Notes: generated by a model not told the origin, from the letters alone. Positions 1-59,749 are shown, counted from the first letter of the stretch. The stretch is DNA of 59,749 bases from Thainema sp. (GCA_052168235.1 JBQLZK010000048.1:1-59749); one strand, 5' to 3'. Numbers and translations: made by a program.

Positions 1-64
1 GTGTGGCTTTTCCTCTACATTGATCGTACCTTGCCCATTCAGGAATCGCTATAGTAAAGGGAGA

Positions 65-138
65 TTATTTTTTGGAAGCCGCACTTCGCGCGGCTTCCAA
101 AAAATAACTTGTACCTCAGTAGCCTAGGAAAGGCTATA
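65..138. repeat. Palindrome with 18-bp arms followed by a MITE-like end (GTACCTCAGTAGCCTAGGAAAGGCTATAG)
   Basis: TTATTTTTTGGAAGCCGC (65-82) and GCGGCTTCCAAAAAATAA (90-107) are exact reverse complements; loop ACTTCGC; a related end (GTACC...AGGAATCGCTATAG) lies at about 26-54. Confidence 0.75.
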
Positions 139-186
139 GCGTAGTGGGATTTGACACAATAATAGATTTAATCGGCGATTATTATT

Positions 187-654
187 TTATGTTTTTTCTT
201 TTAGTGAAACTTCATTTTTGTTGATCAGAATTTGGATTTCATCTCCGTATTTAATATTAGAAATAGGCGGCGCAATTATTTCTAGTATTGAAGGGTTTTG
301 GAAATGAGACTTTTTAGTCTCTGGATGAGGATAGTAGATCCAACCGTTGAATTCAATGCCTTCAAACAAAAGTTTGCAGGAAGAAAAGGAAAAGTGCTCA
401 GGTGGATGCAATGATGTCCATTCAACATTAAAAAACGTGAACTCTGGATTCTTCATCGTAAAGCAATATGGTTCGATTGAGATATTCAAAGTGCCATCAT
501 AAAAATCAACAAGATCAAGGCCTAGTTGTTTGAAGAAGGGCTTCTGTATTTTGATTGAACTATCTGCATATTGACTGCTTCTCGATTTCCCTGAAGCAAC
601 CTGATGTCCTTTTTGGACGACACCTTTCACCGTAATCCATACACTATTATTCAT
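187..654 (-). CDS. Hypothetical protein resembling CTP-dependent riboflavin kinase fold
   Basis: 155 aa AT-rich ORF; motifs KGVVQKG, GTLNI, LEIIAP and YGDEIQI occur in the same order as in archaeal CTP-dependent riboflavin kinases. Confidence 0.65.
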   Translation of the reverse strand: MNNSVWITVKGVVQKGHQVASGKSRSSQYADSSIKIQKPFFKQLGLDLVDFYDGTLNISIEPYCFTMKNPEFTFFNVEWTSLHPPEHFSFSSCKLLFEGIEFNGWIYYPHPETKKSHFQNPSILEIIAPPISNIKYGDEIQILINKNEVSLKEKT

Positions 655-690
655 GAATTTTCATCCCATAGTTGAGTTCAATTTGTTACT

Positions 691-1284
691 TCACTGATGA
701 ATTTGATTTACTCCTAAGCCTACGAGCTTATCTCGCGCGTTCCCGACCTCAAGTTTGATGTCTATATCTGAAACTGAATTGTTCCAAAAAGTATAAAAAG
801 TTCTGTCTAAGCTCTCAGAAAAAACTTGAGAAGCTGGCTGATTTGATTGAGCCATTATAGCCGCATTATTATGTCCATATAACCAAGGTGACTTATCTGA
901 ATTGTTCCTTACTCTGTATGTATACTAACCCATAAGCAATATTTTATCGTCTAACTTAACTCCTCGTAGAGAAGCTAGTTCGCTATAGTATTTAACAGAA
1001 AGATTCTGTAAGTTTCCAAAGTCAGTAGTGGCTCCTGGATGAAATAAAGCAATTTTTCCTAGCTGATCTAGATTCACAGCATTATGTGGATGTTGTAGTA
1101 ACAGTTCAACTTTTGTATTCTTCTCAGGTAATTTAATTATTACCCGCCTTGCCATGTCTCCTGAATAACGGATTATCTTAGCCTTTGAAATATTATTTGT
1201 CTGCAAATAGTCAATGATAAAATCTGTATTCAAATCATCATCCGAGCTAATTATAATCTCATTTTGATCTAACTTCCTTTTTAA
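691..1284 (-). pseudogene. 5'-truncated AT-rich gene with an internal TAG (probably from TGG)
   Basis: The ORF 925..1233 frame continues past TAG 927-925 as YTYRVRNN...LYGHNNAAI...TFYTFWN to TGA at 693-691; the frame is open upstream to about 1317 without an ATG. Confidence 0.6.
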
Positions 1285-1401
1285 GAGGCAGAGAATCGCG
1301 TACTGCGAGTCATGACTCTAGAAGATGGCGAAACTGTTCACAATGCGTTCTTTGATCGCAACTTTTACAAACGGCAGCAGCGAGGTGAAGAACCCGAATT
1401 A
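1285..1401 (+). pseudogene. 3' remnant of a small toxin-like gene of the type found upstream of DUF2283 genes
   Basis: Reads EAENRVLRVMTLEDGETVHNAFFDRNFYKRQQRGEEPE; in-frame TAA at 1282-1284 just upstream; no intact N-terminus. Confidence 0.55.
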
Positions 1402-1604
1402 AAATCCAGTATTTCCCTGAAACAGACACTCTGGCCATTGAGCTGACTACCCAAACAGTCGCCGCAACAGACACCATCACCGACGACTTGATTGTGGACT
1501 ATGACAGCAGCGGCAAAATCGTTGCGATCACTTTAGATGATTACTCAAAAAACGTAGAAACTATTGATCTTCAAGCCCTAGGTGTAACTGTTTTAGCAGC
1601 GTAA
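1398..1604 (+). pseudogene. DUF2283-family antitoxin-like protein, start codon reads ATT
   Basis: 68 codons (I/M)KIQYFPETDTLAIELTT...DDLIVDYDSSGKIVAITLDD...; absent from the ORF track because it has no ATG start. Confidence 0.65.
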
Positions 1605-1828
1605 GTGCGATCGCAGTTCAATCTAGCTCATGAGTAGTATGCGTGAAGTGGAAAGTGAGATCGCACTTTTGGGCTTTTCCAACGATAAATAAATCTGGAT
1701 TAGCGCCACAGAGCAAAGCCTGTGCCCATTCAGTCACCTGGCCAAACTCATTATGAGTATGAACTGCCGAGATAAAATAGAATAGCAATCCATGTCGCGA
1801 CTGCTCAGTCCAGACTCGCAATTTCGCC

Positions 1829-2089
1829 ATGCGCATTGAAGAGATTCCGATTCGCCAGATTATTCGCCCGCTGTATTGCCAAAATGATGCCGCAAAAGTC
1901 GAGCAACTGATGGACTCGATTCAAGAGATTGGCCTACAAGAACCCATTGATATCTTAGAAGTAGAAGGAAAGTACTATGGATTTTCCGGCTGTCATCGCT
2001 TTGAAGCCTGTAGTCGGCTGGGGCATGACACCATTCGCTGTCGGGTGCGACGTGCGCCGAAGTCGGTGCTGAAGATGCATTTGGCGTAG
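1829..2089 (+). CDS. srxA: Sulfiredoxin (ParB/Srx domain)
   Basis: 86 aa; catalytic YYGFSGCHR motif. Confidence 0.85.
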   Translation: MRIEEIPIRQIIRPLYCQNDAAKVEQLMDSIQEIGLQEPIDILEVEGKYYGFSGCHRFEACSRLGHDTIRCRVRRAPKSVLKMHLA

Positions 2090-2124
2090 GGGTGGATGGG
2101 TGGATGGGTAGATGGGTAGGTGAG
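2089..2124 (+). repeat. Short tandem G-rich octamer repeat (GGATGGGT-like)
   Basis: GGGGTGGATGGGTGGATGGGTAGATGGGTAGGTGAG directly after the srxA stop. Confidence 0.8.
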
Positions 2125-2146
2125 TTTTGTGGATGGGGAGAGGGGT

Positions 2147-2863
2147 ATGGCGCGAACTCATATAGATAAGCCGGAATACGATTGTAGTGAGAAGTTGCGA
2201 TCGCGCATGCAAACGGTTGGTCTATCGAGTTTCAGAGCATTAGCTGAAGCGGCGGGGGTTTCCAATTGGCAGGTGCGGCAGTTACGGCGCGGCAACGTCA
2301 GCGTTATGCGACTGGCGGCGCTGCAAAAATTGAGTCAAGCGCTGAACCTGTCACTACCGGATTTTTTGCAGCAGTTTACTGATGAGCTATCTGATCAATC
2401 GTCAGTGCAAACTGCGGTTCCCACCTCGACCGTATCTGCAACCTCTCAAGCGAGTCCAACAGCCGCTGCTGAACCCGACGCATCACTCAAGCGCGAGTAT
2501 GAACGTCTCCAGCGACAGCTTGAAACCCAAAAGTCTCAGCTTGAAGAAGCCTTTCAACGAGAAAGCTTACAGCAAATTGAATCCTGGCTGACTTTTTGGC
2601 CAACTGCCGTTCGCCGTGTTCAAGAGAATCCAGATGATATCCCTATAGATAAACTTCTGCTATTGCTCCGTCCAATTGACAAGCTGCTCGAAAGCTGGGG
2701 CGTCAGCACAATTTCAGAAGTGGATGCAGAAATTCCCTATGATCCACAGCAGCATCAACTGATGAATGGTGACGCTGAACCGGGCGATCTCGTCAAAGTG
2801 CGAAATGTGGGCTATCGACACGGCGATCGGTTGCTCCATCGGGCCAAGGTCAGCCCAAAATAA
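2147..2863 (+). CDS. XRE-family HTH protein with C-terminal GrpE-like domain
   Basis: N-terminal HTH (FRALAEAAGVSNWQVRQLRRG), coiled coil, GrpE-type C-terminus (YDPQQHQ...VRNVGY...LLHRAKV); ATG 2147 preferred over GTG 2120. Confidence 0.75.
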   Translation: MARTHIDKPEYDCSEKLRSRMQTVGLSSFRALAEAAGVSNWQVRQLRRGNVSVMRLAALQKLSQALNLSLPDFLQQFTDELSDQSSVQTAVPTSTVSATSQASPTAAAEPDASLKREYERLQRQLETQKSQLEEAFQRESLQQIESWLTFWPTAVRRVQENPDDIPIDKLLLLLRPIDKLLESWGVSTISEVDAEIPYDPQQHQLMNGDAEPGDLVKVRNVGYRHGDRLLHRAKVSPK

Positions 2864-2918
2864 GACAAAAGTATTTGAATCACCCTCTAAACTGGTGAGA
2901 GAGCATAGGATCTAAATG

Positions 2919-3022
2919 ATACGAAGTCCAGTTGAAAACCCATAATTCAATTTTCTGTAAAATGCTTGCCGAGCAGCATTTCGCAGAAAATTGAATTGGG
3001 TTCTTATCCACAGACTTCATAT
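2919..3022 (+). mobile_element. MITE-like element, shell family 1, copy A
   Basis: Ends ATACGAAGTCCAGTTGAAAACCC and GGGTTCTTATCCACAGACTTCATAT; internal arms AATTCAATTTTCTG (2944-2957) and CAGAAAATTGAATT (2984-2997). Confidence 0.65.
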
Positions 3023-3060
3023 TAGTAAGCTTTCACCTGTATCCCCATCAGCCCAACTTC

Positions 3061-4947
3061 ATGTTGACCTCCCTTCAAATTGAAAATTTTGCCTTGATTG
3101 ATGCGCTGACCCTCGATTTTGGGTTGGGGCTGAATGTCCTCACTGGAGAAACAGGAGCGGGCAAGTCGATTATTCTGGACGCGATCGATGCCGTCTTGGG
3201 CGGTAAAGTGTCGCGGCGATTTGTGCGGACGGGAGCAGACCGGGCACTGATTGAAGCCACGTTTCACATTAATCCGGAGCTGATGGCAGGCGATCTAGAT
3301 GCCGACATCTCGCTGGAAAACAATCAGCTTGTTTGTACCCGTGAGATGACCGTCAGCGGCAACAGCGTCCGCAATCGTTCCAAAGTGAACGGCATCCAGG
3401 TGAATAAGCAGCAGATGGAAGCCCTGCGCGATCGCTTAGTTGAGATCACCGCTCAGGGGCAAACGATGCAGCTCGGTCGCGCTTCTCTCCAGCGCGAGTG
3501 GCTAGACGGCTTTGGCGGCAGTGAGGTACTACAGCAACGCGATAAGGTAGCAACAGCTTACGCAGCAGCGCAGCAAGCGCTTCAGCGATTGGAAAAGCGG
3601 CGGCAGGCGGAACAGGAACGGCTCCAGCAGCTTGACCTGTTTGAGTATCAGGCTAAAGAGCTGGCTCAGGCAGCGCTGACGGAACCGGACGAGCTAGAGC
3701 AGCTAGAGCAGGAATATCAGCGGTTGTCCCACAGCGTCGAACTGCAGCAGCAGAGCTATGAGGTCTATCAGGCGCTGTATCAAAACGAGCATGGTGGCGA
3801 TGCCTGTGCTGATTTGCTGGGCCGAGCCGAAGACCTGCTCAGCGATATGCTGCAGTACGACCCACAGATTCAGTCTGTCCTCGATATGGTGGCGAATGCC
3901 CTGGCACAGGTAGAAGAAGCGGGACGCCAGATCAACGCTTACGGTGCCGACATTGAAACCGATCCGGAACGTCTCCAGGAAATTGAACAGCGAATCAGCG
4001 TCTTGAAGCAAATTTGCCGCAAGTACGGCCCAACCCTGGCAGATGCGATCGTATATGACCAAAAAATTCGCGCTGATCTCGACGAAATCACGGGCGGCAG
4101 TCAGTCTGTGGAAGAACTGGAGCAGACCTATCGCGAAAAGCAAGCCGTACTGGAGTCGGCCTGTGAAAAGCTGTCCCAAATGCGACGGAAAACGGCCCAG
4201 CAGCTTGAACAGCGGCTGATTGAAGAACTGAAACCGCTGGCAATGGACAAGGTGCAGTTTACGGTGCAGCTTGTGCCGATTACGCCCACCAGTCACGGTG
4301 CGGATCGGGTGACGTTTCTGTTTAGTCCTAACCCCGGTGAACCGCCGCAGCCGCTGGATGAGGTGGCCTCCGGGGGTGAAATGAGCCGCTTTTTGCTAGC
4401 GTTCAAAGCCTGCTTCTCCCAGGTGGATGCTGTGGGCACAATGGTGTTCGACGAAATTGACGTGGGCGTATCCGGTCGCGTCGCCCAAGCGATCGCAGAA
4501 AAGCTGCATCACCTCAGCCGCAGTCACCAGGTGCTTTGCGTTACCCACCAGCCCCTGGTCGCCGCAATGGCCGATCAGCATTTCCGGGTCAACAAGCAGG
4601 TGATTGAAGAAACCTCTGCCGCTAGCTCTGCCAAAAACGGCAAGACCAAGAAAGCCACAGCCGAAGACATTCGTACCGTTGTACGCGTCGCCCCGCTGGA
4701 TACCGACGAGCGGCGGGAAGAACTGGCCCAGCTAGCGGGTGGCCCGACAGCACAGGAGGCAATCACCTTTGCTGATGCCCTGTTGTCCCAGGCCAATACG
4801 ATACGGGAATCGCGCTCATTCGAAGTGGCAGAACAGAACGGCAAGGGGTCTGCCAACGGAAACTCCAGTGCAACATCGGCATCTAGCTCGACTTCCACCC
4901 AATCCCGCTCTAAATCCTCCCGCTCCCGATCAAAATCCAAACGTTAG
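3061..4947 (+). CDS. recN: DNA repair protein RecN
   Basis: Walker A GETGAGKS, signature SGGE, Walker B FDEID, central coiled coil. Confidence 0.95.
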   Translation: MLTSLQIENFALIDALTLDFGLGLNVLTGETGAGKSIILDAIDAVLGGKVSRRFVRTGADRALIEATFHINPELMAGDLDADISLENNQLVCTREMTVSGNSVRNRSKVNGIQVNKQQMEALRDRLVEITAQGQTMQLGRASLQREWLDGFGGSEVLQQRDKVATAYAAAQQALQRLEKRRQAEQERLQQLDLFEYQAKELAQAALTEPDELEQLEQEYQRLSHSVELQQQSYEVYQALYQNEHGGDACADLLGRAEDLLSDMLQYDPQIQSVLDMVANALAQVEEAGRQINAYGADIETDPERLQEIEQRISVLKQICRKYGPTLADAIVYDQKIRADLDEITGGSQSVEELEQTYREKQAVLESACEKLSQMRRKTAQQLEQRLIEELKPLAMDKVQFTVQLVPITPTSHGADRVTFLFSPNPGEPPQPLDEVASGGEMSRFLLAFKACFSQVDAVGTMVFDEIDVGVSGRVAQAIAEKLHHLSRSHQVLCVTHQPLVAAMADQHFRVNKQVIEETSAASSAKNGKTKKATAEDIRTVVRVAPLDTDERREELAQLAGGPTAQEAITFADALLSQANTIRESRSFEVAEQNGKGSANGNSSATSASSSTSTQSRSKSSRSRSKSKR

Positions 4948-4969
4948 TCGCCACCGTACCGTCGCCTTC

Positions 4970-6442
4970 ATGTTTCAAGCTACCCGTCGTCGATTAGCGC
5001 TTTGGTATGCTGCCGTGACCGCCGTCCTGCTGCTGCTGTTTGCTAGCGGCTTTTACTGGTATGTGCGGACAACACTGGTCGAGCGGATTGACGATACGCT
5101 GAGCCATGTAGTGGAAGTAGTACAGCGATCGCTCGTGATTGAGCCCGATCAAGACCAGTTATCTGATTCAATGGCCTACCCGCTGATGCACGTCAACGTC
5201 GAGGCCAGCTTCCGCAACAACGCCGATACGGTCGAAGATGACCACATCGACCTGGAATGGTTTAGCCCGACCGGAGAGCTACTGTGGACGACGTTTTCAA
5301 CCCCGATCGACGTGCCCGTTCACGTCAATCCCAAAGGTGAGACGGTACATACTACGCCCGATCATCTAATGCGGCAGGTAACGCAGCGGCTGCAGATGGG
5401 GCGGCAGGTGCTGGGCTATCTGCGGGTCAGCCATCCCTGGTTTGAGGTAACGAAACCAACTCGTCGGCTGCTGCTGGATTTGGGGATTGGCATTGTGCTG
5501 ATTGTGGCAACCGTCGGGGGGCTGGGCTGGTTTTTGTCTGGACTTGCGATCGCACCTGTACGGGAGTCATATCAGCAGCTCAAGCAGTTCACGGCGGATG
5601 CCTCTCACGAACTGCGGAATCCAATTGCGGTGATTCAAACCAATGTGCAGGTGGCGCTGGCTGATCCAAAACTGGATGCCGATTTTCAGCGCTATCAGCT
5701 CAAGGTGATCGAGCGATTAACTCGACGGCTAGGGCATTTGGTAGACGACCTGCTGTTTCTGGCCCGTCAGGATAGCGGCATGAGTCCGCCTCAGTTTCAG
5801 CCTGTGGAGATGGATGCGCTGCTAGTGCAGGTGCTGGAGGAACAGCAGGCCATTGCCCTGGATAAGTCCATTACTCTGTCGCTTCAGTTGGACGAAGAAG
5901 CGAAGGTTGAACCCGCTGCCCCCCGTTCGTCCTTGCCCGTTTCGGCGACGACCACCGTTGGAACGGCTGCTAGCCCCGCTGTTGAACTGGATGCGGCTCT
6001 GACAATTATGGGCGATCGCGATCAGCTAATTCGGCTGCTCACCAACTTAGTGAGCAATGCCATTCAATACACTCCGGCTGAGGGAGACGTAGAACTCAGT
6101 GCCTGCTGGATAATGGCACCACAGCCAACCCTCCAGGTGCAGGTTCGCGATACGGGAGTTGGCATTCCGGCAGAGTCTTTACCGCTGCTATTTGATCGGT
6201 TCTATCGTGTTGATCCAGCCCGAACTCATAACCAACAATCCCAAACGGCGAAGAGTACCGGATCGGGCTTGGGACTTGCGATCGCACAGGTAATCGTGAC
6301 CAATCATCACGGTTTCATCCGCATTGACAGCGTGGTGAATCAAGGCACAACTGTAACCGTAACGCTGCCCCAATCGCAGGAAGCTGCTCGGAATGGCTTG
6401 CCTAATTCCGCAAAACCAAAGGTCAAGCAAAATCTGGGTTGA
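4970..6442 (+). CDS. Membrane sensor histidine kinase, ManS/Hik27-like
   Basis: Two TM segments, H-box DASHELRNP, N/G boxes; start at ATG 4970 (MFQATRRRLALWY) avoids overlap with recN. Confidence 0.85.
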   Translation: MFQATRRRLALWYAAVTAVLLLLFASGFYWYVRTTLVERIDDTLSHVVEVVQRSLVIEPDQDQLSDSMAYPLMHVNVEASFRNNADTVEDDHIDLEWFSPTGELLWTTFSTPIDVPVHVNPKGETVHTTPDHLMRQVTQRLQMGRQVLGYLRVSHPWFEVTKPTRRLLLDLGIGIVLIVATVGGLGWFLSGLAIAPVRESYQQLKQFTADASHELRNPIAVIQTNVQVALADPKLDADFQRYQLKVIERLTRRLGHLVDDLLFLARQDSGMSPPQFQPVEMDALLVQVLEEQQAIALDKSITLSLQLDEEAKVEPAAPRSSLPVSATTTVGTAASPAVELDAALTIMGDRDQLIRLLTNLVSNAIQYTPAEGDVELSACWIMAPQPTLQVQVRDTGVGIPAESLPLLFDRFYRVDPARTHNQQSQTAKSTGSGLGLAIAQVIVTNHHGFIRIDSVVNQGTTVTVTLPQSQEAARNGLPNSAKPKVKQNLG

Positions 6443-6710
6443 AATTAATCCCTGCCCGTAGAAAGAGATCAGCCGCTCAAAATGTACCGGAAGTAGAAGC
6501 GCATTGATCCCCATTGATAGATGTGGTCAAACTTTAAGATTTGTAATATTTGATCAGGTTCAATCTAGTTGCACCTGCAATTCGTTAGGTAATTGGCAAC
6601 TGCTAACAATTGCGATCGCTGGATGAAAGCTGAGTGGTAGTCGTATGGGCTACGCTCCCCCTTACGTCTTAGGTGAAAGACGTTCAAACGCAACGTTTAA
6701 GAGGTTTTCT

Positions 6711-7577
6711 ATGACAATTGCAATTAAAGAAGACATTGTATATATCCTGCTGCAAAAAGTTCGGGAATCCGAGGGCGAACAGGGGTTAAATATTTCCCAA
6801 ACAGACTTTGCAGGTCGGCAAGTTGGCACCCGTGATCTGCTTGGACACCTCGATTTTTTGAATCAAAAGCAATACATTGATGCTGACTTTGCGGGAAACG
6901 CTTATGCGACCCAAGCGGATGTGCCATCGGTCGTCAATCCAGATGAGTTTGATCTGCGGATTGCGAATACGCTCGGATCAAGCGATGGCCCACTCCCCCA
7001 CCTGATTGCTTTCAAAAAAGCCGATCTGACTGAGAAAGGCCGCAAAATGCTGCAAAAGATGGAAGAGAATCCACCTAAAGCACTGAAAGAAGGTCCTAGT
7101 ATCCCGATTGTTGACGAGCACATGCCCTTTTTAGAAAAGGTGATGCTCAAAGGCAATCTAGAAGACATTTTTGATGCTAGAGATGCAACGAATGTTGTGT
7201 TTCGCGTGATGCGAGATTTGATGACGACTGAGACATCGGATCGCGTTGCAGCCGATCTATCGGGAACAGAAGCGGCAGAAAGCAAGGACAAGTCCCTACA
7301 AATGGATATGTCCGAGTTATGGAAAGATATGAATCCGATCGTAGGCTTTTTAAGTCGGGTTCGTCCGCCCTGGCAAGGTCCTGGCATCTTCAAAATTGAA
7401 GATCACGACTTCTTTTTCCGCGTCGCCCGTGAAGGTGGTTTACCTCCCTCAACAAATGGTGAAACTGTGACAGCGGCTGTGTTCTCTGCCACCAAAGAGC
7501 AGTTGTCACCAGAGCGCATTGAAGAGGTTGCCAGTTGGTTACCCGGCAAGGTCAGAACCTTGTGGGAAAAATCATAA
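6711..7577 (+). CDS. DUF2267-domain protein with N-terminal extension
   Basis: C-terminal half FLEKVMLKG...ATNVVFRVMRD...AVFSATKEQL...LPGKVRTLW; GAGG RBS upstream of ATG 6711. Confidence 0.7.
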   Translation: MTIAIKEDIVYILLQKVRESEGEQGLNISQTDFAGRQVGTRDLLGHLDFLNQKQYIDADFAGNAYATQADVPSVVNPDEFDLRIANTLGSSDGPLPHLIAFKKADLTEKGRKMLQKMEENPPKALKEGPSIPIVDEHMPFLEKVMLKGNLEDIFDARDATNVVFRVMRDLMTTETSDRVAADLSGTEAAESKDKSLQMDMSELWKDMNPIVGFLSRVRPPWQGPGIFKIEDHDFFFRVAREGGLPPSTNGETVTAAVFSATKEQLSPERIEEVASWLPGKVRTLWEKS

Positions 7578-7666
7578 GCGTAGACATAAGCGTAACTTTG
7601 AGACATAGCCCAACTCACAGCTCAATTGAGAGAGATCCAATCGCCGTGTGAATGGATTCCTCGCTT

Positions 7667-7691
7667 ATCGCCCCAATGGGGCGATTTTTTT
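7667..7691 (+). terminator. Rho-independent terminator
   Basis: Hairpin ATCGCCCC-AAT-GGGGCGAT followed by a T-run, 90 bp after the DUF2267 stop. Confidence 0.75.
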
Positions 7692-7772
7692 GTTGCGTTT
7701 AAAATCACTAGATTGAGGTTTTCATGTCAAGATCGAAAGGGTTTGATTGGGGAGGGAGATGCGATCGCACCC

Positions 7773-9209
7773 ATGACCGCAACACCAAGACTACCGCTAG
7801 GCAAAATCGTGGGTGGGCGGTATCAAATCATGGCGCATTTGGGCGGTGGTGGGTTTGGCCAAACTTACCTCGCCCTTGATCAGCATTTGCCCTACAACCC
7901 CAAATGTGTGGTGAAGCACCTGCAGCCGGAACTGTCGGATCAGGTAAGTTTGGAAACGGCTCAGCGACTATTTGAAGCTGAAGCCGAAGTGCTGTATCAC
8001 TTTGGCGATTGCGATCGCATTCCGCGCCTGTTTGCCCATTTTGAAGAAGGCCCAGATTTTTATCTGGTGCAGGAGTATGTTGACGGTGATAACTTGGGGC
8101 AAGAATCGGTCTTGGGCCAGCCCCAGACGGAGCAGTACACCATGCAACTGCTGCGGGAAATTTTAGAAATTCTGGTCGTTGTCCATCAGCGCAATGTGAT
8201 TCACCGCGACATCAAGCCCTCGAATCTGATCCGTCGTCGGGCCGATGACAGACTGGTGCTGATTGACTTCGGCGCAGTGAAGCAGTTGGGAACGCGCGTG
8301 ATCGGGGTGCAGGGCAACACGACCCGCACGATTGCAATCGGTTCACCCGGTTACATGCCCAACGAGCAGTCTGCTGGACGGCCCCGCTTCAGCAGCGACA
8401 TTTATGCAGTTGGCATGATTGGCATTCAGGCGTTGACGGGCAAGCATCCCAAGACGCTGCCCGAAGATCACCACACCTGCGAAATCCTCTGGCGAGACGG
8501 CATTCAGGCTAGTTCAGCCCTGTGCGAAGTGCTGGATCGGATGGTGCGCTACGATTTTCGCGATCGCTATCCCACGGCGGCGGAAGCGTTGGCGGCGTTG
8601 GATCAGCTCATGCCGCTCCAGTCCTCTCTGATTCATCAACCGGGCAGCACTGCGCGAACCGCCCAGTTTGCCCCAACCAGTTTATCCAATCAGGTGTTTC
8701 TTGATTCCGCCTGCAATATTGACTATCGCCCCCTACAAGCTTTGCTGGAAGCAGGTCGCTGGCAAGAAGCGGATCGCGAAACCTACCAAATGATGCTGGC
8801 GGCGCGTAGCCTCCAACCTGGAGCCCGACTCAGCGCGGCTGATCTGGAGGCATTTCCCTGTCGCGATTTGCGGACGCTGGATTATCTCTGGGTGAACTGG
8901 AGCGGCGGGCGGTTTGGCTTTAGCATTCAAAAGCAAATCTGGCGTGAGGTGGGTGGCCGCACCGACATGAACTACGCTAATTTGCAGCTTCTGGGACGCG
9001 GTGGTCGCTCAGGCTGGCGGATCAACGGCCCCATTGAACGCTTTGGGAATCGAGTCGGTTGGCGCGATCGCAGTGAATGGCTCGGCTTTGATGCTCTCGA
9101 ATTTAACACCAGTGCTGTCGATGGACACCTACCCACTTGGCATTTGGGTGCCATTGGCATAGCCCAAATGGTGCGTTTTTTTGCTCGGCTTGATGATTGT
9201 TTACTGTAG
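7773..9209 (+). CDS. Ser/Thr protein kinase with C-terminal GUN4 domain
   Basis: GGGGFG, HRDIKPSN and DFG motifs; GUN4 motifs WQEADRET and SGGRFGFSIQKQIW. Confidence 0.9.
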   Translation: MTATPRLPLGKIVGGRYQIMAHLGGGGFGQTYLALDQHLPYNPKCVVKHLQPELSDQVSLETAQRLFEAEAEVLYHFGDCDRIPRLFAHFEEGPDFYLVQEYVDGDNLGQESVLGQPQTEQYTMQLLREILEILVVVHQRNVIHRDIKPSNLIRRRADDRLVLIDFGAVKQLGTRVIGVQGNTTRTIAIGSPGYMPNEQSAGRPRFSSDIYAVGMIGIQALTGKHPKTLPEDHHTCEILWRDGIQASSALCEVLDRMVRYDFRDRYPTAAEALAALDQLMPLQSSLIHQPGSTARTAQFAPTSLSNQVFLDSACNIDYRPLQALLEAGRWQEADRETYQMMLAARSLQPGARLSAADLEAFPCRDLRTLDYLWVNWSGGRFGFSIQKQIWREVGGRTDMNYANLQLLGRGGRSGWRINGPIERFGNRVGWRDRSEWLGFDALEFNTSAVDGHLPTWHLGAIGIAQMVRFFARLDDCLL

Positions 9210-9783
9210 GAAGTGAGGGGTGAGGCGAGAGGAGTGAGAAGTAATGGAGGCATACAAAAATAGTGAATTTGTCATACTTCGTAGTCTTTTGATGAAGGAT
9301 GGGCAAATTAAATGAAGCTACCTATAAATTTGTTCAAGATGCAAAATATGGTGCCAAATGCAACAGTTTATCTTTGTATTCTTGGACAAGATTAAGTTGC
9401 TGAGCGATGTAAACACTCAACTCAACCAGTCGTTTGATGGCAGTGGTTTGATCGCTGGATCTCACTAAACTCAATAACTGCAATTCGGTTACTCAACCAA
9501 ATTGATGGTGCGCGTTGTGGCGCTATTTAGGACGTTCAATGCTCATCCTGCTGATCAGCTGGATTAAGGTACAAGTGATTGCGTCAAGCCAGCAACTACC
9601 AACAGGTTCTCACGGATTCAGCATCTGATGGCTTTGGTATACGCAGACTTAATCAAATATTTCTGTTACGTACTATACAAATGTGTTATGGTTTCAGCAT
9701 AAATGGTCGCCTAGCCGTCACGCTAGACTCCCTCAGGTTGATGATCCGGCTTCAGTTACCTGCTTCAGTACAAGGAGATTCCC

Positions 9784-9978
9784 ATGACCAGCTTTGATTC
9801 TGTCCCCAAAGTTCCCGCTACACAGCAAGAGCTCGATAATCTCATTCAACGTTATCGGGCAGCCGATCCAAAGGATGGCAACCTCTATCGAATTTGGGAA
9901 GTAATTCGAACTGCGGCACTCCAGCAAAAAGGGAAAGAAATTCCCAATGATCATGTCAGCGGCGAATCCAGCTATTAG
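9784..9978 (+). CDS. Small hypothetical protein (64 aa)
   Basis: AAGGAG RBS just upstream of ATG; followed by a long palindrome that could terminate it. Confidence 0.55.
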   Translation: MTSFDSVPKVPATQQELDNLIQRYRAADPKDGNLYRIWEVIRTAALQQKGKEIPNDHVSGESSY

Positions 9979-10108
9979 TGCAAATTTCCGTATGGAGCTT
10001 TATTGAACTTTGCGATCGCAAAGTTGCCCAATAAGTTGTTGTAAAAGTTGCGCATGGTGGGGCTTTCACAGCAGCTTGTTGTTTGACATCAGTCTCCAAA
10101 AATATAAC

Positions 10109-10154
10109 GAACATTTAAGAGGGAGGTGCGATCGCACCTCCCTCTTAAATGTTC
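10109..10154. terminator. 46-bp perfect palindrome centred on HIP1, likely bidirectional terminator
   Basis: GAACATTTAAGAGGGAGGTGCGA|TCGCACCTCCCTCTTAAATGTTC between convergent genes. Confidence 0.65.
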
Positions 10155-10226
10155 TTATCTCGAATTTATCGCTATCAACGACCCATTTTGACAGCTTCTG
10201 GTAGTTGATACTGCAAGTGACCAGTC

Positions 10227-10751
10227 TTACAAACTTGGAGTTTTACCAGTTTCTTTCTGGCTGGGAATATCACCAACCTCGCTGTAGCCCATGTTGCCAG
10301 CAATGGTGCGCAGCATAGAGATTTGCTCTTGAAATTCCAGGTTTTCAATTCGCTTCAGCGCATCTTTAATCGCTGAGCTGGCTTTATAATCAGCCGGCAT
10401 ATCGACCACATTATTGCCCATTTCTTTGGCCCAAGCGTACCAAACCAAGAGCTGATTATTTTCAGTCAAGCCACCATAAGCACGAGAACAGTCAGAGTCT
10501 TTTCCTTCTACAATTTCTCGCATGATTTGCAGTTGCTCATCATCAGACAGCTCCAGATAGTCACCGATCAGGGTGGGTACCAATTCTGGATTAGCGGCGG
10601 AGGGAGCAGCGGGCGTAATCGATTCACCCATATGCTCATATGCGTAGTAAAGCAGCGCTAGTTTCTCGTCTGTGCCTAACGATTCAAATGCATCTACGAC
10701 TTTTTGAGTTCCTTCGGGTAAAAAAGTGTTTTTGTTAGCACTTGCAGTCAT
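10227..10751 (-). CDS. Helical carotenoid protein (OCP N-terminal domain only)
   Basis: DEKLALLYYAY...SITPAAP...QLQIMRE...SRAYG...WYAWA...EQISMLR; no C-terminal NTF2 domain. Confidence 0.85.
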   Translation of the reverse strand: MTASANKNTFLPEGTQKVVDAFESLGTDEKLALLYYAYEHMGESITPAAPSAANPELVPTLIGDYLELSDDEQLQIMREIVEGKDSDCSRAYGGLTENNQLLVWYAWAKEMGNNVVDMPADYKASSAIKDALKRIENLEFQEQISMLRTIAGNMGYSEVGDIPSQKETGKTPSL

Positions 10752-10884
10752 ATAAGTTCCTATGTTTATCGTTCGTACCCTACAAATATCAGGAGCCGCA
10801 GATTGGATCTCCCTTCAGTGGGTAGAAATTAGGCAGGCATATGACTGTGTCAAAAGACAGGTTTTTGACTACGCTGCCACCTAG

Positions 10885-11817
10885 TTACGCGATGCCAGCA
10901 ACGGCTAGGCAGGGTTCAACAGTTGCGAGTACCGAATTTGCCAAAGCCGCAAAATGATAGCCACCCTCCAATCCAAATACGATGCGGGACGTGAGCTGTA
11001 GGCAGTACTGCGTCAGGATTTTATAGTCATCGGGTTCAAGGTCAATGCTCGCTAGTGGGTCGGCAGCATTTGCGTCGTAGCCAGCACTGACCAAGAGCAA
11101 ATCCGGCTGAAAATTCTGCAAAAACGGCATGACCTTTTGCTCAAATGCCAGCGTGTAGTCGGTAATGGTGCTACCGGGTCGCATAGGAATATTCAGCACA
11201 TTGTGGTGTTCACCCTGATCGGTGGCGCGCCCCGTGCCGGGATAGCAAGGAGACTGATGGGTAGAGCAGTAGACAATGCGGGAATCATGCTCCACGATGT
11301 CTTGCGTTCCGTTGCCGTGATGAACATCCCAATCCAGAATGGCCACGCGTTCAATGCCCGGTTGCTGGAGGGCATAGTAAGCTGCGATCGCAGCATTGGA
11401 TAACAAGCAAAATCCCATGCCTGTGCGCTTGACGGCATGATGCCCAGGCGGACGCGCCAGGACAAAGGCTGGCCCATTGGTTGTCAAAGCGCTATCTACT
11501 CCATCAATCCAGGCACTGACCGCCAGTAGCGCCACCTCAAAACTGCGGGGTGACACACGCGTATCGGCATCGATCCGTCCTCCGCCACCATTCGCCAGTT
11601 GCCGCAGTGCTTCAACATAACTTGCATCATGTACGGCCAGTACCCACGGCATCACGTCCCGCTGCTGTACTGGAGTCGGTGTTTGCCATTTGAGCTGATT
11701 GGCCCAAGGCGCAGTCTTTAAGGATTTGACAATAGCCGTCAGGCGTTCTGGACATTCGGGGTGTCCGTAGCCTGGATCGTGCTGCAAAAATTCATCGGAG
11801 TAAAAAATAGGCAGCAT
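10885..11817 (-). CDS. Histone deacetylase family protein
   Basis: HPECPER, RPPGHHA, DWDVHHGNGTQ, LEGGY motifs. Confidence 0.92.
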   Translation of the reverse strand: MLPIFYSDEFLQHDPGYGHPECPERLTAIVKSLKTAPWANQLKWQTPTPVQQRDVMPWVLAVHDASYVEALRQLANGGGGRIDADTRVSPRSFEVALLAVSAWIDGVDSALTTNGPAFVLARPPGHHAVKRTGMGFCLLSNAAIAAYYALQQPGIERVAILDWDVHHGNGTQDIVEHDSRIVYCSTHQSPCYPGTGRATDQGEHHNVLNIPMRPGSTITDYTLAFEQKVMPFLQNFQPDLLLVSAGYDANAADPLASIDLEPDDYKILTQYCLQLTSRIVFGLEGGYHFAALANSVLATVEPCLAVAGIA

Positions 11818-12121
11818 GGCAAATTTGCTTTGGGATTCAGTCTATGCATTCAATATCACTCCTCTATTCTAGGGCGCAAATTCTTCTAGAAGAGCCATTT
11901 TGTCGCGTTGTATCGAAGCACGGCACATCCACGATCAAAACCTACCGAAATCAAGCTGGCAGACGAGCAGAATTCACCCGCAGACAAAAATATTGTGAAT
12001 TGTCGGGATATGGCTCTTACGGAGAGTGCAAGACGATCGCTATAATGCTGGCGTGCAATAACCACTTGCCGTAGAGCATAGGCTGGAACGCTCTACCATC
12101 TGGATTTTTGCAGTTGCTACC

Positions 12122-13084
12122 ATGTCATATATCATGCAGGCCAATTGCTATCCGTGTCTGGTGCTCAATTCCTTATCGCCGAAAGGCTGGAAAATTCAAC
12201 TATCGCTGCTGACATTTGCGATCGCACTGGTCATGTCTGCTTGCACATCTGCCCAACCTGGTCAATCTGGCCAATCTGGGGCCGATCCGCAATCGCCGCC
12301 AAATTTGACCAAAGCAGACTCGCCAGCACTGGCATCACCGAATCATGCCGTTCAGAAATATAGCGAAACGACCCGTGGCGTCAAAGTCGCCACGCTACAT
12401 CCTGAGCCAATCTCAATTACGGGAGAGATCTCCTTTGAGCAGGCGGTGATGAAGGCCGCTAATGCGACGGAACTGGCCGATGTTGCCCAAACAGTAGACG
12501 ATTGGGAACGGGTTGTGCAGCATTGGCAAACGGCCATTGCTTTAATACAGGCTATCCCCGCTACGGATGATAAATATGCGATCGCGCAACAGCGCCTGCC
12601 TGCTTATCAACAGCAGCTGCAAGTTGCCCAGCAGCAGGCCGCTCAACTGGCCGAACAACAAGCCACCCAGCACAAGCAACGCGCAAAGCAGGGTGAACAC
12701 ATTTTTCGAGAGGTGCGTGGAAACTACCAGTTGACCAATATTTTGCAGGGCACCCCGACCCTCCAAATCATTGTTCTGGATGAGCAGTGGAAATCACTGT
12801 CAAAGACAGAACAAATCAATCTGGCTGAATACGCTAAATCGCTGGTTCAATCGGCCCGTTCAGCACCAGACAAGTATGTTGATGTTTCAGTCTCGAATCC
12901 CATTTACGATCGCTTTGTTTCGAAAGCGGCTGGACTATGCGATGACTGCTGGGCAATTGTAGTCAGCGAACAGCCCAGCATCAGCAGCTTTTCCGATCTG
13001 AAAACAGTTGTCCAAGGAGATGAACTGTGGGAGAAGGAAGACCCCTGCTGTCGGGGGAAGAAGGTTTCAGAGTTTGTCAGGTAG
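12122..13084 (+). CDS. Hypothetical exported/lipoprotein
   Basis: Hydrophobic signal ending in lipobox-like MSAC; helical WQTAIAL...IP...YAIAQQRL repeat; start uncertain. Confidence 0.65.
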   Translation: MSYIMQANCYPCLVLNSLSPKGWKIQLSLLTFAIALVMSACTSAQPGQSGQSGADPQSPPNLTKADSPALASPNHAVQKYSETTRGVKVATLHPEPISITGEISFEQAVMKAANATELADVAQTVDDWERVVQHWQTAIALIQAIPATDDKYAIAQQRLPAYQQQLQVAQQQAAQLAEQQATQHKQRAKQGEHIFREVRGNYQLTNILQGTPTLQIIVLDEQWKSLSKTEQINLAEYAKSLVQSARSAPDKYVDVSVSNPIYDRFVSKAAGLCDDCWAIVVSEQPSISSFSDLKTVVQGDELWEKEDPCCRGKKVSEFVR

Positions 13085-13227
13085 GGAGAGGCTGTAGAGG
13101 GTCATAGAGGAGTTAATCGGGCAGAGAGGGATGGGGCAGTGGTTAGTGATTGATGGTTGATGGTTGGAGAGAACTGATTTTGGCGGGGTTGATTGCATAA
13201 GCTGGCGAAAGTGAGAGATAAATCGGG

Positions 13228-14391
13228 ATGTTCATTCGTTCTTGGTTTATTTCCAGCACAGTATTTATGAATAAGCCCTCATTCTTTGGATTTAGCCGAA
13301 TTGCGATCGCAGTTTCCCTTTCCATCACAAGTTCACTTCTACCGTTGACCGTTAGCCGAAGTGCGATCGCGGTTGAAGTGCCAAACCCGCCGATCCAGTT
13401 AGCTCAAGCGAATACCATTTCCCTCTTACGCAATCTTCAGCATGGCAATAATGTGCTCGGTTTAGCCTTTAGCCCCAACGGTCAGTACCTGGCTAGCGCC
13501 GCTAGCGATCGCAGTTTGCGGGTGTGGAATGTGGATGCGGTGTTGCAGGGAGATGAGCAGCGATTTGTGAGCCATGTGATTGACTTACCCAGTAGCGATC
13601 GCTATGGCACATCGCTGGCCTTTAGCCCGGACAATCGTTATCTGGTCTCTGCAACGTTTAACGGCGATGTGCGAGTGTGGGATTTGAATGCCTGCGATCC
13701 GGAGCGGAACACCTGCGCGTCGGAGGTAATTTTGGATCGAGACTATCGAGGCGTTTCGCCGACGGTGCAGTTCAGTCCCAACGGTCAGTATCTGGCGGCC
13801 AGTAATTTTGACGGCAGCATCACGCTCTGGAACTGGGGGAGTCGTACTGTCTTGGCAACGCTGGAAGCGGAAACGGGACGGCACAATGGCGAGCGGCAAG
13901 ACGGTCGCTTCTCGTCGCTGGCCTTTAGTCCCGATGGCAAGTATCTGGTTGCGGGCAGTCACGATACGACGATTACCATCTGGGATTTAGAGGATGATTT
14001 TGAGCGGGTGGAAGTCGTCAAAACTCGCCTGGGTGTTGAGTCGGTTAAGTTCAGCCCCGATGGTGAAACGTTAGCGGCAGGGAATCTAGATGGAGTTGAA
14101 CTGCGCTCGTTTAAGGAAGTGCGCGGTCGTCTACAAATTGGTGAACCTGTCGAAATGCAGGGGGCTGGACGGGTGAATTCTCTCGTCTATAGCCGCAGTG
14201 GTCAGCTCATCTTCAGTGGCGACAATAGCGGCAATGTGATGGTTTGGGATACGGAGGAGGAAGAATCCCTGGGGACTGCACCTGCCGACCAGCAGCATAA
14301 TGCACCCGTTCTGGCAGTCGTGATGAATTCAAATGGCGATTTGGTGGCAACCAGCAGCTCCAATGGCGAAATAAAGCTCTGGCAACCCTAG
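13228..14391 (+). CDS. Exported WD40-repeat protein
   Basis: Signal peptide then repeated LAFSPxGxYL...IxxWD units. Confidence 0.88.
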   Translation: MFIRSWFISSTVFMNKPSFFGFSRIAIAVSLSITSSLLPLTVSRSAIAVEVPNPPIQLAQANTISLLRNLQHGNNVLGLAFSPNGQYLASAASDRSLRVWNVDAVLQGDEQRFVSHVIDLPSSDRYGTSLAFSPDNRYLVSATFNGDVRVWDLNACDPERNTCASEVILDRDYRGVSPTVQFSPNGQYLAASNFDGSITLWNWGSRTVLATLEAETGRHNGERQDGRFSSLAFSPDGKYLVAGSHDTTITIWDLEDDFERVEVVKTRLGVESVKFSPDGETLAAGNLDGVELRSFKEVRGRLQIGEPVEMQGAGRVNSLVYSRSGQLIFSGDNSGNVMVWDTEEEESLGTAPADQQHNAPVLAVVMNSNGDLVATSSSNGEIKLWQP

Positions 14392-14406
14392 TTATTTCTA
14401 ATTCAA

Positions 14407-14436
14407 TGTAGGGGCGAATGGCCATTCGCCCCTACA
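14407..14436. repeat. GTAG-type REP palindrome (30 bp, perfect)
   Basis: TGTAGGGGCGAATGG|CCATTCGCCCCTACA between convergent WD40 and rpiA genes; identical 28-mer at 40957-40984. Confidence 0.85.
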
Positions 14437-14463
14437 CAGGGTTTAACGAGAATCGGGAATGAA

Positions 14464-15171
14464 CTACATTTCGCGAATGGAAACTTGGCCGTCTTTGACT
14501 TCGCCGATCAGGACGAGGTCGGTGACATCGACAAACAGGCCGTTTTCTAATACACCCGGAATATTGTTGATCCGCTGCTCCATTGCAGCTGGATCGGTGA
14601 TGGCTTCAAACTTCACGTCCAGCACCATGTTGCCCTGGTCGGTAATTACGGGGCCATCTTTTTTGACGCCCATGCGGAGTTCAACCTTGCCGCCGAGGTT
14701 TTCTAAGGCGCGAGTTACAGGCGCGATCGCAATTGGCAATACTTCAACGGGTAGGGGAAATGCACCCAGCTTATCGACGATCTTAGAGCTGTCAACCACG
14801 ACGATAAACTGCTTGGCCAGCGAGTCAACCACCTTCTCACGGGTATGAGCTGCGCCGCCGCCCTTAATCAAATTGCGCTGCGGATCGACCTCATCCGCCC
14901 CATCAATGGCAACATCAATGCCACTGACTTCATCCAGCGTTGTCAGCGGAATCCCGTACTGCTTAGCCAATACAGAAGCCTGGAACGAAGTCGGAATTCC
15001 CTTGATGTCCTTGAGTTCACCAGACTTCAACCGCTCACCCAAAAACTGAATTGCAAAAGCGGTGGTTGATCCCGTCCCTAGTCCTACGATTGAGCCGGAG
15101 GTAACGCGGGCAGCTGCCGCTTTGCCGACTCCTTGTTTCATCAATTTAACAGGATCCATTCCTTCGGTCAT
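14464..15171 (-). CDS. rpiA: Ribose-5-phosphate isomerase A
   Basis: GLGTGST, DGADEVD, IKGGG motifs; AAGGAG RBS supports ATG at 15171. Confidence 0.95.
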
Positions 15172-15375
15172 TCCAACACTCCTTCTGTTTATATGTCTAT
15201 GTAAACCACGATGCTTGGTTCTAGAATGACGGAAAGTGGAACAGATGCCTAGTCTTTTGCTGAGAAATTCAGAGCCATTCCTCAGCCTTATGACATGCAT
15301 TGAAAGCTAGAAGGGTAAGCATACTGCGACCTTGCGGTAGCATCATTATCTTTTTGGTTTTTGATAGGAAATTCT

Positions 15376-16659
15376 TTATGAACCGATAAGAAAAGCATAC
15401 ATATTGCTGCTGTCGCCCATGTAAGATTCCTTCTTGCGAGCGGCAATATAGTCCGCCAGATGCATGGCGTCGCGGGCAATCCCCGAAAAGCGACCCGACC
15501 CCCAGGTGTAAAGCCAGGGTAAGCCCAGAAAGTACAGTCCCCAGATCTCGGTAACGCCGCGATCGTGGCCCGGATAGCCTTTGCCATCAAAGACGGGCAG
15601 CTCAACCCAGCGAAAGTCCGACTCGTAGCCGATACTCCAAATGATGGTGCCAATATTGGCCTGCTCGTAATCGAGTTCCAAAATGGGTTCCGTCGGCTCC
15701 CAAGCGGGAACGTAGGGCGGTTCCGATGGGGCTGGAATCTGGTGCTGGTCAATGAACTGATCAATCGTGCGCTTGATGCTTTCGGCTACGGCATCAGCCT
15801 GATCGAGGTTTTGCTTCAGGTCATCTTGAAATTCAAGCTGAGTGTCTTGGATATCTTTCAGCCTGCCGTAAAGCTGCATCCCGTCCAGCGCTAGCTGGCG
15901 CAGGTCGATTTCACGCCCGCCATCCCGTCCGGTGACGTAGTGATTGGTCTTGTGACGGGCCTGTTCTTTTTGGGGGTGCTGATCAATCGTTAGGTCGTAG
16001 TAGCCCATCTGATCCAGCCAGGCAACTACGTCCTTACCGCGATAGGTACGAGCCGAGCGGGGTGCGCCACCGACGCAGAGATGAACCGGCTTGCCCGCAA
16101 AGTGCAAGTCTTCGGCAATCTGGCAACCGGATTGTCCGGTTCCCACGACGAGAACGGCTTGATCCGGCAGCGATTGAGGATTTCTGTACTCCGACGAGTG
16201 AATTTGGACAATGTGCTCCGGTAGCCGAGTTGCGATCGCAGGTATCTTGGGCTTGTGATAATAACCCGCCGCAATTACCACCTGATCAGCGGTATAGTCG
16301 CCAATTGTGGTCGAGACTTCGAACACGTCCTGCGCCTTGTTCTTACGCAGCTTCAGTACTTCCACCCCTTCTTCAACCGGAGCGGCAAACGCCGCTGCAT
16401 AGTCCTTGATGTACTGCACGATGTCATGCTTGGGCATGAAGCCGTGCGGATCGGGGCCAGGATACGAATATCCAGGTAACTGACACTGCCAGTTGGGCGT
16501 GACCAGACAAAAGGAATCCCAGCGCTTGGCTTTCCAGGAGTAGCCAATCTCTTTCTTCTCAAAGACGATGTGGTCAATCCCTTTTTGTTTCAGGCAGTAG
16601 CTCATGGATAGGCCCGACTGCCCACCACCCACAATGATGACAGAGTAATGTTGCTGCAT
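15376..16659 (-). CDS. Flavin-dependent oxidoreductase, MSMEG_0569 (Nit1C NitH-like) family
   Basis: GGGQSG FAD motif, RWDSFCLVTPNWQC, GTGQSG, NHYVTGRDGG, GLPWLYTWGSGRF. Confidence 0.8.
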   Translation of the reverse strand: MQQHYSVIIVGGGQSGLSMSYCLKQKGIDHIVFEKKEIGYSWKAKRWDSFCLVTPNWQCQLPGYSYPGPDPHGFMPKHDIVQYIKDYAAAFAAPVEEGVEVLKLRKNKAQDVFEVSTTIGDYTADQVVIAAGYYHKPKIPAIATRLPEHIVQIHSSEYRNPQSLPDQAVLVVGTGQSGCQIAEDLHFAGKPVHLCVGGAPRSARTYRGKDVVAWLDQMGYYDLTIDQHPQKEQARHKTNHYVTGRDGGREIDLRQLALDGMQLYGRLKDIQDTQLEFQDDLKQNLDQADAVAESIKRTIDQFIDQHQIPAPSEPPYVPAWEPTEPILELDYEQANIGTIIWSIGYESDFRWVELPVFDGKGYPGHDRGVTEIWGLYFLGLPWLYTWGSGRFSGIARDAMHLADYIAARKKESYMGDSSNMYAFLIGS

Positions 16660-16686
16660 GAATCGTACCAGCCGTGTGAGGTCTCA

Positions 16687-16775
16687 TCACGAATCTGCGG
16701 AAACCAATTTAATTTTCAGCAAGCTGTTCGCGACTTGCTGAAAATTAAACTCGGGTTTTATAGCCAGATTCGTAT
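16687..16775 (-). mobile_element. MITE-like element, shell family 1, copy E (diverged)
   Basis: Terminal IR ACGAATCTG/CAGATTCGT; GGGTTTTATAGCCAGATTCGTAT end; 16-bp arms TTTAATTTTCAGCAAG/CTTGCTGAAAATTAAA. Confidence 0.55.
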
Positions 16776-16782
16776 TACTGCC

Positions 16783-16825
16783 ACACTACGAACGATTCAC
16801 TGAGGGCGTTTGTATCTCTAACTAC
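16783..16825 (-). promoter_or_regulatory. Putative NtcA-activated promoter of the MSMEG_0569-family gene
   Basis: GTA-N8-TAC at 16812-16825 (GTATCTCTAACTAC); TAGTGT (TAN3T -10) 23 nt downstream on the minus strand at 16788-16783. Confidence 0.6.
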
Positions 16826-16991
16826 GAAAGCCTTGAGAACCCGCCAAGTTTAGCAGTAAGCACAGGTGCGATCGCAGTTCTCTCCAATCGCTGAACCACG
16901 AATATGCAGAACATCTATTTGCACCTAACAATTGATCCAGGTAACACCAATCCCCTCGGGTGGGCATCGTTCCCCCTTATCTACCGAAGTA

Positions 16992-17100
16992 CTAGTGCTT
17001 TGTCCAGTGTGTTTTGAGGGGTAGAAAAATTTTGAAAATATTGCGGCGCAATATTTTCAAAATTCTTCTACCCCTCATTTCTACTTTGACAGACTACTAG
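16992..17100. mobile_element. CTAG-bounded MITE-like element with 30-bp-arm palindrome
   Basis: Outer ends CTAGTGCTTTGTC and GACAGACTACTAG; arms 17015-17044 and 17048-17077 have one mismatch; apex GC-GGC-GC. Confidence 0.65.
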
Positions 17101-17732
17101 GATGCGATCGCAGTTGATTGCAGAATCAGATGCCGACCGGAATCAATCAACAGCCAGTTTTCATCCCGCAGTTGACCCAGCAACCGAGTGACCGTAACGC
17201 GGGTTGTTCCAATGGCATTAGCAAGCTGCTGATGCGTTAGACGAGTATTGATGCGAATACCTTGGGCGACGGGTTGTCCCATTTCCTGGGCCAGGAGCAG
17301 CAGCAGATGACGCAGTCGATCTTCGACTCGGCGCTGGCCTGCCATTGCCAGTACTGCCTCCGTTTGCTGGAGGCGACGGCTTAACTGGCGAAAGAGTCCC
17401 TGAGCCAACAGTGGCGACTGCTCAATTTCCATCTGATTGAGCCGCATCAGATCGACATCGGTGAGTGCGATCGCACTATAGGGGCGCAGTCGAGTGAAAG
17501 CAGTACCAAAAGGCATTGCAGGGCAGGCTAGACCCAAAATCGCTTCATCACCAGTGGGGTATAGCGTACTGAGCTGAACCACCCCTCGGCAGACAATCCA
17601 GATATCTTGGGGACGCATGGGGATAGTCTGGCCGGTGCTGAAGGGATGCAACTCCCTGCCTTGATAGACGTTTTCTAGAACTTGTCGCCATTCAGCAGAG
17701 GGAGGTTGTGTGGGAAGCTGAGCCTGAAGCAT
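17097..17732 (-). CDS. Crp/Fnr family transcriptional regulator
   Basis: cNMP-like domain plus HTH LTHQQLANAIGTTRVTVTRLL. Confidence 0.9.
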   Translation of the reverse strand: MLQAQLPTQPPSAEWRQVLENVYQGRELHPFSTGQTIPMRPQDIWIVCRGVVQLSTLYPTGDEAILGLACPAMPFGTAFTRLRPYSAIALTDVDLMRLNQMEIEQSPLLAQGLFRQLSRRLQQTEAVLAMAGQRRVEDRLRHLLLLLAQEMGQPVAQGIRINTRLTHQQLANAIGTTRVTVTRLLGQLRDENWLLIDSGRHLILQSTAIAS

Positions 17733-17843
17733 GGGAGTTTCATGTATACTACCGCACAGTAAATGTAGAAGACGAAGCTCAAATCCCGGTAATTAGCAGG
17801 TTGTCCTTAGGTTAAGATTTTTTTCATATTTGTGGGTGCCAAA

Positions 17844-17888
17844 TAAAAATAATTAGGTCGCCGCAATGCGGCGACCTAATTATTTTTA
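17844..17888. terminator. Palindrome with 21-bp arms directly after the trpE stop
   Basis: TAAAAATAATTAGGTCGCCGC-AAT-GCGGCGACCTAATTATTTTTA. Confidence 0.7.
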
Positions 17889-17893
17889 GGGCT

Positions 17894-19429
17894 TTACTTT
17901 TGTAGGCAGCGAATCGCTTCTAGCATGCCGCGTGCCTTATTTAGCGTCTCCTGATACTCTTTCTCCGGTTCAGAGTCGGCTACTAAACCCGCTCCAGCCT
18001 GGACACTGACCGTATGACTACCGTTTCCGCTGCCCCGCACCACCATCGTCCGAATTGCGATCGCAGTATTGAGCTGACCTTCAAAGTCGTAGTAGCCGTA
18101 GGCCCCTGAGTAAACGCCTCGGCGGCAGGGTTCTAGCTCGTGAATAATCTGCATGGCGCGGATTTTAGGTGCGCCGCTAACGGTACCCGCTGGGAAGCAG
18201 GCTTTCAGCAGTTCCCAAGCAGTTTTACCAGGAGCCAATGTGCCAACCACGTTGCTGACAATGTGCATCACGTGGGAGTAGCGCTCGATCACCATCAGCT
18301 CATCAACTGAAACCGATCCGTTATCGCAGACGCGTCCCAGGTCATTGCGACCGAGATCGACCAGCATGACGTGTTCGGCAATTTCCTTCGGGTCTTGCAG
18401 CAGGTCGTCGGCCAGTGCCATATCTTCGGGAACGGTATGACCACGGGGACGAGTCCCCGCAATTGGTCGCAGAGTTGCGATCGCGCGATTATCCTGAGCT
18501 TCATCTCGCTCGGCCTTGACCATCACTTCGGGGCTGGAACCAATAATTTGCCAGCCGTCGAAGTGGAAATAGGCCATGTAGGGCGAAGGATTGATCAGCC
18601 GCAGCGAGCGGTACAGCGCAAACGGATCGCCCTCGTATGCCGTCGTTAATCGCTGGGAAATCACCACCTGGAAAATATCACCAGCGTGGATGTAATCTTT
18701 TGCTTTTAGAACATTGGCGCAGAACTGTTCGCGAGTGGTATTGCTGGTGTAGGACAGCTCCGCCCGCTCTCTGCCATTGGGCGGCGTCCACTGCAAAACG
18801 GCATCGCGACCTGAGAAGGGGATTTGCAGCTTGTCAATCAGATTTTGCACCTGGCCGCAGGCTTTGTCGTAAGCCGTTTGCAGATCCACCGTCTCGTCCC
18901 GCAGATCGGCATAGGCAACTGCCCAGATCTTGCGCTTCACTTGGTCAAAAATCAGCAGGTGATCCACCTGCATCCACAGCCCATCCGGTAAATCCGCGTC
19001 TGTGGTTGGATAGACGGGCACCGTCGGCTCCATCCAGCGAATTAGCTCATAGCCCCAGAAGCCAAACAGACCGCCAATTCCCGGCGGCAGTTCCGGCAGT
19101 TTGACGGGAGTATAGGGAGCTAGACATTCACTTAGCGCAATAAAGGGATCGCCTTCAAACACCTGCTGCTGGCCATCGCGGTGAGTTTGCACGGTGCGAT
19201 CGCAGCGCGTTTCCAGCGTCCACAGCGGGTCACAACCCAGCAAACTGTAGCGACCAATATTTTCGCCCCCTTCCACCGACTCCAGCAAAAAGCTGTAGGG
19301 CTGTCCGGCGCAGACCTTGTACCACGCTGAAACGGGCGTATCGAGATCTGCTACCCACTCTTGGTAAACCGGAATAAAGTTACCGCGCTGGGCCAAGGCT
19401 TTGAATTCAGAAAAACCAGGGGAAACCAT
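17894..19429 (-). CDS. trpE: Anthranilate synthase component I
   Basis: FLLESVEGGE, GDIFQVV, NPSPYM, EHVMLVDLGRND, FPAGTVSGAPK. Confidence 0.95.
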   Translation of the reverse strand: MVSPGFSEFKALAQRGNFIPVYQEWVADLDTPVSAWYKVCAGQPYSFLLESVEGGENIGRYSLLGCDPLWTLETRCDRTVQTHRDGQQQVFEGDPFIALSECLAPYTPVKLPELPPGIGGLFGFWGYELIRWMEPTVPVYPTTDADLPDGLWMQVDHLLIFDQVKRKIWAVAYADLRDETVDLQTAYDKACGQVQNLIDKLQIPFSGRDAVLQWTPPNGRERAELSYTSNTTREQFCANVLKAKDYIHAGDIFQVVISQRLTTAYEGDPFALYRSLRLINPSPYMAYFHFDGWQIIGSSPEVMVKAERDEAQDNRAIATLRPIAGTRPRGHTVPEDMALADDLLQDPKEIAEHVMLVDLGRNDLGRVCDNGSVSVDELMVIERYSHVMHIVSNVVGTLAPGKTAWELLKACFPAGTVSGAPKIRAMQIIHELEPCRRGVYSGAYGYYDFEGQLNTAIAIRTMVVRGSGNGSHTVSVQAGAGLVADSEPEKEYQETLNKARGMLEAIRCLQK

Positions 19430-19735
19430 GAGTGAAAACAGCGATAGGTATTAGGGTCAGATGCAGAGTAGTGATACTATCTCACATCTTGCCGCAAAAG
19501 CTGAGACTTCTGACATGTGAGACTTCTGACATGAATATAGGACTTACGCACTTCTTGGTTCAAAATGAAAGACAGCCATCAACAGAATGCACAGAATGCA
19601 TCGATGGCTGTCTCTATGGCTAGTCAGTTCAACTACAGTAGGGCCAGAATATGGTGCTTCCAATAACCTACTGTTGATCAACAGACGAAGGATTAGAACA
19701 AAGGGCGAAGGGCACAAATTTATGCGATCGCAGAT

Positions 19736-20164
19736 TTACACCTCGAAGGGTGCCTTACCGCTGAACTTGATCGTAGCAGGCTCAGGATTGCTGCCAATGT
19801 TGCGATCCTTCTTACCAGCGTAAGAACGGCCCTCTTTGGCATTTTCAGGAAATTCACCATCCGCAGGGTGGATGTACTGCGTTTCGCCATTCGGATAGAT
19901 GCGATAGATTTTGTAATCCTGCATCTTGGGTTTGAAGTTGGTGCGCAGCTTCTTGCCAAGTGCAAGGCAATGCTCTTTACGAGGTAGATACAGCAGGTTC
20001 TCTCCCTCGTGCATGATGGCTGCGCCTCCGGTTGGCAGTTCGAAAACTTGCTCTTTGGGGCTGGTCCAGGTAATGGCGTATTTTTCTTCAGTCTCTGCTT
20101 TAGAAAGTAATCCGCCGGTGTTACCACCGTAGGATGGGGTTTGTCCAGTCAAGGTTTCTGTCAT
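19736..20164 (-). CDS. psaD: Photosystem I subunit II
   Basis: GGNTGGLL...EEKYAITW...FELPTGGAA...RKEHCLAL...HPADG. Confidence 0.95.
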
Positions 20165-20436
20165 AGGTCTTTACTCTCAACCGTTTTTAGGGGATCGTAT
20201 CACCGGGTTTTGATGCTACTACCGACTTCGTGAGGATCTGTTACAGTTCTACAAACTTAATTGTTGCAGGACTTAACGTTTTAATCTGTTTTCGAATGGT
20301 AAGGCCATCTCATACCGCATTGGTGCACTACGACCAGTTCTAGTTTTGCGTGAAATGCACACGAGACAAGCTTTTTGAACAAAAATTATTCTGAGATTTT
20401 ACAACTTGCTGCCATCCGGCTTGGCATTTTGCGAAA

Positions 20437-22965
20437 ATGGAACCTGGATTAACCAGCTCACATCGCATCGTTCTGCCTGTTGCATCTGTTGCAGCCGTCT
20501 ACTGCACAGTTCCTGCTGTACAGGTATTGCAGCCGTCTATTGCCCCCAGTTATTGCGTAAGTTTGGTGACTGAAACTCGTCCCGATCCGACTCCAGTTCG
20601 CACTCCTCTGTTAACTAACACGGTTACCCAAAAAGTTTCGAAACCGTGGTGGTCACGCTTTTCTTTTGGGCAGGTGACAGTGGCCATGATTGGCGGCTGG
20701 ACATTGCTGGCAACCTATGCAACCGGGTTCAACATTGGCTTGGCTCAACTGTTGGAACGGCAGGTGCACACTCTTTTTTTCAATGTGCGGGGAGTCGTCG
20801 AACCACCCAGCGATATCGTCATTCTGGCGATTGATGAAGAATCCCTGGGACAGGAGCAGTTTTATGCGGCTGATCCAGAGGGGCAGGCGGACTTAGCGCC
20901 AATTGCCGCTTGGCCGTGGCAGCGCACCGCCTATGCACGTGTGATTGAGCGGTTGATGGAGGCGGAGGCATCTGCGATCGCACTTGACATCATTCTGGAT
21001 ACGCCCAGTACCTATGGTGAGGCTGACGATGCCCAACTGACGCAGACGCTAGAACGCTACGGCGATCGCGTGGTGTTAGCAGCAGACTTAGTGGGGGATG
21101 ATAATTTATTAAGCCAGTTTGGTGAAGTAGAGAGTTCGTCTCCTACGTCTGGCGTCAAGACTCAGGTGGGGCTGGTTTCACCACAAGAACCGTGGCGATC
21201 TCTGGCTCATAATGGTCTGCTCGACACACCAGTGGAAGTTGATGGACGGATTCACCAACTGGGACAGATTGCGATCGCACGGTTCGCGCTGCGCAATCCA
21301 GCCTCCTACGAAGCACTGCAGGACGCGACTACAATTCCAGACACGTTTGCGGCAGCAACGCTCGCAGCCGCCCAGCGAGAGCATGAACCGCCGACGGGAA
21401 CCAGTATCTTCTTTTACGGAGGGCGTAACACGTTTACCTACGTCCCCTTCTGGATGGCACTGGATCCAAAAGCGTGGCAGGACGAAAGCCAGTTGCGGGA
21501 AATCTTTGCCGACAAAATTGTGCTGGTGGGCGCGACGGCTCCCAGCCTACAGGATATTCACGATACGCCCTTCGGCCCCATGCCGGGGGTGGAAGTGCAG
21601 GCCAATGCGATCGCAACTTTGATGGACAATCGCTCGATTGGGGCTGCCCTACCCGCAGTTTGGCTAGAGGGACTGCTGGTACTCGTAACCCTGTCTGGGT
21701 TTGGCTATGGGATTGTGCGATCGCGCCAGCCGCTGTATCAGTTTGGCTGGACGTTTGGAGCCTGTGTGCTGTGGTATGCCGTGGGCTACGGCGTATTTGT
21801 TCTAGGTTCGCTGACGCTGCCCGTGGCGGTTCCTTCAACTGCGATCGCACTCATTGGCATCTCCCACATCACGATCAGCGCCATTCGCGAGCAGATTCGC
21901 AAGCAGCAGCTGCGTCAAACCCTGAAGCAGTACGCCGCTCTGCCCATCGTGCAGGAAATTATCAGTCAGCAGGACGATCTGCGGGACTTGCTGCTGGAAC
22001 GAGAAGCCGCCATCTTTGGCAAAATCCTGGGCGGACGGTATCGAGTTGTCAAGGTATTGGGAACCGGAGGCTTCAGCGAAACCTATATTGCCGAAGATAC
22101 TCAGCGCCCCAGCAATCCCCCCTGCGTGGTCAAACGGCTGCGGCTGATGAGCGACCAGCCCAACATGCTGAAGCTGATGCGACGGCTATTTATCGTGGAA
22201 GCCGAGAGCCTGGAACGACTGGGGCAGCACAGCCAGATTCCCCAGCTTTTGGCTTACTTTGAGGAAGACCAGGAATTTTATCTGGTGCAGGAACTGATTG
22301 TTGGTCGATCGCTGCATGGTGAACTGGCGCTCCGGGGTGTTTTGCCGCCCGAAAGCGCCGTGCAGATTCTGGTCGATCTTCTGCCCGTTGTAGAATTCGT
22401 CCACAATCAGCAGGTCATCCACCGCGATATCAAACCTGTGAACATTATTCGCCGGGGGGCTGATGCCAAGCTGGTGCTAATTGACTTCGGTATTGCCAAG
22501 CGGATTTCTCATCAGGTAGCCGAATCTGACCCCACTACCAAATTCACCATCGGTCTAGGCACCAAAGGCTATATGCCCAGCGAACAGGCTGCTGGCATGC
22601 CCCAGTTCAACAGCGACCTATATGCCCTCGGCATGACGGTGATTGAGGCGCTGACTGGACTGCGCCCCAGCCAACTGCCGCTGGATAATATGGGCAATTC
22701 TCGTTGGGAAGACCAGGTGCCTACTATTAGTCCTGAATTCAAAGCGCTGCTGAATAAGATGGTGCACTACAATTTTGCCCAGCGCTATCAGACCGTGCGC
22801 GATGTGATGGCCGCTTTAGAAACGCTACCTGAACTGTTGCAGTCAGCTATGCCAGCCACTCTCCTTGCTGATAGTGGCGTAATGAACATCCAGGACATCA
22901 TAGAGAACTCCGATCAGGATCTAGAGGAGGCCAGTTCTGAAACTCAGATTTGGGACGAAGAATAA
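20437..22965 (+). CDS. CHASE2-domain Ser/Thr kinase
   Basis: CHASE2 (IVILAIDE...WPWQR...MPGVEVQAN), three TMs, kinase domain (HRDIKPVN, DFG); true start may be GTG 20566. Confidence 0.88.
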   Translation: MEPGLTSSHRIVLPVASVAAVYCTVPAVQVLQPSIAPSYCVSLVTETRPDPTPVRTPLLTNTVTQKVSKPWWSRFSFGQVTVAMIGGWTLLATYATGFNIGLAQLLERQVHTLFFNVRGVVEPPSDIVILAIDEESLGQEQFYAADPEGQADLAPIAAWPWQRTAYARVIERLMEAEASAIALDIILDTPSTYGEADDAQLTQTLERYGDRVVLAADLVGDDNLLSQFGEVESSSPTSGVKTQVGLVSPQEPWRSLAHNGLLDTPVEVDGRIHQLGQIAIARFALRNPASYEALQDATTIPDTFAAATLAAAQREHEPPTGTSIFFYGGRNTFTYVPFWMALDPKAWQDESQLREIFADKIVLVGATAPSLQDIHDTPFGPMPGVEVQANAIATLMDNRSIGAALPAVWLEGLLVLVTLSGFGYGIVRSRQPLYQFGWTFGACVLWYAVGYGVFVLGSLTLPVAVPSTAIALIGISHITISAIREQIRKQQLRQTLKQYAALPIVQEIISQQDDLRDLLLEREAAIFGKILGGRYRVVKVLGTGGFSETYIAEDTQRPSNPPCVVKRLRLMSDQPNMLKLMRRLFIVEAESLERLGQHSQIPQLLAYFEEDQEFYLVQELIVGRSLHGELALRGVLPPESAVQILVDLLPVVEFVHNQQVIHRDIKPVNIIRRGADAKLVLIDFGIAKRISHQVAESDPTTKFTIGLGTKGYMPSEQAAGMPQFNSDLYALGMTVIEALTGLRPSQLPLDNMGNSRWEDQVPTISPEFKALLNKMVHYNFAQRYQTVRDVMAALETLPELLQSAMPATLLADSGVMNIQDIIENSDQDLEEASSETQIWDEE

Positions 22966-23221
22966 AGCGGGTTTGCTGGGCAATATTGAAATAATTCTAG
23001 AAACCTACTTAGAATCATGGCGGGCGAGAAAATTTAGCGTCTGATCCCCAATCCAGCTGTGAAGAATCAGAGTAATTGTTTGTGAGCGGGTGCGTTCAGC
23101 GCACTATTCATTAACAGCTCATCAACAGCCAAAACTGATTTCGTCGGCGGATTGCAGATGACTCGCCATTGCCGTAAGCTTTGCGGCAGTGGCTATAGTG
23201 CGACATATCTTGGGCTAGGGC

Positions 23222-24634
23222 GTGGCGTTAACCGATAACAACGATTCACCAACAGCAGCACAATCCACCATTTCGCGGCGAGAACTGCGAGAACTGGTGC
23301 GATCGCAACTGCAAGCGCTGCTGGAACAGCAAAATCTCCAGGGAGCCAAAGCGCTCTTGGGGCCAGTTCAGCCTGCCGATATTGCCGAGGCCATTGAGGG
23401 ACTCCCCGAAGCCATGCAGGCCATCGCCTTTCGGCTACTGCCCAAAACCGAAGCAATTGAAGTTTACGAACATCTCGAATCCAGCGTCCAGCAAACTCTG
23501 GTTGAAGAATTTAAGCGCCAGGACGTGATCGACATCGTCGATAAGATGTCGCCGGATGACCGAGCGCGCCTGTTTGATGAGCTACCTGCTAAGGTGGTGC
23601 GGCGGCTGCTCCAGCACCTCAGCCCGGAAGAACGCCGCGCCACCAACCTGCTGCTCGGGTATGAACCCGACACGGCAGGGCGGATCATGACGCCGGAGTA
23701 TGTCTCCCTGAAGGAGAACTGGACGGTCGGCCAAGCGCTGGACTATATCCGCACCAAAGCGGGCGTCAGTGAGACCATTTACTACCTCTACGTCACAGAT
23801 GCGGCCCGACAGCTGACAGGCATCTTGTCCCTGCGCGCCCTCGTCACCGCCCAACCGGAACAGTTCATCGGCCAGATCATGACCCGCGAAGTGGTATCGC
23901 TGCGTACTGATGCTGACCAGGAAGAAGCAGCCCGCATGATTCAGCGCTACGACTTTCTGGCCGTGCCCGTGGTGGATACGGAGCAGCGGCTAGTGGGGAT
24001 CATTACTGTTGATGACGTGATTGACATCCTGGAAGAGGAAACCACAGAAGATATCTATACCCTGGGCGGCGTCCAGTCCGGCGGAGATAATTATTTTCAA
24101 ACCAACCTGCTGACCGTGGCCCGCAAGCGGGTGGTGTGGCTGTGTGTCCTGCTGCTGACTAATACCGTCACGACTGCTGTGATTCGCAGCCAGCAGAGCA
24201 TTATTGAGCAGGTAGCCGTGCTGGCCGCCTTCATTCCCCTGCTGATTGGTACGGGCGGCAACGTGGGCGCGCAGTCGTCTACCGTCGTGATTCGCGGCTT
24301 GAATACCGATGAAATCCAAACCGATAAAGCCGGACGCACAATTATGCGGGAAGCGATCGCAGGTGCGTTTCTGGGACTCATGCTCAGCGTGATCGTCACC
24401 ATCTGGGCGTATTTCCTCCAGGGCAACTTAGCCGTGGCGCTGACGGTCGGCATTAGCTTAATCGGCATTTCGGTACTCGCCTCCACCGCTGGTTCAGCAC
24501 TACCCTTTCTTTTCCAGACGCTGAAGCTCGATCCGGCACTGATGTCTGCTCCCTTTATCACCACAGCTGTAGACGTGCTGGGCGTGTTGATCTACCTCAG
24601 CTTGGCCCGACTAATTTTGCGAATTAGTGCCTAA
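23222..24634 (+). CDS. mgtE: Magnesium transporter MgtE
   Basis: N-domain, CBS pair (TAGRIMTPEY), TM domain GTGGNVGAQ...DPA...DV. Confidence 0.95.
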   Translation: MALTDNNDSPTAAQSTISRRELRELVRSQLQALLEQQNLQGAKALLGPVQPADIAEAIEGLPEAMQAIAFRLLPKTEAIEVYEHLESSVQQTLVEEFKRQDVIDIVDKMSPDDRARLFDELPAKVVRRLLQHLSPEERRATNLLLGYEPDTAGRIMTPEYVSLKENWTVGQALDYIRTKAGVSETIYYLYVTDAARQLTGILSLRALVTAQPEQFIGQIMTREVVSLRTDADQEEAARMIQRYDFLAVPVVDTEQRLVGIITVDDVIDILEEETTEDIYTLGGVQSGGDNYFQTNLLTVARKRVVWLCVLLLTNTVTTAVIRSQQSIIEQVAVLAAFIPLLIGTGGNVGAQSSTVVIRGLNTDEIQTDKAGRTIMREAIAGAFLGLMLSVIVTIWAYFLQGNLAVALTVGISLIGISVLASTAGSALPFLFQTLKLDPALMSAPFITTAVDVLGVLIYLSLARLILRISA

Positions 24635-24736
24635 TATGAAATCCGTGTATGGGAACCCTGTTTATTTTTTGTGAAATGCTCGCTTAGCGAGCATTTCACA
24701 AAAAATAAACAATGGGTTTTCAACCGGATTTCATAT
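24634..24736 (-). mobile_element. MITE-like element, shell family 1, copy C
   Basis: Perfect 12-bp terminal IR ATATGAAATCCG/CGGATTTCATAT; 25-bp perfect arms at 24659-24683 and 24687-24711, apex GC-TTA-GC; begins in the mgtE stop codon. Confidence 0.72.
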
Positions 24737-24753
24737 AAATTTCGAATCTGCAC

Positions 24754-24791
24754 CAAAAGAAAGGCTCTGCGATCGCAGAGCCTTTCTTTTG
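24754..24791. terminator. 38-bp perfect palindrome centred on HIP1, likely bidirectional terminator
   Basis: CAAAAGAAAGGCTCTGCGA|TCGCAGAGCCTTTCTTTTG between convergent mgtE and nfuA. Confidence 0.7.
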
Positions 24792-24813
24792 ACTGTTCAG
24801 TTACTTCGACAAT

Positions 24814-25056
24814 TTATACAACCTGTTCAACTTCCGCAATTTCTGGAATGAACTCACGCAGACGGCGCTCAATGCCCATGCGTAGCGTCATCGTCGAGCT
24901 GGGGCAAGAACCGCAAGCTCCCTGTAGCCGTAGGCGAACAACAGGCCCATCAAGCTCTACGAGTTCGACGTTACCACCATCAGCCATGAGATAGGGACGA
25001 AGCTCGTCCAAAACCTTCTCAACGTTCTCCGCTGTCAATGCCATTGTTGTAGTCAT
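24814..25056 (-). CDS. nfuA: NifU C-terminal/Nfu Fe-S scaffold protein
   Basis: [13 protein letters not shown]...[11 protein letters not shown] (CxxC). Confidence 0.9.
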
Positions 25057-25176
25057 GGTTGATTCCCTTGTTGTATAGCGCTAGTTTTCATTCTAAGAGA
25101 CAGACCCGACAGTTGCGGTTGGAATTCGTTACGGATATCTATAGAGGTTGTAGAGGCGTAGAGGTTGCGATCGCGA

Positions 25177-25225
25177 GGTGGATGGATGGGTGGATGGGTA
25201 GATGAGTGGATGGAGTAGATGAGTG
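25177..25225 (+). repeat. Second GGATGGGT-like tandem octamer tract
   Basis: GGTGGATGGATGGGTGGATGGGTAGATGAGTGGATGGAGTAGATGAGTG, same unit as 2089-2124. Confidence 0.75.
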
Positions 25226-25232
25226 AAGTGGT

Positions 25233-26372
25233 TTATGCGACTAGGGAGTGACAGAGTTGGTCTTCTAGGGCTTGTTCTTGAACGTAAATGGACTCGATCG
25301 CTTGCTGAATGATGGGTTCGACCTGCTGAGTCGTTTCATACTGCTGAATCCATTGCTGGGCTTCGTTACCCTGGCGCAGTACGCGCTTGAGCGGCAGCAG
25401 GAAGCAGCTAATGCCGTTGGCCTTGGCGGTATCCCACACTTCGTCATAGAGCGACTGTATCCACTCTTTGGCGATCACTGAACGGCCATCCTGCCAGTGG
25501 CGTAGTTCGGCATCTAAGCTGTTTTTGGCAGCGGCCATTTCATTGTCATCGGTTAGTTTAATCAGCTCATCATGGGAGAGTTGGCCAGCCACCAGCGGAT
25601 CGAGATTGGGATTTTGCAGCAGTTGAAGAATTCGAGCTTCTAGTAGAGCAGTTACGGCCAGTAAGATCACCGGATCGCTTACCAAGTCACAGATTCGTAA
25701 CTCTAACCGATTGAGCTGATAGGGTCTGCGATCGCCATTGGGGCGCACCGATGTCCAGAGGTGACGCACGTTTTGCATGCCGCCGGATGCCAGTTGCTCC
25801 TCGACCCACTGAATATGATGGGCGTGGCTTTCAAAAAGCGGCACATAGGCTGGCGTTTTTGGGAAGACGGCCCAGCGGGTGGAGTGATTACCCGTGAATT
25901 GCCTATCTAAAAACGGCGATGAGGCAGTCAGCGCTAAGAACAGTGGCGCTTCAAGCCGCACCAGCCGACAGGCACGAATTAAATCCTCATGGTTGGCAAT
26001 GCCAATATTGATGTGAATACTGGCGGTGACCACCTTTGTGCCGTAGGTTTGCTCAATATAGGCGTGGTAGGGATTATTGGGGTCAGAGCGATAGAAGTGC
26101 TGGCTGTCGCCCAGAGAGAGGGTGCTACCTGGAATGAGGGTATAGTCGCCGAGCTGTTTCAAGTAGGTTCTTAGCTTCTGACGGGGTCGCACCAGTTCAC
26201 ACAGCAACCGCTCATAGCGGCAGGAGGGTGCAGTGGTGTACTCCACGTTGCGGCTGTCAGGTTCTCGGACAAAACCGTTGAGATTGGCCACAATTTTGTC
26301 GGACAGGCCGACAATTTGCCCTTGGGGGGTGCCAGTGTACATCTCAACTTCGAAACCTTTGGATAACAGCAC
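25233..26372 (-). CDS. gshA: Glutamate--cysteine ligase, cyanobacterial type
   Basis: KGFEVEMYTG, REPDSRNVEY, TASIHINIG, HLWTSVRPNG, RLELRICD. Confidence 0.9.
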   Translation of the reverse strand: MLLSKGFEVEMYTGTPQGQIVGLSDKIVANLNGFVREPDSRNVEYTTAPSCRYERLLCELVRPRQKLRTYLKQLGDYTLIPGSTLSLGDSQHFYRSDPNNPYHAYIEQTYGTKVVTASIHINIGIANHEDLIRACRLVRLEAPLFLALTASSPFLDRQFTGNHSTRWAVFPKTPAYVPLFESHAHHIQWVEEQLASGGMQNVRHLWTSVRPNGDRRPYQLNRLELRICDLVSDPVILLAVTALLEARILQLLQNPNLDPLVAGQLSHDELIKLTDDNEMAAAKNSLDAELRHWQDGRSVIAKEWIQSLYDEVWDTAKANGISCFLLPLKRVLRQGNEAQQWIQQYETTQQVEPIIQQAIESIYVQEQALEDQLCHSLVA

Positions 26373-26776
26373 AGCTTTGCCTCAATAAATGGAAATGGAA
26401 ATGGAAAAGGGGGTTGGGCGGCGTTGATGGCGAAAATAACCGAATTCGCAAATCACGCCAGTTGTATTTTCTTATGAAAATGCTAGCAATTCTTGTATTT
26501 CATCGAACGAGATGCTTGAGCGGTATCTTATCTTTTCTAATCCTTTTCCACAGGATAGGTATCTTATCTTTCATCTCCTGCCCCTGATCAGAACGATCAG
26601 ATCAGAATCAACATCCCAACTGGAAGGAGCGATCGCAGCCAGGTTGACAACGGCAAAATGCAGTCAGTGCTCCAGTTGCTTTTCCAGATCTTGCAGTTGA
26701 AGCTGAGCGACTTTTGCCAACCTGACGCATTGAGCGCCAAGACAAGCTTACCAACGCCAATTTCTCACTCTTTAAT

Positions 26777-26866
26777 TAGACCTTATCGGAAATTGTTTTG
26801 TAGCGCGGCGGAGCCGCGCTACAAAACAATTTCCAACCCCAAAAACTTTATTTCCAATAAAGTCTA
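26777..26866. mobile_element. 90-bp MITE-like element, shell family 2, copy 1
   Basis: Ends TAGACCTTATCGGAAAT and ATTTCCAATAAAGTCTA; 22-bp perfect arms around GC-GGA-GC; near-identical copy at 46504-46593. Confidence 0.82.
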
Positions 26867-27151
26867 TTGAGATTGCGCCTGGTTTGCCATTAGCAAATCG
26901 CGATAGCATTCCACAAAATTGGGTTCTTCGAGCATGGCCGACATGCAGGCCATATCGCCTTGGTAGTTCTGATTAATCTGCTGTGCCTTGGCTTGGAGGT
27001 GGGGCGGTACATATCTCAAATCGACTGGCAAGCCGTGATAGAGCAAAAACTCGGCCAGTTGCTCATGGTGGATATAAATGCCTTCATCATGTAAGCGCTG
27101 CAAAATGTTGGTAAATGTAGGCCAGTCGCGAGACTGGTGCGGTGAAGTCAT
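26864..27151 (-). CDS. Hypothetical protein (95 aa)
   Basis: ATG-started ORF of plausible composition; its stop codon lies in the end of the adjacent element. Confidence 0.6.
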   Translation of the reverse strand: MTSPHQSRDWPTFTNILQRLHDEGIYIHHEQLAEFLLYHGLPVDLRYVPPHLQAKAQQINQNYQGDMACMSAMLEEPNFVECYRDLLMANQAQSQ

Positions 27152-27285
27152 AGATTTAAGTGCAGACCTGCTGCAATCGGTGATAGTTTCTATTTAATCT
27201 CTTTTAGCATTGAAAAATATCTATCGATAACCTAGCATTTCTGCACAAACGAGTAGAAATACTTAAGCAAAATGGCCAATTTGTC

Positions 27286-28449
27286 TTAGTATGTTTGAAC
27301 TTGACGTAGAGACTGAATCGTTGCGATCGCGCTTTCTGCTACGGTATCAATCTCTTCTGGCGTTGTAAAACGACCGATCCCCAATCGAATGGACGCATAG
27401 GCTAGCTCTTTGGATCGTCCCAATGCCGTCAGCACATGGGACGGCTCCATTGAGGCCGAACTACAGGCGGAACCGGATGAGACGGCTACGATGGGCTGTA
27501 GTCCCAGCAGTAATGCCTGTCCGTCTACGCCAGCGACGCTGACGTTGAGATTTCCCGGTAGCCGCTGTGTGGGATGCCCATTCAGGTAGATTCCTTCGAG
27601 TTGACTCAGGGATTGCCACAGCCGATCGCGGAGCTGCTGCTGGCGCTGTCCTTCGGTTGCCATTTCGGCCAGCGCGAGTTCCACCGCTTTAGCAAAACCG
27701 ACAATCTGCGGCGTGTAAAGCGTTCCCGATCGCAGTCCCCATTCTTGACCGCCTCCGTGCAGTTGAGGGGCCAGCTGCACTCTAGGACGGCGACGCCGGA
27801 CGTAGAGCGCACCAATCCCTTTCGGCCCGTAGATCTTATGTGCCGTAAGCGACATCAGATCAATCTGCATGGCTTCCACGTTGAGCGGAATTTTGCCCAG
27901 GGCTTGAGCGGCATCGGTATGGAAAAGAATATTGCGATCGCGGCAGATTTGGCCAATTTCGGCCAGCGGCTGCAAAACGCCAATCTCGTTGTTGGCCGCC
28001 ATGACGGAGACGAGAATCGTATCGTCCCGCAGCGCTTTCTCAAGCGTATCGAGATCGAGTAAACCATCCGGTTGCACGTCTAGATAAGTTACCTCAAAGC
28101 CTAGTGACTCTAGATAGCGACAGGGATCGAGTACGGCGCTATGCTCGGTTTTGACCGTGACGATATGCCGCCCCTGCGAGAAATAGGCTTCCGCGACGCC
28201 TTTAATTGCTAAGTTATCAGCTTCAGTCGCGCCGCTAGTGAAGATAATTTCTTCAGGTTCCGCATTGATAGCAGATGAGATCGCAGCACGCGCCTGTTTC
28301 ACGGCGGCTTCTGCTTCCCAGCCATACTGATGCACCAGGCTGGAGGGATTACCAAAATGCTCTGTGAAATAAGGCAGCATTGTTTCTAGAACAACGGGAT
28401 CGACGGGCGTTGTCGCGTTGTAATCAAGATAAATGGGTCGATGCGCCAT
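27286..28449 (-). CDS. iscS: Cysteine desulfurase (IscS/NifS group I)
   Basis: YLDYNATTP, FTSGATE, HTDAAQ, AHKIYGPKG, SSGSACS. Confidence 0.92.
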   Translation of the reverse strand: MAHRPIYLDYNATTPVDPVVLETMLPYFTEHFGNPSSLVHQYGWEAEAAVKQARAAISSAINAEPEEIIFTSGATEADNLAIKGVAEAYFSQGRHIVTVKTEHSAVLDPCRYLESLGFEVTYLDVQPDGLLDLDTLEKALRDDTILVSVMAANNEIGVLQPLAEIGQICRDRNILFHTDAAQALGKIPLNVEAMQIDLMSLTAHKIYGPKGIGALYVRRRRPRVQLAPQLHGGGQEWGLRSGTLYTPQIVGFAKAVELALAEMATEGQRQQQLRDRLWQSLSQLEGIYLNGHPTQRLPGNLNVSVAGVDGQALLLGLQPIVAVSSGSACSSASMEPSHVLTALGRSKELAYASIRLGIGRFTTPEEIDTVAESAIATIQSLRQVQTY

Positions 28450-28548
28450 TTAGAATTCGCCCCTATACCTTGCCCCTACACCTTTATGTTATCGGCATAC
28501 TAATTTTGTTGACGTAGAGGCGAGCGCCGTTCACCCTTAACCCATTGC

Positions 28549-29493
28549 TTACATGCGGCGAATATTCATACAGCACCATTCGCCACGTCGCCAGAGCGTG
28601 GCCACCGTCCAGCCATTCTGCTCCAGCACATTGGCCACATCGGAAGCTTGCTCCAGCAAAATACCGCTGAGAATGCCCCAGGTAGACGGTTTTGAAATTT
28701 CGACCAGTTGAGGAATCAGCTTGACAATCACCTCGGCCAGAATATTGCAGACAATGCCATCGGCAGGAGACGGCATATTTTGAATCAGTTGATCAATGCT
28801 GCCGGGATAAATGGTGATTTGCTCGTCCGTCATCTGGTTGAGTTCGCGGTTTTCTCCCGCCGCTTTCACCGCCAGGGGATCAACATCTACGGCATAGGCT
28901 CGCTTCGCCCCCAGCAAGACTGCCCCAATGGACAAAATGCCAGAACCACAGCCAATATCTGCAATGACGATATTATCCGGATCAGTATCCTTATCTGGCT
29001 CAGCACCCATGCCAAAATCAGTCAGCGTCTGGATGCTCTCCAATCGCATCTCTAGCGATTCTAGACAAAGCTGAGTTGTCTCGTGGGTGCCTGTGCCAAA
29101 CGCGACTCCCGGATCGAGCTTCAGAATTAGTCGATCCGTTTTTTCGGGGAGGGGAATCCAGGCCGGATTAACTAAAATGCGATCGCCAATTTCTTGAGCG
29201 TGCCAGTGGGTTTTCCAACTGCTGGACCAGTCTTCTTCGTCAATCAAATTCCACTGCATGGCGGGCACGGGCAGTTCGGCACAGAGAGCGTCTTGGCGTA
29301 ATTTCAGCGCTAAGGCGGCTAAGTCCAAAAGCTGCGCCTGTATCTGGGGCAAATAGGCCCGCACAAGCTGAGTATGCGCCCCTTTCTTTTCGCTGGCTGC
29401 CCCGTGACAGCCAAACTCATCCAGCCGCCAAAAGACTAACTCTTCCGCCGACTCATGGCATAAAACTTGAATTTCCCACCAGCTATTTGCCAA
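28549..29493 (-). CDS. prmA: Ribosomal protein L11 methyltransferase
   Basis: [28 protein letters not shown]. Confidence 0.93.
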
Positions 29494-29523
29494 CGCTCAC
29501 GTCCTATACGGCTCACCCTTGTC

Positions 29524-29625
29524 GTCCGAAGTCCAGTTAAAAACCCGATGATTTATTTTTATGAAAGCTTAGCTTAGCCAAGCTTTCATAAAAATAAATC
29601 GGGTTCTTATACACGGACTGGATAT
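29524..29625 (+). mobile_element. MITE-like element, shell family 1, copy B
   Basis: CGAAGTCCAGTTAAAAACCC ... GGGTTCTTATACACGGACTGGATAT; 21-bp perfect arms at 29550-29570 and 29580-29600. Confidence 0.7.
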
Positions 29626-29706
29626 CACTTCCAACAGGTTAGTACCAATCGGAGATCTCAACACATTTGGTAAAGGCAGATGTTATGTCTCAACACCGGG
29701 TCGGGT

Positions 29707-29772
29707 TAGGGGCAGGTTACGTCGGCCAGTTTAGGCTCAACCATTAACGTGAACGTCTAAACCTGCCCCTAC
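29707..29772. repeat. REP-like inverted pair with spacer
   Basis: TAGGGGCAGGTT ... AACCTGCCCCTAC downstream of serA. Confidence 0.7.
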
Positions 29773-29802
29773 AGTCCCTTTACCTCATGCTAGAGTGCCT
29801 TC

Positions 29803-31383
29803 CTAGAGCGTTACCGTGTAGGCATCCCGAATACCGGGCACCTTGGTAATCTCAGCCAGAATGCCTTCGGGTAGGGGATCATCAATGGTGAGCACCATGA
29901 CCGCATCGCCGCGAACGATCTTGCGACCGACCTGCATACTGGCGATATTGACATTGAAGCTGCCGAGCAGTGAGCCAATCTTGCCGATGATGCCGGGCAT
30001 ATCGCGGTGCAGCGTAAACAGCATGTACTTGTTCGGCGGCACGTTGACCGGGAACTCGTCTACGTCTGTGACGCGAATTTCGTCATCACCGAGTAGTGCT
30101 CCAGTAACGGAGTGGGTACCCAGGGAACCCTTCACTTCCAAGTGCAGCGATCCGGTGTAGTCCCTCACGTTGGGATCGCGAGTTTCGGTGACGCGGATGC
30201 CGCGTTCTTGGGCTTCTAAGCTGGCGTTAACATAGTTGACCCGCTCTTGCAGCGCGTGAGACAGCAAACCCTTTAGCGCGGCAACAACGACAGGCTGGCT
30301 GTCTTTGGTCGCCAAGTCTCCTTGGAGGCGAATATTGAGCGATTCAATCCGGCCACCGCCGAGCTGACCCACCAGGTTACCCAAGGTTTCAGCCAGTTGG
30401 AGATAAGGCCGCATTTTCTCCAAAATGTCGGGCCGCAGACCGGGAATATTGACCGCAGAACGAGCGGGTAATCCGAGTAAGACATCGCGAATCTGCTCGG
30501 CTACATCAATGGCAACGTTGACCTGAGCTTCCTCAGTGGACGCACCTAAGTGGGGCGTCAGGATGATTTCTTTATTCAGCGATCGCAGATTGGATTCACC
30601 CAGCGGTTCCTCTTCGTACACGTCCAGTGCCGCACCCGCAATCTGGCCGTCCTTCAGTGCTTCGACCAGCGCATTTTCGTCGATGATGCCGCCCCGCGCA
30701 CAGTTGATAATCCGAGCCGTCGGCTTCATCTGAGCAAACATGTCGGCGTTGAACAGATGATAGGTTTCCGTCGTTTTCGGGATATGCAGCGTGATGTAGT
30801 CGGATTCCTGCACCAGCACATTCATTTCGACTAGGCGGCAACCGAGCTGCTCTGCCCGTTCGGTCGAGATAAACGGATCATAGGCCAGGATCTTCATCCC
30901 CATTGCCTTAGCCACAGTGGCAACGTGGGAGCCGATCTTACCCAGACCAACGACACCCAACGTTTTCTTGTAGACTTCAACACCTGTATATTTCTTGCGA
31001 TCCCAGTTGCCTGCTTTGACAGACTGATTGGCTTCTGGAATATGGCGGGAGAGCGACAGCATCATCGCCAGTGCATGTTCTGCTGCGGCAATGGTGTTGC
31101 CCTCTGGGGAGTTGACGACCACAATCCCCTTGCGCGTCGCAGCAGGCACATCGACGTTATCCACGCCAACTCCCGCTCGACCAATAATCTTCAGTTGGGT
31201 GCCCGCTTCAATCACCTCACCGGTGACGCGGGTTCCAGAGCGAATCATTAAGGCATCGTACTCTGGAATAATGCGAACCAATTCTTCGGGGGGAAGCCCT
31301 GTTTTGATATCAACCTGAGCAACCTGATTGAGAATCTCAATTCCGGCTTGGTCAATCGAATCCGAGACGAGAACCTTTGGCAT
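29803..31383 (-). CDS. serA: D-3-phosphoglycerate dehydrogenase
   Basis: GRAGVGVDN, GLGKIG, NCARGG, TPHLGAST, C-terminal ACT domain. Confidence 0.95.
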   Translation of the reverse strand: MPKVLVSDSIDQAGIEILNQVAQVDIKTGLPPEELVRIIPEYDALMIRSGTRVTGEVIEAGTQLKIIGRAGVGVDNVDVPAATRKGIVVVNSPEGNTIAAAEHALAMMLSLSRHIPEANQSVKAGNWDRKKYTGVEVYKKTLGVVGLGKIGSHVATVAKAMGMKILAYDPFISTERAEQLGCRLVEMNVLVQESDYITLHIPKTTETYHLFNADMFAQMKPTARIINCARGGIIDENALVEALKDGQIAGAALDVYEEEPLGESNLRSLNKEIILTPHLGASTEEAQVNVAIDVAEQIRDVLLGLPARSAVNIPGLRPDILEKMRPYLQLAETLGNLVGQLGGGRIESLNIRLQGDLATKDSQPVVVAALKGLLSHALQERVNYVNASLEAQERGIRVTETRDPNVRDYTGSLHLEVKGSLGTHSVTGALLGDDEIRVTDVDEFPVNVPPNKYMLFTLHRDMPGIIGKIGSLLGSFNVNIASMQVGRKIVRGDAVMVLTIDDPLPEGILAEITKVPGIRDAYTVTL

Positions 31384-31613
31384 GATAACTACGATGATGA
31401 AATGCTAGAGCGCAAAATGGAATTTGCCACGGTATGCCATTTTACTGCAAAGCGGAAAACCCTCTCATGGGATACTGAAACTTTTTGGGATTGCGCTGGC
31501 AGTAACTTGTGCATGAAACACATTCATTCAGCGTCATAATAGGGGCAATTGGCTCTGCACTTTAGTTTCATCTGTCTTATTTTTAGTTGTTCATCGGTTC
31601 ATAACATCCGTTT

Positions 31614-32132
31614 ATGTATTACCTTGTTGCCGTTTTTCGCGATCGCATCGAAGCCGAAGCTGCTTATACCAAATTGGAAGAAGGCAATATCCCCACCGAC
31701 GCAATGGCCATTTTGGGCCAGGGCTACCAGAGCGCTGACGAATTTGGCCTAATTGATCCCAATGAGCAGGCTTGGCGACAGGCTAAACTGATGGCAACTT
31801 GGCTGATCCCGTTTGGCTTTGTTGGTGGCGTCACGTTCAATGCGATTACCGGACTGGATACGTTCCCCTGGGCGGGTGAACTGGGCAATCGTCTCCTCGG
31901 TGGTCTGCTAGGTGCGATCGCAGGGGCAATGGGCAGCGTATTCGTCGGTGGCGGAGCCGGACTCGTGTTTGGCAGCGGTGATGCTCTGCCCTATCGCAAT
32001 CGGCTGCGGGCGGGTAAATATTTACTGGTCGTGCGCGGCACTGAACGGATTACCAACCAGGCAACGCTGATGATGCGTCCGTTTAACCCCGAAAACCTCC
32101 AGGGTTACGAAGCCCCCAGCGATGCAGTTTAG
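31614..32132 (+). CDS. Hypothetical membrane protein
   Basis: 172 aa with two Gly-rich hydrophobic segments. Confidence 0.75.
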   Translation: MYYLVAVFRDRIEAEAAYTKLEEGNIPTDAMAILGQGYQSADEFGLIDPNEQAWRQAKLMATWLIPFGFVGGVTFNAITGLDTFPWAGELGNRLLGGLLGAIAGAMGSVFVGGGAGLVFGSGDALPYRNRLRAGKYLLVVRGTERITNQATLMMRPFNPENLQGYEAPSDAV

Positions 32133-32208
32133 GTAGAGAATTTTTTCTATAATAGAAAGCCTAGCGAAAGCGCGCAAAAACTGTACTGTCGTTATTCCGT
32201 AAGCATCC

Positions 32209-33471
32209 GTGACCCAGACTCCTATCTCTCCTCAATCTGCTCCTTCTCCCACGTCCTTATCTGTGCGACCTGATCCGCTAGGACGCTACGGCCAGTTTGG
32301 CGGCAAGTACGTGCCGGAAACGCTGATGCCTGCTCTCAGTGAGCTGGAGGACGCCTACAATCGATACAAGGCCGACCCTGCATTCCAAGAAGAGCTGAAC
32401 GGACTGCTACGGGACTATGTGGGACGCGCCAATCCGCTGTATTTTGCCGAGCGGTTGACGGAGCACTACGCGCGACCGGATGGTACAGGGCCGCAGATTT
32501 ATCTGAAGCGGGAAGACCTGAATCATACAGGTGCCCACAAAATCAACAACGCTCTCGGCCAAGTTTTGCTAGCGAAACGAATGGGCAAACAGCGGATCAT
32601 TGCCGAGACCGGAGCGGGTCAGCACGGTGTTGCAACAGCAACGGTCTGCGCTCGCTTTGGTCTGGACTGCGTGATTTACATGGGCGTCCACGACATGGAT
32701 CGGCAGGCGCTGAACGTCTTCCGAATGCGGCTGATGGGGGCTGAGGTGCGCCCGGTGGAATCGGGTACGGGCACGCTCAAGGATGCGACATCGGAAGCGA
32801 TTCGTGACTGGGTGACGAATGTTGAGACGACGCACTACATTCTCGGTTCCGTGGCTGGGCCACACCCTTATCCGATGATTGTGCGCGACTTCCACGCCAT
32901 TATCGGTGAAGAAACCCGCGCCCAAGCTCAGGAAAAGTGGGGCGGACTGCCGGATATCCTGCTGGCCTGTGTCGGTGGTGGCTCCAATGCAATGGGCCTA
33001 TTTCATGAGTTTGTTCAAGACGAATCTGTGCGGCTGATTGGCATCGAAGCGGCAGGTTATGGAGTCGATACCGACAAGCACGCCGCCACGCTCACCAGCG
33101 GTCGCGTTGGCGTACTGCACGGTGCCATGAGTTATCTATTACAAGATGCCGACGGACAGGTGATCGAACCCCATTCGATCAGTGCCGGATTGGACTACCC
33201 CGGTGTTGGCCCAGAGCATAGCTACCTCAAAGAAATTGGTCGAGCTGAATACTACTCCGTCACCGATGACGAGGCTTTGGAAGCGTTCCAGTTGCTATCT
33301 CGCCTAGAAGGGATTATTCCCGCATTAGAAACCGCTCACGCTTTTGCGTATTTGGAAAAGCTTTGTCCCACGCTAGAAGGCAGTCCCCGAATTGTAATCA
33401 ACTGTTCGGGACGCGGCGACAAAGACGTGCAGACGGTTGCTAAGGTTCTGAAAGAAAAAGAGCAGCAGTAG
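32209..33471 (+). CDS. trpB: Tryptophan synthase beta chain
   Basis: [31 protein letters not shown]. Confidence 0.96.
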
Positions 33472-33555
33472 ATCGCTTTCCCTCCGACCAGCAGAGTGCT
33501 GCTAGAGTCAGCACTCTGCTATTTTGATCTTGACGTGACAAACAGCAGGTGAAAC

Positions 33556-34185
33556 ATGGCTGACGAGAAATTTCAGGTGTGCGATCGCGATTTGCCCAGT
33601 GAGGCTCTAGATCGCTATCTGGAGGCGGATACGCTGGCCGTAGATACGGAAACAATGGGTCTGCTGCCCCAGCGCGATCGGCTCTGTCTCGTGCAGCTTT
33701 GTGATCCCTCCGGTTTTGTATCCGCCATTCGGATTGAACGGGGACAGACGGCAGCGCCGAATCTAAAAAAGCTGCTGGAAGCGGAGCATGTGACCAAGAT
33801 TTTTCACTTTGCCCGCTTTGACGTGACGACGCTGCGTTATTACCTGGGCGCAGAGACAAATCCGATTTTTTGCACCAAGCTTGCCAGCAAGCTGGCTCGC
33901 ACCTACACGCCACGTCATGGTCTCAAAGACTTGGTCAAGGAACTGGAAGGGGTGGAACTAGACAAGAGTGCCCAAAGTTCCGACTGGGGCAACTGGGATA
34001 ACCTCACAGCGGAGCAGTTGGCCTACGCCGCTAATGACGTTCGCTACTTGATTCCCATGCGGGAGAAATTAATTCAAATGCTGCAGCGGGAAGAACGCTG
34101 GGAACTGGCGCAGCAGTGCTTCCAGTGCATTCCGGTGTTTGCCCAGTTGGATATTATGCAGTACTCCAATGTGTTTGAGCATTAG
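33556..34185 (+). CDS. rnd: Ribonuclease D-like 3'-5' exonuclease
   Basis: DEDDy motifs VDTET, FHFARFD, YAANDV. Confidence 0.85.
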   Translation: MADEKFQVCDRDLPSEALDRYLEADTLAVDTETMGLLPQRDRLCLVQLCDPSGFVSAIRIERGQTAAPNLKKLLEAEHVTKIFHFARFDVTTLRYYLGAETNPIFCTKLASKLARTYTPRHGLKDLVKELEGVELDKSAQSSDWGNWDNLTAEQLAYAANDVRYLIPMREKLIQMLQREERWELAQQCFQCIPVFAQLDIMQYSNVFEH

Positions 34186-34218
34186 AGTTTAGCGCTTTGA
34201 ATGAAGCATGCGATCGCA

Positions 34219-34758
34219 CTAAAATCCTCGCAGGACGGGTTCACGTAGTAGCTCTTGAGTCCCTTGGGTAACGGTGAGAAATTTGCCCCGTGGCGTGTCG
34301 GCCAAAATGTAGAGGTAGTCTCCATTGGCGGCTTCAAAGTAGCGGCCTTGGGGGTCGTAGTCGCTGAGGGGCAAACGAATTGAATTGCCATTACTCTGAT
34401 CGACGCCGACGTAATGGGATGGGAAATCGCCTCCACAAATGCTGACGATAAAATTCTGGGTTTGAGCTGTGATAAAGACGCTCTCATTCGGTCCACAATA
34501 ATGCGGGACTTGAGCAATCAGTTGAGCAACAGAATTTGGCTCTGAGAGTTGTTCCTGTTGTAGGGTTTGGGCTTGTCCTGGTGCTGTCGTCAGCTGAAGA
34601 ATAATTGATGCGCTTAGGCTACCTATTAATAACCGCTGGAGGGTTTGCATTTTGCGGGGCTGAGCAATTGTATGAGCTGTTGCGCGGGTTCGGGTTGTGA
34701 TGATGGAGCGGGAGAATAAGCGCGTGAGATGCGACATATTTTGTGTCCTTAATAACAT
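34219..34758 (-). CDS. Hypothetical exported protein
   Basis: Signal-like segment then C...AQTQNFIVSICG...YVG...NGDYLY domain; start uncertain. Confidence 0.6.
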   Translation of the reverse strand: MLLRTQNMSHLTRLFSRSIITTRTRATAHTIAQPRKMQTLQRLLIGSLSASIILQLTTAPGQAQTLQQEQLSEPNSVAQLIAQVPHYCGPNESVFITAQTQNFIVSICGGDFPSHYVGVDQSNGNSIRLPLSDYDPQGRYFEAANGDYLYILADTPRGKFLTVTQGTQELLREPVLRGF

Positions 34759-34951
34759 TAAATGGTGATCATATTGATGAGGGAACTACTCTAGATTTTC
34801 CAGTATGTTTCGCTCTTAGAAACATTTAAAGGGGTGAAGATACACAAATCGTATGATCTCCACCCATTAGAGTGAGTAATCTGTTTTATCGATTGGAGTG
34901 ACGAAGGAAACCCAATCTGTCCCGAATACGCGATCGCACCCTTAGATAGAT

Positions 34952-35548
34952 CTATTCTGGGGTTGGGGCAAAGTCAGGTACTGTTCTTGCCTCTGCTTCG
35001 GTTAGCGTGGTTGCCAATCCATTTTCTCGGATGTCTTCAATCAGCCATTCCATCTCTTTAATCTCTAAACGCTGCGATGTGATAATTTGATCGGCCAGTT
35101 CTTGAACGCGCAGATCCTCAATCTGAGCGCGCTCACTAGTTAAAATTGCAATCGAATGGTGAGGAATCATGCCTTCCATGTAATCCACATCATCGACTGT
35201 AACTTGGCTACGCACCAGCCACAGTGCTGCCCCAAAGAGCAGAATAGCGCTTATGTAGATGGCAATATTTACTCTCCTGTTTTTATACATGTTCAGCATG
35301 TATGACAGCATGATTACCATCATTGCGGCACCCATGATTAGAGCCATAAAAACTCGTGTTTCGCTAAACCAGGCGTGGTCGAGAATTTGGTAGGAATGCA
35401 GGTACATCAAGAAGAACATGACAACGATTGAGGTACCAATCATTGCGAAGAACCTGATATAGCTACTTGGCATTCCGTTATGATGCACAGTGTTTTGATC
35501 GTTTCCAATTGCGTTTTCTTGAGTAGGCATCGAATTTTTAGGGAACAA
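34952..35548 (-). CDS. DUF305-domain membrane protein
   Basis: Three Met-rich TMs, YMEGMIPHHSIAI...SQRLEIKEM. Confidence 0.82.
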   Translation of the reverse strand: MFPKNSMPTQENAIGNDQNTVHHNGMPSSYIRFFAMIGTSIVVMFFLMYLHSYQILDHAWFSETRVFMALIMGAAMMVIMLSYMLNMYKNRRVNIAIYISAILLFGAALWLVRSQVTVDDVDYMEGMIPHHSIAILTSERAQIEDLRVQELADQIITSQRLEIKEMEWLIEDIRENGLATTLTEAEARTVPDFAPTPE

Positions 35549-35927
35549 ACAATACAGAAGTCTTTTGAATATGACTTAAGATTTAGCTAATGATGGCTAG
35601 CCCTTACACCTATCAGAGGCATGAATTAAACTTCCATCAGATGAGATAGAGTCATTCCATCTGTGTTTCTTTCATCTGTATTTCACTGAGCCATAGGTAT
35701 CCGCTGTAGAGTGGGCGCTGCCTATCAGCACTAATTCAAACTGATTTGACACAGCACTAGCTGACTTGTTTAGAAATAAGATCCAAAAACAGGATTGTAG
35801 GAAAAACCCGCCAGCTCAGTTGATCCATACAGCTAGAAACCGAGTTCCTATACAACGAGAAACCCGGTTTCTGACTAAAGCTCAACCTAGTACCCAGCAC
35901 CTAGCACCCAGCACCAATACCCAACCC

Positions 35928-36782
35928 TCAGCACTCACGAAACACATACTCATACCAATTATCAACTGGACAATAGCCAATCTCTTTATAGATATGATTG
36001 GACGTTGGATTCGTCAGATCCGTGAATAAGTAACAGCGCTGGCAGCCCTGATCCAGCAGTTTTTGGCTCAATGCCGCAACGCAAGCAGTCGCATAACCTT
36101 TACGGCGATGCTCCAGCGGCGTATACACTGGCCCAATTCGTCCGGCTGCTGGAAGCGACTGGCTACCGCTAGCCCAGGAAACGGGGATGCTATCCTCCCA
36201 GATATGCATACTCTGCCGTTTGATACCCGCATCAACCGATTTCTGCGGATCTGGCTTCACAATGTCACCAATCTCGGCATTGAAATCCATCATCCATTGG
36301 ATCAGTAAATCGCGATCGCACTTCGTCGCAACTCGTAGCCGACCACTGGCCATCGCCACAGGTTCAACCCGCGTCAGCCGATGAATCCGCATCTCCATCG
36401 ACCGCTGCGCCGCGTATCCGGTCATCGCTTGCCAGGTTTTGACAAAGCTTTCTGCTTCCTCAACCAGTCCACTCACTCCTGGTAGGGGTTCCGCAGTCTG
36501 CTGCCAATCCTGAGCGATTAGTGCGATCGCATCCAAATCCTGCGCTTTGGAGAGCAACAGCTTATGGGGAGGCGTTCGCATGGCCACGGCTAGGATTTTG
36601 CCAGCGGCAGAAGTTGCGATCGCAAGATAGGGCGGATCGGGATAGCGGTCTGGATAGTGTAGCAACGTATGTGAAATCCCCAGCAGTAGGTTACTCTCAG
36701 CTTCGTACTGGAGCAGATAGTCCTGTGCTTCCTGCCAAAAGTTTTGGATGTCACTAAAACGGCGCAACTGCATGACGCACAT
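35928..36782 (-). CDS. GNAT family N-acetyltransferase
   Basis: RIGPVYTP..RRKGYA, LFTDLTNPTSNHIYKEIGY. Confidence 0.88.
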   Translation of the reverse strand: MCVMQLRRFSDIQNFWQEAQDYLLQYEAESNLLLGISHTLLHYPDRYPDPPYLAIATSAAGKILAVAMRTPPHKLLLSKAQDLDAIALIAQDWQQTAEPLPGVSGLVEEAESFVKTWQAMTGYAAQRSMEMRIHRLTRVEPVAMASGRLRVATKCDRDLLIQWMMDFNAEIGDIVKPDPQKSVDAGIKRQSMHIWEDSIPVSWASGSQSLPAAGRIGPVYTPLEHRRKGYATACVAALSQKLLDQGCQRCYLFTDLTNPTSNHIYKEIGYCPVDNWYEYVFREC

Positions 36783-36810
36783 CTATTTCAGGCTTGGATC
36801 AAGTAATTTT

Positions 36811-36841
36811 GTAGGTTGGGTAGAGCAACGCGAAACCCAAC
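36811..36841 (+). repeat. GTAG-type REP
   Basis: GTAG-GTTGGGT-AGAGCAACGCGAA-ACCCAAC; related copies at 53480 and 58383. Confidence 0.75.
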
Positions 36842-36879
36842 AGATTCAAGGTCTTAAGGGCTTAATCAACAATGCCACC

Positions 36880-37428
36880 TTACGCAATTCGGGTTAAGTA
36901 CTGTGGCGGCACCTGATCGACGAGCCACACGCCGTTTTCGGAACAGTAGAAGACAAAGCCTGCTTCTTGCATCGCGGTGGCATCAATGGTGAAAATTGCG
37001 GGGCGACCGTGGCGCATCCCAACTTTGTGAGCCGTTTCAATATCGGCGGACAAATGCACATGGTGTCGCGCCATTTTCAGCAGTCCTGCTTGCAAAATGG
37101 CCGATACAGATTTCTCGCCTGTGCCGTGATACAGCACGTCCGGCGGCGTTTGCGGCTCAAGCTGGAGGTCGATGCTGACGCTATGGCCCTGATTAGCCCG
37201 AATTCGCGTGTGGGTTGCATCAAAGGCAAAGCGCTGTTTGTCGCTAGCAGCCACGACTTGCTCTAACTCGGCACGAGTCACGACAAACTGATGGGCCGCA
37301 CAAGCGGCTAGCAGATCATCCACGTTGACCCAACCGCCTGCTTCTAGGGTTAGCCCAATCCGCTCAGGGGTGTGGCGCAGGTGCTTGCTGAGATATTTGC
37401 TGATTTTGACCTGTCGAGCGTTGTCCAT
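36880..37428 (-). CDS. kptA: RNA 2'-phosphotransferase (KptA/Tpt1)
   Basis: SKYLSKHLRH, KQRF, IRANQGHS, LYHGT, HVHLS. Confidence 0.93.
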   Translation of the reverse strand: MDNARQVKISKYLSKHLRHTPERIGLTLEAGGWVNVDDLLAACAAHQFVVTRAELEQVVAASDKQRFAFDATHTRIRANQGHSVSIDLQLEPQTPPDVLYHGTGEKSVSAILQAGLLKMARHHVHLSADIETAHKVGMRHGRPAIFTIDATAMQEAGFVFYCSENGVWLVDQVPPQYLTRIA

Positions 37429-37589
37429 GACTGACAGCCTTTGCTAAGTGGCGAATACTGTGTATTACAGGAATACTACACTTCACAATTAGCGATTCCT
37501 GAACGTTGCCGAAGATTTGCGATAATAGCCTTAACGGCATCTGCTTACACCACAGATACAATCTGAATGAGCTAACAAGGCTGAGCTAA

Positions 37590-37760
37590 ATGAGTCGGAA
37601 ATCTGAATTTCCCTTTGAAAGGGCAAGACGGAGTTACACCAGAAGAAAGCAAAAAATTCAGAGATGCGATCGCAAATCAGTTCCAGATCCAATGCAAGAA
37701 GCGGTATTCCTCTTCTCAAGATAAAGGAAAATGATGCAAACTCTGTTTCTACGTCTGATG
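37590..37760 (+). pseudogene. Frameshifted remnant of a BrnA-like antitoxin
   Basis: ATG 37590 gives MSRKSEFPFERARR; after a one-base shift near 37631 the frame reads VTPEESKKFRDAIANQF..., then stops. Confidence 0.5.
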
Positions 37761-37823
37761 CGATTTGAATTAAATCTTTTGAAGCACCTTTAAGGTTCTG
37801 ACAAATAAAGGGAGAATCAAGAA

Positions 37824-38780
37824 TTGGATTCCAATCAGATCAATATATTTAGCAGCTTCCTGTCCTCATACAACCAAGAACTTCTCAGCAAAGTGTCTCG
37901 CCTAGACAGATTAATTGGGCGCGACTATTGGCTTTCTGTCGGCAATTACAAGGAATCTATCCTTCGCAGTTTAATATCAAATACACTACCCAAAAAATAC
38001 GAAGTTAGTACTGGATTTATCGTCGCCTCTAACAGAGAAGGAAAAGTCTTAAAATCAAAACAAATAGATATAATAGTTTGGGATTCAGCGAACTATGCTC
38101 CAATATTTCGTGACGGAGAATTTGTTATTGTCACTCCCGAGTCTTGTGCTGCAATTATTGAAGTTAAAGGGAAATTGACTAGAGAAGAATTACATAAAGG
38201 ATTAAGAAATATTGATTCTTTAATGGAGTTGTATTTAACTGAGTACCCTATCAACAATTATATATGCAAGTATATATTCGCATATGATACCGATGTGGAT
38301 GTTAAGTTCCCCGATACTTTGTGGCAGGTGATTGCAAATAACTACAGCAATGATCAATTTCTTTCAATTGAAGAAAGAATGCAGCGTACAAGAAAAACAG
38401 GAAATTCATTTTATGCTTTGAATCCTTTATTTTCTGTCGATGCTATATTTGTTCTGCCTTTAGGTGTAATCAAAAGAGATTTCAGGAGTTCTAGCGATGA
38501 AGTTCGATTCTTTTTTAGTGCTTTCAAAACTGTCTCAGAAACTCATAATCACACATATGCATTTTTTGAAAGCGAACTTCAAGCTCATCTTGCCACGAAT
38601 GGCAGGTCAGGATTACTTTATGCATATCAGCCCGGTTTATTTTCAGTGAAAAAGAACATGAATATAACTTACGCTTCACCAAAGTCTTTGATGATCTTTC
38701 CCCCAGTAGAATGTGAAAGCCAGTTTCACAGAGATATCCCAAAGGAACAAGTATTTATTCCAAAAGGCAGCGATTTTTAG
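37824..38780 (+). CDS. DUF6602/NucC-like PD-(D/E)xK nuclease-domain protein
   Basis: GNYKESIL...LPKKYEVSTGFIV...SKQIDIIVWD...IIEVKG; AT-rich and HIP1-free. Confidence 0.7.
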   Translation: MDSNQINIFSSFLSSYNQELLSKVSRLDRLIGRDYWLSVGNYKESILRSLISNTLPKKYEVSTGFIVASNREGKVLKSKQIDIIVWDSANYAPIFRDGEFVIVTPESCAAIIEVKGKLTREELHKGLRNIDSLMELYLTEYPINNYICKYIFAYDTDVDVKFPDTLWQVIANNYSNDQFLSIEERMQRTRKTGNSFYALNPLFSVDAIFVLPLGVIKRDFRSSSDEVRFFFSAFKTVSETHNHTYAFFESELQAHLATNGRSGLLYAYQPGLFSVKKNMNITYASPKSLMIFPPVECESQFHRDIPKEQVFIPKGSDF

Positions 38781-38837
38781 GTTGCTCAACATAATGGTTC
38801 CAACTTTTACTGTAGTTTTAATACAAACTTATTTGTG

Positions 38838-39410
38838 TTAGGACAACTGCTCGATGTTTTCGTAGAGGGTTGCGATCGCACATTCAAAACCAATACTGGA
38901 AAACTCAATTGTGTCGTCTGCTCGGTAGATTTGAGGCACCCACAGGTTGTCAGACTTACGTTGAAAACGCTCCACAAGAACTTGTTTTTGGTGAATCAAC
39001 ACGTACTCTTCCAGCTCTGCGATCGTTTTGTAGTGAGAGAATTTTTCACCTCGATCAAACGCTTCAGTGGAGTCCGATAACACCTCAATAATGAGCTTTG
39101 GATGCAGAATAAAGTCTTCGTTCGAAACCCGATCTCGCTCATCACAGGTCACAGCCAGATCCGAGTAGTAAAACACGTTCAGCTCCGGCAACCGCACCTT
39201 CATATCGACGGCATAGGAAATACAGCCCGTGCCCCGCAAATGATTCACTAGCAGCGCCGAAAGATTGCCCGTGATGATCACATGCGCTTTACTGGCTCCA
39301 GCCATCGCCACCAGTTGCCCTTGCAGATACTCATGTTTAATCGGGCTAATGCGCTCGATTTCTAGATATTCCTCGGGGGTGAAGTACGCATGGCTGGTGT
39401 TGATGGACAT
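38838..39410 (-). CDS. Uma2 family endonuclease
   Basis: TPEEYLE...HEYLQG..AMAGAS..H, IIEVLSDSTEAFDRGEKF..Y. Confidence 0.9.
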   Translation of the reverse strand: MSINTSHAYFTPEEYLEIERISPIKHEYLQGQLVAMAGASKAHVIITGNLSALLVNHLRGTGCISYAVDMKVRLPELNVFYYSDLAVTCDERDRVSNEDFILHPKLIIEVLSDSTEAFDRGEKFSHYKTIAELEEYVLIHQKQVLVERFQRKSDNLWVPQIYRADDTIEFSSIGFECAIATLYENIEQLS

Positions 39411-39458
39411 TCTTGGCTCTCCTGTTAAGGATGGCTATGAGTCATCATAGTTCACGAG

Positions 39459-42400
39459 TTATGTTCTGGCTTCAATGTCGGCTTCGGCTTGATGTGCGAT
39501 CGCACGGAGTTGTTCCAGCATGTCAGACGGTGCTGATTGCCATAAACCTCGCTGCTCAGCTTCGAGTAGACGTTCGGCCATATCGCGCAGTGCCCAGGGA
39601 TTGTGCTGCTGGATAAACTCTTGTACATGAGGATCGAGCATGTAAGCCTCGGTTAGGCCCTCATACATGTAGTCCGCGACGCAGTGCGTGGTGGCATCGT
39701 AGGCGAAGAGATAGTCCAGCGTTGCCGCCATCTCAAAGGCTCCCTTGTAGCCATGCCGCATGACGCCGCTGATCCACTTGGGATTGACCACGCGAGAGCG
39801 GTAGACGCGGGCAATTTCCTCCTGTAGGCGACGCACTTTGGGATTCTCCGGTTGGGCATGATCGCCAAAGTAGGTGACGGGATTTTGCCCTTGGGTGGCG
39901 CGGATGGCGGCGGTTAAACCACCCTGAAACTGATAATAGTCATCGGAATCGAGCAGATCATGTTCGCGGTTGTCCTGATTGTGCAGCACAATTTGCATTT
40001 GCTGGAGGCGCTGCTGGAATGCTTCCGGGGCGGAGCGGCCTTCGGCTTGGCGACCATAGGCATAGCTGCTCCAGTTGATATAGGCACGAGCGAGGTCTTC
40101 GTCATCCGTCCAGTTCTGGGCTTCGATTAATCCTTGCAGTCCGGCTCCGTAGGCTCCCGGTTTTGAACCAAAAATGCGAAACCGCGATCGCACATTGGCC
40201 TGTCCTTCATTCAAACCTTGCGCTATCCAGTCTGCCGTTTCCTGCTGGACACGGTCAGCCAGGGGATTCAGGTCTGCGGGTTCGTCTAGACTGGCCACGG
40301 CTTCCACCGCCTGATCGAACAAGTCAATCAAATTGGGAAAGGCATCGCGAAAGAAACCGGAAATCCGCAGCGTCACATCTACTCGGGGTCGCCCCAAAAT
40401 CGACAGCGGCAAGATCTCAAAATCAACCACTCGCCGCGACGGGCCATCCCAAACGGGCTGCACACCGAGGAGTGCAAGAGCCTCAGCCCAGTCATCGCCT
40501 CCGGTTCGCATGGTGGACGTGCCCCACACGGAAAGGCCCAGGGTTTTGGGATATTCGCCTTGCTCCTGGGTGTAGCGAGCAATGAGGACTTCAGCCGCTT
40601 TGCGACCGACTGACCAAGCACTTTCGGTCGGAATGGCGCGAATGTCCACCGAGTAGAAGTTGCGTCCGGTGGGCAGCACTTCCGGGCGACCCCGCGTTGG
40701 CGCACCGGAGGGGCCACTGGGCACATACTCACCGCTGAGTCCCCGAATTAGCTGGGTAATTTCCTGGCGAGTCTGCTGGAGCGCAGGCAGGAGGTGCGTC
40801 GCGATCCATTGAAGCTCCTGTGCAAGAGATCCCCCTAAATCCCCTGATCCAGTTCCCCCTTTTTTAAGGGGGGTTAGGGGGGATCGAGCAGCAACTTGGC
40901 GGTTTTCTGAATTGCCGCTAAGTGTAGATCCCCCTGAATTCACCTTCAAGTCCTGGGTAGGGGCGAATGGCCATTCGCCCCTACGTAACGATGGTTCTAG
41001 ATATTCGGAGATTTGCAGGTTGTTTTCCTCCAGCAAACCCTCTACTAATCGCGCAGCTTCAATCTCCAACTGCTCTACCACGTCGCCAACCGTGCGGCAG
41101 AGTGCTCCATTCAGCGTCACGCTTGGCTCTAGCACCTCGCCAAAATCCTGCGTTAGTGGGTCAATGTCCAAATTCCAGGCCTGTGCGATCGCACGTGTTA
41201 AACCCATTCGTCCACCCGCTGGCGATCGAGCAATGGCAATGATCAGGTCGCGCAACTGCCGTCCTTGGGGACACTGTCCATAAATATGTAAGCCATCGCG
41301 AATTTGGGCTTCTTTGAGTTCACAGAGATAGCCGTCAAGTTGCGTCAGGAGTGTGGCAGTATCGGCGGGGTCATCAGTCGGGTTCGACAACTCTTCTATT
41401 AAATGTTCGGTGGTGACGAGGTTGAAAATGCGATCGCGGATTAAACCCAAGCGCGATGGATCGAGCGTCTGGGCTTCGTAATACTCGTCTACCAACTGTT
41501 CCAGCTGTTCCAAGGGGCCATAGAGTTCCGCGCGGGTGAGCGGTGGCGTCAGGTGGTCAAGAATCACCGCTTGGGCGCGACGTTTGGCTTGGGAACCTTC
41601 GCCGGGGTCGTTGACGATAAATGGGTACAAATGGGGCAGCGGGCCGAGCGCCACTTCGGGATAGCAGCTTTCCGATAGCGCAATGCTCTTGCCCGGTAGC
41701 CATTCCAGATTGCCGTGCTTGCCGACATGGACAATCGCCTGAGCGCCAAAGTGGTGGCGTACCCAGTGGTAGAACGCCAGATAGGTGTGGGGTGGTTCTA
41801 AATCTGGAGCGTGATAGTTGAGCGCTGGATCGAGGTCATAGCCACGCGCGGGCTGAATGCCGACAAAGACGTTGCCTAAGTAGATACCAGGAACCGGAAA
41901 GACAGGTGTATCAGCAGCAGGAAGCTGCACGGCATACTGAGCGGCATCGCCCCAGCAATCGCAGATTCCCTGCTGAGCGGCTTGGGGAATTTGCGAGAAA
42001 TAGGACTGGTAATCTGCGATCGCAACTTGCTGCCCCTCGCGCCGACCTGCTTGCCAGAGCGCTCGACTTTCGGCATCGTTGGTCACTCCGGCAGTTAAGC
42101 GCTGAATCAGGTCTGCGGTGGATGTAGGGATATCGGCATTGAGCGTGTAGCCTGCTTCCTGTAGCGATTTGAGAATTTCCAAACAGCTTGCAGGCGTGTC
42201 CAAACCGACACCGTTCGCTAACCGACCGTCGCGGGTGGGATAGTTAGCCAGGATGAGGGCAATTTTGCGATCGCAAACCGGAGTTTGGCGCAGGTTTACC
42301 CAGTTCAGCGCCAGATCGGCCACGAACTGCACCCGATCAGCTAGTGGTTCGTAACCGACAATATCGGTTTCCAGGGCTTCACTGCGGCCTTGGACGGCTT

Positions 42401-43535
42401 TAAAGGAGACGGCCCGCGTGATGATCCGTCCGTCTACTTCCGGCAGCGCCACATTCATAGCCGTATCGCGGGGGGACAAACCCTGAGTTTGCGCCTGCCA
42501 CTGATCGAGCGTGCCGCCGCTGAAGATAGTTTGCAAAACGGGCACGTTCAGCTGTCGCCAGAGATCGAGATTGGGTGATTCGTCCTGAAGCTGAGCGACG
42601 GAAAAGCTAGTGGCGTTGAGTAAAACCTGAATCGGAGCGGCATCCTTGGGCTGGAAGAGCTGTAGCAGTTCGTCCTGTACGTCCAAGTCGCGGGGCGATG
42701 AGACAAAAATCGGCACAGGTTCTAGACCGCGTTCGGTCAGCGCATCGCAGAGGGCATCAACGGGCGCGGTGTTGCCTGCTAAATAGTGGGCGCGGTAGAA
42801 CAGAATGCCGACTTTGGCAGAGGACTTATTCTCCCTAAATTCTTCATCCTTGGAGCTATTGTCCATACACACCTTGGATAGATCCTCAAAATCCCGCACT
42901 GATCCCCCTAAATCCCCCTTAAAAAGGGGGAGCTTTGAGTCAGTTCCCCCCTTTTTAAGGGGGGCTAGGGGGGATCTCTGGGATGAGGGCACATAGCGCC
43001 CCACTTTGGGAATTACCTGGGGCGACGGTGGCTGATAATTGGTTCCCAGGCCCAGATCCGCCAGATACAGCAGCATTGACTGCACATTCTCCAGGCCGCT
43101 CTCGGTGAAGTAGCGCCAGATGCGGTTGGCCTGAGCCAGCGGCACAGTGGAATGGCTGATTAAATCTGGGTCAGGGCGATCGTCCCCAGGCAGTACTACT
43201 AGCTTGGCTCCGGTGCGCGTCACCGTGTCCTTCAAGACTTCTAGGCCGTAGCTCCAGTAGGTGCGCCCACCCAGCAGCCGCAACACGATGATCTGAGCCG
43301 CTTCCAGCACGTCTTCGGCATAGGTGTCAATCGTTAATTGTTGTTGAAGATTGAGCAGACTGGTCGTGCGCAGGGTAGGGAAATCGTCGGGAAGCTGAGA
43401 GAGTGCCCGTGCCAGCAGTTGGATCTCAGTGTCAGCAGCGGTTAAAACTGAGATCGCAGCCGGAGTTTGGTCAATAAAAACGACACCCTCTTGGTCGGGA
43501 TTCCATCCACCGGGAGTTGCGGCAATACGATGCAT
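39459..43535 (-). CDS. cobN: Cobaltochelatase subunit CobN
   Basis: MHRIAATPGGW start, HVGKHGNLEWLPGK, QIRDGLH, LPTGRNFY, DYYQFQGG; two low-complexity insertions. Confidence 0.95.
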   Translation of the reverse strand: MHRIAATPGGWNPDQEGVVFIDQTPAAISVLTAADTEIQLLARALSQLPDDFPTLRTTSLLNLQQQLTIDTYAEDVLEAAQIIVLRLLGGRTYWSYGLEVLKDTVTRTGAKLVVLPGDDRPDPDLISHSTVPLAQANRIWRYFTESGLENVQSMLLYLADLGLGTNYQPPSPQVIPKVGRYVPSSQRSPLAPLKKGGTDSKLPLFKGDLGGSVRDFEDLSKVCMDNSSKDEEFRENKSSAKVGILFYRAHYLAGNTAPVDALCDALTERGLEPVPIFVSSPRDLDVQDELLQLFQPKDAAPIQVLLNATSFSVAQLQDESPNLDLWRQLNVPVLQTIFSGGTLDQWQAQTQGLSPRDTAMNVALPEVDGRIITRAVSFKAVQGRSEALETDIVGYEPLADRVQFVADLALNWVNLRQTPVCDRKIALILANYPTRDGRLANGVGLDTPASCLEILKSLQEAGYTLNADIPTSTADLIQRLTAGVTNDAESRALWQAGRREGQQVAIADYQSYFSQIPQAAQQGICDCWGDAAQYAVQLPAADTPVFPVPGIYLGNVFVGIQPARGYDLDPALNYHAPDLEPPHTYLAFYHWVRHHFGAQAIVHVGKHGNLEWLPGKSIALSESCYPEVALGPLPHLYPFIVNDPGEGSQAKRRAQAVILDHLTPPLTRAELYGPLEQLEQLVDEYYEAQTLDPSRLGLIRDRIFNLVTTEHLIEELSNPTDDPADTATLLTQLDGYLCELKEAQIRDGLHIYGQCPQGRQLRDLIIAIARSPAGGRMGLTRAIAQAWNLDIDPLTQDFGEVLEPSVTLNGALCRTVGDVVEQLEIEAARLVEGLLEENNLQISEYLEPSLRRGEWPFAPTQDLKVNSGGSTLSGNSENRQVAARSPLTPLKKGGTGSGDLGGSLAQELQWIATHLLPALQQTRQEITQLIRGLSGEYVPSGPSGAPTRGRPEVLPTGRNFYSVDIRAIPTESAWSVGRKAAEVLIARYTQEQGEYPKTLGLSVWGTSTMRTGGDDWAEALALLGVQPVWDGPSRRVVDFEILPLSILGRPRVDVTLRISGFFRDAFPNLIDLFDQAVEAVASLDEPADLNPLADRVQQETADWIAQGLNEGQANVRSRFRIFGSKPGAYGAGLQGLIEAQNWTDDEDLARAYINWSSYAYGRQAEGRSAPEAFQQRLQQMQIVLHNQDNREHDLLDSDDYYQFQGGLTAAIRATQGQNPVTYFGDHAQPENPKVRRLQEEIARVYRSRVVNPKWISGVMRHGYKGAFEMAATLDYLFAYDATTHCVADYMYEGLTEAYMLDPHVQEFIQQHNPWALRDMAERLLEAEQRGLWQSAPSDMLEQLRAIAHQAEADIEART
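40828..40984. repeat. Cluster of palindromic repeats inserted in frame in cobN
   Basis: GATCCCCCTAAATCCCC...AAGGGGGGTTAGGGGGGATC (40828-40885), a degenerate half copy at 40927-40950, and the 28-bp REP at 40957-40984. Confidence 0.8.
42901..42976. repeat. GATC-bounded C/G-run palindromic repeat inserted in frame in cobN
   Basis: GATCCCCCTAAATCCCCCTTAAAAAGGGGGAGCT...AGTTCCCCCCTTTTTAAGGGGGGCTAGGGGGGATC; encodes SPLAPLKKGG...LFKGDLGGS. Confidence 0.82.
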
Positions 43536-43775
43536 TGAGGTTTCCTTAACAAATTCGATAGTGGCGGCTCAGTAAAAGTGAAGGAACGCTGATCTTCTCT
43601 TAGATCTAGAAAACGGGCAAGATAACATGAGATCTTAGTTTGATTTCAGATATTCCTCCCTGGCTTCAAGTCAGAGATTTTTATAACATCTACGCCTTAA
43701 AGTATTTGCTTTTATTCACGTTTAATCAGACGCCCTATGCAATCAGTCGTGATGTGTTGCCATCCTTTCTAAATC

Positions 43776-46298
43776 ATGCCTAATTCTTCCGCGTCAACAC
43801 TTTATCGGGTTTTGCCGCAGGCTGTATTGCGTCAGGTGCAACAGCTTCTGGTGCAAATGCAAAGCGAAATCGATGCATCCTGTTTGGTCACCCCGCAAGA
43901 TGTGCGATCGCAGTTTGCTCTGACCGGCCAGCCAACCGATCAAGCGGATCATCAGAATCAGTCGTTTTTGCTGTTGCTATCCCCCCAATTTCGCATCCTG
44001 TTGCAGTGGGGTGTAGCAGCTCATTCAGATCAGACTCAGGCGGATCAATCTCAAGCTGACGCAGATCAATCGAATAACCAGACTCGCTATCCGGTTTCGC
44101 TAATATTCGATCCAGGTGCGATCGCGCAGTTTGTGACCGACATCGTGCAGCAAACTCAGCTCTCGTCGGATACGGAATTGGGGCAACAGCTCATACCGCA
44201 TCAACAAGCCGAAGAGCCCAACGATCCGACGCTCCAGAGTGATTTTACACTGCGGCTTTTGGCTGAGCTGGAATCGGCCCCTGCCAGTGCGCCCGCCGCC
44301 GCTGTCAACGGGTCACATGAATCAATTGACCTCAACGAGTGGAATGACCCTCCTCTAGCCTGCCGCCCCTACCAGATTGCCTTAATGAAGGAAATCGAGC
44401 AGGGACTACTGCTGGGCCGAGTCGCGAATCAAATTCGCCAGAGCCTAGACTTGAACGAGATTCTACAAACGGCAGTTGAGCAGGTACGGCAACTGCTCCA
44501 GGTGGATCGGCTGGTCATTTACCAGCTCGATTTGAGCGACCAATCTATTTCCTGGGCGACAACCCCAACCCAGCCATCGCCGCAGAACTCATCACAAATC
44601 GATCAGATCTCACGCAATGGCGCAGCGCTTAAGCCTGCTGCATCTGTTGCGAAACAGGCGGGCGCTAAACAGACAGAACAAAGCAGTTCCTCGGCCCAAA
44701 TTGACATTCGCCACGCCGAAAAAACCGGATACGTGGCCTATGAATCCAAGGCTTCTGAGCAAATTGTCTCCGTGCTAAACGTCACGGAGCAGCGCTGCTT
44801 TCTCGATATTCATGCCCAACAGGCGAAATATCAGGTTGGACAAGTAACCGCCATCGCCGATATCGAAACAGCCTATGCCAAATTGCCCTGTCTGCGCAAT
44901 TTTCTGCGGCAGGCCCAAATTCGCTCCAAGCTGATTGCCCCAATTGTTGTGCAGGAGCATCTTTGGGGGTTAGTAATTGCCCATCAGTGCTTTGAACAGC
45001 GGCAGTGGACGCCCCAGGAAGAAACCTTCATGCAGTTGGTTGCCGATCAGCTTGCGATCGCAATTCGCCAAGCTCGCCTCTACTCCCAACTTCAGCAGCA
45101 GAAGCAGACTTTGGAACAGCGGGTAATTGAACGGACGCAAGATCTGCATGATGCCCTCTTGGCCGCCCAAGCTGCCGATGCCGCCAAAAGTGAGTTCCTG
45201 GCCACCATGAGTCACGAGTTACGCACGCCGCTCACCTGCGTCATCGGCATGTCCGCGACCCTATTGCGCTGGTCATTTGGTGAACTCAACCCCCGGCAGC
45301 GCAGCTACATTCAAACCATTCACGACAGCGGTGAACGGCTGCTGGACTTAATTAATGACATTCTGGATATGTCTCAAATTGAGGCCGGTCGGATCATTTT
45401 AGATATTCAACAGTGCTCAGTTACGGCATTGGTTTCGCGAGTCATGCAGTCCGTGCAAAACCAGGCCGAACGCAATCAGGTGCAGCTAGAGTGCAATCTC
45501 AACCTCAAGCCTGAGCAAGATTCATTTTCTGCCGATCCGCGTCGTCTACAGCAAATTCTGCTCAACCTGCTGACCAACGCGATTAAGTTTACGCCGGCGG
45601 AAGGAACGGTCAACCTCAAGGTGCGTTTAGAGAAAGAAGCAGCCATTTTCCAGGTCGAAGACACGGGAATTGGCATTTCGGCAGAGCAACAACCCTTTCT
45701 CTTTCGCAAATTTCAGCAGCTTGATTCCTCCCGCCAACGTAGCTATGAGGGAACTGGACTGGGCCTGGCCTTGACCAAGCAGCTAGTCGATTTACATGGC
45801 GGCAGTCTGGATGTGAAATCTCAAGTGGGAGTTGGCTCCGTCTTTACCGTGCGCATTCCCACCCAACCCTACAGCACAACGACTAAAGCCGCCAATAGTA
45901 GTCCCGAAGTGCTGCCGCTGACGCAGCGCGTCCTGCTGTTCGAAGAGGATGAAGATGCCGCCAATATTATCTGCGACATGCTAATGGCGGCGGGACATCA
46001 GGTGATCTGGATGATGGATGGCGACGCAGCGGTCGAGCAGGTGAAGCTGATGGAACCAGCATTGGTTATGGTCGGCATGGATCTCGCCAACATCGATCGC
46101 TGTCAGCTCATCCGCCAGTTTCGCGAGACAGCCAATCATTCTCCCCTCAAGATACTGGCCATTATGGCCGATGGGTCAACCGACCTTTGCCAACAGTGCC
46201 TGAATGCGGGGGCTGACGACTGCATTGTCAAGCCCGTTCGGCCCAGACGACTGCTGGAGAAAATCGATAAGCTTTTCTACTCAGCGCCCGTTACCTAA
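43776..46298 (+). CDS. cikA: Circadian input kinase CikA (GAF-HK-pseudo-receiver)
   Basis: GAF domain, H-box MSHELRTPLTCVIGMSATLLRW, HATPase, receiver with LVMVGM where the phospho-Asp is expected. Confidence 0.85.
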   Translation: MPNSSASTLYRVLPQAVLRQVQQLLVQMQSEIDASCLVTPQDVRSQFALTGQPTDQADHQNQSFLLLLSPQFRILLQWGVAAHSDQTQADQSQADADQSNNQTRYPVSLIFDPGAIAQFVTDIVQQTQLSSDTELGQQLIPHQQAEEPNDPTLQSDFTLRLLAELESAPASAPAAAVNGSHESIDLNEWNDPPLACRPYQIALMKEIEQGLLLGRVANQIRQSLDLNEILQTAVEQVRQLLQVDRLVIYQLDLSDQSISWATTPTQPSPQNSSQIDQISRNGAALKPAASVAKQAGAKQTEQSSSSAQIDIRHAEKTGYVAYESKASEQIVSVLNVTEQRCFLDIHAQQAKYQVGQVTAIADIETAYAKLPCLRNFLRQAQIRSKLIAPIVVQEHLWGLVIAHQCFEQRQWTPQEETFMQLVADQLAIAIRQARLYSQLQQQKQTLEQRVIERTQDLHDALLAAQAADAAKSEFLATMSHELRTPLTCVIGMSATLLRWSFGELNPRQRSYIQTIHDSGERLLDLINDILDMSQIEAGRIILDIQQCSVTALVSRVMQSVQNQAERNQVQLECNLNLKPEQDSFSADPRRLQQILLNLLTNAIKFTPAEGTVNLKVRLEKEAAIFQVEDTGIGISAEQQPFLFRKFQQLDSSRQRSYEGTGLGLALTKQLVDLHGGSLDVKSQVGVGSVFTVRIPTQPYSTTTKAANSSPEVLPLTQRVLLFEEDEDAANIICDMLMAAGHQVIWMMDGDAAVEQVKLMEPALVMVGMDLANIDRCQLIRQFRETANHSPLKILAIMADGSTDLCQQCLNAGADDCIVKPVRPRRLLEKIDKLFYSAPVT

Positions 46299-46503
46299 AT
46301 CAAATCCAGAATTGGTCAATGGCTCTGCAATATGAATATGGCGCATAAATATGGCGCATAAATATGGGGTATCAACCTCTTTGGGATTTTGACGTAACGT
46401 GCTTTTTGCGATCGCACATTTCAGCGTTCTCATCCATGTATTTGATGGATGTAACAGGCAATACTTACACTAAGTGAGATCATCCGTCTCAGCGTATGAC
46501 CAT

Positions 46504-46593
46504 TAGACTTTATCGGAAATTGTTTTGTAGCGCGGCGGAGCCACGCTACAAAACAATTTCTAACCCCAAAAACTTTATTTCCAATAAAGTCTA
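46504..46593. mobile_element. 90-bp MITE-like element, shell family 2, copy 2
   Basis: Differs from 26777-26866 at 3 of 90 positions. Confidence 0.82.
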
Positions 46594-46655
46594 TTCATTC
46601 AGTCTAATCCAGTGAATTCAATGCCTACCCCTTTGCTCAGAGAGCCAATTAGTTT

Positions 46656-47372
46656 ATGACGGATATGACGGAAGCCGCATCATCTCAAGCTGCCATTAAA
46701 GACCTACAGGGCGGTTTGGTGGTGTCCTGCCAAGCCCCCGTAGGTTCACCTCTGCATCAGCCAGAGGTTATTGCTGCGATCGCACAGGCGGCAGACAATC
46801 AAGGTGCGGTTGGGGTACGTATTGACTCACCCGATCATATTCGCGCCGTCAAAATGAACGTTTCAGTGCCGATTATCGGCCTCTGGAAACAGGTCATTCC
46901 TGATTATGAGGTATATATCACCCCCCAGTTCCACCACGCTCAAGCCGTAGCTGAAGCCGGAGCAGACATTATCGCAATCGATGCCACGCTGCGCGATCGG
47001 CCCGCAGGCGAAACGGTGCCGGGGCTGATTCGGCGAATTCATGAGGAGCTGGGTAAACCCGTCATGGCCGATGTGGATAGTCTGGAAGCTGCGATCGCAG
47101 CTGCAGAAGCGGGAGCCGATCTGGTCGGCACGACACTGTTCGGCTATACGGCCAATACCCAAATGGAAAAGCCGCCCGGATTTGACCTGCTAGCACATAT
47201 GGTGCAGCGGCTGTCTGTCCCCGCCATCTGCGAAGGCGGCATCGCTTCCCCAGAAATGGCCCGCTATGCCCTCGATCTGGGAGCCTATGCCGTCGTTGTG
47301 GGCACAGCGATTACTGGCATCGATGCGCAAGTGCGCAACTATTGCGATGCGATTGTGCAGATTACGCTTTAA
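46656..47372 (+). CDS. nanE: N-acetylmannosamine-6-phosphate 2-epimerase
   Basis: LVVSCQA, PIIGLWK, VYITP, DIIAIDAT, GTTLFGYT, EGGI. Confidence 0.92.
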   Translation: MTDMTEAASSQAAIKDLQGGLVVSCQAPVGSPLHQPEVIAAIAQAADNQGAVGVRIDSPDHIRAVKMNVSVPIIGLWKQVIPDYEVYITPQFHHAQAVAEAGADIIAIDATLRDRPAGETVPGLIRRIHEELGKPVMADVDSLEAAIAAAEAGADLVGTTLFGYTANTQMEKPPGFDLLAHMVQRLSVPAICEGGIASPEMARYALDLGAYAVVVGTAITGIDAQVRNYCDAIVQITL

Positions 47373-47402
47373 ATCAGCGTACATTTGACCAGCGGCCAAT
47401 CC

Positions 47403-48404
47403 TCAACCTGTACGTTGAGGAATATAGGCTCCTGCCCAAGCTTTCCACAAGGTTTGGCTGATGGTGGTTAGAGTCGTAGAGGAAGGCGGAAACGTCAGCG
47501 CCTTCACCGCTGTGTGCCAACTCGCAGGAATGCTCAGAGGAGCAGCAATACCCAGTACGATGCCCGTCAGTGCGATCGCAGATTGAGAGTGGGGCTGTAG
47601 CAAATGGGCACAGCGCAGCGCCTGCGTAAAATCATAGGCAAAATGGGTGAGAACATACAGCGCAGTTGCGATCGGGTGCAGTTCAACGGGCAGTGACTGC
47701 ATCAGAGAACGCGCCACCATCACAGTTGGCGCTTGGCTCACCACGGCGACTAGCTGCTCATCGTGGAACTGAGATTGTTGCAATTGAGGATTCTGCAGCC
47801 CATTCACGACCCAGTCCAGATCGCTGCGGATCTGGTTCAATAACGGATTCACTGCCGTTGGCGGACTGTAGCCGCAACGGGATGAAGCAAGGGGATGAGC
47901 AAGCAAGTAACGTAGGGTCAGTGCCGTTAATGTCAGAGACAAGGCTGCATCTGAACCGGCATCCGCAGCCTGAATTTGCTGAGCAATATATGCGATCGCA
48001 GCGGGTCGATCTGAAACCAGCAGCCAGAGGGGCAACAGCGTAACGGCCTGCTCGGTGAACACAGCGGATTTGGGTTCTGCAGACCGCACATACTTGGTCT
48101 GGATATCCAGCCACGACAGTCCCGGCTGACGGGGATGCAGGCTGTCGATCAGGTGCTGACCCAGCCGTACTGCTTGAGCCGTGAGCGGCAGATGAGCGCT
48201 ACAATCAGACGCTAGCGGTTGACTCAGTGCCGAACTGGGCCTGGGAGCAACCCACCGTTTAGCAGGAACGCTGGAACTGGATGTGTCCCAATCCGATTGC
48301 CCCGCTATCATGGCTTCTGCGATCGCAAGTCCCAACCAGGCACCCTGAAACTGCCGCTGTGTCCAATTGTGTCCGCTCTGTTGTGTCATCATAAAGATTT
48401 TCAT
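47403..48404 (-). CDS. Degenerate ADP-ribosylglycohydrolase-like protein
   Basis: FQGAWLGLAIAEA N-terminus and ALTGIVLG...SIPASW C-terminus; acidic catalytic motifs not visible. Confidence 0.55.
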   Translation of the reverse strand: MKIFMMTQQSGHNWTQRQFQGAWLGLAIAEAMIAGQSDWDTSSSSVPAKRWVAPRPSSALSQPLASDCSAHLPLTAQAVRLGQHLIDSLHPRQPGLSWLDIQTKYVRSAEPKSAVFTEQAVTLLPLWLLVSDRPAAIAYIAQQIQAADAGSDAALSLTLTALTLRYLLAHPLASSRCGYSPPTAVNPLLNQIRSDLDWVVNGLQNPQLQQSQFHDEQLVAVVSQAPTVMVARSLMQSLPVELHPIATALYVLTHFAYDFTQALRCAHLLQPHSQSAIALTGIVLGIAAPLSIPASWHTAVKALTFPPSSTTLTTISQTLWKAWAGAYIPQRTG

Positions 48405-48522
48405 GATTTTTGCGAGTTTTATCCCTCAATGGCGTAAACCCGGTAGAGGACAAACCCAAGTTTAGGTGATCCGTTCAGTCAAAATTTGGGGTTGATATTT
48501 GTTTGGAGGAAGGGGAATCGCG

Positions 48523-49578
48523 ATGCATCAAAAACGGTACTCAACACCTACACCCGTAACTGCGCCAGCATCTGTATCAGAAACTAGATCAGAATCAAAA
48601 ACTGCACCAGAAACTGCGATCGCGCCTCTAGTTGGGCGTCTGTTTCTCATTAGCAGTTTAATCGGCGGCGGTTTCAGTCTATACCCATTGCTGCCCGCAA
48701 TGGCCCAAACGGCGACCCAAACAATGGCCCAAACTGCCGATGAATCGGCAGATGCCGACGACACGGCTCCAGCCGCTGCTGAATCCTCCGAATCCGACAC
48801 CACGACCGAATCATCCGAATCATCGGAGAATGCTCCCGCTAATGACCGACGTTCACCGCTTTCCACCGCTCGCCCCAATCTGCGCGTGGGCAGCGAGGGG
48901 CAGGCTGTTGCCGAACTCCAGGCATTGCTGAAGCTCCTAGGCTACTACACAGGAGCCGTGGATGGTCTCTACAGCGAAGAAACGGCCCGCGCCGTTTCCG
49001 CCTTTCAAACCGCTGCCGGATTAGCAACAGACGGCGTAGTTGGCCCTGCCACCTGGGGCACACTGCTGCCTGCTGCTCCAGTTGCTTCCCCTACAGCGGC
49101 TAACCAAACGCCGGACTCTGCAGCAGTTACGGTGACTGATTTTCCCAGGCCCGTCCTGACGCCGGGTGAGTTAGCCAGCGGCGCGTCCTCTACTACTGAG
49201 ACGGCGACCGATAGCGCAACCTCCAATTCCACGACCAATCCAGCCGCACCCTCTACACCTGCAGCAGCCACTGATTCCGATCCAGCACCAGATACACCTG
49301 CCGCTGAATCGGCTGAAACGGAGTCAACGGAAACGGCCAGTTTGCCTACCGATGACAGCGATCCGGCGGCCTTCCCGACCCTGCGCCTTGGGGCATCCGG
49401 GCCCGCTGTAGAACGGCTCCAGGAACGGCTCCAAAGTTTGGGGCATTATCAAGGCGCAATTGATGGCATTTTTGGCGAGCGCACGCAAGAAGCGGTGAGA
49501 GCCGCCCAGCAAAGTAATCAACTGAGTGTTGATGGGGTAGTTGGCCCTGCCACCTGGGAAGTCTTGCTCGATCGCTAG
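48523..49578 (+). CDS. Exported protein with two peptidoglycan-binding domains
   Basis: Two LRxGxxG.AV..LQ..L..LG.Y.G..DG.....T..AV...Q....L..DGVVGPATW units with S/T/P-rich linkers. Confidence 0.88.
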   Translation: MHQKRYSTPTPVTAPASVSETRSESKTAPETAIAPLVGRLFLISSLIGGGFSLYPLLPAMAQTATQTMAQTADESADADDTAPAAAESSESDTTTESSESSENAPANDRRSPLSTARPNLRVGSEGQAVAELQALLKLLGYYTGAVDGLYSEETARAVSAFQTAAGLATDGVVGPATWGTLLPAAPVASPTAANQTPDSAAVTVTDFPRPVLTPGELASGASSTTETATDSATSNSTTNPAAPSTPAAATDSDPAPDTPAAESAETESTETASLPTDDSDPAAFPTLRLGASGPAVERLQERLQSLGHYQGAIDGIFGERTQEAVRAAQQSNQLSVDGVVGPATWEVLLDR

Positions 49579-49604
49579 GGACACGGCAATGCCGCGTCCC
49601 TAGC
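49574..49604. repeat. REP-like palindrome overlapping the stop codon
   Basis: GCTAGGGACACGGC-AAT-GCCGCGTCCCTAGC. Confidence 0.7.
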
Positions 49605-49620
49605 CCAAAGATCTCACCTT

Positions 49621-49719
49621 ATATCGCGTCCGCGTATAAAAACCCAGTTATTTTGTCTGAAGCGCTTGCTTCACAAGCGCTTCAGACAAAATAACTGGGT
49701 TTTCAGCCGAACTGAATAT
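49621..49719 (-). mobile_element. MITE-like element, shell family 1, copy D
   Basis: ATATCGCGTCCGCGTATAAAAACCC ... GGGTTTTCAGCCGAACTGAATAT; 30-bp perfect arms at 49639-49668 and 49674-49703. Confidence 0.68.
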
Positions 49720-49754
49720 TATTAAATCCGCGTTTCTAAGCTTGCCGATCGTCC

Positions 49755-49816
49755 GGTGGGCGATGCCCATCAGCCTCAACTCAGCGCTATTGCACGTCCG
49801 ATGGACATCGCCCACC
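49755..49816. repeat. REP-like inverted pair with spacer
   Basis: GGTGGGCGATGCCCATC ... GATGGACATCGCCCACC. Confidence 0.65.
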
Positions 49817-49823
49817 AGATAGG

Positions 49824-50948
49824 TTAGATCATTGTAGCTAATTGCGTTGCGGCGGTGACTCCAGACTGGAGGGCATCTTCAATGCTGTTGCCCAAACACC
49901 AGTCTCCGCAGCAAATCAGCGGTAGGGGCACACTGACCGCTAGACAAGCTTTCCCAAGGGGTTGGCGGGTAAAGGCGTAGCGCCAGCGATGCGCCTGCAT
50001 CCAATCCGGATTAGCCCACTCAGGCCGATCAAGTTCAGCCAGTGCAGCTAGAAGCTCTGCACCAGCGGACTGTAGGTCATCAGCATCCAAATATCGTTTG
50101 GCAAAGGTTGCCGTACTTTGGAGCAGCAGCAGTGGCTGCTCAGATTGATGAGCTTTCGACTGCTCCAAGCTGATCCAGGACAGCATCGGATGATCCATTA
50201 GCTGGAGCGCCTGCCACTGCCTCAACAGTTGTGCGTCCTCAGTCACTTGCGCACTGGCATATCCAGCCATAACGCTGATGCAAGGATCAAACGCTACAGA
50301 CTGAATATGCTGCGGCACATCTGGCGACAGCCCATCTTTAACCAGTGGAGCTAACAACGGCAGAGCCTGCGGTGCTGGAACAGCTAACACAACGGCCTTA
50401 GCACAGGCCAAGTTCTCTGCGTCAGAACTGGATGCAAACTGAATTTGCCATTGGCCCGATGACGATTGGCCTAGTGATGTCGGAGCGATCGCAGTTGCAC
50501 GTCGGTTCCGATGAATAGTCAAATCTTGAGCGATAAGCTTTGCGATCGCAGTTAAACCCACAGGTGAAACGTAAATACCATCCGACTGGTCAGCATCCTG
50601 GTTGAGTGACATCACCGGCCCCGATTGCTCCCACTTGCCGATGGAACCTCTCCAAGGCTGCAAGATGTCGTGATTGAGCAATATGCGGAGCAGAGATTGA
50701 CTCTGTTCGCCTTGAGCCTGCCAGTAGCGCACTCCATGATCCATCCAGGCGGATTGAATGCGCCGAGTCGCTAGCCGTCCCCCCAGACCACGCGATTTAT
50801 CAAAGACTTCAACGGTCAAACCACTGTGCTGAAGCTGTCGAGCACAAGTTAAACCTGCTAATCCTGCACCAATGACGGCTACATCCACTACTCCATCATC
50901 TGTCGATCTCGATTGTGTCATCCGCTGCTGACCGCTAATTGACCCCAT
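49824..50948 (-). CDS. Renalase-like FAD-dependent oxidoreductase
   Basis: GAGLAG, DKSRGLGGRLATRR, DHG, HRWRYA, CGDW. Confidence 0.85.
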   Translation of the reverse strand: MGSISGQQRMTQSRSTDDGVVDVAVIGAGLAGLTCARQLQHSGLTVEVFDKSRGLGGRLATRRIQSAWMDHGVRYWQAQGEQSQSLLRILLNHDILQPWRGSIGKWEQSGPVMSLNQDADQSDGIYVSPVGLTAIAKLIAQDLTIHRNRRATAIAPTSLGQSSSGQWQIQFASSSDAENLACAKAVVLAVPAPQALPLLAPLVKDGLSPDVPQHIQSVAFDPCISVMAGYASAQVTEDAQLLRQWQALQLMDHPMLSWISLEQSKAHQSEQPLLLLQSTATFAKRYLDADDLQSAGAELLAALAELDRPEWANPDWMQAHRWRYAFTRQPLGKACLAVSVPLPLICCGDWCLGNSIEDALQSGVTAATQLATMI

Positions 50949-51141
50949 GTTGCCTTTTATTCTAGGAACTTATCTCAAAAACGAACCTAGCGAGGTGTAA
51001 TGCAATCCCTAAAGGCTGGGTAGCCATCTAGGGATTGAAGGGCCATGCCTGGTAGGATGCCAAGCACCACGCCGCCGCATAAAGGGATCACCACAGGCAC
51101 CAATAATTCAATAACGCAGCAGATGAATAACGCAGCAAAAC

Positions 51142-51759
51142 TTACTCTGCATCAGCTTGAAAATAAGACTTGATGCCGCCCCAGAAGCTTTTGAGTAAAT
51201 CACCTAATCCTGGCGGAATCTCCGCTTCAACATCCAGGAACTCAGCAATGCTCTCGGCCAGCAGCTTTTGATGCTCGCGATTTTCGTAATAGCGACTCGT
51301 GAGCGGCAACTGCTGTCTCTCATCCAGCACCAAAACAATCCGGTAAGCCGGAGCAGGGACTTCCACAACCTCATTTTCGACCAAACCGTTGGTGGATGAG
51401 TTCCCCGTAATTGATTTCAGGGGCTGTTCTAGCTTGACTTTCGTAATATCCTTCAGCCGCAAGCGCTCACAGTTGGTACGCAACACGCCTCGATTGATCA
51501 TCGTCAACGTGCCAGTCGCCTTATCAAAATCGCAGCGCAGCAAACAGCCTCGTCGCAAAATCATCAAACCCACCAGCAAAAACAGGCCACCAAAGAAACC
51601 GTTAGCTGCCGTTGAAATCGCTAACTCACTGGTGCCATAGATAAATCCACTGGTGATGATATAAGTGCCCAACACCGCAAAGACGCTGCCGAAAATCCAG
51701 GTTTCTAGCGGCACGTCTCGAATTTGTAAATGCGTTGAAGTGCGTTTGGCAATCTTCAT
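51142..51759 (-). CDS. Hypothetical membrane protein
   Basis: Two TMs followed by a beta-rich domain. Confidence 0.65.
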   Translation of the reverse strand: MKIAKRTSTHLQIRDVPLETWIFGSVFAVLGTYIITSGFIYGTSELAISTAANGFFGGLFLLVGLMILRRGCLLRCDFDKATGTLTMINRGVLRTNCERLRLKDITKVKLEQPLKSITGNSSTNGLVENEVVEVPAPAYRIVLVLDERQQLPLTSRYYENREHQKLLAESIAEFLDVEAEIPPGLGDLLKSFWGGIKSYFQADAE

Positions 51760-52028
51760 CGGGGTTCAAAGGGGTGCTTAATCTAGTTTTACCAAATGTT
51801 TTCAACCTGCGATCGCAGTTGTTGAGGGGATCACAGTTTCTTTCAAGAACGATGACAGACTGGCTCGTGATCCCACGTTTCTTTACAAAACGCATCAATC
51901 TGTTTAGTTGGATTAAATCTTTGAGATATGGTGATCAAAGGCTAATTTTTGGGTTGCTCCAGTATGTGCTGGGGCAGATGTGTAATCCACTACTGAGTAC
52001 TGGCTGTTCTAGCTTAACGTTTCCTTTT

Positions 52029-53225
52029 ATGACCCTGGCATATCCTCACAAAAAAGCGAAAGCGCTCCGCCCAGGGGCGCGTCGTCCGGCCAAAGAACTC
52101 TGTAGTGAGTGCGGCCTCTGCGACACCTATTACATTCACTACGTAAAAGAGGCTTGTGCCTTTATCAATCAGCAGATTCCCGACCTAGAGCAGCAGGCGC
52201 ACGGGCGCAGCCGCGATTTAGAGAATGAGAACGATGTCTACTTCGGCGTGCATCAGGACATGATGGCCGCTCGCAAACAGCAGCCAATTGAGGGTGCTCA
52301 GTGGACGGGGATCGTGAGTGCGATCGCAATTGAAATGCTGAATCGCAAGCTGGTCGAAGGCGTAGTTTGCGTCCAGAACACCGAGGAGGATCGGTTTCAG
52401 CCGATGCCCGTGATTGCCCGCACACCAGAGGAAATCCTGGCGGCACGGGTGAACAAGCCAACGCTGTCGCCCAATTTGTCGGTGCTGGAGCAAATTGAGC
52501 AGTCCGGCATGAAGCGGCTACTCGTAATCGGCGTCGGCTGTCAAATTCAGGCGTTACGCGCCGTTGAAAAACAGCTTGGCTTGGAAAAGCTCTACGTGCT
52601 GGGCACGCCCTGCGTCGATAACGTGACCCGCGCCGGACTGCAAAAATTCCTCGACACCACTAGCCGCTCCCCAGATACGGTCGTCTATTACGAATTCATG
52701 CAGGACTTCCGGGTTCACTTCAAGCATGAAGACGGCTCCCACGAAACGGTGCCGTTCTTTGGCCTGAAAACTAATCAGCTCAAGGATGTGTTTGCGCCCT
52801 CCTGCATGAGCTGCTTTGATTACGTCAATTCCCTGGCTGATTTAGTCGTGGGCTATATGGGCGCACCGTTTGGCTGGCAGTGGATTGTGGTGCGGAATCA
52901 GACCGGACGCGAAATGCTGGATCTAGTGATGAATCAGCTCGATACGCAGCCCGTTGAGTCGAAAGGCGATCGCCATAACGCCGTGCAGCAGAGCATTCCT
53001 GCCTACGACAAAGGCGTAACGCTGCCCATGTGGGCTGCGAAGCTGATGGGAGTCGTGATTGACCGGATCGGGCCACGGGGCTTGGAATACGCTCGGTTCT
53101 CGATTGACTCGCACTTTACCCGCAATTACCTCTACACGCGGCGCAATCATCCCGAGAAGCTGGAGGAGCACGTGCCGGAATATGCCAAGCGCATCGTCAG
53201 TCAGTACAAGCTACCGGACGAGTAG
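52029..53225 (+). CDS. cvrA: 8-vinyl (divinyl) chlorophyllide reductase, FrhB-type
   Basis: CSECGLC, GAQWTGIV, GVGCQ, GTPCVDN, SCMSCFDY; start ATG 52029 avoids overlap with the divergent gene. Confidence 0.88.
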   Translation: MTLAYPHKKAKALRPGARRPAKELCSECGLCDTYYIHYVKEACAFINQQIPDLEQQAHGRSRDLENENDVYFGVHQDMMAARKQQPIEGAQWTGIVSAIAIEMLNRKLVEGVVCVQNTEEDRFQPMPVIARTPEEILAARVNKPTLSPNLSVLEQIEQSGMKRLLVIGVGCQIQALRAVEKQLGLEKLYVLGTPCVDNVTRAGLQKFLDTTSRSPDTVVYYEFMQDFRVHFKHEDGSHETVPFFGLKTNQLKDVFAPSCMSCFDYVNSLADLVVGYMGAPFGWQWIVVRNQTGREMLDLVMNQLDTQPVESKGDRHNAVQQSIPAYDKGVTLPMWAAKLMGVVIDRIGPRGLEYARFSIDSHFTRNYLYTRRNHPEKLEEHVPEYAKRIVSQYKLPDE

Positions 53226-53242
53226 TGGCAACCTCACATCAC

Positions 53243-53568
53243 GTAGGGGCGAGCGGCGGCTCGCCCTCTTCCAGTTTTGTCGGTTGGGTTGAGCCACACG
53301 GATGCTGTTGGCGAATATTTCGTTGCAACCTTCCCCCTCTCCCTAAATTTCTCTCCCAACTTTGGGAGCTTTGTAGTAGCGCGGCAAGCCTAAACTGTTG
53401 GGTAAAGAAATTCCTCAAATTGTTGATATCTCGTTGAGCAAGCATTGGATTTACCCAGCAAATTAGCGTAGACGCGCTAGTAGGTTGGGTTGAGCCATGC
53501 GAAACCCAACAATATCAACCGCAAAATCATAAACGGGGTGTTGAGTTTCCTTCGTCAACCCAACCGAC
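53243..53568. repeat. Mosaic cluster of REP/REPIN-like repeats between convergent genes
   Basis: GTAGGGGCGAGC..GCTCGCCC (53243), GTCGGTTGGGTTGAG (53279), CCCCTCTCCCTAAATTTCTCTCCCAACTTTGGGAG (~53334), inverted REP pair at 53480-53510 and 53540-53568. Confidence 0.75.
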
Positions 53569-53572
53569 GCGG

Positions 53573-54682
53573 CTAGGTATCAATTCGCTGTCCGGTGTTG
53601 GGATCGAAGAGGAAAAGCTGGTTGATGTCCAGCGCGATCGCAAGTCGATCCCCAACTTTAGGAATGCGATCTGGCGTTGTTAGCAGATTCAGCGAGTAGC
53701 CTGTGCCGTTCGTTTCCGGTAACTTTGCTCGCACCAGCACTTCGCGGCCCAAGGGTTCAACGAGGGTGACTTCAACTGTGAGGTGGTTGGTGGGTGATGA
53801 TTGATCGCTGATGTCGCTGACTGAACCAACCTTGATCGCTTCCGGGCGGATGCCGAGGGTGAGTTTTTGTTGCGGTTGGAGATGCGATCGCAGTTTCTCC
53901 ACACACCCTACTACCTGCTGACCGACCTTAAACTGCTCGCCGTCATAGGTGGCAGGTAGCAAATTCATTGGCGGATTGCCCAGAAATGTCGCCACCATTT
54001 GATTTTTAGGACTGGCGTAAACCTGCTGCGGTGAACCAATTTGCTGAATTTCGCCTCGATCCAGCACCACAATCTGATCGGCCAGCGTCATCGCTTCCAC
54101 CTGATCGTGCGTGACGTAGATCGTGGTGATGCCGTAGCGCTGGTGGAGCTGCTTCAGTTCGGCGCGGGTGTCGTCCCTCAACTGAGCATCCAGGTTAGAC
54201 AGCGGTTCATCGAGTAAAAATACGCGGGGCTGACGTGCGATCGCACGTCCCAGAGCCACCCGCTGCTGCTGTCCACCGGAGAGCTGCTTGGGTTTGCGGT
54301 CGAGTAAATGACGAATGCCCAGTGCTTGCGCTACCTGTTCGGTTTGCTGCTGAATTTGGCTGTCGTCTGCGCCCCGCATTTTGAGGCCAAAGGCCAAATT
54401 TTCGGCCACGGTCATGTGGGGATAGAGCGCATAGTTTTGAAACACCATCGCCACGTCGCGCTGGCGGGCTGGCACGGCATTGACTAGTTGATCGCCAATG
54501 TAAAGCTGTCCGTCTGAAACGGGTTCTAATCCGGCAATGGTGCGGAGAATGGTGGACTTGCCGCAGCCGGATGGCCCAACCAGCACCCAAAATTCACCGT
54601 CTGGAATGGTGAAGGTGATATCGCGGATAGCAACTGTATTTTCGAATCGTCGGGTGATGCGATCGCACTTAACTTCAGCCAT
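53573..54682 (-). CDS. Sugar ABC transporter ATP-binding protein (MalK-type)
   Basis: GPSGCGKS, VFQNYALYPH, LSGGQQQR, DEPLSNLD, TOBE tail. Confidence 0.92.
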   Translation of the reverse strand: MAEVKCDRITRRFENTVAIRDITFTIPDGEFWVLVGPSGCGKSTILRTIAGLEPVSDGQLYIGDQLVNAVPARQRDVAMVFQNYALYPHMTVAENLAFGLKMRGADDSQIQQQTEQVAQALGIRHLLDRKPKQLSGGQQQRVALGRAIARQPRVFLLDEPLSNLDAQLRDDTRAELKQLHQRYGITTIYVTHDQVEAMTLADQIVVLDRGEIQQIGSPQQVYASPKNQMVATFLGNPPMNLLPATYDGEQFKVGQQVVGCVEKLRSHLQPQQKLTLGIRPEAIKVGSVSDISDQSSPTNHLTVEVTLVEPLGREVLVRAKLPETNGTGYSLNLLTTPDRIPKVGDRLAIALDINQLFLFDPNTGQRIDT

Positions 54683-54859
54683 ATGTGTTCGAACCTCGTA
54701 GGTCAGGCATCTTGCCTAACGCTGAACTGAGCCGCCAAAATGTCTATTTTATGGTTTTATCCGAAATTTGCTCAGAAGAACCAGTTTTACTTTGTGAAAG
54801 TGCGATCGCACTAAAATACAAATTTCTAACTAAACGTACCTGCTGAGAATAATACTTTT

Positions 54860-55531
54860 ATGTCAGATTTACTAGATTCTTTAAACCACATCTTGCGATG
54901 GATGGAGAAAAATGAACAATATATGTGTTTAATGCCAGGATTATCTACATCTGAAATAGCAGAAAAATCTAGAGGTTTACCTTTCTCATTACCTCTTGAA
55001 ATGTATGAACTATATCAATGGAGGAACGGCTGGAATATTTGCTGCCCAGAGCTATGCCGTACTCTAGATTGCATGAGTTTTTTCCCGCTAGAAGAGGCAG
55101 TAGCAGAATATCACTCCAGCCTTGATGAATACAGAAGATATGGAGTTATTTGGTATCGTCAATGGTTTCCCATTTTTCAGGTTGATGCAACCTGGATATT
55201 TGTTTCTTGTGCTGAAAAGCAACTAGATTCTTCTCCAATATTTAGCTATGACTTTAAAGATCATGCTGATATTAGACCCAAAGTAACGTATCTCAATCTA
55301 ACATCCATGATGCAAACGATAGCTGAGTGTTGGGATAGGGGAGCATACTACATAGCAGAAAGTCCCTATGAGCCAGGAGCTTACTTAGTAAAGAAAAACT
55401 TTGAGCTTTTTGAGCAGATTCGTTACAAGAATAATCCAGATGTTGACCAGCTTCGAGATATCTTAATTCCAGAAGAAGAGTTTTATAGCAAAAGATTTTA
55501 TAACAAAAATGCTTGGTGGGATGGCACTTGA
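54860..55531 (+). CDS. SMI1/KNR4-family protein
   Basis: LMPGLSTSEI...LPFSLP.EMYELYQWRNG...WFPIF; AT-rich. Confidence 0.72.
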   Translation: MSDLLDSLNHILRWMEKNEQYMCLMPGLSTSEIAEKSRGLPFSLPLEMYELYQWRNGWNICCPELCRTLDCMSFFPLEEAVAEYHSSLDEYRRYGVIWYRQWFPIFQVDATWIFVSCAEKQLDSSPIFSYDFKDHADIRPKVTYLNLTSMMQTIAECWDRGAYYIAESPYEPGAYLVKKNFELFEQIRYKNNPDVDQLRDILIPEEEFYSKRFYNKNAWWDGT

Positions 55532-55661
55532 TTTCTATAGATTTAGCGCGATCGCACTTCTCGCGTAGGGTGCTGTTAAGCAAAGCCGTAACGCACCGTC
55601 CCACTGATCAGCAGTGTAGCCTGCAAGATCTGCGATCGCGCTTCAATTCAATTACATATCA

Positions 55662-55795
55662 TCACGACTCCAAATTTTCTGACTGCAATCTCCGTCTCAA
55701 CTCTCGCAGCATCGTGCTGGTTCCGCCTGTAAATGCCTGCTGCACCAGTCGAGGAATCATATCTGCGATCGCTAAATCTGGGAAGGCATTAAAGC
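55662..55795 (-). pseudogene. Possible C-terminal fragment of a Uma2-type protein
   Basis: AFPDLAIADMIPRLVQQAFTGGTSTMLRELRRRL resembles cyanobacterial Uma2 C-termini; lies between HIP1 sites. Confidence 0.35.
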
Positions 55796-55849
55796 TGATT
55801 TTATGGTAGCGATTGTTTGCCGCTATGATTTGCGATCGCGTAGGGTGCC

Positions 55850-56476
55850 TTAGGACTTGTAGGCGCAAATCACTTGTAGACTTCCGCCTGCTGGAAAGTG
55901 AGTTTGCTTGAGCTGAAAGCCTGCATTCTGAAGCACGTGAGGGAGGTCAAGCCCAATCAGATTCCAAGCAGATTGGTTCTCAAACAGCCATAGAAACAGA
56001 TAGAGATTCCACCGCAGCAGTCTATGCGTCGGGCGATGAAAATCGACTAGCGTAAAGCACCCACCGGGCTTCAAAACCCGATGAACTTCTTGAATGATTT
56101 GTCTGAACTGCTGAGGGGCCATTTCATGCAGAGTTGCACTGGTATGAACACAGTCAAACGAACTATCCTCGAAGGGCATATTCTCAGCCCACGCTTCGAC
56201 GTAGTCAGCCTGTGGCACCCGTCTCCGCGCCCGTTGAATGGCTAAGGGGTCACAGTCTAAACCTACGACAAAGTTAGACTTTTGCACCAAGTATTGGGTT
56301 GCTTGTCCACTACCACAGCACAAATCTAAGATGCGATCGCAGGGCTGAAGCGTAACCGCTTGAATGGGCAGCAGCCGAAATTTTTTCTCTCCGCCAACGG
56401 GCAAAGATGAAATTCCCACAATCAAGTCAAATAGCCACTGATAGCGATAACACCAATTTCGCAAGATCGTTGCCAC
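55850..56476 (-). CDS. Class I SAM-dependent methyltransferase
   Basis: LDLCCGSG, AENMPFED..FD, LHE, RVLKPGG. Confidence 0.88.
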   Translation of the reverse strand: MATILRNWCYRYQWLFDLIVGISSLPVGGEKKFRLLPIQAVTLQPCDRILDLCCGSGQATQYLVQKSNFVVGLDCDPLAIQRARRRVPQADYVEAWAENMPFEDSSFDCVHTSATLHEMAPQQFRQIIQEVHRVLKPGGCFTLVDFHRPTHRLLRWNLYLFLWLFENQSAWNLIGLDLPHVLQNAGFQLKQTHFPAGGSLQVICAYKS

Positions 56477-56563
56477 ATCAGCCTCCTAACTGAATAGGGT
56501 TTACGGGATTTATCACTCTTCGCTTTAACCAAAGGTTGAATCAATCCGCCTTTCTAGCAGAAA

Positions 56564-57178
56564 CTACGCTGCCTCAACCGTTAGATCCTGAGTCGCTAGA
56601 TCAAACAACCCGTTCAGCACACTGAATAATTTTTTTAGGTCAGTAATAGTATAACTCGCCGTATTCTTGGTAAATACCTGATGGTTTAAGCGACCAAATT
56701 CCCAAAGTTTTCCATCCGTGACAATACCGTAAATCGGTCGAGCGCTAGCATTGAGGCGATCAGCCGCAACCATTTCAGCCAAGCATTGTCCCCATCCTTG
56801 TTCAAAGTCATTCCGCTTGGCTTCAATCAACAGGACGAGTGGAGTTTCTAAGATCGTCTTGCCTAAACTTGACTTACGGGAAAGCATATAATCTGGAGTT
56901 CCATTCAGCTTGCCATCGACTACAAACGACTTTTGTATCCAGAGGGCAGCTTTAGTTGAATAGCGTTTGTAGACTTCTCGAATGACTGGAAAAATTACTA
57001 ATTCGCATCGAGCGGCTTCAGATGAAAAAGCATCCATCACCGTTAGGTTAAAGTCAAATTCATTCAGAAACAGCGCTGGAACATCCGTCCATAATTCCGG
57101 CACGAAGTCTTCTTCTTGATATCGAATTTGGAATTCTTGTTGAACTTGCTCAAGACTTTTATAGTCGCTAAACGCCAT
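56564..57178 (-). CDS. PD-(D/E)xK-like hypothetical protein
   Basis: GTPDY...LIEAK...GWGQCLAEM...IYGIVTDG..W.F; AGGAGG RBS supports ATG 57178. Confidence 0.7.
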   Translation of the reverse strand: MAFSDYKSLEQVQQEFQIRYQEEDFVPELWTDVPALFLNEFDFNLTVMDAFSSEAARCELVIFPVIREVYKRYSTKAALWIQKSFVVDGKLNGTPDYMLSRKSSLGKTILETPLVLLIEAKRNDFEQGWGQCLAEMVAADRLNASARPIYGIVTDGKLWEFGRLNHQVFTKNTASYTITDLKKLFSVLNGLFDLATQDLTVEAA

Positions 57179-57216
57179 AATTGTCCTCCTGATCTGAAGA
57201 CTGATGCCCTTAACTA

Positions 57217-58371
57217 TCAACCCTCCTGCCGAATCGCTTCAATGATTTTGACATTAGCATTGGGAAACGGATATTGATCTAATTCTGCCGCTGTCACCCA
57301 CTTAATTTCATCGCACTCAATCGGCTGTGGTTCGCCGCTCAGGTGACGGCAGTTGTAGACATTCAGCACCACATGGAAGTGCGAGTAGGTATGCTCAATC
57401 GTGATCAGGTGATCGTCAACGGCAATTTCGATGCCCAGTTCTTCTTTAATTTCCCGCTGAATGCAGGCTTGAATCGTTTCATCGGGTTCAACTTTACCGC
57501 CCGGAAACTCCCAGAGTCCGCCGAGCAGACCTTTCTGAGGCCGACGATCAATCAAAATCTTGCCCTGGTCATCACGAATGACGGCGACGCCAATGGTTTT
57601 GGTCGGTAAGGGAGAACGAGTTTCGCGCATGGGAAGTTGATGCTGGAGGTTGAGGGAATGAGCTTGGCAAAAATCCTGCCACGGACAGGTCGGACAATTG
57701 GGCTGTTTGGGCGTACAAATCGTCGCACCTAAGTCCATCAGCGCTTGGTTGAAGTCGCGTGGATTATCCGGGTCAAGCAGGGTTTCGGAATATTGCCACA
57801 GGGATTGTAGCGCTTTCCGGGGCGGCACGGGCAAGGCCATTACTCGCCCCAGCACCCGCTTGACGTTGCCATCGAGAATCGCCACGGGCTGATTGTAGGC
57901 CGAGCTTAAAATGCCGCCTGCGGTCGTGCGGCCAATGCCGGGAAGCGCCACAACGTCATCAAACGTGGTCGGAAACTGGCCGTTGTGCTGCTCCACAATC
58001 ATCTGGGCGGCCTGGTGCAGATTGCGGGCGCGGGCATAGTAGCCGAGTCCCTGCCAGAGCTTCAGCACCTCCTGCTGATCGGCTTTGGCGAGATCCTGTA
58101 CGGTGGGAAATCGCTCTAGCCACCGTTCGTAGTAGGGCATGACGGTCTTCACCTGGGTCTGCTGGAGCATAATCTCAGAAATCCAGATGCGATAGGGATC
58201 GCCGATATTCCGCCAGGGTAAATCGCGCCCGACTTGCTGGTACCAGGTCAATAAACACTGACGCATTTGGGATAGGCGGGTGCTTGTCCACTTCTGAGCC
58301 GATCCAGTGGCATCGCTAACGCGGGCTGAGCGGTTGGGAGAGGGATTGGGGTATTTTGAAGACGGGGACAC
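57217..58371 (-). CDS. mutY: A/G-specific adenine glycosylase with C-terminal Nudix domain
   Basis: SEIMLQQT, WQGLGYY, LPGIG..TA, DGNV, Fe-S motif C-X6-C-X2-C-X5-C. Confidence 0.95.
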   Translation of the reverse strand: MSPSSKYPNPSPNRSARVSDATGSAQKWTSTRLSQMRQCLLTWYQQVGRDLPWRNIGDPYRIWISEIMLQQTQVKTVMPYYERWLERFPTVQDLAKADQQEVLKLWQGLGYYARARNLHQAAQMIVEQHNGQFPTTFDDVVALPGIGRTTAGGILSSAYNQPVAILDGNVKRVLGRVMALPVPPRKALQSLWQYSETLLDPDNPRDFNQALMDLGATICTPKQPNCPTCPWQDFCQAHSLNLQHQLPMRETRSPLPTKTIGVAVIRDDQGKILIDRRPQKGLLGGLWEFPGGKVEPDETIQACIQREIKEELGIEIAVDDHLITIEHTYSHFHVVLNVYNCRHLSGEPQPIECDEIKWVTAAELDQYPFPNANVKIIEAIRQEG

Positions 58372-58382
58372 AGTTGTTATTG

Positions 58383-58442
58383 GTAGGGCTGAGGCACGAA
58401 ACTCAACATCCGCAAGGGTTTCGCTTCGCTAAACCATCCTAC
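58383..58442. repeat. Degenerate inverted GTAG-REP pair
   Basis: GTAGGGCTGAGGCACGAAACTCAAC ... GGGTTTCGCTTCGCTAAACCATCCTAC. Confidence 0.6.
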
Positions 58443-58567
58443 ACAACTCTGTAGAGAAATCACCAATTGCTGTGTTCTTGTGGGTGTAGCGAGGTGCGAT
58501 CGCACTCAAAATATCAGTCTCAACGACAAAAGAGATGTTCATTACTTGTGTTGCACGGAAGAGTAAA

Positions 58568-59700
58568 CTAAGTTTCTCTCAAAACTTTCCACAAAAAGAA
58601 AGCTGGATTTTGTCGTACTTGGTTTGAAGAGTCAACAAAAGGTTTGTATCCTCTAGCAGCCGCAACAGCAGCGGATAGAGCAGCAAATCCCCATGAATGA
58701 GTTTGAATTGATGCAAGCAGTCCCCCAGTTAATACAATGGCATCAAGAATTCCAATTCTTCTAATTTGCTTGATTTTCTGCTCAATAGCCTGAATTTGAA
58801 CAGCTTCCAACTCATGTAAAGCATTCTCGGCTCTCAGTTTTAATTCATGTGGATCTTCTATGAGTCTTAGTTCTCTAAATTGCTTTTCAAGATGTACTCT
58901 AAAATTCTGAAATTCTTCGCCGTTATTCATACGAATTGACATGACCGTAGCAATATCTAGATCTTCCAAAAATGGTAGCTCCATATTTAGAAGGATATTT
59001 GCCGTACTATTTTGTATGGTGTTTGAAGAACTGAAAAGATTAGTAAGCAAATTAAAAATAAATAATGACTCTGCTAAGTAAGAAGCATTAAATCTATCAG
59101 CTATTATGTTTCTCCATAGTATTTCGTCATAAATTTTCTTACAAGATAGATGAAAGGACTCAGTTACCCAGTTTGAAAAATCCTCTGAATTCGGAGGATT
59201 ATCTGGCAAATGCATTCTTGCGCGGAATGCTCCTTGCTTACCATCTATAGATTCAAAGCTGTTTTCAAATAAAATATACCATTCACCCCAAGTTGTATGA
59301 TCTTTGAATCCAATCTTGATTTCTCTACAAGGCTGTAAATCCATATACTGAATATATCCTGGGCTTCCATCCAAACGCCTAACGGAGTTGATTTCTACGT
59401 TCTCTTGGAAGAAGTCAATTATTGGTTTAGGCAAAATATCGGAGAAAAGATTTTCTGATGCGTATATTGGCAAACAATCGGAAGGTTCAATGTTATAGTT
59501 TATCGGTAATATTTTGACATAATCAGCAGCTACCATTGGTGTTAGCGATTTGATATACTTGACTCTTTTTACTATCTCACTTCTATTTATTGAATCTGCC
59601 TCTATGCCTAAATATGAGCTCATTGCGTTATCCCAATCTTTTGGATATCGGCTAATAGCAAAAAGTGGATCATCCAAAACATACTGCTCAATATATACAA
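58568..59700 (-). CDS. AT-rich hypothetical protein, probably 5'-disrupted
   Basis: 369+ aa; the frame stays open above TTG 59677 until TAG at 59725-59723 with no ATG; C-terminal hydrophobic segment then NPAFFLW. Confidence 0.6.
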
Positions 59701-59749
59701 CACTCCGGACAGATTTAGGAGGCTATCGCCCCGTAATCAAGCAGCTTTT

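Follow-up and report, generated by a model that had tools for sequence, protein, structure and literature searches.

RUP and Correia elements pair with IS630. Both are listed, together with ERIC, among the bacterial MITEs in PMC3184786, and ISY100, a characterised member of the IS630 family, duplicates TA (PMC2170065). A second body of work concerns the fate of inverted repeats in DNA, where homogenised arms and inverted spacers are described as the outcome of template switching (PMC8604942, PMC8794818). Here we compare with these systems a dispersed hairpin element of a cyanobacterium, found in a window of 59,749 nucleotides from Thainema sp. (GCA_052168235.1 JBQLZK010000048.1:1-59749). With a probability of roughly 75%, we read it as a ~101-bp TNA-duplicating MITE that was spread in trans by an ISAva6-like IS630 element and whose arms change together via replication template switching.

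Results

Five copies in the window

The window was compared with its own genome (G000, a 7.5-Mb draft assembly) and with that of a congener (G001, 6.6 Mb). Five copies with conserved ends had been predicted in the window, and all five were borne out where they had been placed; their limits are given below without the duplicated 3 bases. Each copy folded as DNA far better than its shuffles (z from -7.2 to -13.4), with 0 of 200 shuffles equally good in every case. The perfectly matched arms of 14-30 bp ascribed to all five held in full only for copies C (26 bp) and E (30 bp), while in A, B and D the outer segment is perfect over 14-21 bp and mismatches lie closer to the loop. Copies D and E had been taken as the more diverged ones; in the final genome-wide profile the most diverged copy is B instead (E=0.15).

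Copy A (2920..3021, + strand, 102 bp, flanked by TGA and TTA) has an unnamed ORF on one side and an SMC_N/AAA (RecN-like) gene on the other, and the orthologous site in the congener is without the copy and 2 bp short of a clean target. Copy B (16687..16774, - strand, 88 bp) is diverged and carries a central deletion; it has an orthologue in the congener (L002), from which it differs by 1 paired and 2 single stem changes. Copy C (24635..24735, - strand, 101 bp) lies between two TAA target duplications, the left one (24632..24634, + strand) being the stop codon of mgtE (23222-24634) and the right one at 24736..24738 (+ strand). No copy is present behind the orthologous gene in the congener, where the flank is not alignable. 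Copy D (29525..29624, + strand, 100 bp) is located between serA-like and prmA genes and is flanked by TCG and TCA, the congener having TCA on both sides; compared with its counterpart there (L004), it shows 3 paired arm changes, with 4 differences over 110 flanking bases. Copy E (49622..49718, - strand, 97 bp, flanked by TTA and TTA on the + strand) differs from L005, which lies behind the orthologous gene in the congener, at 5 arm positions, all of them mirrored, and in the loop. Orthology of copy E and L005 is only likely because the right flank of L005 fails to align. A possible sixth copy, heavily decayed, is placed at 20323..20413 (- strand) by a weak profile match (E=0.24) and is present in the congener as well. 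The sequence GCGATCGC, which we take to be HIP1, is abundant in the DNA of this cyanobacterial host.

A genome-wide family with one homologous core

An iterated profile gave 293 non-overlapping matches at E<0.01 in G000, and the genome in reverse yielded 0 at E<1. The element is ~101 bp long, short, non-coding and multi-copy, carries the terminal inverted repeats TATG/CAAGTCCG ... CGGACTTGATA, and is also found in the congener. Among 154 full-length copies the mean pairwise identity is 68%, no two exceed 94% and none are identical, and long ORFs contain 0 of the 154. The original prediction regarded the cores as different from one another and proposed a variable hairpin cargo. This was not upheld: all cores are variants of one consensus, with a mean identity of 82% over arm columns, and therefore represent diverged homologues rather than interchangeable cargo. 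Subfamilies with their own symmetric arms are present.

A BLAST search with one copy across 30 relatives gave matches in the congener only. A DNA search of a plasmid collection returned just 15 short matches, at chance level, and the left-end pattern had 0 matches in viral contigs. Because no copy pair exceeds 94% identity and no cognate transposase was found, the family looks old and inactive at present in G000.

Insertion with a TNA target duplication

The proposal of a non-autonomous element is backed by target duplication and by empty orthologous sites. With the ends defined as TA...TA, the flanks read TNA. An exact 3-bp direct repeat was found in 33 of the 68 copies (out of 233) with both ends anchored. 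TNA stood on both sides in 36 of these 68, with the same middle base in 32/36 (shuffle mean 13.2, maximum 24), and in the stretches of the congener the middle base was shared in 18/25 (shuffle 7.2, maximum 17). The comparison with the congener covered 2.7 Mb of its 6.6 Mb and classed 15 sites as empty and 20 as filled, the majority being unclear (unclassifiable sites, 43/82 and 77/110). A single TNA was present at the junction in 6 of the 9 empty sites shown, TGA and TCA among them. Since the TGA and TCA sites contain no TA, a TA duplication is impossible there, and this candidate was rejected. The target duplication reads as a 3-bp TNA, although the sequence alone would equally fit duplication of 1 bp if the ends were one base longer. 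TAA and TGA being stop codons, 9 of the 68 anchored copies, copy C included, used a stop codon as target and sit exactly on it. An attC-like cassette site was rejected in view of the target duplication, the dispersal and the DDE-type ends.

ISAva6-like IS630 elements carry the same ends

Of 401 genomes of the class, 25 contained the paired-end pattern, and the control had 0 matches. The loci belong to a large variety of MITEs; among 20 that were sampled, the 3-bp repeat was present in 14 and a long perfect inner arm in only 4. In one other genome, the same ends enclose an 1166-bp element flanked by TTA. It codes for an IS630 transposase with one interrupting stop (NF033545 at 147.9 bits, cut-off 100; Pfam HTH_33 and DDE_3), and the element's relatives include the annotated ISAva6 (NC_007410.1). 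An IS5 or ISAzo13 partner, the initial guess from the 3-bp repeat, was superseded by this IS630 element with the same ends. Both ends were found in 44 of 85 relative loci, with the end consensus TACTAAATCCG as compared to TATG/CAAGTCCG in the MITE, and MITE and IS ends agree across only about 11-14 bases. TNA flanked both sides in 39 of the 44 two-ended IS loci, and the D-to-E spacing of the transposase was 31 in 29/29 motif matches (DD31E). In isolate records, TNA was on both sides of 9/9 two-ended IS copies and the triplet was identical in 6/9, ISAva6 included. In metagenome contigs, the middle base was common to both TNA flanks in 15/39 IS copies, which is not significant (shuffle 10.3, maximum 22), and the disagreement could come from mis-joined repeats or flank exchange. 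No empty site of the IS was found for the Stanieria plasmid.

The search for a transposase bounded by the same ends was thus answered by IS630 elements in other cyanobacteria but not within the G000 draft. The clade transposase was not found in drafts G000, G001, G281 and G350 by tblastn, a 69-relative profile or genome search. End-motif scans of G000 for long elements found no autonomous partner, and its five other IS630-type places carry different ends. From the shared ends and target, an ISAva6-like IS630 (DD31E) transposase likely mobilised the MITE in trans. Because ISY100 duplicates TA, we file the MITE in working as IS630-like and not as a classical member; its TNA duplication is an unusual feature that departs from the IS630 TA rule.

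The two arms change together at orthologous copies

Either an arm-copying mechanism or strong selection on the hairpin had been proposed to keep the arms symmetric, and the former is supported by orthologous copies, between which stem changes are paired and loops inverted. We analysed 14 of the 20 orthologous filled pairs, dropping 6 with <75% identity. Their 270 stem pairs contained 15 paired Watson-Crick changes, 21 single changes and 3 other doubles, with 3.0 doubles expected under independence (p=5e-7). Transversions made up 9 of the 15 paired changes (hand count) as compared to 38/141 flank changes (p=0.015). The loop was exactly inverted in 2/14 orthologous pairs, and mirrored indels were seen between orthologous copies; one pair, with flanks ~95% identical, showed the whole signature, its loop being inverted, a stem pair changed on both sides and a 2-base bulge repeated in mirror image on the other arm. 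Arm symmetry is maintained after insertion. Arm correction is incomplete: single uncorrected changes outnumber paired events (21 vs 15), and only 58/154 full-length copies are perfect over 22 pairs.

Across the copies of G000, rare alleles were paired in 159/335 inner-stem cells vs 12/185 terminal-repeat cells, and the 12 strongest covarying column pairs all fell on the inner stem. The T-run and A-run were equal in length in 121/154 copies (shuffle 39), and an alignment of the 5 window copies with 57 from the congener showed two-sided changes at 15/15 predicted pairs. Both loop orientations relative to the ends occurred, at 31:41 in G000 and 25:18 in the stretches of G001. The own arm was at least as good a match as the arm of another copy in 94/154. 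As the arms of other copies often match equally, shared ancestry accounts for part of the genome-wide covariation.

Unrelated hairpins behave in the same way

Outside the family, 801 hairpins were collected from G000, 23 of which were comparable with the congener (154 were unclear and 7 of low identity were dropped). In these 23 unrelated orthologous hairpins, the 470 pairs included 20 paired changes where 4.2 were expected, and of 7 loops that had changed, 2 were inverted. Both loop orientations were likewise found in a second MITE family, whose ends are different (23:17 and 11:10). Element-specific copying was rejected because of the paired changes in unrelated hairpins, and the undescribed, element-specific system favoured in the original prediction loses its support with it. 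That prediction had itself named end motifs occurring independently of palindromic cores as evidence against it, and no long hairpin was found in 16/20 same-ended elements from other cyanobacteria. Since unrelated hairpins behave alike and these 16 elements are without a long hairpin, arm copying is a host process and is not specific to the element. Judged by the match to the published signature, template switching is most likely the process behind the arm symmetry. The comparative data fit template switching or hairpin-directed repair and recombination alike, and added selection may contribute.

The paired changes, the mirrored indels and the host-wide occurrence would be explained equally by another DNA route, in which the hairpin or cruciform is extruded and mismatches are repaired across the stem, or in which recombination between the arms inverts the centre. 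GNA-loop DNA mini-hairpins are very stable. A GC-N3-GC centre is common to the MITE family, the second family and 166/801 other hairpins, which also favours such a route. However, cross-stem repair alone leaves the loop uninverted and inversion alone leaves the mismatches, whereas intermolecular template switching does both correction and inversion (PMC8604942). We consider this route unlikely. Also doubtful is a more elaborate scheme, in which a dedicated and unusually active pathway would recognise GC-N3-GC hairpins on DNA and re-symmetrise and flip them far above the background template-switch rate, with a DD31E IS630 clade, its non-canonical 3-base cut favouring TNA including the stops TAA and TGA, having seeded hundreds of them at gene ends phylum-wide.

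Little indication of selection on an RNA hairpin

The copies could be transposon-derived and owe their symmetry to selection on an RNA hairpin, serving as terminator or mRNA stabiliser, through two-step compensatory mutation; bcr1 of Bacillus is so described in PMC3184786. The long, stable stems are in line with such a role, as are the many copies located just past stop codons, together with those targeting one, and the under-representation of copies between divergent genes (26/153 vs 25-31% of spacers). By contrast, the number between convergent genes (30/153 vs 15-16%) is no clear excess, and relative to the upstream gene the copies point either way about equally often (33:37). G-U vs A-C mismatches were 52:39 on the likely transcribed strand (p=0.21, with limited power), so that orientation and wobble counts, a weak test, gave no sign of RNA-level selection. 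The paired changes are mostly transversions, which pass through no wobble intermediate, and the loops invert. Rfam gave 0 matches over the whole window. Of 22 sequencing runs listed, none contained half the words, and small shares were present in three RNA runs. The Rfam result, the orientation and the G-U:A-C ratio likewise differ from what a structured RNA family would show. Selection on RNA as the keeper of symmetry is accordingly improbable in our view.

REPINs are not known to have a target duplication and DDE partner of the kind seen here. That the hairpin is needed for transposition as in REPINs, so that only symmetric copies multiplied and covariation was inherited from symmetric founders, would suit the subfamilies with their own symmetric arms and the compensatory changes described in REPIN spacers (PMC3116915), but it is highly improbable given that the paired changes arise after insertion at the same locus, that near-identical copies are absent, that most same-ended elements elsewhere do without a long hairpin, and that G000 itself holds an element of just 28 bp that shares the ends and has duplicated TTA.

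Discussion

In the template-switching reading preferred here, an IS630-family (ISAva6-like, DD31E) transposase would act in trans on the MITE ends and insert the element by what is probably cut-and-paste chemistry with a 3-base stagger at TNA. After insertion, template switching during replication would copy one arm from the other and flip the loop. The substrate would be the continuous inner stem of ~22-26 bp around the GC-N3-GC centre, and the bulged, asymmetric outer part would mostly escape conversion.

The family is a clean natural data set in which strong base-pair covariation, commonly taken to prove that an RNA is functional, is seen to arise from DNA copying in repeats that are junk-like. 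Where intergenic hairpins of cyanobacteria covary, RNA function should be concluded only after wobble, orientation and loop inversion have been checked. Its hundreds of homologous substrates and their orthologues allow one to measure, in a bacterium, how often template switching occurs and how far it reaches. In addition, an IS630 clade widespread among cyanobacteria appears, like its MITEs, to duplicate TNA instead of TA, which, if confirmed, represents an exception to the Tc1/mariner/IS630 rule. Our literature search, with most subscription journals and ISfinder outside its scope, brought up no account of an IS630 clade that duplicates TNA, nor of template switching in MITEs of this kind; the TNA direct repeat may already be recorded in ISfinder entries, and related families may be among published MITE lists, e.g. 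PMC2779907.

The element has the make-up of a MITE: it is short, non-coding and multi-copy, with terminal repeats, a target duplication, empty sites and ends matching those of an autonomous element. It resembles IS630/Tc1-mariner MITEs in its size of ~100 bp, lack of genes, terminal inverted repeats and strong fold-back, and also in its intergenic copies, which number in the hundreds, its empty orthologous sites and its IS630-element ends. It differs from them in duplicating 3-bp TNA and not TA; of the marks of a classical member, the TA duplication is absent and an IS630-family DDE partner is present, a partnership suggested by the ends. With ISAva6-like ISs it shares the ends TA(C/T)NAA(A/G)TCCG and TNA on both flanks, and an IS copy on a Nostoc flagelliforme plasmid has ends (TATCAAGTT) that are nearly those of the MITE. 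Unlike these ISs, the MITE carries no transposase, and the ends of ISAva6 itself are more distant than those of the closest relatives.

Nezha, Muzha, MaeMITEa-h and SDR are likewise small dispersed inverted-repeat elements of cyanobacteria. The present family is apparently unlisted, and is apparently set apart from Nezha (130-170 bp), Muzha (about 154) and the MaeMITEs (150-435) by its size of ~101 bp only. REPINs, associated with RAYT, are also ~100-bp hairpins with compensatory changes (PMC3116915), whereas this MITE has no REP doublet and instead bears simple terminal repeats and a 3-bp DDE-type target duplication. Finally, the arms share with quasipalindrome template-switch mutation the homogenisation, the multiple paired changes, the mirrored indels and the spacer inversion described in PMC8604942 and PMC8794818. 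Both the MITE as an element type and template switching as a process are already known; unlike in the published quasipalindrome cases, the substrates here are hundreds of dispersed homologues within one bacterial genome, where sequence comparison points to the process.

Other repeats in the window and relatives of the family

The window holds a second MITE family in two copies of ~92 bp each, at 26775-26868 and 46502-46595, which share 97% identity and belong to a family counted at 92 full copies (~92 bp) in the genome. This second family has an inner hairpin, the loop of which is found in either orientation, as in the ~101-bp family under study. Copies of the studied family have been invaded by it (contig C13:42054 of the same draft genome), and the congener genome G001 carries a studied-family copy at the site where the second-family copy 26775 resides.

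Two further studied-family copies, both at contig ends (C52:26-103 and C81:30-107), are interrupted at the TTA of the loop by a different element with ends GA(G/A)CCTATCCGAAAA. A 28-bp element at C2:276694-276721, consisting of two studied-family ends only and flanked by a TTA duplication, is a minimal member of the family.

Perfect palindromes centred on GCGATCGC occur at 10109-10154 and 24754-24791, and this centre is present in 23 of the 801 hairpins of the genome that lie outside the studied family; their arms have perhaps grown through copying around the octamer. GTAG-type REP-like palindromes are located at 14408-14440 and 40952-40984, and those at other places in the genome show paired changes, with both arms altered together, relative to G001. 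G/C-run palindromic repeats of the CCCCCTTTTTAAGGGGG type lie within or close to a 1358-aa ORF (40851-40885 and 42901-42976). Directly downstream of a Crp-family gene sits a long imperfect hairpin with 54-nt arms (16992-17100), which is unrelated to the studied family.

MITEs with studied-family ends and a GTAG REP-like palindrome as core were seen at two loci (L149 and L159). In a distant genus, a parallel family (loci L157 and L158; genomes G281 and G350) possesses the same ends as the studied family, together with long and perfect inner hairpins whose arms vary; exact matches to the paired-end pattern, searched in 401 genomes of the class, numbered 46 in G281 and 23 in G350.
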